Notes: generated by a model not told the origin, from the sequence alone. Numbered from the stretch's first letter, positions 1 to 64,000 are shown. The stretch: 64,000 nucleotides of DNA from Macrostomum lignano (GCA_002269645.1 NIVC01000038.1:1302001-1366000), one strand, 5' to 3'. Translations and numbers: made by a program.

Positions 1-655
1 TCTCCTCCCCTCTCTTCCCCTCTCCTCCCCTCTCCTCCCTCTCCTCCCCTCTCTTCCCCTCTCCTCCCCTCTCTTCCCCTCTCTTTCCCTCTCTTTCCCT
101 CTCCTCCCCTCTCTTCCCCTCTCCTCCCCTCTCTTCCCCTCTCTTTCCCTCTCTTTCCCTCCCCTCCCCTCTCTTCCCCTCTCCTCCCCTCTCTTCCCCT
201 CACTTCCCCTCCCTTTCCCTCTCTTTCCCTCCCCTCCTCTCTCTTCCCCTCTCTTTCCCTCTCTTCCCCTCTCCTCCCCTCTCTTCCCCTCTCCTCCCCT
301 CTCTTCCCCTCTCCTCCCCTCTCTTCCCCTCTCTTTCCCTCTCTTCCCCTCTTCTCCCCTCTCTTCCCCTCTCTTTCCCTCTCTTCCCCTCTCCTCCCCT
401 CTCTTCCCCTCTCTTTCCCTCTCTTTCCCTCTCTTCCCCTCTCTTCCCCTCTCTTCCCCTCTCTTCCCCTTTATTTCCCTCTTTTCCCCTCTCTTCCCCT
501 CTCTTCCCCTCTCTTCCCCTCTCTTCCCCTCTCTTCCCCTCTCCTCCCCTCTCTTCCCCTCTCTTCCCCTCTCTTCCCCTCTCTTCCCCTCTCTTCCCCT
601 CTCCTCCCCTCTCTTCCTTCTCTCTTCCCTTCTTTTCCCCTCCCTTCCCTTCCAT
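1..655. repeat. Polypyrimidine/polypurine ~10-bp repeat (CTCTCTTCCC variants)
   Basis: Directly visible. The 200..655 minus-strand ORF is just its translation. Confidence 0.95.
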
Positions 656-763
656 TTTTCCTATTTCTTTTTCTTAACGCTAGCTATTTCATAGCATAAA
701 AGAACAGAAAGAAAGAATTTCATAGATTTATTCGCCTTTCTCTCTCCGTCTCCCTCCTCCCAG

Positions 764-2713
764 GCCGCTCAGTTCGGGAACTTGCAATGCCTGCACTGGC
801 TACTTGAGCAGGGCGCAGATCCCAACGCTCAGGACGGTGAGACCCAGGCCTGGCTTTATCTAACCCTAATTGCCCTTATCTATCCTAATCTACTCCTTAT
901 TGAAACTACCCGCTATCTACCAAAAATACCCCTATTACCCCAGCCGAGGGCAACACGCCCGGCCACTGGACGAATTTGTCCGGTCAAGCCGAGTGCTTCG
1001 CCTGTTGGTTGCGTCACGGCGGCGACTCCGAGCTGGCGAACCTGATGGCCGAGAACTGTGCCCAGGTGAGTGACGGGTGAGGGAATGGGCTAGCAGAGAA
1101 TGGCTGCCGAATTTGAGGGGAATCAAAACCGGACACTCATTTTGGCGCCATCCGGAATCCAGACACTCGTTGTGGCGCCATCCGGACACTCGTTGTGGTG
1201 CCATCCGGACACTCATTGTGCCGCCATCCGGACACTCATTTAGGCGCCATCCGGACACTCATTGTGGCGCCATCCGGACACTCATTGTGGCGCCATCCGG
1301 ACACTCATTTTGGCGCCATCCGGACACTCATTTTGGCGCCATCCGGACACTCATTGTGGCGCTATCTGGACACTCATTGTGCCGCCATCCGGACACTCAT
1401 TGTGGCGCCATCCGGACACGTGGCGCCATCCGGACACTTATTGTGGCGCCATCCGGACACTCATTGTGGCGCCATCCGAACACTCATTGTGGCGCCATCC
1501 GGACACTCATTGTGGCGCTATCTGGACACTCATTGTGGTGCCATCCGGACACTCATTGTGCCGCCATCCGGACACTTCTTTAGGCGCCATCCGGACACTC
1601 ATTGTGGCGCCATCCGGACACTCATTGTGGCGCCATCCGGACACTCATTTTGGCGCCATCCGGACACTCATTTTGGCGCCATCCGGACACTCATTGTGGC
1701 GCTATCTGGACACTCATTGTGCCGCCATCCGGACACTCATTGTGGCGCCATCCGGACACGTGGCGCCATCCGGACACTTATTGTGGCGCCATCCGGACAC
1801 TCATTGTGGCGCCATCCGAACACTCATTGTGGCGCCATCCGGACACTCATTGTGGCGCTATCTGGACACTCATTGTGCCGCCATCCGGACACTCATTGTG
1901 GCGCCATCCGGACACGTGGCGCCATCCGGACACTTATTGTGGCGCCATCCGGACACTTATTGAGGCGCCATCCGGACACTCATTGTGGCGCCATTCGGAC
2001 ACTCATTGTGGCGCCATCCGGACACTCTTGTGGCGCTATCCGGACACTCATTGTGCCGCCATCAGGACACTCATTTTGGCGCCATCCGGACACTCATTTT
2101 GGCGCCATCCGATCCGGACACTTATTGTGGCGCCATCCGGACACTCATTGTGGCGCTATCCGGATGCTCATTTTGCCGCTATCCGGACACTCATTGTGGC
2201 GCCATCCGGACACTCATTGTGGCGCTATCCGGACACTCATTGTGGTGCCATCCGGACACTCTTTGTGGCGCTATCCGGACACTCATTGTGGCGCTATCCG
2301 GACACTCATTGTGGCGCTATCCGGACACTCATTGTGGCGCCATCCGGATACTCATTTTAGCGCCATCCGGACACTCATTTTGTCAGCTAGACTTATTATC
2401 GAAACTTTGCTCTCCTCAGGCCGCAAGGCGCGCCGGCCACCCGGTTCTCATGGCAACGGTTGTCAAGCAACCTACCGACAACGCCGCCAAGTCTCCTTCG
2501 TGCCCGCTGTGCGTTGAGAAGGACCGCAAGTGGAAATGGGAGCAGGCGCACCAGTCGGCGCCGGTGCTGCGCGCCATGGGCGCCAGCGCGCGCCGCGTGT
2601 ACACAGACCCGCTGGGCGACTATCGCGCCAATTTGAATCGGCGCAGTCAGGACTCGCGCGGACTCAGGTCGGCAGGCGCCCAGGCGCCACCGCTCAAGCC
2701 GCGACTTCGCTGA
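764..2713 (+). CDS. Ankyrin-repeat protein, 3' exons only (5' end not identified)
   Basis: Exons 764-836, 944-1065 and 2420-2713 have AG/GT boundaries and compatible phases. The spliced product AAQFGNLQCLHWLLEQGADPNAQD-AEGNTPGHWTNLSGQAECFACWLRHGGDSELANLMAENCAQ-AARRAGHPVL... matches the ankyrin consensus (GADPNAQD..GNTP.H). Confidence 0.75.
1130..2380. repeat. 23-bp minisatellite (CATTGTGGCGCCATCCGGACACT) filling an intron of the ankyrin gene
   Basis: Directly visible tandem array between donor 1066 and acceptor 2419. Confidence 0.95.
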
Positions 2714-2829
2714 ATCTCCGGACTTATATTGGGGATTTTTGTGCGATTTTGGGATTCTCGGGATTGGGATAATAGAGTCTTGGTATAGGGGAGATTGAGA
2801 TTGAGATTGAGAGGCTTAGAGACATTAGG

Positions 2830-3310
2830 ATTAGAAATTTTAGGATCTTGAGATTTTATGATTTTGGGAATTTTTTTGATTTCGGGAATTTTGGGGAGTT
2901 TGGGGATTTTTGAGATTTGGGGATTTTCGGGATTTTTGGATTTTTGGATTTTTGGATTTTTGGGATTTTTGGATTCCGGTAATTTTGAGATTTTAGGGAT
3001 TTTGTGGATTTCTCGATTTTGGGGATCACAGGGATTTTAAGGGCCATGTGGATTTTCGGTGTTTTAGGATTCGAGGGATTTTAGGGATGTTGAGATTTTA
3101 GGGACTTCCGGGATTTTAGATGTTGGGGATTTTGGGATTTTTTGGATTTTGGGATTTTGGGATTTTTTGGATTTTGGGATTTTGGAAATTTCGGGATTTT
3201 ACGGGTTCTTTTATTTTGGGTATTTTAAGATGTTGGGATGTTGGGGATGTTAGGGATTTCGGAAGTTGTTCGGGGATTTTAGTAATATTATTATTTCGGG
3301 AATTTGGGAT
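2830..3310. repeat. Degenerate GGGATTTT low-complexity repeat
   Basis: Directly visible. Confidence 0.8.
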
Positions 3311-3742
3311 CGAGGAAAGGATGACTGACTCCAGATACATGTACCAAAGAAGCTGTTGTGTTCAAAACTCTGGGATTTGGACTATTTTTTCTGCACCACC
3401 AATATGTGGTGACTCACCTGTAGCTTATATTACTCGTCAAGTATTTCAAAACGTCAATCACAATATTTTATTTTTTTAATTCATCTGCTCTTTTTTTTTA
3501 ATTTAAATTTAAATTGTAGTAAAATCTCACGGCGAAATATAATACTCGTATAAACAAAAATTTTGTTTTATAAACTAATTGAAGTTTAAAAACTTTGTTT
3601 GTACACAATTTTTTATTTAAAAATAAATTAAGAAAAAATAATTTCAAATTTTCTTCTCATGCTGTTCAAGTCTCGACAGACACTTGGATTTTGACAATTA
3701 CTCGCATTACCGTTTAGAATTCAATTACGACATATTTCATCG

Positions 3743-4481
3743 CAGGGGCGTCGCCACGGATTTTATGGTGGGGGGACAAAGCCAAGAATTCTAGATGTAC
3801 ATGTACATGACGAAATTCCTACATGTACATTTTTTCAGAATTGGTGTTGTCAGCACTCATTTTAGCACTGCAGGCACTCATTTTAGCACTGCAGGCACTC
3901 ATTTTAGCGCCGCAGGCACTCATTTTAGCGCCGCAGGCACTCGTTTCAGCGCCGCAGGCACTCATTTCAGCGCCGCAGGCACTCATTTCAGCGCCGCAGG
4001 CACTCATTTCAGCGCCGCGGGCACTCATTTCAGCGCCGCAGGCACTCATTTTAGCGCTGCAGGCACTCATTTTAGCGCTGCAGGCACTCATTTTAGCGCT
4101 GCAGGCACTCATTTCAGCGCCGCAGGCACTCATTTCAGCGCCGCAGGCACTCATTTTAGCGCCGCAGGCACACATTTTAGCGCCGCAGGCACCATTTTAG
4201 CGCCGCAGGCACACATTTCAGCACCACAGGCACTCATTTTAGCACCGCAGGCACTCATTTTAGCACCGCAGGCACTCATTTTAGCGCCGCAGGCACACAT
4301 TTTAGCGCCGCAGGCACCATTTTAGCGCTGCAGTCGCTATTTTATCACCATGCAGCAAAAATTATTGATTTTCACAACGGGCCACAAGGTGGGGGTGGGG
4401 GGACAAAGCATTGGTATGTCCCCCCCAGATCTTTTACTGGAGAGGACATGTCCCCCTGTCCCCCCGTTGGCGACGCCCCTG
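3743..4481. mobile_element. Non-autonomous hAT-type DNA transposon (MITE) with internal 21-bp VNTR
   Basis: 14-bp perfect TIRs CAGGGGCGTCGCCA...TGGCGACGCCCCTG. Identical 8-bp flanks TTTCATCG at 3735-3742 and 4482-4489; an 8-bp TSD is typical of hAT. Internal GCACTCATTTTAGCGCCGCAG array at ~3850-4330. Confidence 0.9.
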
Positions 4482-5099
4482 TTTCATCGAGACTGTTTCT
4501 AAAAAGTACTGAGTGTCACGTGCTATTACAACATTATAATGTACGAGCTATTTTAAAGCCAAGACTTATTTTATTGGCTCTAAACACCCAGATTAAATCC
4601 TTCAACCGCGCCTTTCCAGACTTTCCACACTTACCCCCCCCTGCCCCCGCCCGCCCCAAATTTTATTGCCTTTCTCGGAATTCCAGCCTAAAACCGCCAT
4701 GTACATTTCAGTGGACTGGCTAATGTACATTATTGCTGAACCAATTAGCAAGTTTGTGTTTACGCCTGCAAGCTTGGGGCTTCAAAGCTTATCAAAGTCA
4801 TTTCAGCTGCCTTTTTATGAGCTAGTAAACACAATAAAAATGGATGGGCCTTCACGTTTTTTCTGAATGTATTGATGAATTCCATTCCCTTTTCTAGTTG
4901 TCCTTAGCTTTTTATTGAGAAATTTTTAATTAAGAGGAATTAGTTTCTTCTTGAGTGCCATAATTTGTTGAAAGGCCACTCTGTCGCCACTTGCCAGTCA
5001 ATCATGTGAAGATGTTTTTTTTATTTCAAATTTTCGGAAAAAAATTGAAAAAATGTATATTGAAACAATCGTTCGGGTGCTCGGGTCATGGTCAGCCCT

Positions 5100-5945
5100 A
5101 TCACTCCACTGATTCCCGGTCACTCCACTGTTTATCGGTCACTCCATTGTCACTCCACTGTTTCCCAGTCACTCCATTGTCACTCCACTGATTCCCGGTC
5201 ACTCCACTGTTTATCGGTAACTCCATTGTCGCCCCACTGTTTCCCGGCCACTCCATTGTCACTCCACTGATTCCCGGTAACTCCATTGTCACTCCACTGA
5301 TTCCCGGTAACTCCATTGTCGCTCCACTGATTCCCGGTCACTCCATTGTCACTCCACTGATTCCCGGTAACTCCATTGTCGCTCCACTGATTCCCGGTCA
5401 CTCCATTGTCACTCCACTGATTCCCGGTCACTCCATTGTCACTCCACTGATTCCCGGTCACTCCATTGTCACTCCACTGATTCCAGGTAACTCCATTGTC
5501 ACTCCACTGATTCCCGGTAACTCCATTGTCACTCCACTGATTCCCGGTAACTCCATTGTCGCTCCACTGATTCCCGGTCACTCCATTGTCACTCCACTGA
5601 TTCCCGGTCACTCCATTGTCACTCCACTGATTCCCGGTAACTCCATTGTCACTCCACTGATTCCCGGTAACTCCATTGTCACTCCACTGATTCCCGGTAA
5701 CTCCATTGTCGCTCCACTGATTCCCGGTAACTCCATTGTCGCTCCACTGATTCCCGGTAACTCCATTGTCACTCCACTGATTCCCGGTCACTCCATTGTC
5801 ACTCCACTGATTCCTGGTCACTCCATTGTCACTCCACTGATTCCCGGTCACTCCACTGTTTATCAGTCACTCCATTGTCACTCCATTGTCTACCGGTCAC
5901 TCCACTGGCACTCCACTGTTTCCCTGTCACTCAATATCAACTCCA
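5100..5945. repeat. 30-bp minisatellite (CACTCCATTGTCACTCCACTGATTCCCGGT)
   Basis: Directly visible. Confidence 0.95.
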
Positions 5946-6502
5946 CACTGTTTCCATGTCACTCCGAAATCTTGCCATTGACAATCGTCGCAGCATGCAG
6001 ATTGAATATGGTGGGTAGTGTATGATAGTATTAAATGGAGCGCTCGACTTCTTAAATTAAAAAACGCATAGAACTTTAACCAGTAGTATACTTAAAACAG
6101 TATATTTAGAAAATAATAATTGTCAGACTTAATCTTTTGTTTAGGCTCGCTTATATACACGATTAATCTTCAACTTTCTCCTCATTTCGCTGACGATTTT
6201 ACAGCGAACCGTTGACCACTGATCGACAAACAAAAACTAAAAAAACACAGCAGAAAGTTTTATACAACTTAAACCACTAGCTTTTGGCTGATGCCGACTG
6301 TACACATTTAATAGTACTAACTAATTTAATAGTCTAGGGCAGCGATGGGATGCAGCTCGCACTGCTGCAACGGGATTGCAGGGTGGAAGAGTTTGGCTTG
6401 AGAGCTCGATATTCTCTAAGCACTAGCAAATAACTCAGTAGCAACTGAATTCAGAAATCTGCAGCATTCCGTTAAGCAGGCTGTAAAAAACAGGAAAGTA
6501 AA

Positions 6503-8796
6503 ATGCGAGCCCGACTCCGCACGGTGACCGGTGCCGCCCAGGAGGTGGCTGGCATCACGAGAACCCACGGCTTGCTGCACATCTTTCTGTCCAGAAGCAC
6601 AGCTCGACGGATCTTCTGGCTGCTTCTGTTCGTAGCTGCGCTGATCGGCTGCACCGTCCACCTGGCAAAGTTGGTGCAGAAGTTCACCGAGCGCTCCGTT
6701 GAGTCGCGGCTGAAGCTGAGGAGCGAACGAGCTCAGTTTCCCGACATCACAATCTGCAACTTCAAGCCCGCTTCTACTGGCTTAATGGAGGGTTTTTTTT
6801 TGAACGATACATGGAAATCTTCTGGGGCAACTTCACCAACTGGTTCCAGGAGGACACCAAGAAGCGCCCGCAAGAATCAGAGGAAGGCTACGAAAATCGA
6901 CTTGAGAAGGTGTGTAAGAAGCTCCTGGACGTGATGTGGGTGTCGGGCGACACCAGAGACGTCTCCCACCTCGATAAGACCATGCTGCTGAGCTGCCGCT
7001 ACAACAACGAGCCCTGCAGTCACAAGAACTTCTCGCTTGTCCAGACCAGCCGGTTCTGGAGCTGCTACACGTTCCACCCGGACCCGGGGCAGTCGTCCAG
7101 CGGTCCTGGGGGCAGGGGAGCCGAGCTCGACATGGTGCTCTTCACCGACGGATACCACAAAGTTTCTATGGAAGACAATTTAAACGAAAACGACTTAGAA
7201 TATTTGTCCCAATCTTGCTCTACTCGCCTATTTAAATGCAGCAATGATGTCAACCGGCTGCTGCAGAACAACGAGCTCCAGTCCACTGGATTGCGCGTTT
7301 TCGTTCACGAGGCGAAAAGCTACCCGATGAGTCGTACGTAATTTTTGCTTTGCTACCTGCAAGTTTACGAGTATTATTCTAACAGTAAAAAAGCAGACCG
7401 CAAGCAGCAGCAAAGGTTGGTCTCATTTGCAGAGCCTAACCCAGTTGCTTGTCGTAATTATGTAATATTATTTATTTCTATTTTAGGATAGAGTCTGAAA
7501 CAATTTTTATGTTACGGTTAAGAACTCTTCGTTCCAAACCAGTCTCATAGCCCATGCCAAACCCATGCCAAACCAGTCTCACAACCCATGCCAAACCAGT
7601 CTCACAGCCCATGCCAAACCAGTCTCACAGCCCATGCCAAACCCATGCCAAACCAGTCTCACAGCCCATGCCAAACCCATGCCAAACCGCAGAGACCGAG
7701 TTCGTGGACGTGGCCTCAGCCACCAGCACCTCCATCAAACTCAGGCCGGTCCACAACCGACTCATGTCGAAGCCCAGCCGCAGATGCTCCGAGCCTCCAA
7801 TCGAAACCATCAACTATGTCAGGCACTTCTCCAACGCCTCGCTGAACGTGGTCACCAAGGCCTACTCAAAGTCCGTCTCCGATTTCGTAGTCGAGGCACA
7901 GCAGAGCATCCTGCACAGCAACTGCGGCTGCTATTCGCACCTGCTCCCGTTCTCGGTGAATACGAGCGACCTGTGCTACTTCGCTCCACCGCAGGAGTGG
8001 ATCACCCCATCGGATGCTGTGCTCAAGAGAATTGACTGCCATGATCACTGGTTTGAGCACGCACAGAGGCAAAGCCAAGAGCTGGCGAAGGAGTTCCAAC
8101 ACCGGATGTGGTGCCAGTTCACTCAGCAACGGCCTTGGCAGCAGAGCCGCAGGTGGCCCCCGTTCAGCGCCATTCAAGAGATCTGGGAGAACCTGATGGT
8201 GCCGCAAGTCAGACATGGAGTCGAGTTCCTGCCCGAGGATGGCAAAGTGCATCATATCTATAGGAATAATACAGGTAACTATACCAGACAGGTATTGCAA
8301 CTAATACTGCTGGGACTTGTAGAAAAGTGCGACAGAAAAGGAATAAGTTTAAAAGATTTGGTTATGTCGAGTACGATTTGCGTTAAGCGTGACGAATTGG
8401 CCAAAAACCTGGCAGCAGTCCGCATCAGCTTGCAGAATCCTGCAGCGGACGTCTACGAAGAGAAGTACAAATACCACTGGACCGAGGCCCTGTCGGAGGT
8501 GAGAGTTGCATTCCGGTTGCAATATTCCCGCATTTGAGGCTGTTGCTCAGACCAAATTGCATGCTCATTTAAAATCGGCCCCAGCAACTTTGTCTCGCTC
8601 TGGTTGCTATAGAGATACTGAGCTGCGCTGTACCAATTTTCAATTTTTTCTCGATATTCCGCAGGTCGGAGGAACTCTGGGACTCTGGCTCGGCATCAGC
8701 GTCGTGAGCACATTTGAGCTGCTTGAGTTCATCTATATTCTGGTGCAGAGGTGCAGGAGAAATGATGACGACTCGGACACTGAAGAAGAGTCCTGA
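6503..8796 (+). CDS. DEG/ENaC family sodium channel (FaNaC-like), paralog 1; has a 1-nt frameshift in a T run
   Basis: Exons 6503-7333, 7693-8498 and 8665-8796. Motifs: N-terminal THG, TM1, FPDITICN, SCRYNNEPC, CYTF, Cys-rich thumb, and GGTLGLWLGISVVSTFE (TM2, G-x-S belt). One T is missing in the T9 run at 6793-6801; restoring it gives ~589 aa colinear with paralogs 2 and 3. Confidence 0.9.
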
Positions 8797-8897
8797 GTTC
8801 GAACCGGCAGCTCTCTGCATAGCGATTTGGATCGGTCACTGGGTTCAGTTTCAATGGCTGCTTCTTTATCACAGGCACAGCAAAAAAATACAAGAAA

Positions 8898-11242
8898 ATC
8901 CCTGTAATTTACTGTCACTGCATGATAAATCTCTGTAATTTACTGTCACAGCATGACAAATCCCTGTAATTTACTGTCACAGAAGGATAAATCTCTGTAA
9001 TTTACTGTCACAGCATGATCAATCCCTGTAATTTACTGTCACAGCCTGATCAATCTCTGTAATTTACTGTCACAGAAGGATAAATCTCTGTAATTTACTG
9101 TCACAGAAGGATAAATCTCTGTAATTTACTGCCACAGCATGATCAATCTCTGTAATTTACTGTCACAGCATGATCAATCTCTGTAATTTACTGTCACAGC
9201 ATGATCAATCTCTGTATTTACTGCCACAGCATGATCAATCTCTGTAATTTACTGCCACAGCATGATCAATCTCTGTAATTTACTGTCACAGAAGGATAAA
9301 TCTCTGTAATTTACTGTCACAGCATGATCAATCTCTGTATTTACTGTCACAGAAGGATAAATCTCTGTAATTTACTGTCACAGAAGGATAAATCCCTGTA
9401 ATTTACTGTCACAGAAGGATAAATCTCTGTAATTTACTGTCACAGCATGATCAATCCCTGTAATTTACTGTCACAGCATGATCAATCTCTGTAATTACTG
9501 CCACAGCATGATCAATCTCTGTAATTTACTGTCACAGCATGATCAATCTCTGTAATTACTGCCACAGCATGATCAATCTCTGTAATTTACTGTCACAGCA
9601 TGATCAATCTCTGTAATTACTGCCACAGCATGATCAATCTCTGTAATTTACTGTCACAGAAGGATAAATCCCTGTAATTTACTGTCACAGAAGGATAAAT
9701 CTCTGTAATTTACTGTCACAGCATGATCAATCCCTGTAATTTACTGTCACAGCCTGATCAATCTCTGTAATTACTGCCACAGCATGATCAATCTCTGTAA
9801 TTTACTGTCACAGAAGGATAAATCTCTGTAATTTACTGTCACAGCTTGATCAATCCCTGTAATTTACTGTCACAGCCTGATCAATCTCTGTAATTTACTG
9901 TCACAGAAGGATAAATCTCTGTAATTTACTGCCACAGCATGATCAATCTCTGTAATTTACTGTCACAGAAGGATAAATCTCTGTAATTTACTGCCACAGC
10001 ATGATCAATCTCTGTAATTTACTGCCACAGCATGATCAATCTCTGTAATTTACTGTCACAGAAGGATAAATCTCTGTAATTTACTGTCACAGAAGGATAA
10101 ATCTCTGTAATTTACTGTCACAGAAGGATAAATCTCTGTAATTTACTGCCACAGCATGATCAATCTCTGTAATTTACTGTCACAGCATGATCAATCTCTG
10201 TAATTTACTGTCACAGCCTGATCAATCTCTGTAATTTACTGCCACAGCATGATCAATCTCTGTAATTTACTGCCACAGCATGATCAATCTCTGTAATTTA
10301 CTGCCACAGCATGATCAATCTCTGTAATTTACTGCCACAGCATGATCAATCTCTGTAATTTACTGCCACAGCATGATCAATCTCTGTAATTTACTGCCAC
10401 AGCATGATCAATCTCTGTAATTTACTGCCACAGCATGATCAATCTCTGTAATTTACTGTCACAGAAGGATAAATCTCTGTAATTTACTGTCACAGCATGA
10501 TCAATCTCTGTATTTACTGTCACAGAAGGATAAATCCCTGTAATTTACTGTCACAGCATGATCAATCTCTGTAATTTACTGCCACAGCATGATCAATCTC
10601 TGTAATTTACTGTCACAGCATGATCAATCTCTGTAATTTACTGTCACAGCATGATCAATCTCTGTATTTTACTGTCACAGCATGATCAATCTCTGTAATT
10701 TACTGTCACAGCATGATCAATCTCTGTAATTTACTGTCACAGCATGATCAATCTCTGTATTTTACTGTCACAGCATGATCAATCTCTGTAATTTACTGCC
10801 ACAGCATGATCAATCTCTGTATTTTACTGTCACAGCATGATCAATCTCTGTAATTTACTGCCACAGCATGATCAATCTCTGTAATTTACTGCCACAGCAT
10901 GATCAATCTCTGTAATTTACTGTCACAGCATGATCAATCTCTGTAATTTACTGTCACAGCATGATCAATCTCTGTATTTTACTGTCACAGCATGATCAAT
11001 CTCTGTAATTTACTGTCACAGCATGATCAATCTCTGTAATTTAGTGTCACAGCATGATCAATCTCTGTATTTTACTGTCACAGCATGATCAATCTCTGTA
11101 ATTTACTGCCACAGCATGATCAATCTCTGTATTTTACTGTCACAGCATGATCAATCTCTGTAATTTACTGCCACAGCATGATCAATCTCTGTAATTTACT
11201 GCCACAGCATGATCAATCTCTGTATTTTACTGTCACAGCATG
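8898..11242. repeat. ~31-bp minisatellite (CTCTGTAATTTACTGTCACAGCATGATCAAT, with an AAGGATAAAT variant)
   Basis: Directly visible, immediately 3' of channel paralog 1. Confidence 0.95.
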
Positions 11243-11544
11243 ACAGTGTCTTCAATATGGGATTCAGTTTTTCGAATATTAACAAGTGCGCAATTTGTTT
11301 GACCTTTTATGTACCTAAAAACTACGAACCAATGTGTTCCTATCGCCAAAATACACCAACTCACAGCTAAATACTTTTCCTACATCCTTTGTTTTGAATA
11401 TTTAAAAATTTATCTTTGTCAAAATTCTTTTGCTGGATTTAGTACACCATTTTGTTTTACAATTTTTAACAAATTCGACATAAATTCAAACTGCATAAGC
11501 GTGTTACAGTGGGTTACTTAATTGTCAGCTTGACCCTCAATTGA

Positions 11545-12140
11545 CCCTCGATCCGCTGTGTCTGACCCCCAATCAACTGTGTCTGACCCTCCACCCGCTG
11601 TGTCTGACACCCAATCCGCTGTGTCTGACCCTCAATCCACTGTGTCTGACCCTCCACCCGCTGTGTCTGACACCCAATCTGCTGTGTCTGACACCCAATC
11701 CGCTGTGTCTGACCCTCAATCCACTGTGTCTGACCCTCCACCCGCTGTGTCTGACACCCAATCCGCTGTGTCTGACACCCAATCCGCTGTGTCTGACCCT
11801 CAATCCACTGTGTCTGACCCTCCACCCGCTGTGTCTGACACCCAATCAACTGTGTCTGACCCTCCACCCGCTGTGTCTGACCCCCAATCCGCTGTGTCTG
11901 ACCCCCAATCCACTGTGTCTGACCCCCAATCCGCTGTCTGACCCCAATCCGCTGTCTGACCCCCAATCCGCTGTGTCTGACCCCCAATCCGCTGTGTCTG
12001 ACCCCCAATCCGCTGTGTCTGACCCCCAATCCGCTGTGTCTGACCCCCAATCAACTGTGTCTGACCCTCCACCCGCTGTGTCTGACCCTCAATCCGCTGT
12101 CTGACCCTCCACCCGCTGTGTCTGACCCTCCACCCGCTGT
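11545..12140. repeat. 21-bp minisatellite (GCTGTGTCTGACCCTCAATCC)
   Basis: Directly visible; reverse complement of the 16.5-19.1 kb array. Confidence 0.95.
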
Positions 12141-12577
12141 TTCTGAACTTCAACCCAGCAACAACACCTCGTGATCACTAAAGCGACACTTAAAAGTTCT
12201 ATGGCTAAATAAGATGTTTTTTTAGGTAAAAAATGTTAGAAATTAATTTAATCCATCTCATCTGAGATCAGTGGGAAACTAGATAATGCCATCAATTGCC
12301 ACTTAGGCAATAGGCAAATTTGACACTCACAAATTTATGCACATCTTGAATTGGTGCGTTGTTGGGAAATGAAACGAAATAAATGGTGGGTTCAAGTGCA
12401 TGGTTTTCAATCAGTCAATCAATCACCATTCAAGTTTAGGAAAATTGGATCAAGAGCACTCAATCAGAGGTTTCATGACGATTTTCAATTTATCGCTAAT
12501 GCAAAAACACGCCAAATATTCAAATAAGTATGTAGCATAGAGCCGCTCTTCAAACTCCAAATCTTCACCGCATCGAG

Positions 12578-13588
12578 ATGGCCGAACCGCATCAGCAGAT
12601 GCTGCTGTTCCTGCTTCTCGGGAGCCTGCCGCTAGCTCACGCTGAATGCCGCTCCGCCATCACCAAATACACTGTGCTCAGCGCTAACCACTGCCTGAAC
12701 AAGTCAAAGTCCGTGTGGCAGCTTAGCTCCGGGCGCTCCTCTTCAATGCTCGACTGCTTCGTGTCGAGTCGGTCGTTCCGTCTCGGCAGCGTCGGCCTGG
12801 TGCAGCGGAGCAAGCGAGACGCCTCGTGTGCGCTGTTCCGCTTCGGTGAGGTGTGCCGCCTGCTCAACATGACCTCCACGACACCGTCTGAGGGAGTGGC
12901 CGCTGAGAGCACCTGCGAGACCGTGGTGGACTCGGAGTACGACGCGATCGCTGCGAACGAGCACTTCAGCGCTGTGTGGGTCGGAGACAGGGGACCGGCG
13001 CTGGAGAACCTGGTGTGCGGCTCCGAGGGACAGAGGAACCCCATGAAGTCCAGCGGTGTCTCGTGGACGAACGAAGGCGCTCGCATGGACGGAGTCTCGT
13101 CTCGGCTGTGGGTGGACGACCCCACAGGTCTGGACTTCACGGTGTCCTACACCTGGGTGCTGCACCTGAAGAGAACGCCAGGTTTAGCTAGCTTTCTAGA
13201 ACTGAGCAGCTGCATCGGATCCGGCAGCAAGCTCGACCACCTGCAAGAGTACTCAGTGATGACCGGAGTGAGTCGCGCCCTCTTCCTGAACCCAGGTTAC
13301 TTCGCCAGATTCCAGACCAGCTCGGTGCTACCTGCGGACCCGAACGAGTTCTTCATCGCTGGCGTCTCATTCAGGAGGCAGCAGAACCTGACTCGCTTCT
13401 TCTATGGAGCAAAGTTTCTACCGACTGCCGGCGTCTTCGCTCGGACGAACAGCTTCAACCAAGCCGGAGCCTGCATCTATGTGGGCTGGCGGTATGACGG
13501 CACCTGCATGCTTTATGGTGTGGTCAGAGCCGTGGCGGTTTCTAATACGAATCTGCCGGAAGAAACCATCAATAAAATTTTCTTGTAA
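12578..13588 (+). CDS. Secreted protein: signal peptide, Cys-containing N-terminal (PAN/apple-like?) module, concanavalin-A/LamG-like domain
   Basis: Intronless, GC-rich 336-aa ORF with a hydrophobic leader (MLLFLLLGSLPLAHA). The C-terminus VVRAVAVSNTNLPEETINKIF resembles the LamG-3 terminal strand/helix. Domain calls are by eye. Confidence 0.7.
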   Translation: MAEPHQQMLLFLLLGSLPLAHAECRSAITKYTVLSANHCLNKSKSVWQLSSGRSSSMLDCFVSSRSFRLGSVGLVQRSKRDASCALFRFGEVCRLLNMTSTTPSEGVAAESTCETVVDSEYDAIAANEHFSAVWVGDRGPALENLVCGSEGQRNPMKSSGVSWTNEGARMDGVSSRLWVDDPTGLDFTVSYTWVLHLKRTPGLASFLELSSCIGSGSKLDHLQEYSVMTGVSRALFLNPGYFARFQTSSVLPADPNEFFIAGVSFRRQQNLTRFFYGAKFLPTAGVFARTNSFNQAGACIYVGWRYDGTCMLYGVVRAVAVSNTNLPEETINKIFL

Positions 13589-15157
13589 AACGTCTTTTTA
13601 AATTGATTGTAAAACGTCAGGAATTAACAAAAGGTTATGAACAACTATTTTTTGAAATAAATATCAGTTATACCAACTCCCTCTGGAAAGATCTATAGTT
13701 AATTTTGTTTAAGTTTTCCCGATATTTTTGAATTTTTCATGAGCCCAGGAACGCTTTTTTATCTGTGCTTTTACGAGTATCGATATGAATTTTCTACACA
13801 TTTTAACATCAAACGATCGAGACCGTTCCGTGCAAAAAAATGGCTACTCGTCCCTGGATGCTGTTAATTAAACTTTTTTGAGTACTTCAGTGCACTCTCT
13901 GTTATTGGTACGCTCTTAGACCTATAAATAACTTCTTCAAAATCAGGTTTATTGTTTGACTGCCTTATTGAAGAACCGGTTTATTTTTTCTAGACTTCAA
14001 GCAAGCATAATCCGAAATTATATTTTCAGGATGGAAGCTTCAAAGAGGCTTTTCAGAGTCAAAATTAAAATATGCATTCTATCATCTTGTTGTCAGGGTG
14101 ATTGGGGCCTAAATCAGCTGTGCTTTAATGGAGGAGTTTCAAATTGCTTTCATTCCACAATAGAGTCAAACGATAGAACAGGTAGCTGTCGAAAAGGAAT
14201 TCGGATTAGGGCGCCGCAGGCTGGAACAGCAAGCACAAATTTTCGCATACCCGTGCAGCAACAGGACGTCCGCCTACAACCCGACGTCAATGGACATTGT
14301 TGGCAAAATGATACTTCTATCTTACAACGAACAATAACGACGCCATCCGTCGGCTGATTGTCGCATGATTTAAATCAGATTGCTGTACAGGATACTCTAT
14401 AACCGGATGCACAGTCCCAAAAAGCATGTAATTAAACTATTCTTAAATTTAGTGCTCACACATGCCATTGTTATTATTTCACGACCTAACATTGAGCTAC
14501 AGTAATACAAAATATTCCTATATTCCTATACTATTGTCTTTAGTTGCTTCGTCCAAACTACGTAATTTAACTGCTGAATAAACAATAATTCTATTAAGAG
14601 GCTTGTAACCACTGCTCCAAATAAAAGAGCAACGAAATTTAAATCGAAGTTCCCAAATAAATGGGGCCCTTTTAGTTCACTAATTTAATTGTTGACTTGC
14701 TTCTCCTGAAGCAAGAAAGAACCTAATTTTGCTGAAAGCTTGTATGCATTCATTTAAAGGCCGTATAAACAAATGGGACCGGGAAGCAAAAAGTCCATCT
14801 CGTTGAAAACGATAATGTCGTCAAATTTGCAAATTGACCGACTTATATAGATTCAAAAATGATAATTAGGATATAAAAAACAGCTCTTGGCCATGAAGAT
14901 GTTTACAGCTATCGCCCGTCAGCCTGTCCATGCCCCCGCCCAGAAAGCTATGGGGGGCTTCCCATAATGCTTTGTCTCCCCGCCCCACCCACTTTGTGTA
15001 CCGTTTTGTAAGTCAATAATTTTGCCTCAGGGCCCCAAAATGAGCAATCAACACCGATTCTTAAAATAATATAGGAATTTAATAATGCAGACTTCTCGCC
15101 TCTGTCCAACCATCATAAAATTCATGGCGATGCATAGTCTCGGGTTAGAAAACACCG

Positions 15158-15625
15158 CAGGTCTGGACTTCACGGCGTCCTACACCTGGGTGCTGCACCT
15201 GAAGAGAACTCCAGGAAAGCAGAGCTACATGTCATGGGGCAGTTGCTGCAACGCTAGCAAAGAGGACATTCGATATTTTGAGAAGAATATAAGTCTATGC
15301 TTAAAGTTGATTCCACTAATGAAAATTATCTCCGGATCTGTCCTGCCCGCCAACGCTGACCAATTCTTCACTGTCGGTGTGGTCCGGGACACGGCCGCAG
15401 GCAGGACTCAATTCTTTGTCAAATCGGAATTTTTTCCCGAGGCAGAAAGTTTTTCTGCTTCAAATACGACTGCAAACAGTGGGAAGAGAGTTTCTGCTTG
15501 AAGATCGCCTGGCAAACTCTGACTTTAGGCTGCTCAGCAGAGTCCTCAGGGCTGTCGCCTTGACAAGCCGTGTTCTGACTGAGAGTCAGATCCGGATGCT
15601 TTTCCATGAGCAACTCGAATACTGA
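15158..15625 (+). pseudogene. Partial, frameshifted paralog of the LamG-like domain of 12578-13588
   Basis: GLDFTASYTWVLHLKRTPG, SVLPANADQFF and VLRAVALTSRVLTESQIRMLF match the upstream gene. There is a +1 frameshift near 15485 and no N-terminal half is visible. Confidence 0.7.
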
Positions 15626-16114
15626 GGCATGGACCACTCCAAATGCATGTAGAGAAGGAACCTGTTGTTAATGTTTTAGGTCATAACAAACACAGTCCTT
15701 AATCCGAGGGGAGAGTGGTAGTAGTGGTAGTGGTATGTAAAAGCTAGCTATAAGCTATGTATAATCAAAATAAATAATGTAATAAATATGTTATTGCTAA
15801 TACTTCAGAGTGTCTATGTCGTATCGCGTGACTCAGCGGGTGTACATTGAGTACACTCGCTGTTTTATTTTATCGATTGACTGACAATGCTTCATTGAGC
15901 GTGACTAGTGTGTGCGTTCTTTTAAAACCCTTGTGCTTTTATGCATCAATTATTCTTACGTTCGCTTGTACCAAAAATATAAAAGTCGTCTAGTGAGCTC
16001 AGAGCTCAGTACTTTTTGATTTCTCGCACTAACCACTATAGAGTTGTTTTAGTCTATGCTTACCCTAAAAAGTTTATGAGTTTCTCATTTTCATTCTCAT
16101 GGCCGATTGCTGAC

Positions 16115-16425
16115 GCCGATTCTCATGCACCAGATGGGTTGCTGATGAGGCCGATTCTCATGCACCAGATGGGTTGCTGATGAGGCCGATTCTCATGCAC
16201 CAGATGGGTTGCTGAGGCCGATTCTCATGCACCAGATGGGTTGCTGATGAGGCCGATTCTCATGCACCAGATGGGTTGCTGATGAGGCCGATTCTCATGC
16301 ACCAGATGGGTTGCTGAGGCCGATTCTCATGCACCAGATGGGTTGCTGATGAGGCCGATTCTCATGCACCAGATGAGTGCTGAGGCCGATTCTCATGCAC
16401 CAGATGAGTGCTGAGGCCGATTCTA
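16115..16425. repeat. 32-35-bp minisatellite (GCCGATTCTCATGCACCAGATGGGTTGCTGATGAG)
   Basis: Directly visible. Confidence 0.9.
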
Positions 16426-16544
16426 ATCCGGCCTGCTCAGGGTTTGTTTCTCTGCTCAGCCCTCTTCTCTCCTCTCGCTTCTCTCCCATCTCACGTCTCT
16501 CCCTTATCTCCTCTTTCTTCTCTCTCCTCTCTCCTGAGAAACAG

Positions 16545-19150
16545 CAGATAGAGGGTTAAATACAGCGGATTGAGGGTGAGACACAGCAGATAGAGGGTCA
16601 GACACAGCGGATTGAGGGTCAGACACAGCGGATTGAGGGTGAGACACAGCGGATTGAGGGTGAGACACAGCGGATTGAGGGTCAGACACAGCGGATTGAG
16701 GGTGAGACACAGCGGATTGAGGGTGAGACACAGCGGATTGAGGGTGAGACACAGCGGATTGAGGGTGAGACACAGCGGATTGAGGGTGAGACACAGCGGA
16801 TTGAGGGTCAGACACAGCGGATTGAGGGTGAGACACAGCGGATTGAGGGTCAGACACAGCGGATTGAGGGTGAGACACAGCGGATTGAGGGTCAGACACA
16901 GCGGATTGAGGGTGAGACACAGCGGATTGAGGGTGAGACACAGCGGATTGAGGGTGAGACACAGCGGATTGAGGGTGAGACACAGCGGATTGAGGGTCAG
17001 ACACAGCGGATTGAGGGTGAGACACAGCGGATTGAGGGTGAGACACAGCGGATTGAGGGTCAGACACAGCGGATTGAGGGTGAGACACAGCGGATTGAGG
17101 GTGAGACACAGCGGATTGAGGGTGAGACACAGCGGATTGAGGGTGAGACACAGCGGATTGAGGGTGAGACACAGCGGATTGAGGGTGAGACACAGCGGAT
17201 TGAGGGTGAGACACAGCGGATTGAGGGTGAGACACAGCGGATTGAGGGTGAGACACAGCGGATTGAGGGTCAGACACAGCGGATTGAGGGTGAGACACAG
17301 CGGATTGAGGGTGAGACACAGCGGATTGAGGGTGAGACATAGCGGATTGAGGGTGAGACACAGCGGATTGAGGGTCAGACACAGCGGATTGAGGGTGAGA
17401 CACAGCGGATTGAGGGTGAGACACAGCGGATTGAGGGTCAGACACAGCGGATTGAGGGTGAGACACAGCGGATTGAGGTTGAGACACAGCGGATTGAGGG
17501 TGAGACACAGCGGATTGAGGGTGAGACACAGCGGATTGAGGGTGAGACACAGCGGATTGAGGGTGAGACACAGCGGATTGAGGGTGAGACACAGCGGATT
17601 GAGGGTGAGACACAGCGGATTGAGGGTGAGACACAGCGGATTGAGGGTCAGACACAGCGGATTGAGGGTGAGACACAGCGGATTGAGGGTCAGACACAGC
17701 GGATTGAGGGTGAGACACAGCGGATTGAGGGTGAGACACAGCGGATTGAGGGTCAGACACAGCGGATTGAGGGTGAGACACAGCGGATTGAGGGTCAGAC
17801 ACAGCGGATTGAGGGTGAGACACAGCGGATTGAGGGTGAGACACAGCGGATTGAGGGTGAGACACAGCGGATTGAGGGTGAGACACAGCGGATTGAGGGT
17901 CAGACACAGCGGATTGAGGGTGAGACACAGCGGATTGAGGGTGAGACACAGCGGATTGAGGGTGAGACACAGCGGATTGAGGGTAAGACACAGCGGATTG
18001 AGGGTGAGACACAGCGGATTGAGGGTGAGACACAGCGGATTGAGGGTGAGACACAGCGGATTGAGGGTGAGACACAGCGGATTGAGGGTGAGACACAGCG
18101 GATTGAGGGTGAGACACAGCGGATTGAGGGTGAGACACAGCGGATTGAGGGTGAGACACAGCGGATTGAGGGTGAGACACAGCGGATTGAGGGTCAGACA
18201 CAGCGGATTGAGGGTGAGACACAGCGGATTGAGGGTGAGACACAGCGGATTGAGGGTGAGACACAGCGGATTGAGGGTGAGACACAGCGGATTGAGGGTC
18301 AGACACAGCGGATTGAGGGTGAGACACAGCGGATTGAGGGTCAGACACAGCGGATTGAGGGTGAGACACAGCGGATTGAGGGTGAGACACAGCGGATTGA
18401 GGGTCAGACACAGCGGATTGAGGGTGAGACACAGCGGATTGAGGGTCAGACACAGCGGATTGAGGGTGAGACACAGCGGATTGAGGGTCAGACACAGCGG
18501 ATTGAGGGTGAGACACAGCGGATTGAGGGTGAGACACAGCGGATTGAGGGTGAGACACAGCGGATTGAGGGTGAGACACAGCGGATTGAGGGTGAGACAC
18601 AGCGGATTGAGGGTGAGACACAGCGGATTGAGGGTGAGACACAGCGGATTGAGGGTGAGACACAGCGGATTGAGGGTGAGACACAGCGGATTGAGGGTCA
18701 GACACAGCGGATTGAGGGTGAGACACAGCGGATTGAGGGTGAGACACAGCGGATTGAGGGTCAGACACAGCGGATTGAGGGTGAGACACAGCGGATTGAG
18801 GGTCAGACACAGCGGATTGAGGGTGAGACACAGCGGATTGAGGGTCAGACACAGCGGATTGAGGGTGAGACACAGCGGATTGAGGGTGAGACACAGCGGA
18901 TTGAGGGTGAGACACAGCGGGTGGAGGGTCAGACACAGCGGGTGGAGGGTCAGACACAGCGGGTGGAGGGTCAGACACAGCGGATTGAGGGTCAGACACA
19001 GCGGATTGAGGGTGAGACACAGCGGATTGAGGGTCAGACACAGCGGGTGGAGGGTCAGACACAGCGGATTGAGGGTCAGACACAGCGGGTGGAGGGTCAG
19101 ACACAGCGGATTGAGGGTCAGACACAGCGGATTGAGGGTGAGACACAGCG
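16545..19150. repeat. Highly homogeneous 21-bp minisatellite (GACACAGCGGATTGAGGGTGA/CA)
   Basis: Directly visible. It explains the 880-aa and 853-aa ORFs. Confidence 0.97.
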
Positions 19151-19169
19151 CTTCTCTAATCAGTCCTAA

Positions 19170-19480
19170 CTAAGATTAGTCGTCGACTTGCTCGATGTCA
19201 TCTGGTCAAGTTGGGGCATCTTGAAGAGCCTTACAACCGAAAATGGACCCCTGCAGTTGGCCACGAGTTTGATGACTGCCTGGCGAGCCGGGAGATCCAT
19301 CACAAGCAACTGTCGATCCAAACTGCACTCTCGACGAGGACGAGATGATGCACTCGCGGTCACCGGATGGAGCTTCTGCATGGTGATCCGAACAGAATTG
19401 TCGTGGTCTACAGGGTGACCGAAACTCAACCTGGCTCGCATTCCGACCTGACTCGTAAGCCAAGCAGCCGATATGTCGGC
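19170..19480 (-). mobile_element. Possible decayed LTR-retrotransposon integrase C-terminal fragment
   Basis: Translation QLLVMDLPARQAVIKLVANCRGPFSVVRL resembles the Gypsy GPY/F region. The similarity is weak. Confidence 0.3.
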
Positions 19481-20129
19481 TCTTGACCGGGTCGGAGCGG
19501 CAAATTAAGCAGCGATCAAAGCGCCGAGGCGACACGCATCGGCGACAAGACCGCGATTCCTTCTTATATTACGAGTTATTACAGTACAAAAATATTCGAG
19601 AAAAGAGATGAGATAGAAAATAAGATAAGAGAGGGAGAGAAATTAAGAGAGAAGAGAAGAGCGAGGAGAGACAACAAGAGAGAGGAGAGGAGACGAGAGA
19701 GGAGAGGAGACGAGAGAGGAGAGAGGAGAGAACTTGCCTTGAGCGGGCCGGATTGCTTTTGTAAAGTCTCAAAGACCCAAGGGCCGGATTGAGAGGCTTC
19801 GGGGCCGTAGTTTGCAGACCCCTGATATACGCGCTAGTAATAAATAGAAACAATCAAAGCTCAACGCAGAAGAGAGCAGGCAAGGCTGCATTGTTCATAT
19901 TGACAATTCCTTTTGTGCGGTTAAGAACGCAAATAAACTGTTGCATGGCTTGCCAGCCTTTCTACTGAGAAGGAATCGAAGCTTTCCAGACTTTTATATT
20001 TTCAAAAACAAGCTTTCAAAAAAATGAAACGTTTCTGAGATTGGCGACACTTTAAAAATTTTTAAACATTGGTCACCAGCAAAAGTTTGAGGGGCTTCAC
20101 AGTTGCCATAGAAACGGACAATTTTTGCT

Positions 20130-22284
20130 TCAGTCTGGAGACCCCTCGGACTCCGAGCCGGTCGTTCCGCCGCGGCAGCGCTGCGCCAGGATGTAGAAAA
20201 ACTCGAGCAGCTCGAACGTGCTGACAACGCTGATTCCCATCCAGAGCCCCAGAGTTCCTCCGACCTGTGGGATTTCAACGGCACCAACCAATCATTGATC
20301 GAGCATGCGAAACTCGAAATAGCGTCAAACATCGCGTTTGATAAATAGACAGTCCTTGATGCAGTATTATTTGCTAAAACATTAAAGTTACTTGAGAATT
20401 AGTTGGTTTGATAAGCTCCCGAGACAACTACTTTGACTGCAATGTTGATTAGCAGGAACACTCTCCGCATTTCTAAGGCCAATGTGTGAAATGCCTCACC
20501 TCGGACAGAGCTTCAGTCCAGTGGTAGCCGGCCTTCTCTTTGTAAACGTCAGCTGCCGGGCTCTGCAAGCTGATGCTGACTGATGCCAGGGTGTCAGCCA
20601 AAGTTTTTTGGTAGATGCAGTAGGACATGTTTTTCAGATGCTGCAGCATCAAAGAAATGTTGCATTCGTAATAATAACTCCTGGTGGAATTTCTGCAGAA
20701 GAAGCTAAAGCAGTTATGGTCTTGCGTAAGAAACATCAAAATTTGCCCTAATTGTCGAGATTGATTCATATTCCTATAGATATGATGCACTTTGCCATCC
20801 TCGGGCAGGAACTCGACTCCATGTCTGTATTGCGGCGGCATCATCAGGTTCTCCCAGATCTCTTGAACGGCGCTGAACGGGGGCCACCTGCGGCTCTGCT
20901 GCCAAGGCCGTTGCTGAGTGAACTGGCACCACATCCGGTGCTGGAACTCCTTCGCCAGCTCCTCGCTTTTCCTCTGTGCGTGCTCGAGCCAGATGTCATG
21001 GCAGTCAATTCTCTTGAGCACAGCATCCGATGGGGTGATCCACTCCTGCGGTGGAGCGAAGTAGCACAGGTCGCTCGTATTTACCGAGAATGGGAGCAGG
21101 TGCGAGTAGCAGCCGCAGTTGCTGTGCAGGATGCTCTGCTGTGCCTCGACTACGAAATCGGAGACGGACTTTGAGTAGGCCTTGGTGACCACGTTCAGCG
21201 AGGCGTTGGAGAAGTGCCTGACATAGTTGATGGTTTCGATTGGAGGCTCAGAGCATCTGCGGCTCGGCGTCGACTTGAGTCGGTTGTGGATCGGCCTGAG
21301 TTTGATGGAGGTGCTGCTGGCTGAGGCCACGTCCACGAACTCCGTCTCTGCGGTTTGGCATGGATTTTCCAGTGTCCGTTATCACGTAACTATTTTCTAT
21401 AAATTTTCCAATAAATGTTCAAATAACTCAAATAAGATCTCCATTAAATGATACGTACGGCTCATCGGGTAGCTGTGCGCCTCGTGAATAAAAAGTCGCA
21501 GTCCTTTCGACTGAGGATAACTGCTTTTCAGCAACCTGTTCGTCGCGCCTTGACGCGCAATTAGTCGCTTGAAGCAGACTCCCACAGAATCGGAATTTAG
21601 GAAGTCATTACGAGGCTTAGAGGACACAGTGTAGCCATCGGTGAAGAGCACCATGTCCAGCTCGGCTCCCCTGCCCCCAGGACCGCTGGACGACTGCCCC
21701 GGGTCCGGGTGGAACGTGTAGCAGCTCCAGAACCGGCTGGTCTGGACAAGCGAGAAGTTCTTGTGACTGCACGGCTCGCTGTTGTAGCGGCAGCTCAGCA
21801 GCATGGTCTCATCGAGGTGGGAGACGTCTCTGGTGTCGCCTGACACCCACATCACGTCCAGGAGCTTCTTGCACACCGTCTCAAGTCGGTTTTCGTAGCC
21901 TTCATCCGATTCTTGCGGGCGCTTCTTGGTGTCCTCCTGGAACCAGTTGTCGAATTTACCCCAATATTTTTTCAAGTAGTCGTGATAAACTTCAAACCGA
22001 GTCAAAGATGAAGAAGCGGGCTTAAAGTTGCAAATTGTGACGTCGGGAAACTGGGCTCGTTCGCTCCTCAGCTTCAGCTGCGACTCAACGGAGCGATCGG
22101 TGAACTTCTGCACCAACTTGGCCAGGTGGACGGTGCAGCCGATCAGAGCAGCTACGAACAGAAGCAGCCAGAAGAGCCGTCGAGCTGTGCTTCTGGACAG
22201 GAATATGTGCAGCAAGCCGTGGGTTCTCGTGATGCCAGCCACCTCCTGGGCGGCATCGGTCACCGTGCGGAGTCGGGCTCGCAT
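20130..22284 (-). CDS. DEG/ENaC family sodium channel (FaNaC-like), paralog 2, intact, ~602 aa
   Basis: Exons 22284-21459, 21347-20500 and 20264-20130, with GT/AG at the same positions and phases as paralogs 1 and 3. TM2 is GGTLGLWMGISVVSTFE. Confidence 0.93.
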
Positions 22285-24950
22285 TTTTCTCTTTGGTTTT
22301 TAAAGCAGCCTGCTCAAAAACCCAGATGTTCGTAGCAATTAGTACTGATAAGATCAAACTTGTTTGTAGTTAGCTTAGTCTACGCGTGGCGCGAGCTAAA
22401 GTGTATGGACCGTTTTCTTTAAATGCATCGGGGTAAAAAGAACTGGCGGTAGCCATAGACATGTTGCATAGTCAATCGAGTCAATAAATTTCATCCTGTG
22501 CCTCTCTGCTTCTCTCTGGCGGCAGCGCTGAGGATGTCTTTGGTCTAAAGTTTCCTGACTTAGTTCAGGTCCAATTCAAGTGGTGCTGACTGATTATTTG
22601 TCTAAGAGTTCTTGACATGTCGGGCTGGTTTCGTCTTGTTGCTTTTAACAGCAATGGCTGGTCGACTTGATGTCTCTGCTCACTGACTCTTGACTCTTTT
22701 CTCAGGGTCTGAGAGTCGAGAAGAGTCTGAGCCAACTCGGCATTCCTGCGACACCGATCTTCTGACTGTATGTGCAGTCAACAACTACAACAATGCAGGC
22801 TGACGAATTTATTAAATTATTCGAGCGTAAAAACTGCGTCACATTGTGCCCCAACAGAAACGCCGAGTGCGCTCCAGCTGGTGACGTAGCCAGCATTTTC
22901 TTCCGGAGGGAGGCGTCTTGTGTCGGAGCCACAACACCCTGCATGGTCAATGACATTGTCGCATAATCCCGAAAAGATTCGGAAAAAGGTTGGGGTAGCA
23001 GTCCCATTCCCAGGCAGTTTCCAGTCGCTAAGCCAAATATTTGAGGGTCACGAAAACCCCATGGAAAGATTTTAGCGCCAACTAGCAATCTGCGCCACCC
23101 TTGCTGGGAGGAAAAAAGAATGTAATTTTTTTGAATAAACTACATGTTACTTTTGAACTTACAATAGTAACAAAAACAAAAAACTGTGCTTTTTAGTGAG
23201 ACCAAAAAAACAATAAACTGAAGTACTGAAACAATATTTAAACAAAGATATATTTATTGAAATGAAATGACTAACTGTTTACAACCATCAGCTTTATTTG
23301 ATAAACGTTAATACTTAATAGGATTTATTACTTTATAAACCAGCAGACTGTCGTTTCAGCAGATGGTGTCATCTGCAAGCTCAGCCAGTTTAGCAAAGTG
23401 CCCTGCCAGGTGGAGTCGCCTACGGCGTGACAGGTTGATTGGACTAGCCGGCCTGGCACGGTGATTCATTCATCGCGATCGCCGAGATCGCCATGCAGCT
23501 TAAGCCAAGAACACCGTCAAGAAATGCCGTTTTCGACGGTATGTAAAGCATGCAGTTTGCAGCACCGAGTTTAGCACCAGAACAAACACGAACAGCGAGA
23601 ACGTATCTCTCTGGAGCACAACAGAATGTCTCGAGGCCGATTGAGGCCATCTGGAATTGACACAGAAGTTTTCTGGCCCGAGTACAACGGCATGATGGCG
23701 GAAATCAGCTGCTCTGGCACGTTGTTTACATGCAGGACACCCCATTTCAGTCGACGTCTAGTTGATTGTCATGAATGTGTTATTATGACTGTGTGTACTT
23801 TGCTAGTTTGCTACGCCGGGCCAGTCGGCCGTCCTCTCCCCCCTCCTTAGATATTTTCTGACTCACCCACCTGCACTTCTGCGCGTGCGTACCCCCCTCC
23901 CTGCCTAGGCCTTTTCCGTTTAGTCAACCCCCCCCCCTTGCTCTGTGTGCGCCCCGTGTGACCCCGCCCCATTCTTTTGTTAGCTTTGCTGCCCCGCCCC
24001 TGTTTGTGATTGGCTGCCAGTCCCAGTCTGCCGTGCTGCGCCCCGGCGATTGGCTGGTACGGCTCATGTTTTTCCTATGCTGATGTCTAAGCCCCCTTTT
24101 CTGCCTTTATCCCGCACCCTCAACCCCCAGTTTGCTGCCTATTTATTCGGACCCCCTTGAGAGCCCATTCTCGTCGTCTTCGTGGCTCCCCGGGGATTGT
24201 GCCAGCGTTAATTGCGATACAAATACAATTAAAAGAATATCGATCAATACTACGAGTACCACTGCTCTGACGGCGCTGTGTCTTGTTGTACGACCGAAAT
24301 CGCGGCTGGTAAGCCTTCCAATTTGCAATTCATTTGGGTCTGCCTCTGTACTAGGCACCTTAGGGGGATTAAGTGCGTCGTATGCCGGTCCCACCCCAAG
24401 CAGCTCTGCGTCGTACGCGAGTCTGTAGGCTGTCGTGCGTCGTACGCTCGAGCAGCCTAGTCCCGACGGACACCGCGTCGTACGCGTGTCGGTGGAGGAC
24501 CGCAGCCAGGGTCAGTACGCGAACCCGGGTCTGGGAAAGGGGCACGAAAGGACCGAGCCCTTGAGCCCCATCACCGCATGATCTTCCTGGATTTCATTTT
24601 CGTTTGAATTCAATCTCTTTGTTGATTTTTTTAATGATGCTGCTGTTTTGGAGGCCTGATCCTGTGCTCAAGTTGGAGAATGAAAGCTGAAGAGACTCAA
24701 GAGTACACGAAGCGAGAGGTAAATAAATATTTCAATGGCAATGTTGTACTTGTAAGTTACTCCCAGAACGCACATACGAGCGTACACAACGCAATGCAAA
24801 GCCCTATAAAGTCTGACTTGCCTCGAGTCAATCTATTCTATCTATGGTTTTGACCACTTTCAACGAGTTAGGACTGCAATCCACAATGTAGCATAAGACG
24901 TACATAACAAAATGCTTAACAAGGTCAGATGTTTAGTGATTTATAATATA

Positions 24951-25602
24951 CTTTTTTGCGATTGAATTCGTCCAAACTGCAAAACCTTTCGTCCACAAAT
25001 GCTTTCTTAATGGGAGCTAAATTTAGATCATACCATAGACAACTGTGTTCACGCAAAACGGCTCATCCAGTCTGTAAAACATCTCGTCTATACCCTACGT
25101 CCAAACAGCTAACAGCTAAACGGAGCGACCTTATTTGATATCACGAGATATTGAACAAAGCAAAAACAGTGTCTCTTGTTAGAATGTTAGTTCAAAATGT
25201 CTTCGTAGTCCAAACAGCGGGCGTAGTAACCCACCGTGTGATTGGTCCATTGCTGGCACTTCTCCTGTGTAATCACGTGCAGTGCAGCTTCGACCTCTCT
25301 CTTCAAAATGTGCATCCGCCAGGCCTCGGTTCATCTTCGACTGTTTTGCCGGGTTCAGAATGGAAGATATGCGTTGCTGTAGCTGTAGTGGTAGCAAAAG
25401 CGAACTGTCAATTGGGTGTTAACTATGGTAGGAACAGTACACTCGGTCGGTCTCAAGTCTAGGGGACGAAATGTTTTACAAACTGGATGAACCGTTTTGC
25501 GTGATCACAGTTGTCTATGGTATAATCTAAGTTTAGCTCCCATTAAGAAAGCATTTGTGGACGAAAGGTTTTGCAGTTTGGACGAATTCAATCGCAAAAA
25601 AG
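24951..25602. mobile_element. MITE with ~140-bp TIRs, TA-flanked (Tc1/mariner-like)
   Basis: CTTTTTTGCGATTGAATTCGTCCAAACTGC... at 24951 is mirrored by ...GCAGTTTGGACGAATTCAATCGCAAAAAAG ending at 25602. TA lies on both sides. Confidence 0.85.
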
Positions 25603-25956
25603 TATATTACTGTTTTTATAATATCGTGCAATTACTTCGTGGATTGCAGCCAGATGGTATAATCTAAAAGTAAAAAAACTCAAAAAGCAACTTGAGGTCG
25701 TAAATTAACATTCGAAAAAAACAATTACTTACAAAAACTGATAAAAAATATTTTTCCTCAGATCTGCTACTGACATCCGCCGCCGTAGTAGCCAAAGCTG
25801 CGCCTTTGTCGGCAATTAACTTGGGCTCACCAGCAGCTGTAGCAGGCGCTGAGTTCCCACCAGCTCGAGTGGATAAATGCCGACTCGCAATGCCTGCTCA
25901 AATTTGCAACTCAAAGTGGCCGCTCCAATCAGCGACTCCCATTGGCGACTCAGCAA

Positions 25957-27705
25957 ATGCAGCACCGCCAGCTACTCGCTGCCTGCCTCGCCGCAGCCAC
26001 TGCAGCTCTGCTGCTCACCGGCGCCGCCTCTGCTCAGTGTCCCGGACACGGCTGGACACACCGAGCTCACTCATGCTACAAGTGGTTCAGCGAGCCGAAC
26101 TACTGGTTTCAGGCCGAGCAGACGTGTCTGTCTCACCGGGCTCACCTCGCGTCCATCCAAAGTGAGCAAGAGAACCGACTGGTAGGCCGACTGTCTCACT
26201 GCAGAGACGCCTGGATCGGTTTGTTCGGCACCGACCTCGACCGTCTGACCGACCCTACAAGCTACAGGTGGACGGACGGCGTAGGCGGAGTAGGGAGCTT
26301 CGACAGACACAACTTCTCTAAGCTGGACAGCGTTCACAAGCCTCTGATCCGAAGTGACGGTGAGTGGTGGCTCAACTCGCTGTATCACGAGCGGCACCCG
26401 TTTGTGTGCAAGTTGAGCGCCAACTCCAGCAGTCTCGTCGACTGGTGGTGGCGGTCGAGCGGCCGATGTCCCAGCGGCTGGTGGCTGCACGACAAGCAGT
26501 GCTACGTGATGCCGCAGTTTGAGGCCAACTTCAACGAGGCCAACTTCTACTGCCAGCGAAACTCGTCGCAGCTGGCGTCGGTGCTCACCCAGTCTGAGCT
26601 GGACTTTGTGAACAAGCTCAGCTTCGGAATCGACAGCTGCGAGTCGGCAGAGCTGCTCGACTCGGTGTGGCTCGGCCTCATCAAGCTGAACCCCTGCTTC
26701 CCTGACAGTGCGGGTCGCGAGCTCTGCTACCAGTGGACGGATTTCTCAGGGAAACACGACAACAAGCTGCCCGCATGGGAGACTGGACACCCGGACAGTG
26801 CGGACTGGACTGTGAACTGCGCCACGCTGTCAGCTGGTCGACTGCGCAGCGACAGGTGCCACAGCAGGCACAGGTTCGTGTGCAAGACGGAGGCGTCGGA
26901 CGGCACCTCCACACCTGACGGAGGCGTTACCTCTGCACCTGACGGAGGCGTCACCTCCACACTTGATGGAGGCGTCACCTCTGCACCTGACGGAGGCGTC
27001 ACCTCTGCACCTGACGGAGGCGTCACCTCTGCACCTGACGGAGGCGTCACCTCTGCACCTGACGGAGGCGTCACCTCTGCACCTGACGGAGGCGTCACCT
27101 CTGCACCTGACGGAGGCGTCACTCCACCTGTGGACGGCCTCGTGGCTGCGTTCGACTTCAGGAGGGGCCTCGACAACCTGGTGGACCCGCGCACCTTCGC
27201 CATCGAGGACCAGTTCGGCGTGGAGAGGTCGGCAGAGGACGGGGCCTGCTTTAAGTGGAACTCAACTTATCCATTCAATCACAGCGAGTTCTACAATGTC
27301 GGAGCTCCCGTGGCATTCAATGAGTCGATCTGGAACGCAGCAGAGTGGACCATGTACTTCAGGCTGAGTCGGAGCAGCGGCATCAATGCTGAGTTTGTAT
27401 CAGTCCTCAGTGATTATTCAAACCCATTTTCATATTTCAGCTTTTTTGCCTGGCTTTATTCTTTTAGCGCTGACATCTTCTATTTAACTAGCTTTCAAGG
27501 TATACATCCTGGAAATATTAGACACAGAAATGACCATGTTTATAGAGGATCGGGCTGTGCTGGCAGCTGGTGCGACATTCGGCTGGCAATGAAAAACAGC
27601 ATTTTGGATTCTCCTTCCATAGGAGAGCCGCTGAGAGTTGAATATCGGAACTGGACTTCTGGGGGTCATGAACTGGGACTGCAGCAACTTCGATTAGGGG
27701 ATTAG
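25957..27705 (+). CDS. Secreted protein: two C-type lectin domains, 9x DGGVTSAP linker, LamG-like C-terminal domain interrupted by an in-frame TAG
   Basis: ATG at 25957 followed by a signal peptide. The CTLDs show C..GW, CY, LASI/V, WIGL/WLGL, WTD and FVCK motifs. A 24-bp coding repeat lies at ~26915-27130. Intronless; the reading frame stays open past the stop to 27825. Confidence 0.85.
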   Translation: MQHRQLLAACLAAATAALLLTGAASAQCPGHGWTHRAHSCYKWFSEPNYWFQAEQTCLSHRAHLASIQSEQENRLVGRLSHCRDAWIGLFGTDLDRLTDPTSYRWTDGVGGVGSFDRHNFSKLDSVHKPLIRSDGEWWLNSLYHERHPFVCKLSANSSSLVDWWWRSSGRCPSGWWLHDKQCYVMPQFEANFNEANFYCQRNSSQLASVLTQSELDFVNKLSFGIDSCESAELLDSVWLGLIKLNPCFPDSAGRELCYQWTDFSGKHDNKLPAWETGHPDSADWTVNCATLSAGRLRSDRCHSRHRFVCKTEASDGTSTPDGGVTSAPDGGVTSTLDGGVTSAPDGGVTSAPDGGVTSAPDGGVTSAPDGGVTSAPDGGVTSAPDGGVTPPVDGLVAAFDFRRGLDNLVDPRTFAIEDQFGVERSAEDGACFKWNSTYPFNHSEFYNVGAPVAFNESIWNAAEWTMYFRLSRSSGINAEFVSVLSDYSNPFSYFSFFAWLYSFSADIFYLTSFQGIHPGNIRHRNDHVYRGSGCAGSWCDIRLAMKNSILDSPSIGEPLRVEYRNWTSGGHELGLQQLRLGD

Positions 27706-28509
27706 GGGATTTTCAATCCCCATCATGCCACATCTCAGCGACTCTGCATGAGGTGTTTCGGGGTCGCTCGCAGGCAGCTGAGCACCGATGAGGTGCGGCA
27801 GGCGATGTCGGCCTTGTGCCCGTGAGACCGCTTCAAATATTGAATATGTCTAGGTGTACTTTTTGAAAAGCTTGTTACAATAAAAGTCAATTCAAATAGA
27901 CAAAGAAATTGTTTAGTTGCTCTTGGCAATAAAATTCACCATTTGCTTAAGTATTGAAGCCATTTTTAGTGATTATTTAAGTGCGTGAAGTTACGCTCGT
28001 ACAAAACCCTACTCTACTCTTTTTAACGCTTTTTAACTACTATCAGTAGCATCGAAAAGTTGGCATCACAAAAGATTCCGTCTGTTGTCGCCACTTGTGA
28101 GTGCAGGTAAAGTCTCTCTCAATCTTTGCGAGTGACGCAACTCAGCTACTATACTTTCGCGGCAGACATGAGTTGAGGATTGAAGTGGGGGCAGCGGTGT
28201 GCGAGGGTTGGACGGATTAAAGCCACCCCGATCAGTTTTCTCGTATCTTTTGTCCCAGAATAGTCCCAGAAAAAATTGCTCACTGGCGCATAGAGTGGCG
28301 ACTTTTCAATGTTGCTGAGTATACTTCTAGCCTTGTTGAAAGAATCAATATTCTCAGTAGGACTGTGGGAAGTCCAACGAAACGCCTTCGGTAACGCAAC
28401 AACCAGGGCTGAGGCAATTCCGCCCATTCCACTGACTCTTGAGCACACACAAGCGCACTAATGAGTACAAAGGCACGCACTCATGCACACGCTCACCAGA
28501 GAATATTGG

Positions 28510-29915
28510 GCTGTCTTGGGCTGGCTGTCATGGCGGCTGTCTAGGGGTGGCTGTCTTGGGCTGGCTGTCATGACGGCTGTCTAGGGGTGGCTGTCTTGGG
28601 CTGGCTGTCATGGCGGCTGTTTAGGGGTGGCTGTCTTGGGTTGGCTGTCATGGCGGCTGTCTAGGGGTGGCTGTCTTGGGCTGGCTGTCATAACGGCTGT
28701 CTAGGAGTGGCTGTCTTGGGCTGGCTGTCATGGTGGCTGTGTAGGGGGCTGGCTGTCATGGCGGCTGTCTAGGTGGGGCTGTCTTGGGCTGGCTGTCATG
28801 GCGGCTGTCTAGGGGGTGGCTGTCTTGGGCTGGCTGTCATGGCGACTGTGTAGGGGGCTGGCTGTCATGGCGGCTGTCTAGGTGGGGCTGTCTTGGGCTG
28901 GCTGTCATGGCGGCTGTCTAGGGGTGGCTGTCTTGGGCTGGCTGTCATAACGGCTGTCTAGGGGTGGCTGTCTTGGGCTGGCTGTCATGGCGGCTGTCTA
29001 GGGGTTGCTGTCTTGGGCTGGCTGTCATGGCGGCTGTCTAGGGGTGGCTGTCTTGGGTTGGCTGTCTTGGGCTGGCTGTCATAACGGCTGTCTAGGGGTG
29101 GCTGTCTTGGGCTGGCTGTCATGGTGGCTGTGTAGGGGGCTGGCTGTCATGGCGGCTGTCTAGGTGGGGCTGTCTTGGGCTGGCTGTCATGGCGGCTGTG
29201 TAGGGGGGGCTGTCTTGGGCTGGCTGTCATGGCGACTGTGTAGGGGGCTGGCTGTCATGGCGGCTGTCTAGGTGGGGCTGTCTTGGGCTGGCTGTCATGG
29301 CGGCTGTCTAGGGGGTGGCTGTCTTGGGCTGGCTGTCATGGCGGCTGTCTAGGGTGGCTGTCTTAGGCTGGCTGTCATGGTGGCTGTCTAGGGGGGGGGG
29401 GCTGTCTTGTGCTGGCTGTCATAACGGCTGTCTATGGGTGGCTGTCATGGCGGCTGTCTAGGGGGGGCTGTCTTGGGCTGGCTGTCATGGCGGCTGTCTT
29501 GGGCTGGCTGTCATGGCGGCTGTCTGGGGGTGGCTGTCTTGGGCTGGCTGTCATGGCGGCTGTCTGGGGGGTGGCTGTATTGGGCTGGATGTCATGGCGG
29601 CTGTCTAGGGGTGGCTGTCTTGGGCTGGCTGTCATGGCGGCTGTCTAGGGGTGGCTGTCTTGGGCTGGCTGTCATGGCGGCTGTCTAGGTGGGGCTGTCT
29701 TGGGCTGGCTGTCATAACGGCTGTCTAGGGGTGGCTGTCTTGGGCTGGCTGTCATGGCGGCTGTCTAGGGGTGGCTGTCTTGGGTTGGCTGTCATGGCGG
29801 CTGTCTAGGGGTGGCTGTCTTGGGCTGGCTGTCATGGCGGCTGTGTAGGGGGGGGGGGCTGTCTTGGGCTGGCTGTCATGGCGGCTGTCAAGGGGGGGGG
29901 GGCTGTCTTGGGGGC
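28510..29915. repeat. ~40-bp G-rich minisatellite built from GGCTGTC subunits
   Basis: Directly visible. Confidence 0.93.
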
Positions 29916-30290
29916 CGTCTTGGTGGGGCTTTTGAATCCATGCTCGACCCATCTTTTTGACCAACCCATCATTGATGAACACATTGGCACAAAATGGGTG
30001 TTAGCTTTTGAATTGGACTCTAGAGAAACTATGCGGAGCCTAAAAATGAAAAGTTTAAGTTTGGTATTGCAATGTACAGTTATTTTTGCGAAGTTTGTTA
30101 ATTTGTTTGCTTTTTACTTCTATTATTGGTGGAGTTCTAGCCATAAGCTGACTGGAACGGTCGGTAGAGAATTCGCGTTCTGGCCACAGATATTGTGAAC
30201 CGACCACAGAATATTCTGTGGAACCGACTGCGTTGGGGAGTTAAAGCTTCCCGACATCTCAAGGCATGAGTAAAAAGCATAGGTGGAGTA

Positions 30291-30514
30291 CACTTTTCAC
30301 GTTCAATTTTGAACAAAGTCCAGTTTGAACAAAAACTAGCGGAAATTCAATTCAGACAATTCAGACTGGGGCAACAAAACTCAGTTCAAAACATTCTGCT
30401 ACGGAAGCGAGGTTTAGCCATAGACAAAATTGTCCCCAGTCTGAATTGTCTGAATTGAATTTCCGCTAGTTTTTTTAGAACTGGACTTTGTTCAAAATTG
30501 AACGTGAAAAGGTG
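30291..30514. mobile_element. Short hairpin MITE (~88-bp TIRs), TA-flanked
   Basis: TA|CACTTTTCACGTTCAATTTTGAACAAAGTCCAG... is mirrored by ...CTGGACTTTGTTCAAAATTGAACGTGAAAAGGTG|TA. Confidence 0.85.
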
Positions 30515-30774
30515 TAGTACATAATCGAGCTAACAAATTCAGATATGACTAGCAATCAGCGCCCCCCGTTGGGGAGCCAAAAATACAGCACAAGTTTTTT
30601 AATAAACTACATATAAGCGTCTCTTTGCATTATACCTCAGCAACCCCTTGTAAGCCTTGACATGCCAGCAATTCCTCCCCCCCCCACAAGCCTTAGCATA
30701 TCAACTCCCCCTTGACATCTTAGCAATTCCCCCCATAAGCCTTGAAATCTTAAAAAATCTGTTAACCTTCTAAA

Positions 30775-30804
30775 CCTAACCCTAACCCTAACCCTAACCC
30801 TAAC
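30775..30804. repeat. Interstitial telomeric repeat (CCCTAA)~5 inside H3
   Basis: Directly visible. Confidence 0.9.
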
Positions 30805-31744
30805 CTTAAAGCATTGACATTTCAGTAATTCTCTCCGAGAGTCATTATAGCACTACAGCGTTATAGCGATTCCCTGCAAGCCTCGACATCGTAGGGATTC
30901 CCAAATGAATCTCTTAACTTCGACATGAAGCTTCTTTTATTTTTTACATTACACTTTATCTATCAGCGATCCTTCCCGTGAAGAGCCAACAAATAATGAA
31001 AACATTTTTTCAATAAACTACATCATCTACATGTAGCTTGTGAATTTAGCCTTGACATCTCGGTTATTCCCCCGTGAGCCTTGACATCTCAGCTATTCCC
31101 CCCGTAAGCCTTGTCATGTTAGCGATGCCCCCCATAAACCTTGATATCTGAAAAATCCCCTGTTAATCTTGAAACCCGCTAAAATCTAACCCTCAACCCA
31201 AACCTGACCTAAACCTAACTTTAACCCAACCTAAAGCCTTGAAATCTCAGCAATTCTTCTCCCCTAAGCCTTGACATTTTAGTGATTCCTTATTTAAGAA
31301 TCACAGCACCATAGCGATTCCCTCCAAGCCTTGGCATCGTAGCAATTCCCAAATGAATCTTTTAACTTTGACATAATGACTCTTCTTTTATGTACACATA
31401 GTGCTTCTTCTCTTTTTTACATGACTCTTCTTCTATCAGCGCCCCCTCCCCCGTAGCGAGCCAACAAAGAATGTAATAAAAAATTGAGTAAACTACATGT
31501 ACTTTGAAGTAGCTTCTGACGTTTGCTACTTTGCTTCTCTGGCATCTCAGAAACCGCCTCCCCATAATCTCAGTTATTCTCCGTGAGCCTTGACATCTTA
31601 GTAATTCTCCCCAGCACAGCACAATAGCTTCTTTTAATTTTTACATGACACTTCTTTCATGTCTGACATGACGCTTCTTTTATTCTTCCATGACGCTTCT
31701 ATGATTTCTCAAATGACACTTCCATTAGTTTTTATATGAGGCTT

Positions 31745-33795
31745 CTATGATCTTTTGATGACGCTTCTATGATTGTTTACATGACGCTTTTATGATTTTT
31801 ACATGACGCTTCTATAATTGTTTGCATGACGCTTCTATGATTTTTACATGACGATTCTATGATTGTTTACATGACGCTTCTATGATTGTTTACATGACGC
31901 TTCTATGATTTTTTACATGACACTTCTATGATTGTTTACATGACGCTTCTATGATTGTTTACATGACGCTTCTATGATTGTTTGCATGAAGCTTCTATGA
32001 TTTTTTCATGACGCTTTTATGATTGTTTACATGACGCTTCTATGATTTTTACATGACGCTTCTGTGATTGTTTACATGACGCTTCTATGATTTTTTACAT
32101 GACACTTCTATGATTGTTTACATGACGCTTCTATGATTGTTTGCATGACGCTTCTATAATTTTTTCATGACGCTTCTATGATTTTTTGCATGACGCTTCT
32201 ATGATTGTTTCATGTCGCTTCTATGATTTTTACATGACGCTTCTATGATTGTTTACATGACGCTTCTATGATTTTTACATGACGCTTCTATGATTTTTTA
32301 CATGACGCTTCTATGATTTTTTCATGTCGCTTCTATGATTTTTACATGACGCTTCTATGATTGTTTACAAGACGCTTCTATAATTTTTTACATGACGCTT
32401 CTATGATTTTTATATGACGCTTCTACGATTTTTTACATGACGCTTCTATGATTGTTTACATGACGCTTCTATGATTTTTTACATGACGCTTCTATGATTC
32501 ATTACATGACGCTTCTATGATTGTTTACATGACGCTTCTATGATTTTTAAAAGACGCTTCTACGATTTTTTACATGACGCTTCTATGATTCTTTTCAGGA
32601 CGCTTTTATGATTTTTACATGACGCTTCTACGATTGTTTGCCTGACGCTTCTATGATTGTTTGCATGACGCTTCTATGATTGTTTACATGACGCTTCTAT
32701 GATTTTTACATGACGCTTCTATGATTGTTTACATGACGCTTCTATGATTGTTTATATGGCGCTTCTTTGATTTTTACATGACGCTTCTATGATTTTTTAC
32801 ATGACGCTTCTATGATTTTTTACATGACACTTCTATGATTGTTTACATGACGCTTCTATGATTGTTTACATGACGCTTCTATGATTTTTTTAAAAGACAC
32901 TTCTATGATTTTTACATGACGCTTCTATGATTTTTACATGACGCTTCTATGATTTTTTACATGACGCTTTTATTATTTTTACATGACGCTTCTATGATTT
33001 TTTACATGACGCTTTTATTATTGTTTACATGACGCTTCTATGATTGTTTACATGACGCTTCTATGATTTTTTACATGACGCTTCTATGATTTTTTACATG
33101 ACGCTTCTATGATTGTTTACATGACGCTTCTATGATTTTTTACATGACGCTTCTATGATTTTTTACATGACGCTTCTATGATTGTTTACATGACGCTTTT
33201 ATGATTTTTTACATGACGCTTCTATGATTTTTACATAACGCTTCTATGATTGTTTATATGACGCTTCTATGATTTTTTTAAAAGACGCTTCTATGATTTT
33301 TTTAAATGACGCTTCAATGATTGTTTACATGACGCTTCGATGATTTTTTACATAACGCTTCTATGATTGTTTACATGACGCTTCTATGATTGTTTACATG
33401 ACGCTTCTATGATTGTTTACATGACGCTTCTATGATTTTTTCATGACGCTTTTATGATTTTTACATGACGCTTCTATGATTGTTTACATGACGCTTCAAT
33501 GATTGTTTACATGACGCTTCTATGATTTTTTCATGACGCTTTTATGATTTTTGACATGACGCTTCAATGATTGTTTACATGACGCTTCTATGATTGTTTA
33601 TATGACGCTTCTTTGATTTTTACATGACGCTTCTATGATTGTTTGCATGACGCTTCTATGATTTTTTACATGACGCTTCTCTGATTGTTTACATGACGCT
33701 TCTATGATTGTTTACATGACGCTTCTATGATTTTTTTAAAAGACGCTTCTATGATTTTTACATGACGCTTCTATGATTTTTACATGACGCTTCTT
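31745..33795. repeat. 22-23-bp satellite (TTTTTACATGACGCTTCTATGA) inside H3
   Basis: Directly visible. Confidence 0.95.
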
Positions 33796-33860
33796 TTTAA
33801 AAAGTCTTTTAGTTTTCCTGACGTTGAAAAGCTTTAATTAAAAAAATTATACTCTATGAA

Positions 33861-33922
33861 AATTCGAACCACCGTCGCTGCATTTAGCAGTTCAGTTTGT
33901 TCACCTCTAGGCTAGCTCTCAT
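33861..33922 (-). other. tRNA-derived (SINE-head-like) segment, copy in H3
   Basis: Minus strand reads TAGCCTAGAGGT (A-box-like)...ACTGCTAA (Ser-GCT anticodon-loop-like)...GGTTCGAA (B box), then a T run. It does not form a full cloverleaf. Confidence 0.55.
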
Positions 33923-36065
33923 CGTTTTGATAACATCAAATTTTGCACTTATATAATTCAACACTTTAAAATCCAAGCATAGAGTAAATCACACGAAGCA
34001 GTTATGACATAATCAGTTTCTCAGTCAGTCAGTATCAGTTAACAATTATGGTTACGCAATTTAAATCAAGTCTGGTGCTACGCTTCCACACTGCATTTTC
34101 AATTCAAGTCGGAGTTACAATTCAGTTATGATGCAATCTATTTCAGAATCAGAATTCAACCAGTCAGTTTTTTCTCTAGCATTCTTACAATGCATTTCAA
34201 GTCGAAAAGTTTGCTTGACCTTTGCAAAAAAGCATGTTTTTCGAATATTTAATGCCTTTAGCATCGAGCAATTTCTTAGCCACGATGCATGTACAGTCAC
34301 GGGAAAATTTCTGATCGAACAGTGCAAGTCTCATAAAAATCGGTTAAGCCATTTTTTCTCTAATCGATTACAAGCAAGCAAGATTTTCATTTTTAGTATA
34401 TTGGACTAGCCAATTCCAACACCCGTTGGGGCTTTCCGTCCAAACTCCAACCACAGTTTTCCCCATCCATAAAATCCCCGATGCAAAGAATCTCACATGC
34501 AAAGAATCTCACATGCAAAGAATCCCCCATCCAAAGAACCCCCCATCGAAAGAATCCCGATCCGGAGAATTCCCAATCCAATGAATCCCATATCCAAGGA
34601 ATCCTGCATACACAGAAGCTTCATTTCAAAGAATCTCAATCCAAAAAATTCCTCATCCAGAGAATCCCCATCCAAAGAATCCCCCAATCCATCCCTATCC
34701 AAAGAATCCCCCACTCATCCCTATCCAAAAATCCCCCAATCCCTCATTCCATCCATATCCAAAGAGAATCCCTCCTCCAAAAATAATCCCCATCCAAATA
34801 ATCCAAAGATTCTCCCATCCAAATAATCCCCCATCAAAAAATAATTGACCCCCGTCCAAACCCCCGTCCAAATAATCCCAATCCAAAGAATCCAAAGCAT
34901 TTCCCCACCAGCAGCATTGCCCCATGAACAGCATTCCCATATCAATAGTATTCCCCCATCAACGCAACTCTCTGTTAGCAATGTGTAGTTAAGCAATAGA
35001 TCAGTCAGTATAAAGTATCTTAGTTTAGAAACTCTGTGAGTCAATAATTTCCAACTTATTTAAAGACTCTCCTACTCAGCCCAAAGGCTTTCCACTTTGT
35101 CTTGATAAATAGGACAGTTACATTGAATCGATACTGCACTCGTAAAATAAGTGGTGCTATTGAAATGAGAAAGACGGAAGACATCATTCAGGACTTTCCA
35201 CTTCAGTTTAACTCTTTTCATGGCTTCAGTGCGAATGTTACGTGCACTTTACTATATTATAAATTTAGCCATAGTGGAAAGTCCCGCCACGAGCTGGAGT
35301 CTCGTAGAATACTTGTACATCAATACATAAACTAAATGCGTATAAAGTACTCATAGTAGCAGGTAAAATACAGTCTCCAGAGTAAAAATAGGTATGAATA
35401 AGCTAGTTAGTATTCTACAGAATCAGATATTGATGAAAGAATTGCCTGATTTTTTCGCGGAATATAGCATTATAGTAGGATTTTTCTTCATATATTGCTG
35501 GTGCACATTTACTGCGATGGGAGGTGAAAAGCTGTGATGGTGGGCACCAGCATTATTGAAACTAATTGAAATTAATAACTGCTCAATAACTGCGGTTGTA
35601 CTGGTATTAAGCATCTTGGGGATTTAATAAAGGTATTGCCTTAAATATAAGCTATTTAAAAATAAGTTTATACTTTATGAATATGGAATAGCTTACAAAT
35701 TCCCTGCATACTATACAGATTTACGGTAAGAGTACAATAGTAGCATACATATCAAAGGCTGTAAGTAAATCATGATACATATCGTAACAGTGAAATGAAA
35801 AACTGATTTTGAGGTTGTGAAATTTAAGGTTGTGAAATCGACAGAACAGAAACCGTTGTTCAAAACCAGTTCACAAATTGAAATTGACTTTTTTCTGGCC
35901 TTCTGTCAGCTTTGTGCTAGCACGTGATGGCTACATTCTTTTGCTTTAGGCGTGTAAATCCTCTATGCTTAATTTATTGTCTAAACTTTGAGTTTTTCAT
36001 TTCACTATAAGACTTTAATTTAATAGAACTAAAAGGACATACTTATAAGTCATGCATAATCAGCG

Positions 36066-39000
36066 CTAATCTCGTGTGAGAATCTCTGGATAAACGACGT
36101 TCTTTGTCGTGGTTCCCGGCATCCTGACTCGGATATTCGCTGCATTCTTGGCTCGAGACAGAGCAGTGTAGAGCTGTCCGTGAGCAAAGCATCCCACAGT
36201 CAGGTCAATGCCGACAGTCTCCAAGCTCTGCCCCTGGGACTTGTGGATAGTCAGGCAAAAGCTTGGCTTCACCGGAAACTGCAGCCGTTTGAATGCTACG
36301 GGCAGGTCCGCGTTGTTCGGCACCAGTGGGATCCGCGGCAGCAGGATCTCATCGCCGGTGAACTGGCCGGCAGCCACTTTGCAGCGCAGCACGTTCTCGC
36401 CCAGCGCTAGGATAATGAGTCGGGTGCCGTTGCAAAGCCGCGGTGGGTTGAGGTTGCGCAGGAGCACAATTGGCATGCCAACTTTGAGTCTCAGCAGGTG
36501 CGTTGGAAAATTTGGCGCATCGAGCTGGTTCAGCAACTCTGGCGGGAAGTGAGTTGCCGAATCCTCGTCTGCAACGCTGTCCACTGATCGGTACTCGCGC
36601 TGTGTCCCAGGGAACATGGCCAGGCAGTGCTCATTGATGGCATTGACGGAGTCATTGTAGGGTGCCAGGATGGCTCTATTTGCAAAGTAGACCTCTCTCT
36701 CCGCCGAGGCCTCAAATGACGGATAAACGAATTTGATAAGGTCCGTCAGGCTGGCCTCTGCTGGCAACAAGATCTCGGAAGGCAGCGAAATGTTTCCCTC
36801 CAAATCTTCTGGGACCAAACCAGAACCGATCTGTGAACGAAAAACGGATAAAAGAGAAAGCAAAATTACGTTTCCAACATAAAGACTTGATAAGTATAAT
36901 CATAAATAACAGTTGGTTTTCGACTGTGATTTTTTCAAAAATCACTGGTTACGTAATCCATTATTAGAAAAGCCAGGTAGAAAATAAACAACCTATAGCA
37001 ATCAAAAGTACGGTATAAAAAGTACAGTGTACATCCCACCTGAATCAGAAGTCTCGAGTAGCGCTCATACAGTGCCGCATCAGAACTCCTCAGCAGCCGA
37101 ATGTTGGTCCTCAGGCGGTGCCGCTGAAACAATGGCCAAAACTTGGATCGGCTGACGCACGCAAACACGTTGTTGGCTCGCGTTCCGCTTTTCACGACAG
37201 GCAGCAGTTGTCGAAAGTCTCCGGAGCACACAATCACAGCTCCACCGAAAGGGCGATCTTGCCTTCGTACGTCTCGCAGACTTCGTTCGACAGTCTCCAG
37301 GTCCTTCCGGTTGGCCATTGAAATCTCATCCCAGACGATGAGCCGAACCGTCCGCAACACCGCTGCTTGCTTTGACTGCGAGCTAATCGAGCAGACGTCC
37401 TTCTCCGAGCGAACGAGTCGAACTGGGATCTTGAAACTGGAGAGAATGAAATTGTGCACAGGCCAACAGAATTTTTTCTTGAATGTAAGCAATCAATTTT
37501 CTGAGATTGTTTCGGCAGATTGTGAAGCTGAAAAAAATTACATACAATTTTTATATTTCTTTCTTTGAATTAATTTTAAATAAAAATCAAAACCTCGAAT
37601 CATGCCGTTATATAGATAGATTACATGTACTATGCACCAATACATGCAGAAAGTTAAATGTAGCAAAATTAAAAACCATGAAGTTTAAAACTCACGTGGA
37701 ATGCGCCGTCTGTCCACCTGGTAGCAAAGTGGCTGCAATGCCAGATGACGCTACGGCCAGGGCGACTTCTCCGCGGCTTCTTACAAACGCCAGCAAAACC
37801 TCTAGCAAATAGGTCTTCCCTGAGCCAGCTGGAGCGTCCAGAAAATGCAGACCACCAGAGCCGGCAGTCAGATCGGCAGTCACTGCCTCGTACACGGCCC
37901 TCTGTTCGTCGGTCAGCGTTGGCAGGCGCGTCCTCGCTATCTCAGCCTGCTCGTCCGTGTCGAACTGCATCGGCCCTACTTGAGGCATGGCAGAGGCGGC
38001 TGGCAGCCCGTACTCTCGCAAGCTGCGACCGCCCATAGAGGTCAGCAGGCTTTGCAGCTCGCGCAACGTCATGTCGGTGACCTCTTCTGTACTTAGATGT
38101 GGGTTGTGGTAGCGTAGATCTTCGCCAAGGTCCTCTGCGAATGCGTTCCACAGGTCCAGTCCGCTATCCGGCTCTCCCCAGATCAGGATGACAGCGAGTA
38201 GGTGCCTGAGGGCTCTTGGCATGCGAGATTGGACAGCCTCAGCCAGACATCGTTGCCAATGGTCGTCACGATGCAGCAGACCGAGTGCCATGCAGGCAGA
38301 TTTGGCATCCGTGTGCAGCACTCCATCCACCGTGTGCAGCGACTCGAAGCTGGTGGGCCCTCGGACATGCAGGAGGAGCAGGCGCATGTAAAACAAGTCC
38401 CCTGCCCTCGGGCTCACCGTGTACATCCGAGAGATGTTCTTGCTGCGCTTCACACCAGGGTGACCTTCGACTTCGTCGCCCATCTTGCCTCGGCGCCACG
38501 CGCGCTCACTTTGGTGCCAGACAAAATAGGACGGCACCTCCGTGTAGAGCAGGCGCCGAGCAAAAGCGTCACTGAGGCACAACTTAAAGAATGCTGTCAG
38601 AGTCGAATCTCGAGGCGCTCTCGCTTGGACTGCTGCGGTCTGCTCGTTGAAGTAGACAAGCTGCTCTCCCGGCTTGTGTACGCAGAGGCGAATGACCGGT
38701 GGGAAGCGGTTGTGCACCTGGGAGATGGTGGAAAATGGCGAAAGAGCTTTGGGAAGTGAATAAGTTAACACTCGGGAAACACAGCTTAAGTTTTGTCACT
38801 GCATAACTATAATGAACTTTTGTAAGTCACAAAGTCAAAAAGATAATTACTTCAAAGCCCAAAATGGTATTCACAGCCTCCATGGGCCCGATGTAGCGAC
38901 CAGACAGGTACTCATCGATTTCGTCTCGTGGCTCTTTGGCAGCCTTCTCATTGGCAGTGCGCTGCTGCTTGTTAGAAGCTATCGGCTGACTTTCAGCTGC

Positions 39001-42000
39001 AGCTGCAGGCGCCTGGGGTTTCGCTGAATTCTTAGCAGCGTCAACTTTGAAGGTTGCCATGTCGCCATTCTTGAGTAAATATTTAATGATGTATTTCACG
39101 GCTCGAACCGTCGCGCAAACTTCAACGTTCAGGTGGCAGTTGAACATGAGCAACAGCTCTCGATTATATGGCACGACCCACCTTGCGTTTTGAAGGGAAT
39201 TCCGGGTTCGTTGCTTGTTAATAATTTTAAATGAATGCTTTAAATTCAAGATGGTAAATCATGAAAATTCAAGAAGCAGAAAGAAGCAATGCTAGAATTT
39301 TCTGAACCAGAATTGTAAAAACTTAGCTAATAAAAGAATGCTAAGATGGGCGGGCAGCTCACTCATGTGGAAATCCCCTTTTTTACTCACCTGTTGTCCA
39401 TACGAATGGTTCGGCCCTTGCATAATTTGTCGACGGTGAAGCCGCCCATTTCTGGTGACAGTCTCCGATAAAACGGGTAACCGGTTTCGCTAGACATCGT
39501 CACCGACTGGAAGTCCTTCGGGAAGCCTTTGGTGCACTTCCCCTTCTCCATGCAGGGACAGGCTGGGTTATCCGCCCCACATGGTCCGTGGATGAGGTGC
39601 GTCTTGACCAGCTCATGCAGCACCGGCTCAAGCTGTGGGTCTGGGATCTCCGCAGACACAAGCGCGTCGTACCGATCTGGAGTTACTCGGTGTCCGCTGG
39701 CCAGCCACAGTAGAAAGTGCACATGTGGAAGTCCTTCAGTGAAATGAAAATCAAACCAGAAAAGTATTTACTGGAAGGGAGCATGCTAGAGCAAGGTAGA
39801 AACATCAGTGAGGCTTGAACTCAGCAGAAAGCAAAGTGTAATGAATAAGTTATTTCTGATCAACTGAACTCACCGCGCTTCTGGTATTCCAGGAACAAAC
39901 GTGCGCGGCTTCCACTCCAAAGCGATGTCTGAGCTCCGACACGAGGGCCTTCTTCTTAAGCTCGAAGACACGAGTAACGATGTCAGGACGATCCTCTGGC
40001 CGCTGTCCTGGCAGCAGTTCAGCGGTGATCTCTGGCCACTTCGGATTGCAAGTCGCCGTCACGAACAGATCCGGCTTGCCGAATTTCTGAACGTAAGTCA
40101 TGGCGTCCTGGAGCCGCTCCATCAGATATCGCGGTCCGCCCACGAAGCTTGAGGAGAGAAACACGGGCGCCTGCTTTCCAATTTCCTTCGGCTCCTTGCC
40201 AGTGTGCAGTCCATCAGCTGCAAACAGGGCATCACGCAACCCACTGTAGGTCTCGCTGCGAAGGTCGTCCTGATGAGTACGCAAATAGAGAAGCCTCTCC
40301 GACTCGATCTTGGCCGCCTGATCCACCAGGTACTGCTGAAACAGCCGCCGGCCGTGGTGCAGCACGTTGAACTGGTCGGCTCGCACCATGATCTCGCTGG
40401 CGTAATACTTCATGGGAGTCAGTTTGCGGCCATTGGTCATGCGAAGCTCGGGATACCAGCCGCTCTCTCCGTTCGGAAACAGAAGGACGTACTCTAGCGG
40501 ATCGTATGATCTGTGTGTCTCAGAAATGCGCTTGGTGTCACCTCCTCGCAGTTGGATGACGACTTCACGACTGTTCGGTGCTTCCTCAGCATCCCCGACA
40601 ATTAGGATTCCGACCTCGTTTGCCGTGGGCAGATTGTACCGCCTTATTGTGGACAGACGGGGTTTCAATCAAATTTATTATACTATATTAGAAGATTCTA
40701 CTAAAATATCCATGTTTGAAAAATGCAGCTTACCGAATGTGTTCACCAGCCGGGCGTCGATCTGGGTGAATCACAATCCGCACATCGCACAGCTGAGGCT
40801 CTTCGCTGATTCGCTGCGCTGCAGCTCGCAGACTCCGCACATAGGAATTGCACTCGTGAAGCAATCCTTGCAGCAACTGCAGCAGCTCAGGCTTCACTCT
40901 TTGGCTGAGGCTGAGGCGGCTTTCGAGCTCGCGGTCCATAAAGTACACCTGCCAGCCCCTAGGCGCATTCGGAGCATCAGCTAGCAGCGGCGCAGTGTTG
41001 TGGTACAACTTTCCGCTGATCACAAAGCTCGGGTTCCAACCACCAGGCGTGGGTCGCAGATCAGCACCGAATGACGTCAGGTGCAGAACCGAGTTATAGC
41101 TCCTGATGTTGGCCAGGAACTCCTTGCTCTTCTCATGCCTTCCGGTGTACAGGTCAGCCAACACTGGCGGAACAGTCCGGAGAGGCAATTTCACTTTGCC
41201 CTTGGCGCAGCAAAACTCGGCTTCCTTGTCCCAGCGCAATGCGCCGCAGAACTTGCACACAGAATTCATGCGGCCACACTGATGGGTCGGCACTTCTGGT
41301 CTTGGCTGGTCGGAGTTCCTGCAATAAATTTTCGGCAGAGTGTCAGTTAATTTTATTAACATTATTTTTCCAGTCACTGAAAGTGTCTCTTTAGAGTAAG
41401 TTAAAGTTAAGAATTATATGAGACTACGCATAGAAAAAATAGCGGACGAAATTGAGTAAAAAAATCAAGTTAGCCGCTGGGAGGTTTAAGCACCTGATTA
41501 TGTGAGAATGAACGGAACAATTATTTTCTATGTAAAAACTGTTATAAAAACCTCAATAAGCATGCCTGCTTAAGTATCGTTTGTGGCTCACTTTTCTGAT
41601 CCCTGTCCTTTAGTGGGATTACTATAAAGAGTAAAAACTTGTATAGCATAATCGCCGCCCATCAGACATTACCTCTGCTGAGCTTCTGCTTCGTTTCCAG
41701 CTTGAGTCTCCGCACGAGTGTCAGGAGCAGAAGTAGCAGCAGCTGAGCCAGTAGGTCTCTTGCGCCAGTTGACTCTGGTCCTTGCAGCAGGTGCTCTACT
41801 TGCAGCAGGAACGGGGAACTCCCGGTCCTCCATAGGCTCTATTCCCTGCAAAGGATCTCGGAGTCTCAGAGATTCATAGTGCTCATTGCTCAGAACCAGG
41901 CGCACAACAGCCAGAGGAGGCTGCGCGAAGGACATAAAGTGCTGCAGCACACTTCCATTGCGCTGGTAAATAACCAGGTCAACCGGAAAGCAGCGACTTA

Positions 42001-43118
42001 AAAGGGGCACGATTTCATCAGGCACATAAGTTCCCTCTGTAAATGAAGCTTCGATTATGGCATCCGCATTCTCTGGGAAAACAAAGCCTTTGGCAATCAA
42101 CTGTGGCACCAGCTCTGCCGCGCGGCTTGACAAATTGTGCCTCAATGAAGCAGCATCGGTTTCAAGTGCGGTGCCTCGCAGCTGATCACAAACAGCGTGA
42201 AAAAAACAATTTCCATCACCGGCTATGGGAACTATGCTCAATTGATTAAAAGATACCTGAGCCGCTGCTGCTGGTTCACTATTTTCCTGTCTAAAATTGA
42301 GAGGGAAAATGGTCAGTCAAATAAAAAATTGTGACTGAAGATATGTAAGGGGCTGAAGTGATAAGGGTAAATTATATTTTGCAGGTCTTAATTAAGTATT
42401 CTTAATGAAATCTGCTTAAATTAAATGCAAAATGCAAAAATTCAAGGTAATACAGAACGATGCAATCATCAGCTATACAAAAAGAAAAAAAGAGACCAGA
42501 GAAAAACGGTGCAGGTTAAATCAACAAAAGCAGAAGAGTAACCGCTATAGGTATAGATCAGCAGACTTACCTCGAAGCCCAAATGCTCCGGCGACGTAAT
42601 AGCTCAGCCTCGAGACGATCCAAACGCTCGTATCCTGTTTCGGAAGCACGGCGGTCGGCTTCTCGCTGCCGCATGTCTTCCAGGCGGGCAGCTCTCTCGG
42701 CGTCAGTCTCGCAGGCCCGGTTGGCAGATATCCTCTGCCGCAGCTCCTCAAGCCGAGCAGCTCTCTCGGCGTCAGTCTCGCAAGCCCGGCGCTCTGCGTC
42801 CCGCTGCCGCAGCTCCTCAAGCCGAGCAGCTCTCTCAGCGTCAGTCTCGCAAGCCCGGCGCTCTGCGTCCCGCTGCCGCAGCTCCTCAAGCCGAGCAGCT
42901 CTCTCAGCGTCAGTCTCGCAAGCCCGGCGCTCTGCGTCCCGCTGCCGCAGCTCCTCAAGCCGAGCAGCTCTCTGGGCGTCAGTCTCACGGGCTCGGCGCT
43001 CTGAGTCCCGCTGCCGTCGTGTTTCCAAACGGGCTTCACGCTCAGCGCTAGATTCTTCACGTCACCTTTTTTTTGCCTCACGGCTTTTCTTTAAATGACT
43101 TGCTCCACGGCGACCCAT
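36066..43118 (-). pseudogene. Helitron Rep/helicase gene with N-terminal coiled-coil repeats and an OTU protease domain; 9 exons, two lesions
   Basis: Exons 43118-42571, 42236-41673, 41318-40734, 40642-39874, 39733-39391, 39181-38851, 38717-37696, 37436-37040 and 36830-36066, all GT-AG. Motifs: OTU GDGNCFF...HYES; zinc-finger-like CKFC..CC; HUH EYQKRGLPHVH; KYIIKY; Walker A APAGSGKT; WDEISM; GDFRQLLPV; TIHKSQGQS; QLYTALSR. Lesions: in-frame TGA at 43064-43062 and a 1-nt deletion near 39890. Confidence 0.92.
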
Positions 43119-43227
43119 AGCTATTATTGATACTTAGTAAGTACGGATAGAAATATACGAAATACGGTAGAAAAAAAATACGGAATAAAAGTTTAATCTA
43201 GTTGTAATAGTAGTTGCTACTTTTTAC

Positions 43228-43922
43228 AAATATAATTATACAACTGCGGTACTAAAGTATGAATGAATAATTACAAATTTAATTATACAACTGCGGTACT
43301 AAAGTATGAGTGAATAATTACAAATTTAATTATACAACTGCGGTACTAAAGTATGAGTGAATAATTACAAATATAATTATACAACTGCGGTACTAAAGTA
43401 TGAATGAATAATTACAAATATAATTATACAACTGCGGTACTAAAGTATGAATGAATAATTACAAATTTAATTATACAACTGCGGTACTAAAGTATGAATG
43501 AATAATTACAAATTTAATTATACAACTGCGGTACTAAAGTATGAGTGAATAATTACAAATATAATTATACAACTGCGGTACTAAAGTATGAGTGAATAAT
43601 TACAAATATAATTATACAACTGCGGTACTAAAGTATGAATGAATAATTACAAATTTAATTATACAACTGCGGTACTAAAGTATGAATGAATAATTACAAA
43701 TTTAATTATACAACTGCGGTACTAAAGTATGAGTGAATAATTACAAATATAATTATACAACTGCGGTACTAAAGTATGAATGAATAATTACAAATTTAAT
43801 TATACAACTGCGGTACTAAAGTATGAATGAATAATTACAAATTTAATTATACAACTGCAGTACTAAAGTATGAGTGAATAATTACAAATGTAATTATACA
43901 ACTGCGGTACTAAAGTATGAAA
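43228..43922. repeat. 47-bp tandem repeat (~15 copies) upstream of the Helitron gene
   Basis: AATTATACAACTGCGGTACTAAAGTATGAATGAATAATTACAAATTT, directly visible. Confidence 0.95.
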
Positions 43923-45742
43923 TGAATAGTTTAATGTAAAAAAGTAATAATAAATGGCGATTCAGTAGATAATTAGTATCAGATACCTGAAGATATCTCA
44001 GTTATGGATCAAATGGTGTAGGCAGAAACTGTTTAATCAAGACAGTAGTTGTCAATGTACTAATAAAGGTAGGTGAAAGGATTATTTAGTTGAGATTTTG
44101 CTGATGAGATGAATCTTTATAGAAAACCCAGTTCAAAAGGCAGGCTAAAGTCTTGCCTTAAAAGCACATTCAAAGTGAATGAAATGTGCGCGGCAATTTC
44201 AATGAATTGAGCGCTCGTGACTCCAGTGTTTGGGGTTTCAAATATGTACATCTGTCCTGAGCTAAAAAGCTTATCGCTAATTCAGCGTCTGGATACGGCA
44301 CGCTGAGTGGGCTAAGGTAATAATTATATTGAATTCAATATCAACCAAGAGCATATAAGTATTGGAATTTATTACGCAACACTGAGCAGACCCTCCTTGC
44401 TTTATCAATGGCTCTGGCTTGAATTGTGGAGTTGCTATAAAGTAGGGGTTTGCGATATGGGGGAGCGTACAATGAGTATATAAAGTAAAATTCATAGGAA
44501 TCCTCTTTTAATGCTGTGCTTTTAATTTTTCGAATCTCAGCATAGAAATTATATTCCCGAACTCAGCGTTTCTAGCTCTTTCCAGCAATACAAGGCTCTC
44601 TTCTGAAAGTAAAAAACTCGAAGCACAAACAATGATTAAACATTCCTGCTACGAGTATAAAGCATTCAAATTCAAAAGGTGTACATTCAGCGCCAGCTAC
44701 AGTAAGAGGCCTGCAAGTTGATGCATTGAAATTAACAACCAAGCCAATGCCCAGGACAAATTGAATAGCGACACCCGCCCCTCAATTTCAATAACTAAAA
44801 TGTGTTGCGCAACCTTTCAACGCTTGTAGCTCTCCACGCGAGTGTAGAGAACCAATGCTATAGTTGGCACTGAGTTATGATGCAATACAATTCCATCGGC
44901 AGTCAGACTGCTTCTCAATCGGAAAGAACTGTTTGAACTTTAAAAAAACGGGGCAAAAGTCGAGTTTTTCGAATATTTAATGCCGAAAAAATGAAGCAAT
45001 TTCTTAGCAAAATTTTGTGTACCAGCGCACCATCAATACGCATCGAATGCAGAAAACCCCAGGAAATTCCGACCACGCAAAGTCAAGTTAAATGAAGGTT
45101 CCTATAGATATATAGATAGGTAGGTAGGTAGGTACATAGTTTTGATTTTTAGTATAATGGACTAGCTAAAGTTTTGCCCCCCTTCGGGGAGCAGAAATAA
45201 TTAATATTCGTCTAATATAATATACCTTTTAGCAGGAGTACTTTAAGTGTTTTTCTTAAGCTTAAGCTTAAAATAGGAATTTTTGGAGATCGTTAATAAC
45301 GCATTTTAGGTAAAACAAAACTATCAACTTTTTACAGTTTTTAGTTTAGAGCCCTGTATATGTCAACGTGTTTGATAAAAATTATTTTTATCATTTTTGA
45401 TAAAAAATGGCCTTCGGGGTGGCCAATAAGCAAGGGACGAATCCTTTTAAATGAAAAAAAATTCTTAGGGAGGGGGGCTAGGAATCGAATTCTCATTTTA
45501 ATTCCAGGCTTATGTACCAATAAAACATGTTTGTGCAGAATTTTATAACAGACATTGAAATTCAACCATACTTGCCTTCTTTCAGAGCTACTTCTAGCAG
45601 TATGCTTCAGTACGCTACCAGTACCCTTGTAAGCCTTGACATGTCAGCAATCCCCCCCACAAGCCTTAACATATCAACTCCCCCCTTGACATCTCAGCAA
45701 TGCTCCCACAAGCCTTGAAATCTTAAAAAATCTGTCTATTTT

Positions 45743-45776
45743 CTAACCCTAACCCTAACCCTAACCCTAACCCTAA
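45743..45776. repeat. Interstitial telomeric repeat (CCCTAA)~5 inside H1
   Basis: Directly visible, at the same relative position as in H3. Confidence 0.9.
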
Positions 45777-46739
45777 AGCATTGAAATTTCAGTAATTCTC
45801 TCTAAGAGTCTATAGCACTACTACAGCATTATAGCGATTCCCTGCAAGCCTCGACATCGTAGGGATTCCCAAATGAATCTCTTAACTTTGACATGAAGCT
45901 TCTTTTTTTTTTACATTACGCTTTTTCTATCAGCGATCCCTCCCGTGAGGAGCCAACAAATAATGTAATAACTTTTTTCCAATAAACTACATGTAGCTTC
46001 TGACATTAGCCTTGACATCTCATTTATTCCCCCGTGAGCCTTGACATCTCAGCTATAGATAGATAGATAGATTCCCCTCGTAAGCCTTGACATGTCAGCG
46101 ATGCCCCCATAAACCTTGAAATCTAAAAAATCCCCTGTTAACCTTGAAACGCGCTAAAATCTAACCCTCAACCCAAACCTGACGTAAACCTAACTTTCAC
46201 CCAACCTAAAGCCTTGAAATCACAGCAATTCTTCTTCCCTAAGCCTTGGCATTTAAGTGATTCCTTCTTTAAGAATCACAGCACTATAACGATTCCCTCC
46301 AAGCTTTGACATCGTAGCAATTCCCAAATGAATCTTTTAACTTTGACATGACTTTTATTTTATGTATACATAGTGCTCCTTTTATTTTTACATGACTCTT
46401 CTTCTATCAGCGCCCCCCCCACCGTGGCAAGCCAACAAAGAATGCAATAAAAAACTTAAGTAAAGTACATGTACTTTGAAGTAGCTTCTGACTTTTGCTT
46501 TAACATCTCAGAAACCCCCTGTAATCTCAGTTATTCTCTGTGAGCCTTGACGTCTCAGTAATTCTCCCCAGCACAGCACTGTACTATAGCTTCATTTAAT
46601 TTTTATATGACATTTCTTTCATGTCTGACATGACGCTTCTTTTGATTTTTACGTTACGCTTCTTTTATTCTTCCATGATGCTTCTTAATTTTTTAAATGA
46701 CACACTTTCATTAGTTTTTATATGAGGCTTCTATAATTT

Positions 46740-47640
46740 TTTCATGACGCTTCTATGCTTGTTTACATGACGCTTGTATGATTTTTACATGACGCTTCTA
46801 TGATTGTTTACATGACGCTTGTATGATTGTTTACATGACGCTTCTATGATTTTTTACATGACGCTTTTATGATTTTTACATGACGCTTCTATGATTTTTT
46901 ACATGACGCTTCTATGATTTTTACATGACGCTTCTATGATTTTTACATGATGCTTCTATGATTTTTACATGACGCTTCTATGATTTTTACATGACGCTTC
47001 TATGATTTTTTACATGACGCTTCTATGATTGTTTACATGACGCTTCTATGATTGTATACATGACGCTTCTATGATTGTTTACATGACGCTTTTATGATTG
47101 TTTACATGACGCTTCTATGATTTTTACATGACGCTTCTATGATTTTTACATGACGCTTCTATGATTGTTTACATGACGCTTCTATGATTGTTTACATGAC
47201 GCTTCTATGATTTTAACATGACGCTTCTATGATTTTTTTACATGACGCTTCTATGATTGTTTACATGACGCTTCTATGATTGTTTACATGACGCTTGTAT
47301 GATTTTAACATGACGCTTCTATGATTGTTTACATTACGCTTCTATGATTGCTTGCATGACGCTTCTATGATTTTTTATGACGCTTTTATGATTTTAACAT
47401 GACGCTTCTATGATTTTTTTACATGACGCTTCTATGATTGTTTACATGACGCTTGTATGATTGTTTACATGACGCTTTTATGATTTTAACATGACGCTTC
47501 TATGATTGTTTACATTACGCTTCTATGATTTTTACATGACGCTTCTATGATTTTTACATGATGCTTCTATGATTGTTTACATGACGCTTCTATGATTGTT
47601 TACATGACGCTTGTATGATTGTTTACATGACGCTTCCATA
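46740..47640. repeat. 22-23-bp satellite inside H1, same family as in H3
   Basis: Directly visible. Confidence 0.95.
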
Positions 47641-47695
47641 ATTTTTTTTGTCTTGGCGTTAAAAGGCTTTAATTAAAAAAACTCTACTCTCTAAA

Positions 47696-47757
47696 AATTC
47701 GAACCATCGTCCCTGCATTTAGCAGTTTAGTCTGTTTACCTCTAGGCTAGCTCTCAT
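47696..47757 (-). other. tRNA-derived segment, inner copy in H1
   Basis: Homologous to 33861-33922, with the same A-box-like and B-box-like motifs. Confidence 0.5.
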
Positions 47758-48034
47758 GAATTTTAGTCATTACCCCTAAATAGAAAATATTCCCAAGACA
47801 GCAAGCATCCCCCCAGTAGCAAGCATCCCCTAATACTCCTAGCAAGCATCCACCCAGATAGCAAGCATCTGCAGATAGCAAGCATCTTGCAGATAGCAAG
47901 CATCTTGCAGATAGCAAGCATACCCCAAATAATGTAGAAGCATCCTTCCAGATAGCAAGCATCCTGCACATAGCAAGAATCCCTAAATAGCAAGCATCCC
48001 TGGATAGAAATAATCCTATACATGTAGCCAAGCT

Positions 48035-49727
48035 TATCAAGCGCAGTAATCCTTGGCTATCGAGTGCAGTAATCCTTGGTTTATTAATAGCAATAATCCA
48101 TGGCTTATCGAGTGCAGTAATCCTTGGTTTATTAATAGCAATAATCCTTGGCTTATCGAGTGCAGTAATTCATGGTTTATTAATAGCAATAATCCTTGGC
48201 TTATCGAGTGCAGTAATCCTTGGTTTATTAATAGCAATAATCCATGCCTTATCGAGTGCAGTAATCCTTGGTTTATTAATAGCAATAATCCTTGGCTTAT
48301 CGAGTGCAGTAATCCTTGGTTTATTAATAGCAATAATCCATGGCTTATCGAGTGCAGTAATCCTTGGTTTGCCAAGAGCAATAGTCCTTGGCTTATCGAG
48401 TGCAGTAATCCTTGGTTTGCCAAGAGCAATAGTCCTTGGTTTATTGAGTGCAGTAATCCTTGGTTTATTAATAGCAATAGTCCTTGGTTTATTGAGTGCA
48501 GTAATCCTTGGTTTATTAATAGCAATAATCCTTGGCTTATCGAGTGCAGTAATCCTTGGTTTGCCAAGTGCATAATCCTTGGTTTATCGAGTGCAGTAAT
48601 CCTTGGTTTATTAATAGCAATAATCCTTGGCTTATCGAGTGCAGTAATCCTTGGTTTATTAATAGCAATAATCCATGGCTTATCGAGTGCAGTAATCCTT
48701 GGTTTGCCAAGAGCAATAGTCCTTGGTTTATTGAGTGCAGTAATCCTTGGTTTATTAATAGCAATAGTCCTTGGTTTATTGAGTGCAGTAATCCTTGGTT
48801 TATTAATAGCAATAATCCTTGGCTTATCGAGTGCAGTAATCCTTGGTTTGCCAAGTGCATAATCCTTGGTTTATTAATAGCAATAATCCTTGGCTTATCG
48901 AGTGCAGTAATCCTTGGTTTATTAATAGCAATAATCCTTGGTTTATCGAGTGCATTAATCCTTGGTTTATTAATAGCAATAATCCTTGGCTTATCGAGTG
49001 CAGTAATCCTTGGTTTATTAATAGCAATAATCCTTGGCTTATCGAGTGCAGTAATCCTTGGTTTGCCAAGAGCAATAGTCCTTGGTTTATTGAGTGCAGT
49101 AATCCTTGGTTTATTAATAGCAATGGTCCTTGGTTTATTGAGTGCAGTAATGCTTGGTTTATTAATAGCAATAATCCATGGCTTATCGAGTGCAGTAATC
49201 CTTGGTTTGCCAAGAGCAATAGTCCTTGGCCTATCGAGTGCAGTAATCCTTGGTTTGCCAAGAGCAATAGTCCTTGGTTTATTGAGTGCAGTAATCCTTG
49301 GTTTATTAATAGCAATAGTCCTTGGCTTATCGAGTGCAGTAATCCTTGGTTTATTAATAGCAATAATCCTTGGTTTATCGAGTGCAGTAATCCTTGGTTT
49401 ATTAATAGCAATAATCCTTGGCTTATCGAGTGCAGTAATCCTTGGTTTATTAATAGCAATAATCCATGGCTTATGAGTGCAGTAATCCTTGGTTTATTAA
49501 TAGCAATAATCCTTGGCTTATCGAGTGCAGTAATTCATGGTTTATTAATAGCAATAATCCTTGGCTTATCGAGTGCAGTAATCCTTGGTTTATTAATAGC
49601 AATAATCCATGGCTTATCGAGTGCAGTAATCCTTGGTTTGCCAAGAGCAATAATCCTTGGCTTATCGAGTGCAGTATTCCTTGGTTTGCCAAGAGCAATA
49701 ATCCTTAGCTTATCGAGTGCAGTAATC
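48035..49727. repeat. 48-bp satellite (dimer of two 24-mers) inside H1
   Basis: CTTATCGAGTGCAGTAATCCTTGG + TTTATTAATAGCAATAATCCTTGG. Confidence 0.93.
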
Positions 49728-49800
49728 TAAGTGTTTTTATTTAGTCCTTTAATAAAAGCTTTTAATAAAAAATTTTACACTACTACTTTTAAACTACTTA

Positions 49801-49862
49801 GATTCGAACCCAGGTCGCTGCATTAGCAGTCTGGTCTGCTCAGCTCTAGGCTAGCTCTCATC
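49801..49862 (-). other. tRNA-derived segment, outer copy in H1
   Basis: Minus strand reads TAGCCTAGAGCTGAGCAGACCAGACTGCTAATGCAGCGACCTGGGTTCGAATC. Confidence 0.55.
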
Positions 49863-50635
49863 GAAGTTATCAGTGAATTTGTACCACTTATATAATTAAT
49901 TCAACACTCACACCAAGTCAGGTAGAGTAAAAAGTCACGCGAAGCAGTTATGACATAATCAATTTCTTAGGCAAGTCAGTACCAGTGTCTATGAAAGTTA
50001 ACAATATGGTTACGTAATATAAATTCAGTACTGCACTATACTTTCACCCTCAAAGCTGTGACGCAATTCAATTGAGTGTCAAATTCAGCCAGTACACAGA
50101 CGATAAATAAAGTGTATTGTGATGCAATCTATTTCAGAATCAGAATTCAACCAGTCAGATTTTTCTCTAGCATTCTTACAATGCATTTCAGGTCGAAAGA
50201 GCTGCTTGACCTTTGCAAAAAATCATGTTTTTCGAATATTTAATGCCTTTAACATTGAGCAATTTCTTAGCCAATATGCATGTACCGTCCCGGGAAAATT
50301 TCTGATCGAATGGTGCAAGTTTGAAGAAAATCGGTTGAGCCGTTCGGGAGAAAATCAATTACAAGCAAGCAACCAAGCATTTCATTTTTAGTATATTAGA
50401 TGGACATCGCACCGTAAGTGCAAGTTTAAATAGATAAGAGCCAAGTACAGTGCAAAGTGTAACATCGAAAGAGTCGAATAAAGATAAGCCAAGTACAGTC
50501 GAACTTCAACAAGCCGCTGGAAGACTATATTTAGGCGGTGGAACGCCCGCACCTTCGAAAATCCTCTGAAACGCGTTGGATCAGCACTGGACTGCTCATA
50601 TTTTTTCAATTTTAACCGACCGGTCCTGACGAAGC

Positions 50636-51058
50636 ATGGGAGGCGCTTTCGGAGTGCAGAACAATACAAAAGAAGAGTGGACTGTGACAGGAAAGTATCA
50701 CGATCGGACATTCGGTTATGCCAATGCGGTGCATATTCGCCCATATGGCTATGTATGGTTTGATTGCCGCGAGCTGGCCCTGGATGTTTATTTTAAACGC
50801 GGAAATCACACAGCAGAGGAAACAAGAAGAAACCCCAGTATAAGATCGTGGTGCAATGGCATCACCAAAGGCACGTGGACGTTGGACAACCCACAGCCCG
50901 GCCTGATTACTTTAAAGTGGAGCAGGGACCCGGATTTTTGTTTGAATCACTTATTTCAAGTGGAAACCAAGAAGGCGACAAAACGTTGCTATTTGTCAAA
51001 GAAACACAAATCCTGCGGCTGGCAAAGGAGACATTTGAAGTATGCGCAATTGGTATGA
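50636..51058 (+). CDS. Hypothetical 140-aa protein
   Basis: True ATG, non-repetitive and complex sequence with 5 Cys, followed by an AT-rich trailer. No family recognised. Confidence 0.45.
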   Translation: MGGAFGVQNNTKEEWTVTGKYHDRTFGYANAVHIRPYGYVWFDCRELALDVYFKRGNHTAEETRRNPSIRSWCNGITKGTWTLDNPQPGLITLKWSRDPDFCLNHLFQVETKKATKRCYLSKKHKSCGWQRRHLKYAQLV

Positions 51059-51804
51059 AGGTTCCAATTGAAGTAATTTAAACTTGGTGTTTGATTAATT
51101 CTCTGTACATGTTTTTTATCAGGTAGTAAATCCGTATACATAGAGAAAAACAGAGTTTAAGACTACTTTTCTTTTAAATAGAATTGAAAAAAAACAAAGC
51201 CATCAAGAAACATTCGGTTTATTTCGAATATTTGTGGATACTGTATACTATAGTCTAATTTATATTTTCGTCCCTTTAACCTTTGTTGTTTCTCGCAAAT
51301 ACTTTTTAATCTACCTGAGAATGCTGTGCGCTGAGCGAAACATGTCGTATATTGATATTTAAATGTAAGCCACTGCTTTTAGTATGTGACTGAATTGGAC
51401 TCCTGTTTGGCTGACAACAATTACCTATCAAAATACATTTCTGACTCTGTGTTTCATCTGTTTAAACACTAATTAATTAAGAACTCTTAAATTCACAAAA
51501 ATCTCGTATGCACTACTAGCAGTAGGCTGTTTGCATTTTTTACTCATTTTATTCAATGATAAATAATTGTTGCTATTGAAATCAAGATTCTACTGATATA
51601 ATACTGATACTTAGCAAAACAGTAGTCCTTGGATGACTTACTTTGGTTTGCTCTCAGAAGGAGAGTTATCAACCCAAAACAAATGTAACAGCGTACGATG
51701 GTTGCATGAGTAACCCTTCGTACTTCTACAGAATCAAAACTCTGCGGAAAAACGACTGAGCATTTAGTTATTGAAGCTGACTACAACTGAAGGGACATGT
51801 CACG

Positions 51805-51985
51805 ACATGACTGGACAGAACAGGACAGGACAGGACATGACAGGACAGGACAGGATATGACAGGACAGGACAGGGCAGGACAGCACAGCATAGGACAGCA
51901 TAGGAGAGCATAGGACAGCACAGCAAGGACAAGACAGCACAGCACAGCATAGGAGAGCACAGCACAGGACAGCTCAGGACAGCAC
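51805..51985. repeat. (GGACA)n/(AGCAC)n pentanucleotide microsatellite
   Basis: Directly visible. Confidence 0.85.
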
Positions 51986-52089
51986 ATTTCTTTGCCCGCC
52001 ATTCATGTTTTTCACGCCAAACTTTAAACCATCCACTTCTCAGTAGTCAAGCTTTGCGCTGTGACTTAAATGTATTGGCCCGTACTGTA

Positions 52090-52187
52090 CCAGACCAGTC
52101 TTCATCCGACTCAGACCAGTCTTCATCCGACTCAGACCAGTCTTCATCCGACTCAGACCAGTCTTCATCCGACTCAGACCAGTCTTC
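52090..52187. repeat. 21-bp repeat (AGACCAGTCTTCATCCGACTC), ~4.5 copies
   Basis: Directly visible. Confidence 0.85.
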
Positions 52188-52708
52188 TTCGCGCAACTCA
52201 GAGCAGCTCTTATTGGACTCAGACCTGTCTATTTTAGATTCAGGAAAAGCATGCAAAAACAGCTTTTGGTAGGACGCTGCGCCAGAGCATGTACTCGTAC
52301 ATGCATGTGCAAGGTGGACCTGAGACAGGCCTACAGGATAGGTAGTGTGGCATTCTTTGCTTTGCTTCCCTCGGATTTCCTTTCTTTCCAAGGACAACTT
52401 GGTATTGAGTAGTCCCTGTCTCTTTCTTGCGCTCAGAAAGTCTGTGGTATTGGTATATACTCGTAGTTATCGGTGCAAGTGTACCCAAGGGCACAAAAGT
52501 AAACAATAACAAAAATTTTTCTATTTCATTGCGCTTGTGACATTCACCCATATAGCTATATGTTGAACTTATGTGATGGCGGCAATCGGTCTATGGTCAT
52601 AATTGTGCACTTCTGGTACGAGCCATCCTGATTAAAATGCAAACATCGCAGTATTCGTACTCTTTCTATAACTAGACGCGCGTATACAGAAACTTCACAA
52701 AGTAAAGA

Positions 52709-55174
52709 ATGCAAGACCGACTCCGCACGGTGACCGGTGCCGCCCAGGAGGTGGCTGGCATCACGAGAACCCACGGCTTGCTGCACATCTTCCTGTCCAG
52801 AGGCACAGCTCGACGGCTCTTCTGGCTGCTTCTGTTCGTAGCTGCGCTGATCGGCTGCACCGTCCACCTGGCAAAGTTGGTGCAGAAGTTCACCGAGCAG
52901 TCCGTTGAGTCGCAGCTGAAGCTGGGGAGCGAACGAGCCCAGTTTCCCGACGTCACAATCTGCAACTTCAAGCCCGCTTCTGCTAGCTTAATAAGGTGGA
53001 ATATTTATCACGACTACCTGAATAAATCCTGGGGCAACTTCGACAACTGGTTCCAAGAGGACACCAAGAAGCGCCCGCAAGAATCGGATGAAAGCTACGA
53101 AGACCGACTTGAGACGGTGTGCAAGAAGCTCCTCGACGTGATGTGGGTGTCAGGCGACACCAGAGACATCTCCCACCTAGATAAGACCATGCTGCTGAGC
53201 TGCCGCTACAACAGCGAGCCGTGCAGTCACAGGAACTTCTCGCTTGTCCAGACCAGCCGGTTCTGGAGCTGCTATACGTTCCACCCGGACCCAGGGCAGT
53301 CGTCCAGCGGTTCTGGGGGCAGGGGAGCCGAGCTGGACATGGTGCTCTTCACCGATGGTTATGCCGAACCGTCTATCCATCATTATGAATTCCTAAATTC
53401 CGAATCTGTGGGAGTCTGCGTCAATCGAATAATTTTGGGTCAGGATGCGACGAACAGGTTGCTGAGAGGCAGTGATCCTCAGTCAGAAGGACTGCGACTT
53501 TTTATTCACGAGGCGCACAGCTACCCGATGAGCCGTACGTATCATTTCATTGAGGTCTTTTTGAGTTGTATTCATTTGAGAATTTACAGAAAAATAGTTC
53601 CATGATCACGGACACAAGAGAATCCATGTCAAACCGCAGAGACGGAGTTCGTGGACGTGGCCTCAGCCACCAGCACCTCCATCAAACTCAGGCCGATCCA
53701 CAACCGACTCAAGTCGACGCCGAGCCGCAGATGCTCCGAGCCTCCAATCGAAACCATCAACTATGTCAGGCACTTCTCCAACGCCTCGCTGAATGTGGTC
53801 ACCAAGGCCTACTCAAAGTCCGTCTCCGATTTCGTAGTCGAGGCACAGCAGAGCATCCTGCACAGCAACTGCGGCTGCTATTCGCACCTGCTCCCGTTCT
53901 CGGTGAATACGAGCGACCTGTGCTACTTCGCTCCACCGCAGGAGTGGATCACCCCATCGGATGCTGTGCTCAAGAGAATTGACTGCCATGATCACTGGTT
54001 TGAGCACGCACAGAGGCAAAGCGATGAGCTGGCGAAGGAGTTCCAGCACCGGATGTGGTGCCAATTCACTCAGCAACGGCCTTGGCAGCAGAGCCGCAGG
54101 TGGCCCCCGTTCAGCGCCATTCAAGAGATCTGGGAGAACCTGATGGTGCCGCAAGTCAGACATGGAGTCGAGTTCCTGCCCGAGGATGGCAAAGAGCATC
54201 ACATATTCAGGAATATGAATCAATCTCGACAATACAGCCAAATTTTACCATTTCTAAACGACGATGACTGCATGAGTTTCTTTTGCAATCACAGCCATAA
54301 GGATTACTATTATTGCGATACTTTACTGATTCAGCTGTATTTGAAGCAAGCGTCGGGTTGCATCGAGCGGTACACTTTGTCTCGCAGCCTGGCGTCAGTC
54401 AGCGTCAGCTTGCAGAGCCCGGCAGCTGACGTTTACAAAGAGAAGGCCGGCTACCACTGGACTGAAGCTCTGTCCGAGGTGAGACATTTCACACATATTG
54501 GCCTTAGAAATGCGGAGAGTGTTGCCACCTGTCAACATTGCAGTCGAAGTATATATACAGTTGTCTGATCGAGAGATTCATCCAGCTAACGAAAGTCCGT
54601 TCAAAGCGGACTAAAAACATTCTGTAAGTCCTGTTTTAACATTTGATATATGGCACTTTTGAGCAGCATTCTTTTTTTAAGTGATTTGAGATATTTGGTC
54701 TAAAATGTCTCAAGGTTAGAATTCCGTAGTGTTAAATAATACTTTAATAACTAAAATATATTAACCAAGGACAATTAAAGCAACGTAATATACAGGACTT
54801 GACACTCGAAATCTATGGAAAATGTTTTGAAGGCCACTTTTCGCCGAAAATGCACTACCGGAGGTAACAAGTTTTCATTTTTCAGCACAAAAACTGTTAT
54901 TGCTTTCGATAGGAGGCAAATCCACTGTTCATATTTTGATATGATGTGCCTTTCTTATTGCTTTATTGATATTCATAAAGCTTTTCGTTCCGAAAATTAA
55001 GATTCAATGTTAATTTTTGATTCTACGGACATTCCGAAGGTCGGAGGAACTCTGGGGCTCTGGCTGGGAATCAGCGTTGTCAGCACCTTCGAGCTGCTCG
55101 AGTTTTTCTACATTCTGGCGCAGCGATGTCGCGGCGGAACCACCGGCTCGGAGTCCGAGGGGTCTCCAGACTGA
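52709..55174 (+). CDS. DEG/ENaC family sodium channel (FaNaC-like), paralog 3, intact, ~599 aa
   Basis: Exons 52709-53534, 53640-54478 and 55040-55174. Same exon structure and motifs as paralogs 1 and 2. Confidence 0.93.
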
Positions 55175-56162
55175 AGCAAAAATTGTCCGTTTCTATGGCA
55201 ACTGTGAAGCCACTCAAACTTTTGCTGGTGACCAATGTTTAAACATTTAAAACGGTCACCAATCTCAGAACCATTTCATTTGTTTGAAAGCTTGCCTTTG
55301 AAAAAGTTTAGCAAGCCTTCGATAGCAGAGATGCATACAAAAGAAATCTGTGTTTGAGTTTTTAGTCTGTCTATTCGAAGACTTCGATGCCTACGAAGTT
55401 TTGATGATTTATTTTATTTTCAGTATTTTTTTGCTTGAATATATTCTTTTTTGCTTGTATCTTTTTTCAGTTGAAATTGTCTAAAAACACAACAATTCAT
55501 TTTAACAAAGTCGGCATTCATTGTTACCAAAAACTAGAAGGATGTTTTACACTTGGCCACTTGTTTAAAACCAGAGAATTATAACAAAATTGAATGATAT
55601 GACAGACAGATAACAGACGGACACGCGAGTATAGATACTCCTACATGTAGTTTTCAACAGTTATTTTCTGGTTGAGTAGCCACTTGTATAAATAGCTTGT
55701 CCTGTCCGAATTACCCAAAAAGCAAGGGACAAAAACTATTCACGTGAATCCTACTTGCCTTGCCATCTCAGCAATTCTCCACAAGCGTTGATATCTCAAA
55801 CCCCCCTGTAAGTCTTGACATCTCAGCAATTCCCCTAGCAAGCAGCCCTCAAAAAGCAAGCACCGCCTAGATTAGCATTGTAAAACGAGCGAGGTTTGAG
55901 ATTGCGAGAAAACCGACTTGGCGCTCAGGCCTGACAATCGATATATTTTATAAGCCGAAGATTGAGGTGGGGTTTGGGTGTTGCACACACACGGGCGCAG
56001 CCGCACGTTGCAAACAACCACCCCCAAACGCAAGCACGTACAAATAGGACTACAAACAACATTAGAATATTTAGGTGCATAGAATGCTCACACCACTTCC
56101 CCCCCCGGGTTTAAAAGACGCAACACAATGTCTATGGCAAAAGTTCACAGAAAATTAAGCAT

Positions 56163-59100
56163 TCACATTGGGCGATAAAAATCAGGAGGTCTTCGCTCTC
56201 TGGCCGACCGTCTCGGCAGCTGAGCCTCTTGCTGATTGGTCTCGGTCGCTGTCTCATCCGGTCCGCCGTTACCGTCGAACAGCTGCACCCAGGCATCAGG
56301 CGCCTGGAGCTGAGGGTCCACCAGTCCGTCAGCAGTCTCGTCTGCGGTAGCCTGCAGGTCGTCGCCGGGCCGTAAGGAGTTGCGCCGTTCCACAAATGGT
56401 TTGAGCCGGTCGTGGTGCACCACCTGCCTGCGTCGCATCCGCACGCCGGGACCCGAGGCCGGCCGCACTCGGTAGTTGACCTCGCCGAGCCTCTTCAGGA
56501 TGATGTACGGCCCGGTCCAGCGGTTACTGAGGCTTTTTGATCTGCCAGGTTTCACCACCTTGCAGCTCAGCATCACCAAGTCGCCCTCTTTGTACGGCCG
56601 GAACCGAGTCTCCATGTTGTACCGCTCGTTGCGCTCGGTCTGCGACGCCTGCAGCTGCTGATGGACACGCGCCCGGCTGTCCAGCAGGCGCCTCTGAGTT
56701 GCCTCTGCAAAGTCCAGCGCATCAGTGAAACCATCCGATGCTTTGGGCAGCTTGGAGTCGATTGGCAGCCTTGGTGGCCATCCGTGCAGCGTCTGGTACG
56801 GCGACAGGCCCGTGGTCGAATGCACCGAGCTGTTGAAGGCCCATGTGACGAAGGCAAGTTGGAGGTCCCAGTCGTCCTGATCCTCTGCCACAACCGTCGC
56901 TAGCATGTCACCAAGGGTTCGGTTTCCGCGCTCAACCAGGCCGTTGCCGCTGGGATGGAAAGGCGAAGTGCGGCTTTTCTGCATGCCGAGCCGCTGGCAC
57001 AGGGACTGGAACAGATGGCTTTCGAATTGACGCCCTTGGTCGCTGTGGATAGCGTCTGGGACGCCGTGCCGAAGCGCTACCTGCCTGACCAGAGCGTCGG
57101 CCACCCGCTCAGCCTCGATGCTTGGTAGAGCGCAGGTCTCCATCCACTTTGAGAAGCAGTCACAGATGCTCAGCACGTAACTGTTGCCTCGTGGTGTCCT
57201 TAGCAGCGGACCCTTGATATCGATCTGGACCATCTCCCATGGCCTCGACGGCAGTGGAGTCGCTTGCAGTGGGGCTCACTGCGGCCGACTGCTGTTCTTC
57301 CGCTGAAGACAAGCGGCGCAGCTGGCGACCCAGTTCTTGACGTCGTTGTGCATGCCCGGCCACCAGCAGCGGTCGGCGAGCTTGTCCAGCGTTCGGTCTG
57401 TGCCGAGGTGACCGCTGCAGGCGGCGTCGTGCGCGTCAGCCAGGAACTGCGCACGCAGGTGACTGGGCACCACCGGTTTGCCCTGCCGGACCAGCTCACC
57501 GTGTTGCCCGATCTGGATGTCGCCATTTGCTAGAAATTCTTCGACTCGCTGCCGACAGCCTTTGGACAGGTGGACGAAGCCGTCACTGATCGCCTTGAAG
57601 ACATTCTGCAGAAGGCTGTCTCGGAGCTGCTCTGCCAGGAAGTCATCGCGATTTGCAAGTTGAGTGACAGCCGTCCGACTGAGCACGTCTGGCACCACGT
57701 TCTCCCGCCCTGGCCGATAGCAGAGCGCAAAATTGAACTGCTGGATGGTGTCGAGCCAACGTGCCAGCCGACCCTCTGGCTCCTTGGTCTGCAGCAGGCC
57801 CTTGCTGAGCGGCTGGTGATCGGTAAACACAGTGAAGTCTTTCACGTTGCACAGGTAGGCTCTGAAGTGCTTGAGACTCCAAACCAAGGCGAGCAGTTCC
57901 CTGTCAGTGGTCGAGTAATTTCGTTCCGCCTTGTTGAGGGTCCTGGAGGCAAATGCCACTGGCAGCTCCGCGTCTCCGTAACGCTGGCAGAGAACCGCAC
58001 CCACTGCGAAGGCGCTGGCGTCGCAGCTCAGGACAAATGGTCGGCGGAAGTCCGGCAGGCGAAGCACAGGTGCTCGCCCAAGTTGCTCCTTGAGTGTCTG
58101 GAAGGCCGTCTCGCACTCGTCTGTCCAGGTGAAGCCCGTCTTCTGTGTTGCGGCATGCAGTGGTGCCGCTGTCTTGCTGAAGTCCCTGATGAATCTGCGA
58201 TAGAAGCACAACATGCCGATGAATCGTCGCACCTCCTCGCCAGAACTTGGTGACTGAATCTTGGCCAGGGCCTCCACTTTGTCCGGATCCGGCTGAATTC
58301 CTTCCCGGCTGACGATGTGGCCCAGGTACTTCACGCTCCTGTGAGCAAACACCGACTTGTCCTTGTTGAGCTTCAGTCCCGCAGCTCGCAGCCGGTCGAA
58401 AACTTTGCGCAGGCTGGCCAGATGCTCTTCGAAGCTCCGACTGAACACGATCAAGTCGTCCACGTAGACTAGCATCTCCTCCCAGGTCAGGCCGGACATA
58501 ACGAGCTCCATTAGCCTCTGGAAGGTCGCAGGAGAGTTGCACATACCGAAGCCCATCTTCTTAAACTGCATAAGGCCTCGTTTGGAATAGAAAGCAGTCT
58601 TGTAGCGGTCTGCCTCGTCGACCACGACCTGGTTGAACCCCTGCTTTCAGTCGATGGTGGTAAACCAAGAGCAGCCCGCCAGAGCATCCATCGATTGTTG
58701 CACGTGCGGCAGGGGGTAGGCGTCCTTAATGGTCACAGCGTTCAACTGACGCCAGTCGGTGCATAGGCGGATGTCGCCGCTCTTTTTCCGGACGACGATA
58801 AGATTGCTGGCCCAGGGCGAGTTGGACGGCTCAATGATGTCGTGCTCCAGCATCTGGCCAATTTTCTGGTCGACCTGGTCACGAACCGGCAGCGGAATCG
58901 GTCGCTGGCGCTGCTTGTAGGGCTGCGTGCCGGGCTGCAGCTCGATACGATGTTTCAGCAGCGCGGTGAAGCCGAGGTCGTACTCGTGAGTGCTGAACAG
59001 GTCACCGTTCGCCTTGAGTAGTGCCAGTAGTCTCTGCCTGTCAGCCGCATCCAAGTCAGGGTTGACATCCCAGCAGTCCGACTGCTTGACTGTGCCAGCG

Positions 59101-59831
59101 CTGTTCTTGATCAGGTCGGCAGCTTCAAAAGAGCCGACGGCCTTGTTGGCGTAGAGTAGCACCTCCTCGAAGCCTAAATTGCACACCCGGACTGGAATCT
59201 TCTGATCAGCTGAAACGGTCAAAACTCTCGAGACAAGCAAACCAGTCGCTTGGGTAAAGTTGGCGTCGGGCTCGAAGATGCCTTGCTCGTCTTCCGACTT
59301 GACGCGGAGCCACACCAGCTTTTCGCTTCGTGCTGGAACACTTGTTTTGCTTTCCACTCGAGCAACGAGGGTGCCGGTCACCATTCGGACGCTTGAGCTG
59401 CTGTTGAAGAACGGGACTTTCTCTCCGTTGAGGCATACGGTCCTACCAACGATGTCGATCTGAAGCTCTTGGGTGGTTCGGGTGATGAAGTCCATGCCGA
59501 GGATGAGATCCAGACTGATGTTCTCCACCACGTTGAGCTCATGGACAACCTTGACTGACTGGCCGACTTGAATTGTGGCTCGGGCAATCCCGATGCAACT
59601 CAGGCGGCCACCATCGACCGAAGTCGGGCAGCAGCTTCCACCGGGCTCGATCTGAAGGCCGCAGACTTGCGCGAGGCTGCGGCTGATCAAGGATGTCTGT
59701 GCGCCAGTGTCGAGCAGGAAACTGACCTCCTTGCCTTGCAGAAGCGCACGCACGAAGATTGAGAGTGCAGATTGGGCACTTGATTGACGGGTTGGAGCTG
59801 GCCCTTTGCTGCCAACCCTCAGAAGTTTCCC
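56163..59831 (-). pseudogene. pol: Gypsy pol (protease, RT, RNase H, integrase) with two in-frame TGA stops
   Basis: Motifs: LLDTGA, YVDD, DASAFAVG, H..GH..C..C, D-D-E core, GPY. Entered by a -1 shift at G_GGA_AAC (59831-59825). Stops at 58649-58647 (ID*KQG) and 57278-57276 (PQ*APLQ) leave the frame unchanged. Confidence 0.92.
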
Positions 59832-60655
59832 GACGGCCGAGCCTTTGACGGACAGACAGCCGCGCCGTGGCCCCAGCCGGAGCAGTTGAAGCAGCGACCT
59901 TGGCCCTGAGATCCGCCAGCAGGGCACCGGCGGGCGATGTGGCCTTCCTTACCGCACCGAAAGCAGCCTGATGACCGCTGCTGCTGATCTCTCGGCCTGC
60001 CGCCACCGCGTCCTCTCGCGCTGCCGCCCCTCGTCACCGCAGCCGTCAGGGTCTCCAGCTGCTGCTCCAGCCGTGCCAGTCGATCGTCAACCATCGCCAC
60101 TGCGGGCGAGTTTCCTGGTTTGCATTTGCTCGCGATTTGCTCCAGCCTCGTGGCCCGCTCGACCAGCTCCTCCAGCGTGCAGGAGTCCAGGTCCCTGTCC
60201 TTGAGCAGGGTGTCGCGTATGTCCGCAGTCATCAGCTGAATTATTCGAAATTTCACCTCACGATCTCGCAGCGCCGAGGAGTCATCAGGCCGTGCTGTCA
60301 TGTACAGCAGCCTCAAGGAGTACGAAAGCTCTCGCAGGGTCTCTGCGCTGTTTCTCCATCGATCTTGGAACTCTTCCATGGCGCGATGCTGGCTGGCTGC
60401 TCCGCCGAACTGCTTTTGTAGCACCTCTTTTATCTTTTTGTAGCTTTTCCTATCAGCCTCCGGCAGATCCCAAACGCATATCTGAGCTTCACCATGCAGC
60501 AGGAGCTTCAGCTTCGAAGCAGATTGTGCGTCGTCCCAGCCTTTGTCCTCTACAAAGTCTTCGAAGACACTGAGCCGTTTGTGCATGTTTGACTGGCCGG
60601 AGAATTTCGGCGGTAGCAAAGCAGCATTATTTTCACTTGTGTGAGTTGAGTCCAT
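59819..60655 (-). CDS. gag: Gypsy gag with two CCHC zinc knuckles
   Basis: ATG at 60655, just after the PBS. Knuckles CFRCGKEGHIARRC and CFNCSGWGHGAAVC. Confidence 0.9.
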   Translation of the reverse strand: MDSTHTSENNAALLPPKFSGQSNMHKRLSVFEDFVEDKGWDDAQSASKLKLLLHGEAQICVWDLPEADRKSYKKIKEVLQKQFGGAASQHRAMEEFQDRWRNSAETLRELSYSLRLLYMTARPDDSSALRDREVKFRIIQLMTADIRDTLLKDRDLDSCTLEELVERATRLEQIASKCKPGNSPAVAMVDDRLARLEQQLETLTAAVTRGGSARGRGGGRPRDQQQRSSGCFRCGKEGHIARRCPAGGSQGQGRCFNCSGWGHGAAVCPSKARPSGNF

Positions 60656-60897
60656 CGCTGCCACCAGTGTAAAACAAACGAGGTTTGAGATTGCGAGAAA
60701 ACCGACTTGGCGCTCAGGCCTGACAATCGATATATTTTATAAGCCGAAGATTGAGGTGGGGTTTGGGTGTTGCACACACACGGGCGCAGCCGCACGTTGC
60801 AAACAACCACCCCCCCCAAACGCAAGCACGTACAAATAGGACTACAAACAACATTAGAATACATGTATTTAGGTGCATAGAATGCTCACAGCATGTA

Positions 60898-61525
60898 GCT
60901 AGTGCAACAATTTCCTCATCTAGTGCAATAATCCATGTCTCAGCTAGTGAAATAAGCCATGTCTTATCTAGTGCATTTATCCATGTCTCAGCTAGTGCAA
61001 TAATCCATGTCTTATCTAGTGCAATAATCCATGTCTCAGCTAGTGCAATAATCCATGTCTCAGCTAGTGCAATAATCCATGTCTCAGCTAGTGCAATAAT
61101 CCATGTCTTATCTAGTGCAATAATTCATGTCTCAGCTAGTGCAATAATCCATGTCTCAGCTAGTGCAATAATCCATGTCTTATCTAGTGCAATAATCCAT
61201 GTCTTATCTAGTGCAATAATCCATGTCTTATCTAGTGCAATAATGCAATGCATGTCTCAGCTAGTGCAATAATCCATGTCTTATCTAGTGCAATAATGCA
61301 ATGCATGTCTCAGCTAGTGCAATAATCCATGTCTTATCTAGTGCAATAATGCAATGCATGTCTCAGCTAGTGCAATAATCCATGTCTTATCTAGTGCAAT
61401 AATCCATGTCTTATCTAGTGCAATAATTCATGTCTTATCTAGTGCAATAATCCATGTCTTATCTAGTGCAATAATCCATGTCTTATCTATTGCAATAATT
61501 CATGTCTTATCTAGTGCAATAATCC
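60898..61525. repeat. 24-bp minisatellite (CTTATCTAGTGCAATAATCCATGT)
   Basis: Directly visible; 20/24 identical to one half of the H1 48-mer. Confidence 0.9.
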
Positions 61526-61563
61526 TGTTGTGATCCCATGTATTGGCATGTACTGTACGTTAG

Positions 61564-61613
<50 letters not shown>

Positions 61614-62139
61614 CGTGCCCTCTCATTGGCTGTCTCTCCCCTGTCATCTGTCACCCCTAGTTTTCTAACCCCATTGGGTGTCAGCGTGGCACCAATCCCC
61701 TCTCTCCCTCAGCTACATCCCGCCGTTTCTCTTACCCTGCAACTTTAACTCCACCCCATTTTGTGCTGACTTGTATTTAGTGGCGTGCGCGCCGTCCTCC
61801 CGTCTCCCGCTGACCGTTACGTCTTTGCTTCTCTTCTTCCTATCCCCTCCGCTCCTGCCACTTGGGTAGCTTTGGAGCCCTCTTGTTGTAGCTTTGATGC
61901 CATCGATTTCGGTACCCCAACTCAGAGCCACGCTCCTGTCTGCGCCAAGATTCTTTGTCGACCAAGACTTATTATACGAGCATGCAATCGAATTGAATGC
62001 GAGCGAAAATATTTATTTAATGAAGCAATTTAAACATGCTGCAAAGACGGAGATGCTTGAAACAAAAAAATCAAGGATATTCACCAAAACAGACGATTTG
62101 AAAAATAACTGTTATTTGACGCACTGGCTTCATCAATGC

Positions 62140-63773
62140 TCAGCCTCCGACCCAGAACAGGCCGGTGACTGGTTTGTTTTCAACTGGTCGCAGGACGAAG
62201 AAGCTGCCGGGCTTGCGCATGTTGATCTTGTCCTTGTCGATCTGCAGCACCGCGCCTGCGTTCGTGTGCGTGCCGCTGTAGCCGGGGGCGCTGAACACTG
62301 TGATGCAGCGTCTGGGAAAAAGCCATAAAAGTATTGATAATGATCTCCCATGGCTGCGTGCACCCTGGCGCACTTTAGGCGACTTGTCGCACAACCGGCG
62401 AGAGGCATTACTGCCCATTCCGCCGACTCCCCTGGGCAGGCACACAAGCGCGCGGATGCGTACGCAGTCATACGACAGGCACACACTCATACAGGAGTGT
62501 ACAGCGGCCCTAACTTTATTTATCGCTAGGCATGTACACTTCACTGTGCCTTGGGGGTTGGCCAAACCCAAACAACTAACAAACTGACTAACTAACAAAC
62601 TGACTGACTAACTAACTAACTGACTAACTAACTAACTGACTAACTATATGACTGACTGACTGACTGACTGACTGACTGACTCAGTGACTGACTGACTGAC
62701 TGACTGACTGACTCAGTGACTGACTGACTGACTGACTGACTGACTCAGTGACTGACTGACTGACTGACTGACTGACTGACTGACTCAGTGACTGACTGAC
62801 TGACTGACTGACTGACTGACTGACTGACTGTATGACTGACTGACTGACTGACTGACTGACTCAGTGACTGACTGACTGACTGACTGACTAACTAACTAAC
62901 TAACCTGTTAAGGTGGGACATGAACCCTTCCTGCGCCACCTGATGGCCCCGAACAAGCAGTCCAGCTCCGAAGCTGTGCAGCGCCGACTCCAGCGCCTCC
63001 AGCGAGAACATGTACGAGCAGCCGCGCTTGCTGGGTGTCCAGTGCACCTTTGCGGGCTGGTCTCCGGCTTTGAACAGGCAGAACTGCGGATACGGCATCG
63101 GGTCCGCCCACAGCAGGTCGCAGGCGGCGCCAAACTGAGGCGGCTCAAATGGGCGTCGCATTGAATTTAGCGACGTAATAGCGGAGACCGGCTTGCTGGA
63201 GCGGTAGGGCTCCAGCTCGAATGTCGGCGATATGCCGCCGTGACAGCAGAAAATCTGCTGATTGATGAGGCCGGCCAGCGGCAGCCACTGGAAGCAGCGC
63301 AGGAAGCCCATCAGCACGCTGGTGCCAGTTTCGTTTCCAAACCGCTGCATCACCTCGTCCTTGAAACCGTAGCGACAGCAGACGTTTGCAGCCTCGTGGT
63401 TGCCACGCAGAAGGTAGACACTGTTTGGATAGACCAGCATGAGACTCAGCAGCAGCACGATCACCTCCAGCGAGTACTTTCCCCGATCGATATAGTCGCC
63501 GAGGAATAGGTACTTGGACTTGGGCGGCTGGCCCAGCCGATCAAAAATCCTGAGCAGATCGTGAAACTGGCCGTGAATGTCGCCCACAATGTTCACTGGA
63601 GATTGTACTCGAAGACAGATGGCCGTATCGCTGCTGAGGAAGTTGATGGCCAGCTGGCAGACTGTCAGACACTCGTCCGCGGTCAGGTTCGGGTGGCTGG
63701 AGTACTCATCGGCTGGGAAGCTCATCAGCCGGATGATGAGCTCGTTGAGGTTCATCTCAGCTGTGATCGGCAT
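62140..63773 (-). CDS. Divergent PPP-family Ser/Thr phosphatase (PP1-like catalytic subunit), 2 exons, ~346 aa
   Basis: Motifs GDIHG, GDYIDRG, GNHE, HGG, DLLWADP and RGHQ in exon 63773-62905. Phase-2 splice to 62311-62140 gives NR-RCITVFSAPGYSGTHTNAGAVLQID. Confidence 0.9.
62575..62903. repeat. (GACT)n/(AACT)n microsatellite in the phosphatase intron, abutting the donor site
   Basis: Directly visible. Confidence 0.95.
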
Positions 63774-64000
63774 GGTTGGATCAGTGAACTCAGAAGTTCT
63801 TAATGAAACAGCTTTACACCTTGGCTGCAGCTGTTGAGCAGAGAGATAAATACGCTTGCAACGATCGAGCGCTCAGTTTTATTTGCAGTCTGTGGCCCAA
63901 CTGGGTGAGAAATACACGACTGTAGCATGCGCTCTGATTGCTATGGCTAAGTACACCCAATATTGCTCATGAACTACATGTGCATGTCTCAGTGTCTGAT

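What the first reader, a model, noticed from the sequence alone, without database searches (positions are those of the whole stretch)
6503..55174. DEG/ENaC paralogs with a near-invariant scaffold and three hypervariable cassettes on the predicted ligand-binding crown
Seen: the three genes are almost identical in DNA over most of their length, often including synonymous sites, but diverge abruptly in three more AT-rich segments. V1 follows CNFKPAS (TGLMEGFFFERYMEIF / SSLTRFEVYHDYLKKY / ASLIRWNIYHDYLNKS; ~6775-6825, ~21965-22015, ~52980-53030). V2 lies between FTDGY and GLR.F.HE (~7155-7285, ~21510-21630, ~53360-53485). V3 lies between HHI.RN and LA.V.ISLQ and varies in length and Cys pattern (~8265-8410, ~20590-20770, ~54215-54385). 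Established: in the ASIC/FaNaC fold these positions correspond to finger helix a1, the b6-b7 loop and the knuckle region, which to my knowledge line the FMRFamide pocket of FaNaC; the TM2 GIS belt is also FaNaC-like. Inference: an expanded family of peptide or chemosensory receptor channels whose pore and scaffold are homogenised while the ligand face diversifies, possibly multiplied further by heterotrimer assembly.
Basis: partly seen in the sequence, partly recalled or inferred. Interest (0 to 1): 0.85.

Follow-up and report, generated by a model that had tools for sequence, protein, structure and literature searches.

The report
Flatworm sodium-channel genes with swapped-in variable patches
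Three flatworm (Macrostomum lignano) DEG/ENaC channel genes are kept almost identical over their long conserved blocks by gene conversion between copies. Three short stretches escape this and differ strongly; two of them match walls of the peptide pocket in related FMRFamide-gated channels and the third lies beside it. What the channels sense is unknown.

Summary
Three 3-exon DEG/ENaC genes (A +, B -, C +) share near-identical blocks, interrupted by three AT-rich divergent segments, V1-V3.

Two corrections apply:
- The 3' quarter (S3, S5, S6) is also deeply diverged between A and B/C at synonymous sites.

The source is Macrostomum lignano. At least 11 paralogous loci on nine contigs show the same pattern.

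Synonymous divergence between the two clades is 0.04-0.24 in the long blocks (273, 333, 575 nt). It is 0.5-1.5 in the short blocks and saturated in V1-V3. The long blocks have 1 fixed difference and 33 shared polymorphisms; the short blocks have 44 and 1. This is concerted evolution by ectopic gene conversion, not young duplicates with fast-evolving patches.

V1 maps to finger helix alpha1 and V2 to the beta6-beta7 loop. V3 is an insert after knuckle helix alpha6, not alpha6 itself. dN/dS in V is about 1, so diversifying selection is not shown.

Copy C is the published construct Mlig049925.g2, which gave no current with five peptides.

The parts
6503..8796 (+). Copy A: DEG/ENaC gene. Exons 6503-7333, 7693-8498, 8665-8796 (stop TGA 8794-8796). 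GT/AG introns in phase 1 and phase 0. Annotated in the assembly as BOX15_Mlig029354g2 (P0008), starting only at 6811.
   Evidence: model, splice sites; P0008 / L007 = window.
6793..6801 (+). T9 homopolymer inside V1 of copy A. As assembled it gives a -1 frameshift, with a stop after 143 codons. This is either a pseudogene lesion or a long-read homopolymer error.
   Evidence: Copy P0010, at a contig end, shows many such indels, so assembly error is plausible.
20130..22284 (-). Copy B: intact DEG/ENaC gene of 602 aa. Exons 22284-21459, 21347-20500, 20264-20130. It lies tail-to-tail with copy A, 11.3 kb away.
52709..55174 (+). Copy C: intact DEG/ENaC gene of 599 aa. Exons 52709-53534, 53640-54478, 55040-55174. 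Its protein is identical to the published construct Mlig049925.g2.
   Evidence: 2 synonymous differences in 1797 nt.
6776..6822 (+). V1 of A (B: 22011-21964; C: 52982-53029). 16 codons, or 29-30 in the P4 subclade. Corresponds to finger helix alpha1.
   Evidence: PMC11026163; bioRxiv 10.1101/2023.02.01.526556.
7156..7287 (+). V2 of A (B: 21630-21505; C: 53363-53488). 37-44 codons. This is the beta6-beta7 loop, about 25 aa longer than in FaNaC1, and contains a family-conserved Cys.
8268..8408 (+). V3 of A (B: 20769-20590; C: 54215-54388). 47-60 codons with 2 or 4 Cys. A helical insert between knuckle helix alpha6 and strand beta11.
7693..8267 (+). S4 (B: 21347-20770; C: 53640-54214). The longest homogenised block, 575-578 nt, encoding beta7 to alpha6. 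All paralog pairs differ by 2-7% with no clade structure. Cross-clade identical runs reach 228 nt.
6503..6775 (+). S1 (B: 22284-22012; C: 52709-52981): homogenised block of 273 nt covering the N-terminus, TM1 and beta1. S2 (A 6823-7155; B 21963-21631; C 53030-53362), 333 nt covering alpha2-alpha3 to beta6, behaves likewise.
8409..8796 (+). S5 (8409-8498) and S6 (8665-8796) of A, and likewise S3 (7288-7333). These short blocks of 46-135 nt are conserved in protein (beta11, beta12, TM2) but deeply diverged in DNA between A and B/C: dS 0.5-1.5 and 44 fixed differences.

Best explanation
A, B and C belong to a Macrostomum-specific DEG/ENaC subfamily that sits next to, not inside, the FMRFamide-gated channel (FaNaC) family. 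They are presumed subunits of trimeric Na+ channels.

The paralogs are old: synonymous divergence between the two clades is at least 1. They now lie on many contigs.

- **Long blocks.** The three long blocks of uninterrupted homology (S1 273 nt, S2 333 nt, S4 575 nt) are repeatedly copied between paralogs. This keeps them 93-98% identical, even at silent sites, and GC-rich.
- **Short blocks.** Blocks hemmed in by a V segment and a divergent intron (S3 46 nt, S5 90 nt, S6 135 nt) keep the old divergence.
- **V segments.** V1-V3 also keep the old divergence. They are surface elements: alpha1 of the finger, the extended beta6-beta7 loop, and a helical insert after knuckle helix alpha6. They tolerate substitutions and indels (dN/dS about 1). 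Once diverged, they break homology and so bound the conversion tracts.
- **Reassortment.** Recombination within the shared blocks re-sorts V cassettes among copies.

Inferred, not shown: V1 and V2 occupy the positions that wall the FaNaC peptide pocket, so they most likely set which ligand or modulator acts at that corner site. The conserved alpha2, alpha6, palm, thumb and pore would carry out a common gating mechanism.
For: **Identity**
- Pfam ASC, E=2e-53.
- The best PDB sequence and fold matches are FaNaCs.
- Source and family members were identified.
- The paralogs lie on nine contigs, counting the window's own.

**Age versus homogenisation**

| Segment | Cross-clade dS |
|---|---|
| S1 | 0.04-0.10 |
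| S2 | 0.08-0.24 |
| S4 | 0.07-0.10 |
| S3 | 0.5-0.7 |
| S5 | 0.6-0.7 |
| S6 | 1.05-1.5 |
| V1-V3 | saturated (mostly above 1 or incalculable) |

- For A vs C, synonymous differences are 24.5/258 in the long blocks against 33.1/61.5 in the short blocks (p=1e-13).
- In S4, the cross-clade distance P4-C (0.02) is smaller than the within-subclade distance P4-P7 (0.05).

**Recombination signature**

| Measure | S1+S2+S4 | S3+S5+S6 |
|---|---|---|
| Fixed differences | 1 | 44 |
| Shared polymorphisms | 33 | 1 |
| Site pairs failing the four-gamete test | 46% | 4% |
| PHI p-value | 0.0095 | 0.92 |

- Copy B shares the 'HHIYRN' codons with its neighbour A. B's 97%-identical duplicate P1 instead shares 'EHHIFRN' with C and P2.
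- In the youngest pair, B-P1, S4 has dS 0.074. V and S5/S6 have dS at or below 0.03, and the flanking intergenic DNA differs by about 2-3%.
- Cassettes reassort: V1 groups C with P2 (0.12), but V3 groups B with P2 (0.19).
- GC3 is 0.74-0.85 in the converted blocks against 0.38-0.55 in V, as GC-biased conversion predicts.

**Structure**
- The AF2 model of P0001 has pLDDT 85.
- V1-V3 were mapped by alignment to 7yvb and 8on7 and by the pocket definitions in PMC11026163 and PMC11993918.
- The alpha2 Cys and the V2 Cys co-occur in the family and are both absent from P0012 and P0013.

**Independent check of the sequence**
- The transcript-derived construct Mlig049925.g2 matches copy C across all block/V junctions.
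Against: - No orthologues from another Macrostomum species were available. The classical test, paralogs within a species being closer than orthologues between species, was not run.
- All DNA comes from one long-read assembly that has visible indel errors. Cross-paralog read correction could in principle create some shared 'polymorphisms'.
- PHI significance within the scaffold is moderate (p about 0.01).
- GC3 differences could also reflect codon-usage selection in constrained regions.
- Whether the V segments persist because of selection or merely because they block heteroduplex formation is unresolved.
- The functional role of V1-V3 rests on homology only.
- The one expressed member, C, gave no current with five peptides (PMC9234716). 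That result is also compatible with poor expression or a need for a partner subunit.
- I could not obtain model coordinates, so the 3D proximity of V1, V2 and V3 was not measured.
Confidence: 0.75

Rival explanations
1. V1-V3 are ligand-contact cassettes under diversifying (positive) selection. Selection actively keeps them different against the homogenising flow, giving an expanded repertoire of peptide or chemosensory receptors.
For: - V1 and V2 are homologous to pocket walls of FaNaC (PMC11026163).
- dN/dS in V is about 1 or higher although some V sites are clearly constrained (conserved Cys, NRLL, SRQ), so some sites may exceed 1.
- The P4 subclade gives 1.91, nominal p=0.033. Single segments reach about 3-4: P4-P159 V2 has 1/27 synonymous against 14/99 nonsynonymous differences.
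- Within clade II, V1 and V3 stay diverged (dS 0.4 to above 1) while every flank, including S3/S5/S6, is homogenised.
Against: - Pooled dN/dS over four independent close pairs is 1.20 (p=0.43); clade II gives 0.87.
- V synonymous divergence is as high as in the neutral short blocks, so most V difference reflects age, not rate.
- Some P4-clade copies carry frameshifts and may be pseudogenes, which pushes dN/dS toward 1.
- No ligand is known, and copy C was silent with five peptides.
Confidence: 0.3
2. Purely neutral mosaic. V1-V3 are unconstrained loops with no role in specificity. They drifted apart, and by breaking homology they define where conversion tracts can run. The channels are functionally redundant.
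For: - dN/dS is about 1, with length variation and AT drift toward intron-like composition.
- The segments that escape homogenisation between clades are exactly those shorter than about 140 nt of uninterrupted homology. This includes blocks that encode highly constrained protein such as TM2, so escape needs no selection.
- Several copies carry frameshifts.
Against: - The V segments keep their helical pattern, Cys positions and flanking motifs across clades and in the 31-40% identical paralogs P0012 and P0013.
- AF2 predicts ordered helices there, with pLDDT 62-85.
- Their positions are those used for ligand recognition in the nearest characterised family.
Confidence: 0.3
3. Assembly or polishing artefact. 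Long-read correction mixed reads from paralogs, creating false near-identity and false shared variants in the conserved blocks.
For: The assembly is PacBio-based and shows indel errors (T9 in A; many indels in P0010 at a contig end).
Against: - The transcript-derived construct for copy C agrees with the genome at 1795 of 1797 nt across all junctions.
- Proteins from a second source (UniRef entries P0003, P0005, P0006, P0009) show the same architecture.
- Each copy is embedded in unique flanks on contigs of 0.1-1.5 Mb.
- S5/S6 of similar length are not mixed.
Confidence: 0.05
4. Recent duplication of one gene, followed by localised hypermutation or very fast evolution in three patches, with no gene conversion.
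For: It matches the superficial appearance of near-identical genes with three divergent patches.
Against: - S3, S5 and S6 show dS of 0.5-1.5 with conserved protein, so the copies are old.
- The long blocks show 33 shared polymorphisms, and 46% of site pairs fail the four-gamete test.
- Distances in S4 contradict the clade structure seen elsewhere.
Confidence: 0.02

Closest known systems
FMRFamide-gated sodium channels (FaNaC; Aplysia 7YVB/7YVC, Malacoceros FaNaC1 8ON7-8ONA)
   Same: - They are the best sequence and fold matches.
- The TM2 GIS motif is shared.
- The beta7 arginine (Aplysia R288) is conserved as GLR.F.H.
- Both have a long segment between alpha6 and beta11.
- In FaNaCs, finger alpha1-alpha3 is also the most sequence-divergent part even between close relatives (PMC11026163).
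   Different: - Sequence identity is only 15-19%.
- The beta9 glycine (Aplysia G316) is Lys here, and R529 is Ser.
- The published phylogeny places the Macrostomum genes in a neighbouring platyhelminth/phoronid branch.
- Copy C gave no FMRFa-gated current (PMC9234716).
- alpha2, the key FaNaC1 ligand helix, is invariant here, while alpha1 and the much longer beta6-beta7 loop vary.
The platyhelminth/phoronid DEG/ENaC branch of Dandamudi, Hausen & Lynagh 2022 (M. lignano Mlig049925.g2)
   Same: Copy C is this gene: the protein is identical and the DNA has 2 synonymous differences.
   Different: That study used a single sequence for phylogeny and expression. It does not describe the paralog family, the V1-V3 mosaic or the gene conversion.
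Concerted evolution with escape of variable regions in multigene families (own knowledge: e.g. MHC and KIR loci, venom and reproductive protein families)
   Same: Homogenised backbone, divergent recognition segments, mosaic phylogenies, and GC enrichment of converted tracts.
   Different: - Here it occurs in a trimeric ligand-gated-type ion channel family of a flatworm, among dispersed loci.
- The length of uninterrupted homology alone predicts which blocks are homogenised.
- Positive selection is not demonstrated.
Lineage-specific DEG/ENaC expansions (Drosophila pickpocket, C. elegans degenerins, Hydra HyNaC)
   Same: Many paralogs, with the finger domain as the main site of divergence. Some are chemosensory or peptide-gated.
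   Different: Those paralogs are diverged along their whole length. To my knowledge, near-identity of long blocks at silent sites has not been described for them.

Membership tests
DEG/ENaC superfamily | Match to the family profile (Pfam PF00858, ASC) | tested here: met
   E=2.4e-53, 182 bits against a cutoff of 23.6.
DEG/ENaC superfamily | Two transmembrane helices flanking a large Cys-rich extracellular domain with the palm, finger, thumb and knuckle fold | tested here: met
   AF2 model with pLDDT 85, pTM 0.82, and TM1, beta1-12, alpha1-6, TM2 in the canonical order. Foldseek top 50 hits are all FaNaC or ASIC.
DEG/ENaC superfamily | Pre-TM1 HG motif and TM2 G/S-x-S selectivity motif | tested here: met
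   'THGLLH' and 'GLWLGISVVS' are present in all copies.
FaNaC family | Phylogenetic placement inside the FaNaC/WaNaC clade | not tested
   I built no tree. The published tree places Mlig049925.g2 (= copy C) in an adjacent platyhelminth/phoronid branch with poor support (PMC9234716). My searches only show that FaNaCs are the nearest solved structures.
FaNaC family | Direct activation by FMRFamide or related peptides | not testable with these tools
   Published oocyte data for the protein of copy C show no response to FMRFa, YMRFa, FVRIa, GRTNNKNVFRWa or AYGSMPWa, alone or co-injected (PMC9234716). The authors note that poor expression cannot be excluded.
FaNaC family | beta7 arginine required for peptide activation (Aplysia R288) | tested here: met
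   It aligns with the invariant R of 'GLR(L/V/I)F(I/V)H'.
FaNaC family | beta9 glycine crucial for FMRFa activation (Aplysia G316) and the beta11 arginine (R529) | tested here: not met
   G316 aligns with K of 'TSIKLRP'. R529 aligns with S of 'LASVSISLQ'.
FaNaC family | GIS motif at the TM2 break | tested here: met
   GIS is present in all copies. The motif is described for FaNaC1 in PMC11026163.
Concerted evolution by ectopic gene conversion | Strong heterogeneity of synonymous divergence along the same gene pair | tested here: met
   dS is 0.04-0.24 in the long blocks against 0.5-1.5 in the short blocks, p about 1e-11 to 1e-13.
Concerted evolution by ectopic gene conversion | Shared polymorphism, four-gamete failures and segment-wise incongruent relationships | tested here: met
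   33 shared and 1 fixed in the long blocks against 1 shared and 44 fixed in the short blocks. PHI p=0.0095. Distance matrices are; counts are.
Concerted evolution by ectopic gene conversion | Paralogs within a species more alike than orthologues between species in the converted blocks | not tested
   No other Macrostomum genome was reachable. Protein searches returned only M. lignano members.
Diversifying-selection receptor cassettes | dN/dS significantly above 1 in the variable segments | tested here: inconclusive
   Pooled 1.20 (p=0.43); P4 subclade 1.91 (nominal p=0.033); clade II 0.87.

The most novel reading that the evidence does not exclude
The family may be a combinatorial receptor repertoire.
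- Three cassettes, two of them (V1, V2) at the FaNaC-type corner pocket and V3 beside it, would be kept diverse by selection.
- They would be reassorted by recombination within the homogenised blocks.
- A fixed gating and pore machine could then be paired with many ligand specificities, multiplied further by heterotrimer assembly.

This would be an ion-channel analogue of variable-region receptor families, operating in a flatworm sensory or peptidergic system.
Probability: 0.2. Interest if true: 0.8.

Novelty: new variant of a known kind. Interest (0 to 1): 0.55.

Why it matters
DEG/ENaC channels are gated by very different stimuli, and the outer finger/knuckle corner is thought to be where that diversity arises. 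This family is a natural experiment. A dozen copies share essentially the same alpha2, alpha6, palm and thumb (the pore, TM2, is conserved in protein only) and differ almost only in alpha1, the beta6-beta7 loop and a knuckle insert. If these segments set ligand or modulator specificity, the paralogs are ready-made chimeras for locating determinants of gating in the FaNaC-related branch, whose flatworm members are still orphan channels.

It is also a clean case of how the length of uninterrupted homology decides which parts of a gene are homogenised. That is a caution for dating duplicates and for dN/dS scans in polyploid, repeat-rich genomes such as M. lignano.

Tried and rejected
- **Bacterial-style ORF listing:** it only showed that the genes are split. 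Models were built by hand from a 3-way alignment.
- **The repeat finder on the whole window:** the output was swamped by a 21-bp minisatellite, so I used blastn in a script instead.
- **First AF2 run with an 8-sequence family alignment:** it failed (pLDDT 39.7) and was discarded.
- **Two further word-indexed protein searches:** they returned only M. lignano members (nothing new; three more, P0013, P0159, P0160). The deeper alignment had to be built from the exhaustive representative search.
- **Spliced window proteins:** P0001, 96% identical to copy B, was used as a proxy.
- **'Young duplicates with hypermutable patches':** rejected because S3/S5/S6 are old.
- **Synonymous-site constraint as the cause of scaffold identity:** rejected because of shared polymorphisms and four-gamete failures.
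- **Assembly artefact:** judged unlikely after the match to the published cDNA.
- **A short intron or alternative splice rescuing the frameshift in A:** none is plausible within the 50 nt concerned.
- **Literature searches:** nothing on gene conversion in this family or on expression of Mlig049925 beyond PMC9234716.
- **3D distances between V1, V2 and V3:** not measured, because model coordinates are not exposed.

Full report
**What is in the window**

A three-way alignment of 6400-8900 (+), 22400-20100 (-) and 52600-55250 (+) shows three homologous genes. Each has three exons, with GT/AG introns in phase 1 and phase 0.

| Copy | Strand | Exons |
|---|---|---|
| A | + | 6503-7333, 7693-8498, 8665-8796 |
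| B | - | 22284-21459, 21347-20500, 20264-20130 |
| C | + | 52709-53534, 53640-54478, 55040-55174 |

B and C encode intact proteins of 602 and 599 aa. Copy A, as assembled, has a run of nine T at about 6793-6801 inside V1. This shifts the frame and gives a stop after 143 codons. A is therefore either a pseudogene or carries a homopolymer error of a long-read assembly. Another paralog at a contig end (P0010) is riddled with such indels, so an error is plausible. I could not decide between the two.

**Checking the observation**

| Segment | A | B | C |
|---|---|---|---|
| V1 | 6776-6822 | 22011-21964 | 52982-53029 |
| V2 | 7156-7287 | 21630-21505 | 53363-53488 |
| V3 | 8268-8408 | 20769-20590 | 54215-54388 |

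- Differences are concentrated in the V segments far beyond chance (A-C Fisher p=3e-119; B-C p=1e-42).
- The V segments are AT-richer: GC 0.31-0.50 and GC3 0.38-0.55, against GC 0.57-0.61 and GC3 0.74-0.85 in the long conserved blocks. Introns have GC 0.32-0.45.
These are S3 (46 nt), between V2 and intron 1; S5 (90 nt), between V3 and intron 2; and S6, which is exon 3 and encodes TM2 and the tail.

**Source and family**

Protein searches identify the organism as the flatworm Macrostomum lignano. The window is part of contig NIVC01000038.1 of assembly GCA_002269645.1.

I fetched the DNA of further paralogs on eight other contigs:
- P0001 and, beside it, X1
- P0002
- P0004
- P0007
- P0010
- P0159
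- P0160

P0005/P0009 and P0006 are known only as proteins. All members share the same conserved blocks and carry their own V1-V3.

Distant paralogs P0012 (31%) and P0013 (40%) have the same architecture with different sequence throughout, so the blocks are not intrinsically immutable.

Locus L001 is a collinear duplicate of window 9.8-27.9 kb, about 97-98% identical, with the order lectin, B-like gene, minisatellites, A-like gene. From my own knowledge, M. lignano has a recent hidden genome duplication, which would explain such pairs.

**How the pattern arose**

Two clades are evident from V1-V3, S3, S5, S6 and the C-terminal tail: {A, X1, P4, P7, P10, P159, P160} and {B, P1, P2, C}. Nei-Gojobori estimates between clades are as follows.

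| Segment | Cross-clade dS |
|---|---|
| S1 | 0.04-0.10 |
| S2 | 0.08-0.24 |
| S4 | 0.07-0.10 |
| S3 | 0.5-0.7 |
| S5 | 0.6-0.7 |
| S6 | 1.05-1.5 |
| V1-V3 | saturated (mostly above 1 or incalculable) |

For A-C the contrast in synonymous differences is 24.5/258 in the long blocks against 33.1/61.5 in the short blocks (p=1e-13). The copies are therefore old. It is the long blocks that are anomalously similar, not the V segments that are anomalously fast.

Recombination signatures in the two classes of block:

| Measure | S1+S2+S4 (1181 columns) | S3+S5+S6 (271 columns) |
|---|---|---|
| Fixed differences between clades | 1 | 44 |
| Shared polymorphisms | 33 | 1 |
| Informative site pairs failing the four-gamete test | 46% | 4% |
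| PHI permutation p | 0.0095 | 0.92 |

Further observations point the same way:
- In S4, a cross-clade pair (P4-C, 0.02) is closer than a within-subclade pair (P4-P7, 0.05).
- Identical runs between clades reach 228 nt.
- B shares the codons of 'HHIYRN' with its neighbour A. Its duplicate P1 shares 'EHHIFRN' with C and P2.
- In the youngest pair, B-P1, S4 has dS 0.074. V, S5 and S6 have dS at or below 0.03 and the intergenic flanks differ by 2-3%, so variants were imported into S4 from other paralogs.

This is concerted evolution by ectopic gene conversion among both neighbouring and dispersed copies.

The blocks that are homogenised between clades are the long ones (273, 333 and 575 nt). Those that are not are shorter than 140 nt and are bounded by a V segment and an unalignable intron. 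A simple requirement for uninterrupted homology predicts the whole pattern, including the escape of TM2, which is under strong purifying selection. Within clade II the introns are still alignable, and there S3, S5 and S6 are homogenised too, while V1 and V3 remain diverged. The high GC3 of the converted blocks fits GC-biased conversion; this is an inference.

**Are the V segments under diversifying selection?**

Protein-guided codon alignments of the least saturated pairs give dN/dS near 1:
- V2: 1.0-1.6
- V1: about 1.15-1.2
- V3: 0.4-1.25

The long blocks give roughly 0.1-0.9 in individual comparisons, and 0.08-0.33 in the largest block, S4. Pooled over four independent close pairs, V gives 1.20 (p=0.43). 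The P4 subclade alone gives 1.91 (nominal p=0.033) and clade II gives 0.87. This is compatible with relaxed constraint or with a mixture of constrained and positively selected sites. It does not demonstrate positive selection.

Cassettes do reassort. P2 has a C-like V1 (0.12) but a B-like V3 (0.19). P7 and P160 have identical V1 but differ by 10% in V3.

**Where the V segments lie**

The proteins match Pfam ASC. The nearest solved structures by sequence are Aplysia FaNaC (7yvb, E=6.5e-26), then ASIC1.

An AF2 model of P0001 (96% identical to B) from a 45-sequence alignment has pLDDT 85 and pTM 0.82. Its best structural matches are FaNaC1 and Aplysia FaNaC (E about 1e-23, TM 0.64-0.70), followed by ASICs.

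According to PMC11026163 and PMC11993918, the FMRFamide pocket is made of three elements:
- alpha1-alpha3a of the finger (V87-F144 in FaNaC1)
- the beta6-beta7 loop (D234-G241)
- alpha6 of the adjacent subunit (F431)

From the alignment with both FaNaCs and the model's secondary structure:
- **V1** is alpha1. It aligns with the Aplysia segment around Y156 that earlier chimera and mutant work tied to FMRFamide recognition.
- **V2** is the beta6-beta7 loop. Here it is about 25 residues longer and is predicted as three short helices (pLDDT 62-77).
- **V3** is a four-helix insert (pLDDT 62-82) between alpha6 and beta11.
- alpha2 carries the most influential FaNaC1 residues, and alpha6 contributes F431. 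Both are invariant in this family.

A Cys in alpha2 ('VCKK') and the V2 Cys are both present in the family and both absent from P0012 and P0013. This suggests a disulfide tying V2 to the finger; it is an inference. I had no access to model coordinates, so the mutual proximity of V1-V3 was not measured.

**Comparison with what is known**

The CDS of copy C is the construct 'Macrostomum_Mlig049925.g2' of Dandamudi, Hausen and Lynagh 2022. It has 2 synonymous differences in 1797 nt and an identical protein. This confirms the gene model independently.

In that paper the gene falls in a small platyhelminth/phoronid branch next to the FaNaC branch. In oocytes it gave no response to FMRFa, YMRFa, FVRIa, GRTNNKNVFRWa or AYGSMPWa, alone or co-injected with two other M. 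lignano subunits. The authors caution that expression may have failed.

Of the FaNaC determinants named there:
- The beta7 arginine (R288) is conserved.
- The beta9 glycine (G316) is Lys.
- R529 is Ser.
- The GIS motif is shared.

The genes are thus DEG/ENaC members that resemble FaNaCs. They should not be filed as FaNaCs.

I found no paper describing the paralog mosaic or gene conversion in this family.

**Verdict**

- The 'diversifying ligand face' half is plausible by homology but unproven.
- The only functional datum is negative for five peptides.
- The phenomenon is a new variant of a known kind: concerted evolution with escaping variable segments, here in a FaNaC-related channel family. 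It is of moderate interest, mainly as a set of natural chimeras for finding what gates these orphan channels.

Noticed in passing
window 7694-8896 vs L001 22180-20978: Copy A and its counterpart X1 on contig NIVC01000349.1 differ by at most one base across exon 2, V3, intron 2, exon 3 and the 3' UTR. The surrounding duplicated DNA, and the neighbouring B/P1 pair, differ by 2-3%. This suggests a very recent conversion between the two duplicated segments.
   Followed up: partly
window 8897-11243: A 31-bp minisatellite (about 76 copies, 93% matches) begins about 100 bp after the stop codon of copy A.
   Followed up: no
window 11542-12146 and 16535-19150: The same 21-bp minisatellite occurs as two arrays in inverted orientation (29 and 125 copies) between copies A and B. 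The arrangement is conserved in the duplicate locus L001.
   Followed up: no
window 7534-7688: Intron 1 of copy A holds a 23/34/57-bp tandem repeat built from the sequence just upstream of the acceptor site (CCCATGCCAAACC...). It makes this intron 359 nt, against 105-111 nt in B and C.
   Followed up: no
window 25942-27705 (+): An ORF with a C-type lectin domain plus cornifin-like proline-rich repeats lies upstream of copy B. The same gene neighbours the B-like copy in L001 (2109-3281).
   Followed up: partly
window 36066-41377 (-): Helitron-type transposon remains: Helitron_like_N, PIF1 helicase and Pif1 2B / UvrD_C domains spread over several broken ORFs.
   Followed up: no
window 56163-59927 (-): A Ty3/gypsy-type LTR retrotransposon pol region (aspartyl protease, RT, RNase H, integrase) lies in three consecutive ORFs just downstream of copy C.
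   Followed up: no
window 31627-33794 and 46599-47646: The same 23-bp AT-rich minisatellite (ATTTTTACATGACGCTTCTATG) occurs in two large arrays 13 kb apart. Many other minisatellites cover a large share of the window.
   Followed up: no
L004 (P0007), L005 (P0010): Paralog P0007 has a single frameshift near codon 440. P0010, at a contig end, has about six indels and in-frame stops in V1. These are either pseudogenes or assembly errors, and they affect how many functional family members exist.
   Followed up: partly
window 62892-63773 (-): An ORF with a calcineurin-like metallophosphoesterase domain (E=3e-37).
   Followed up: no
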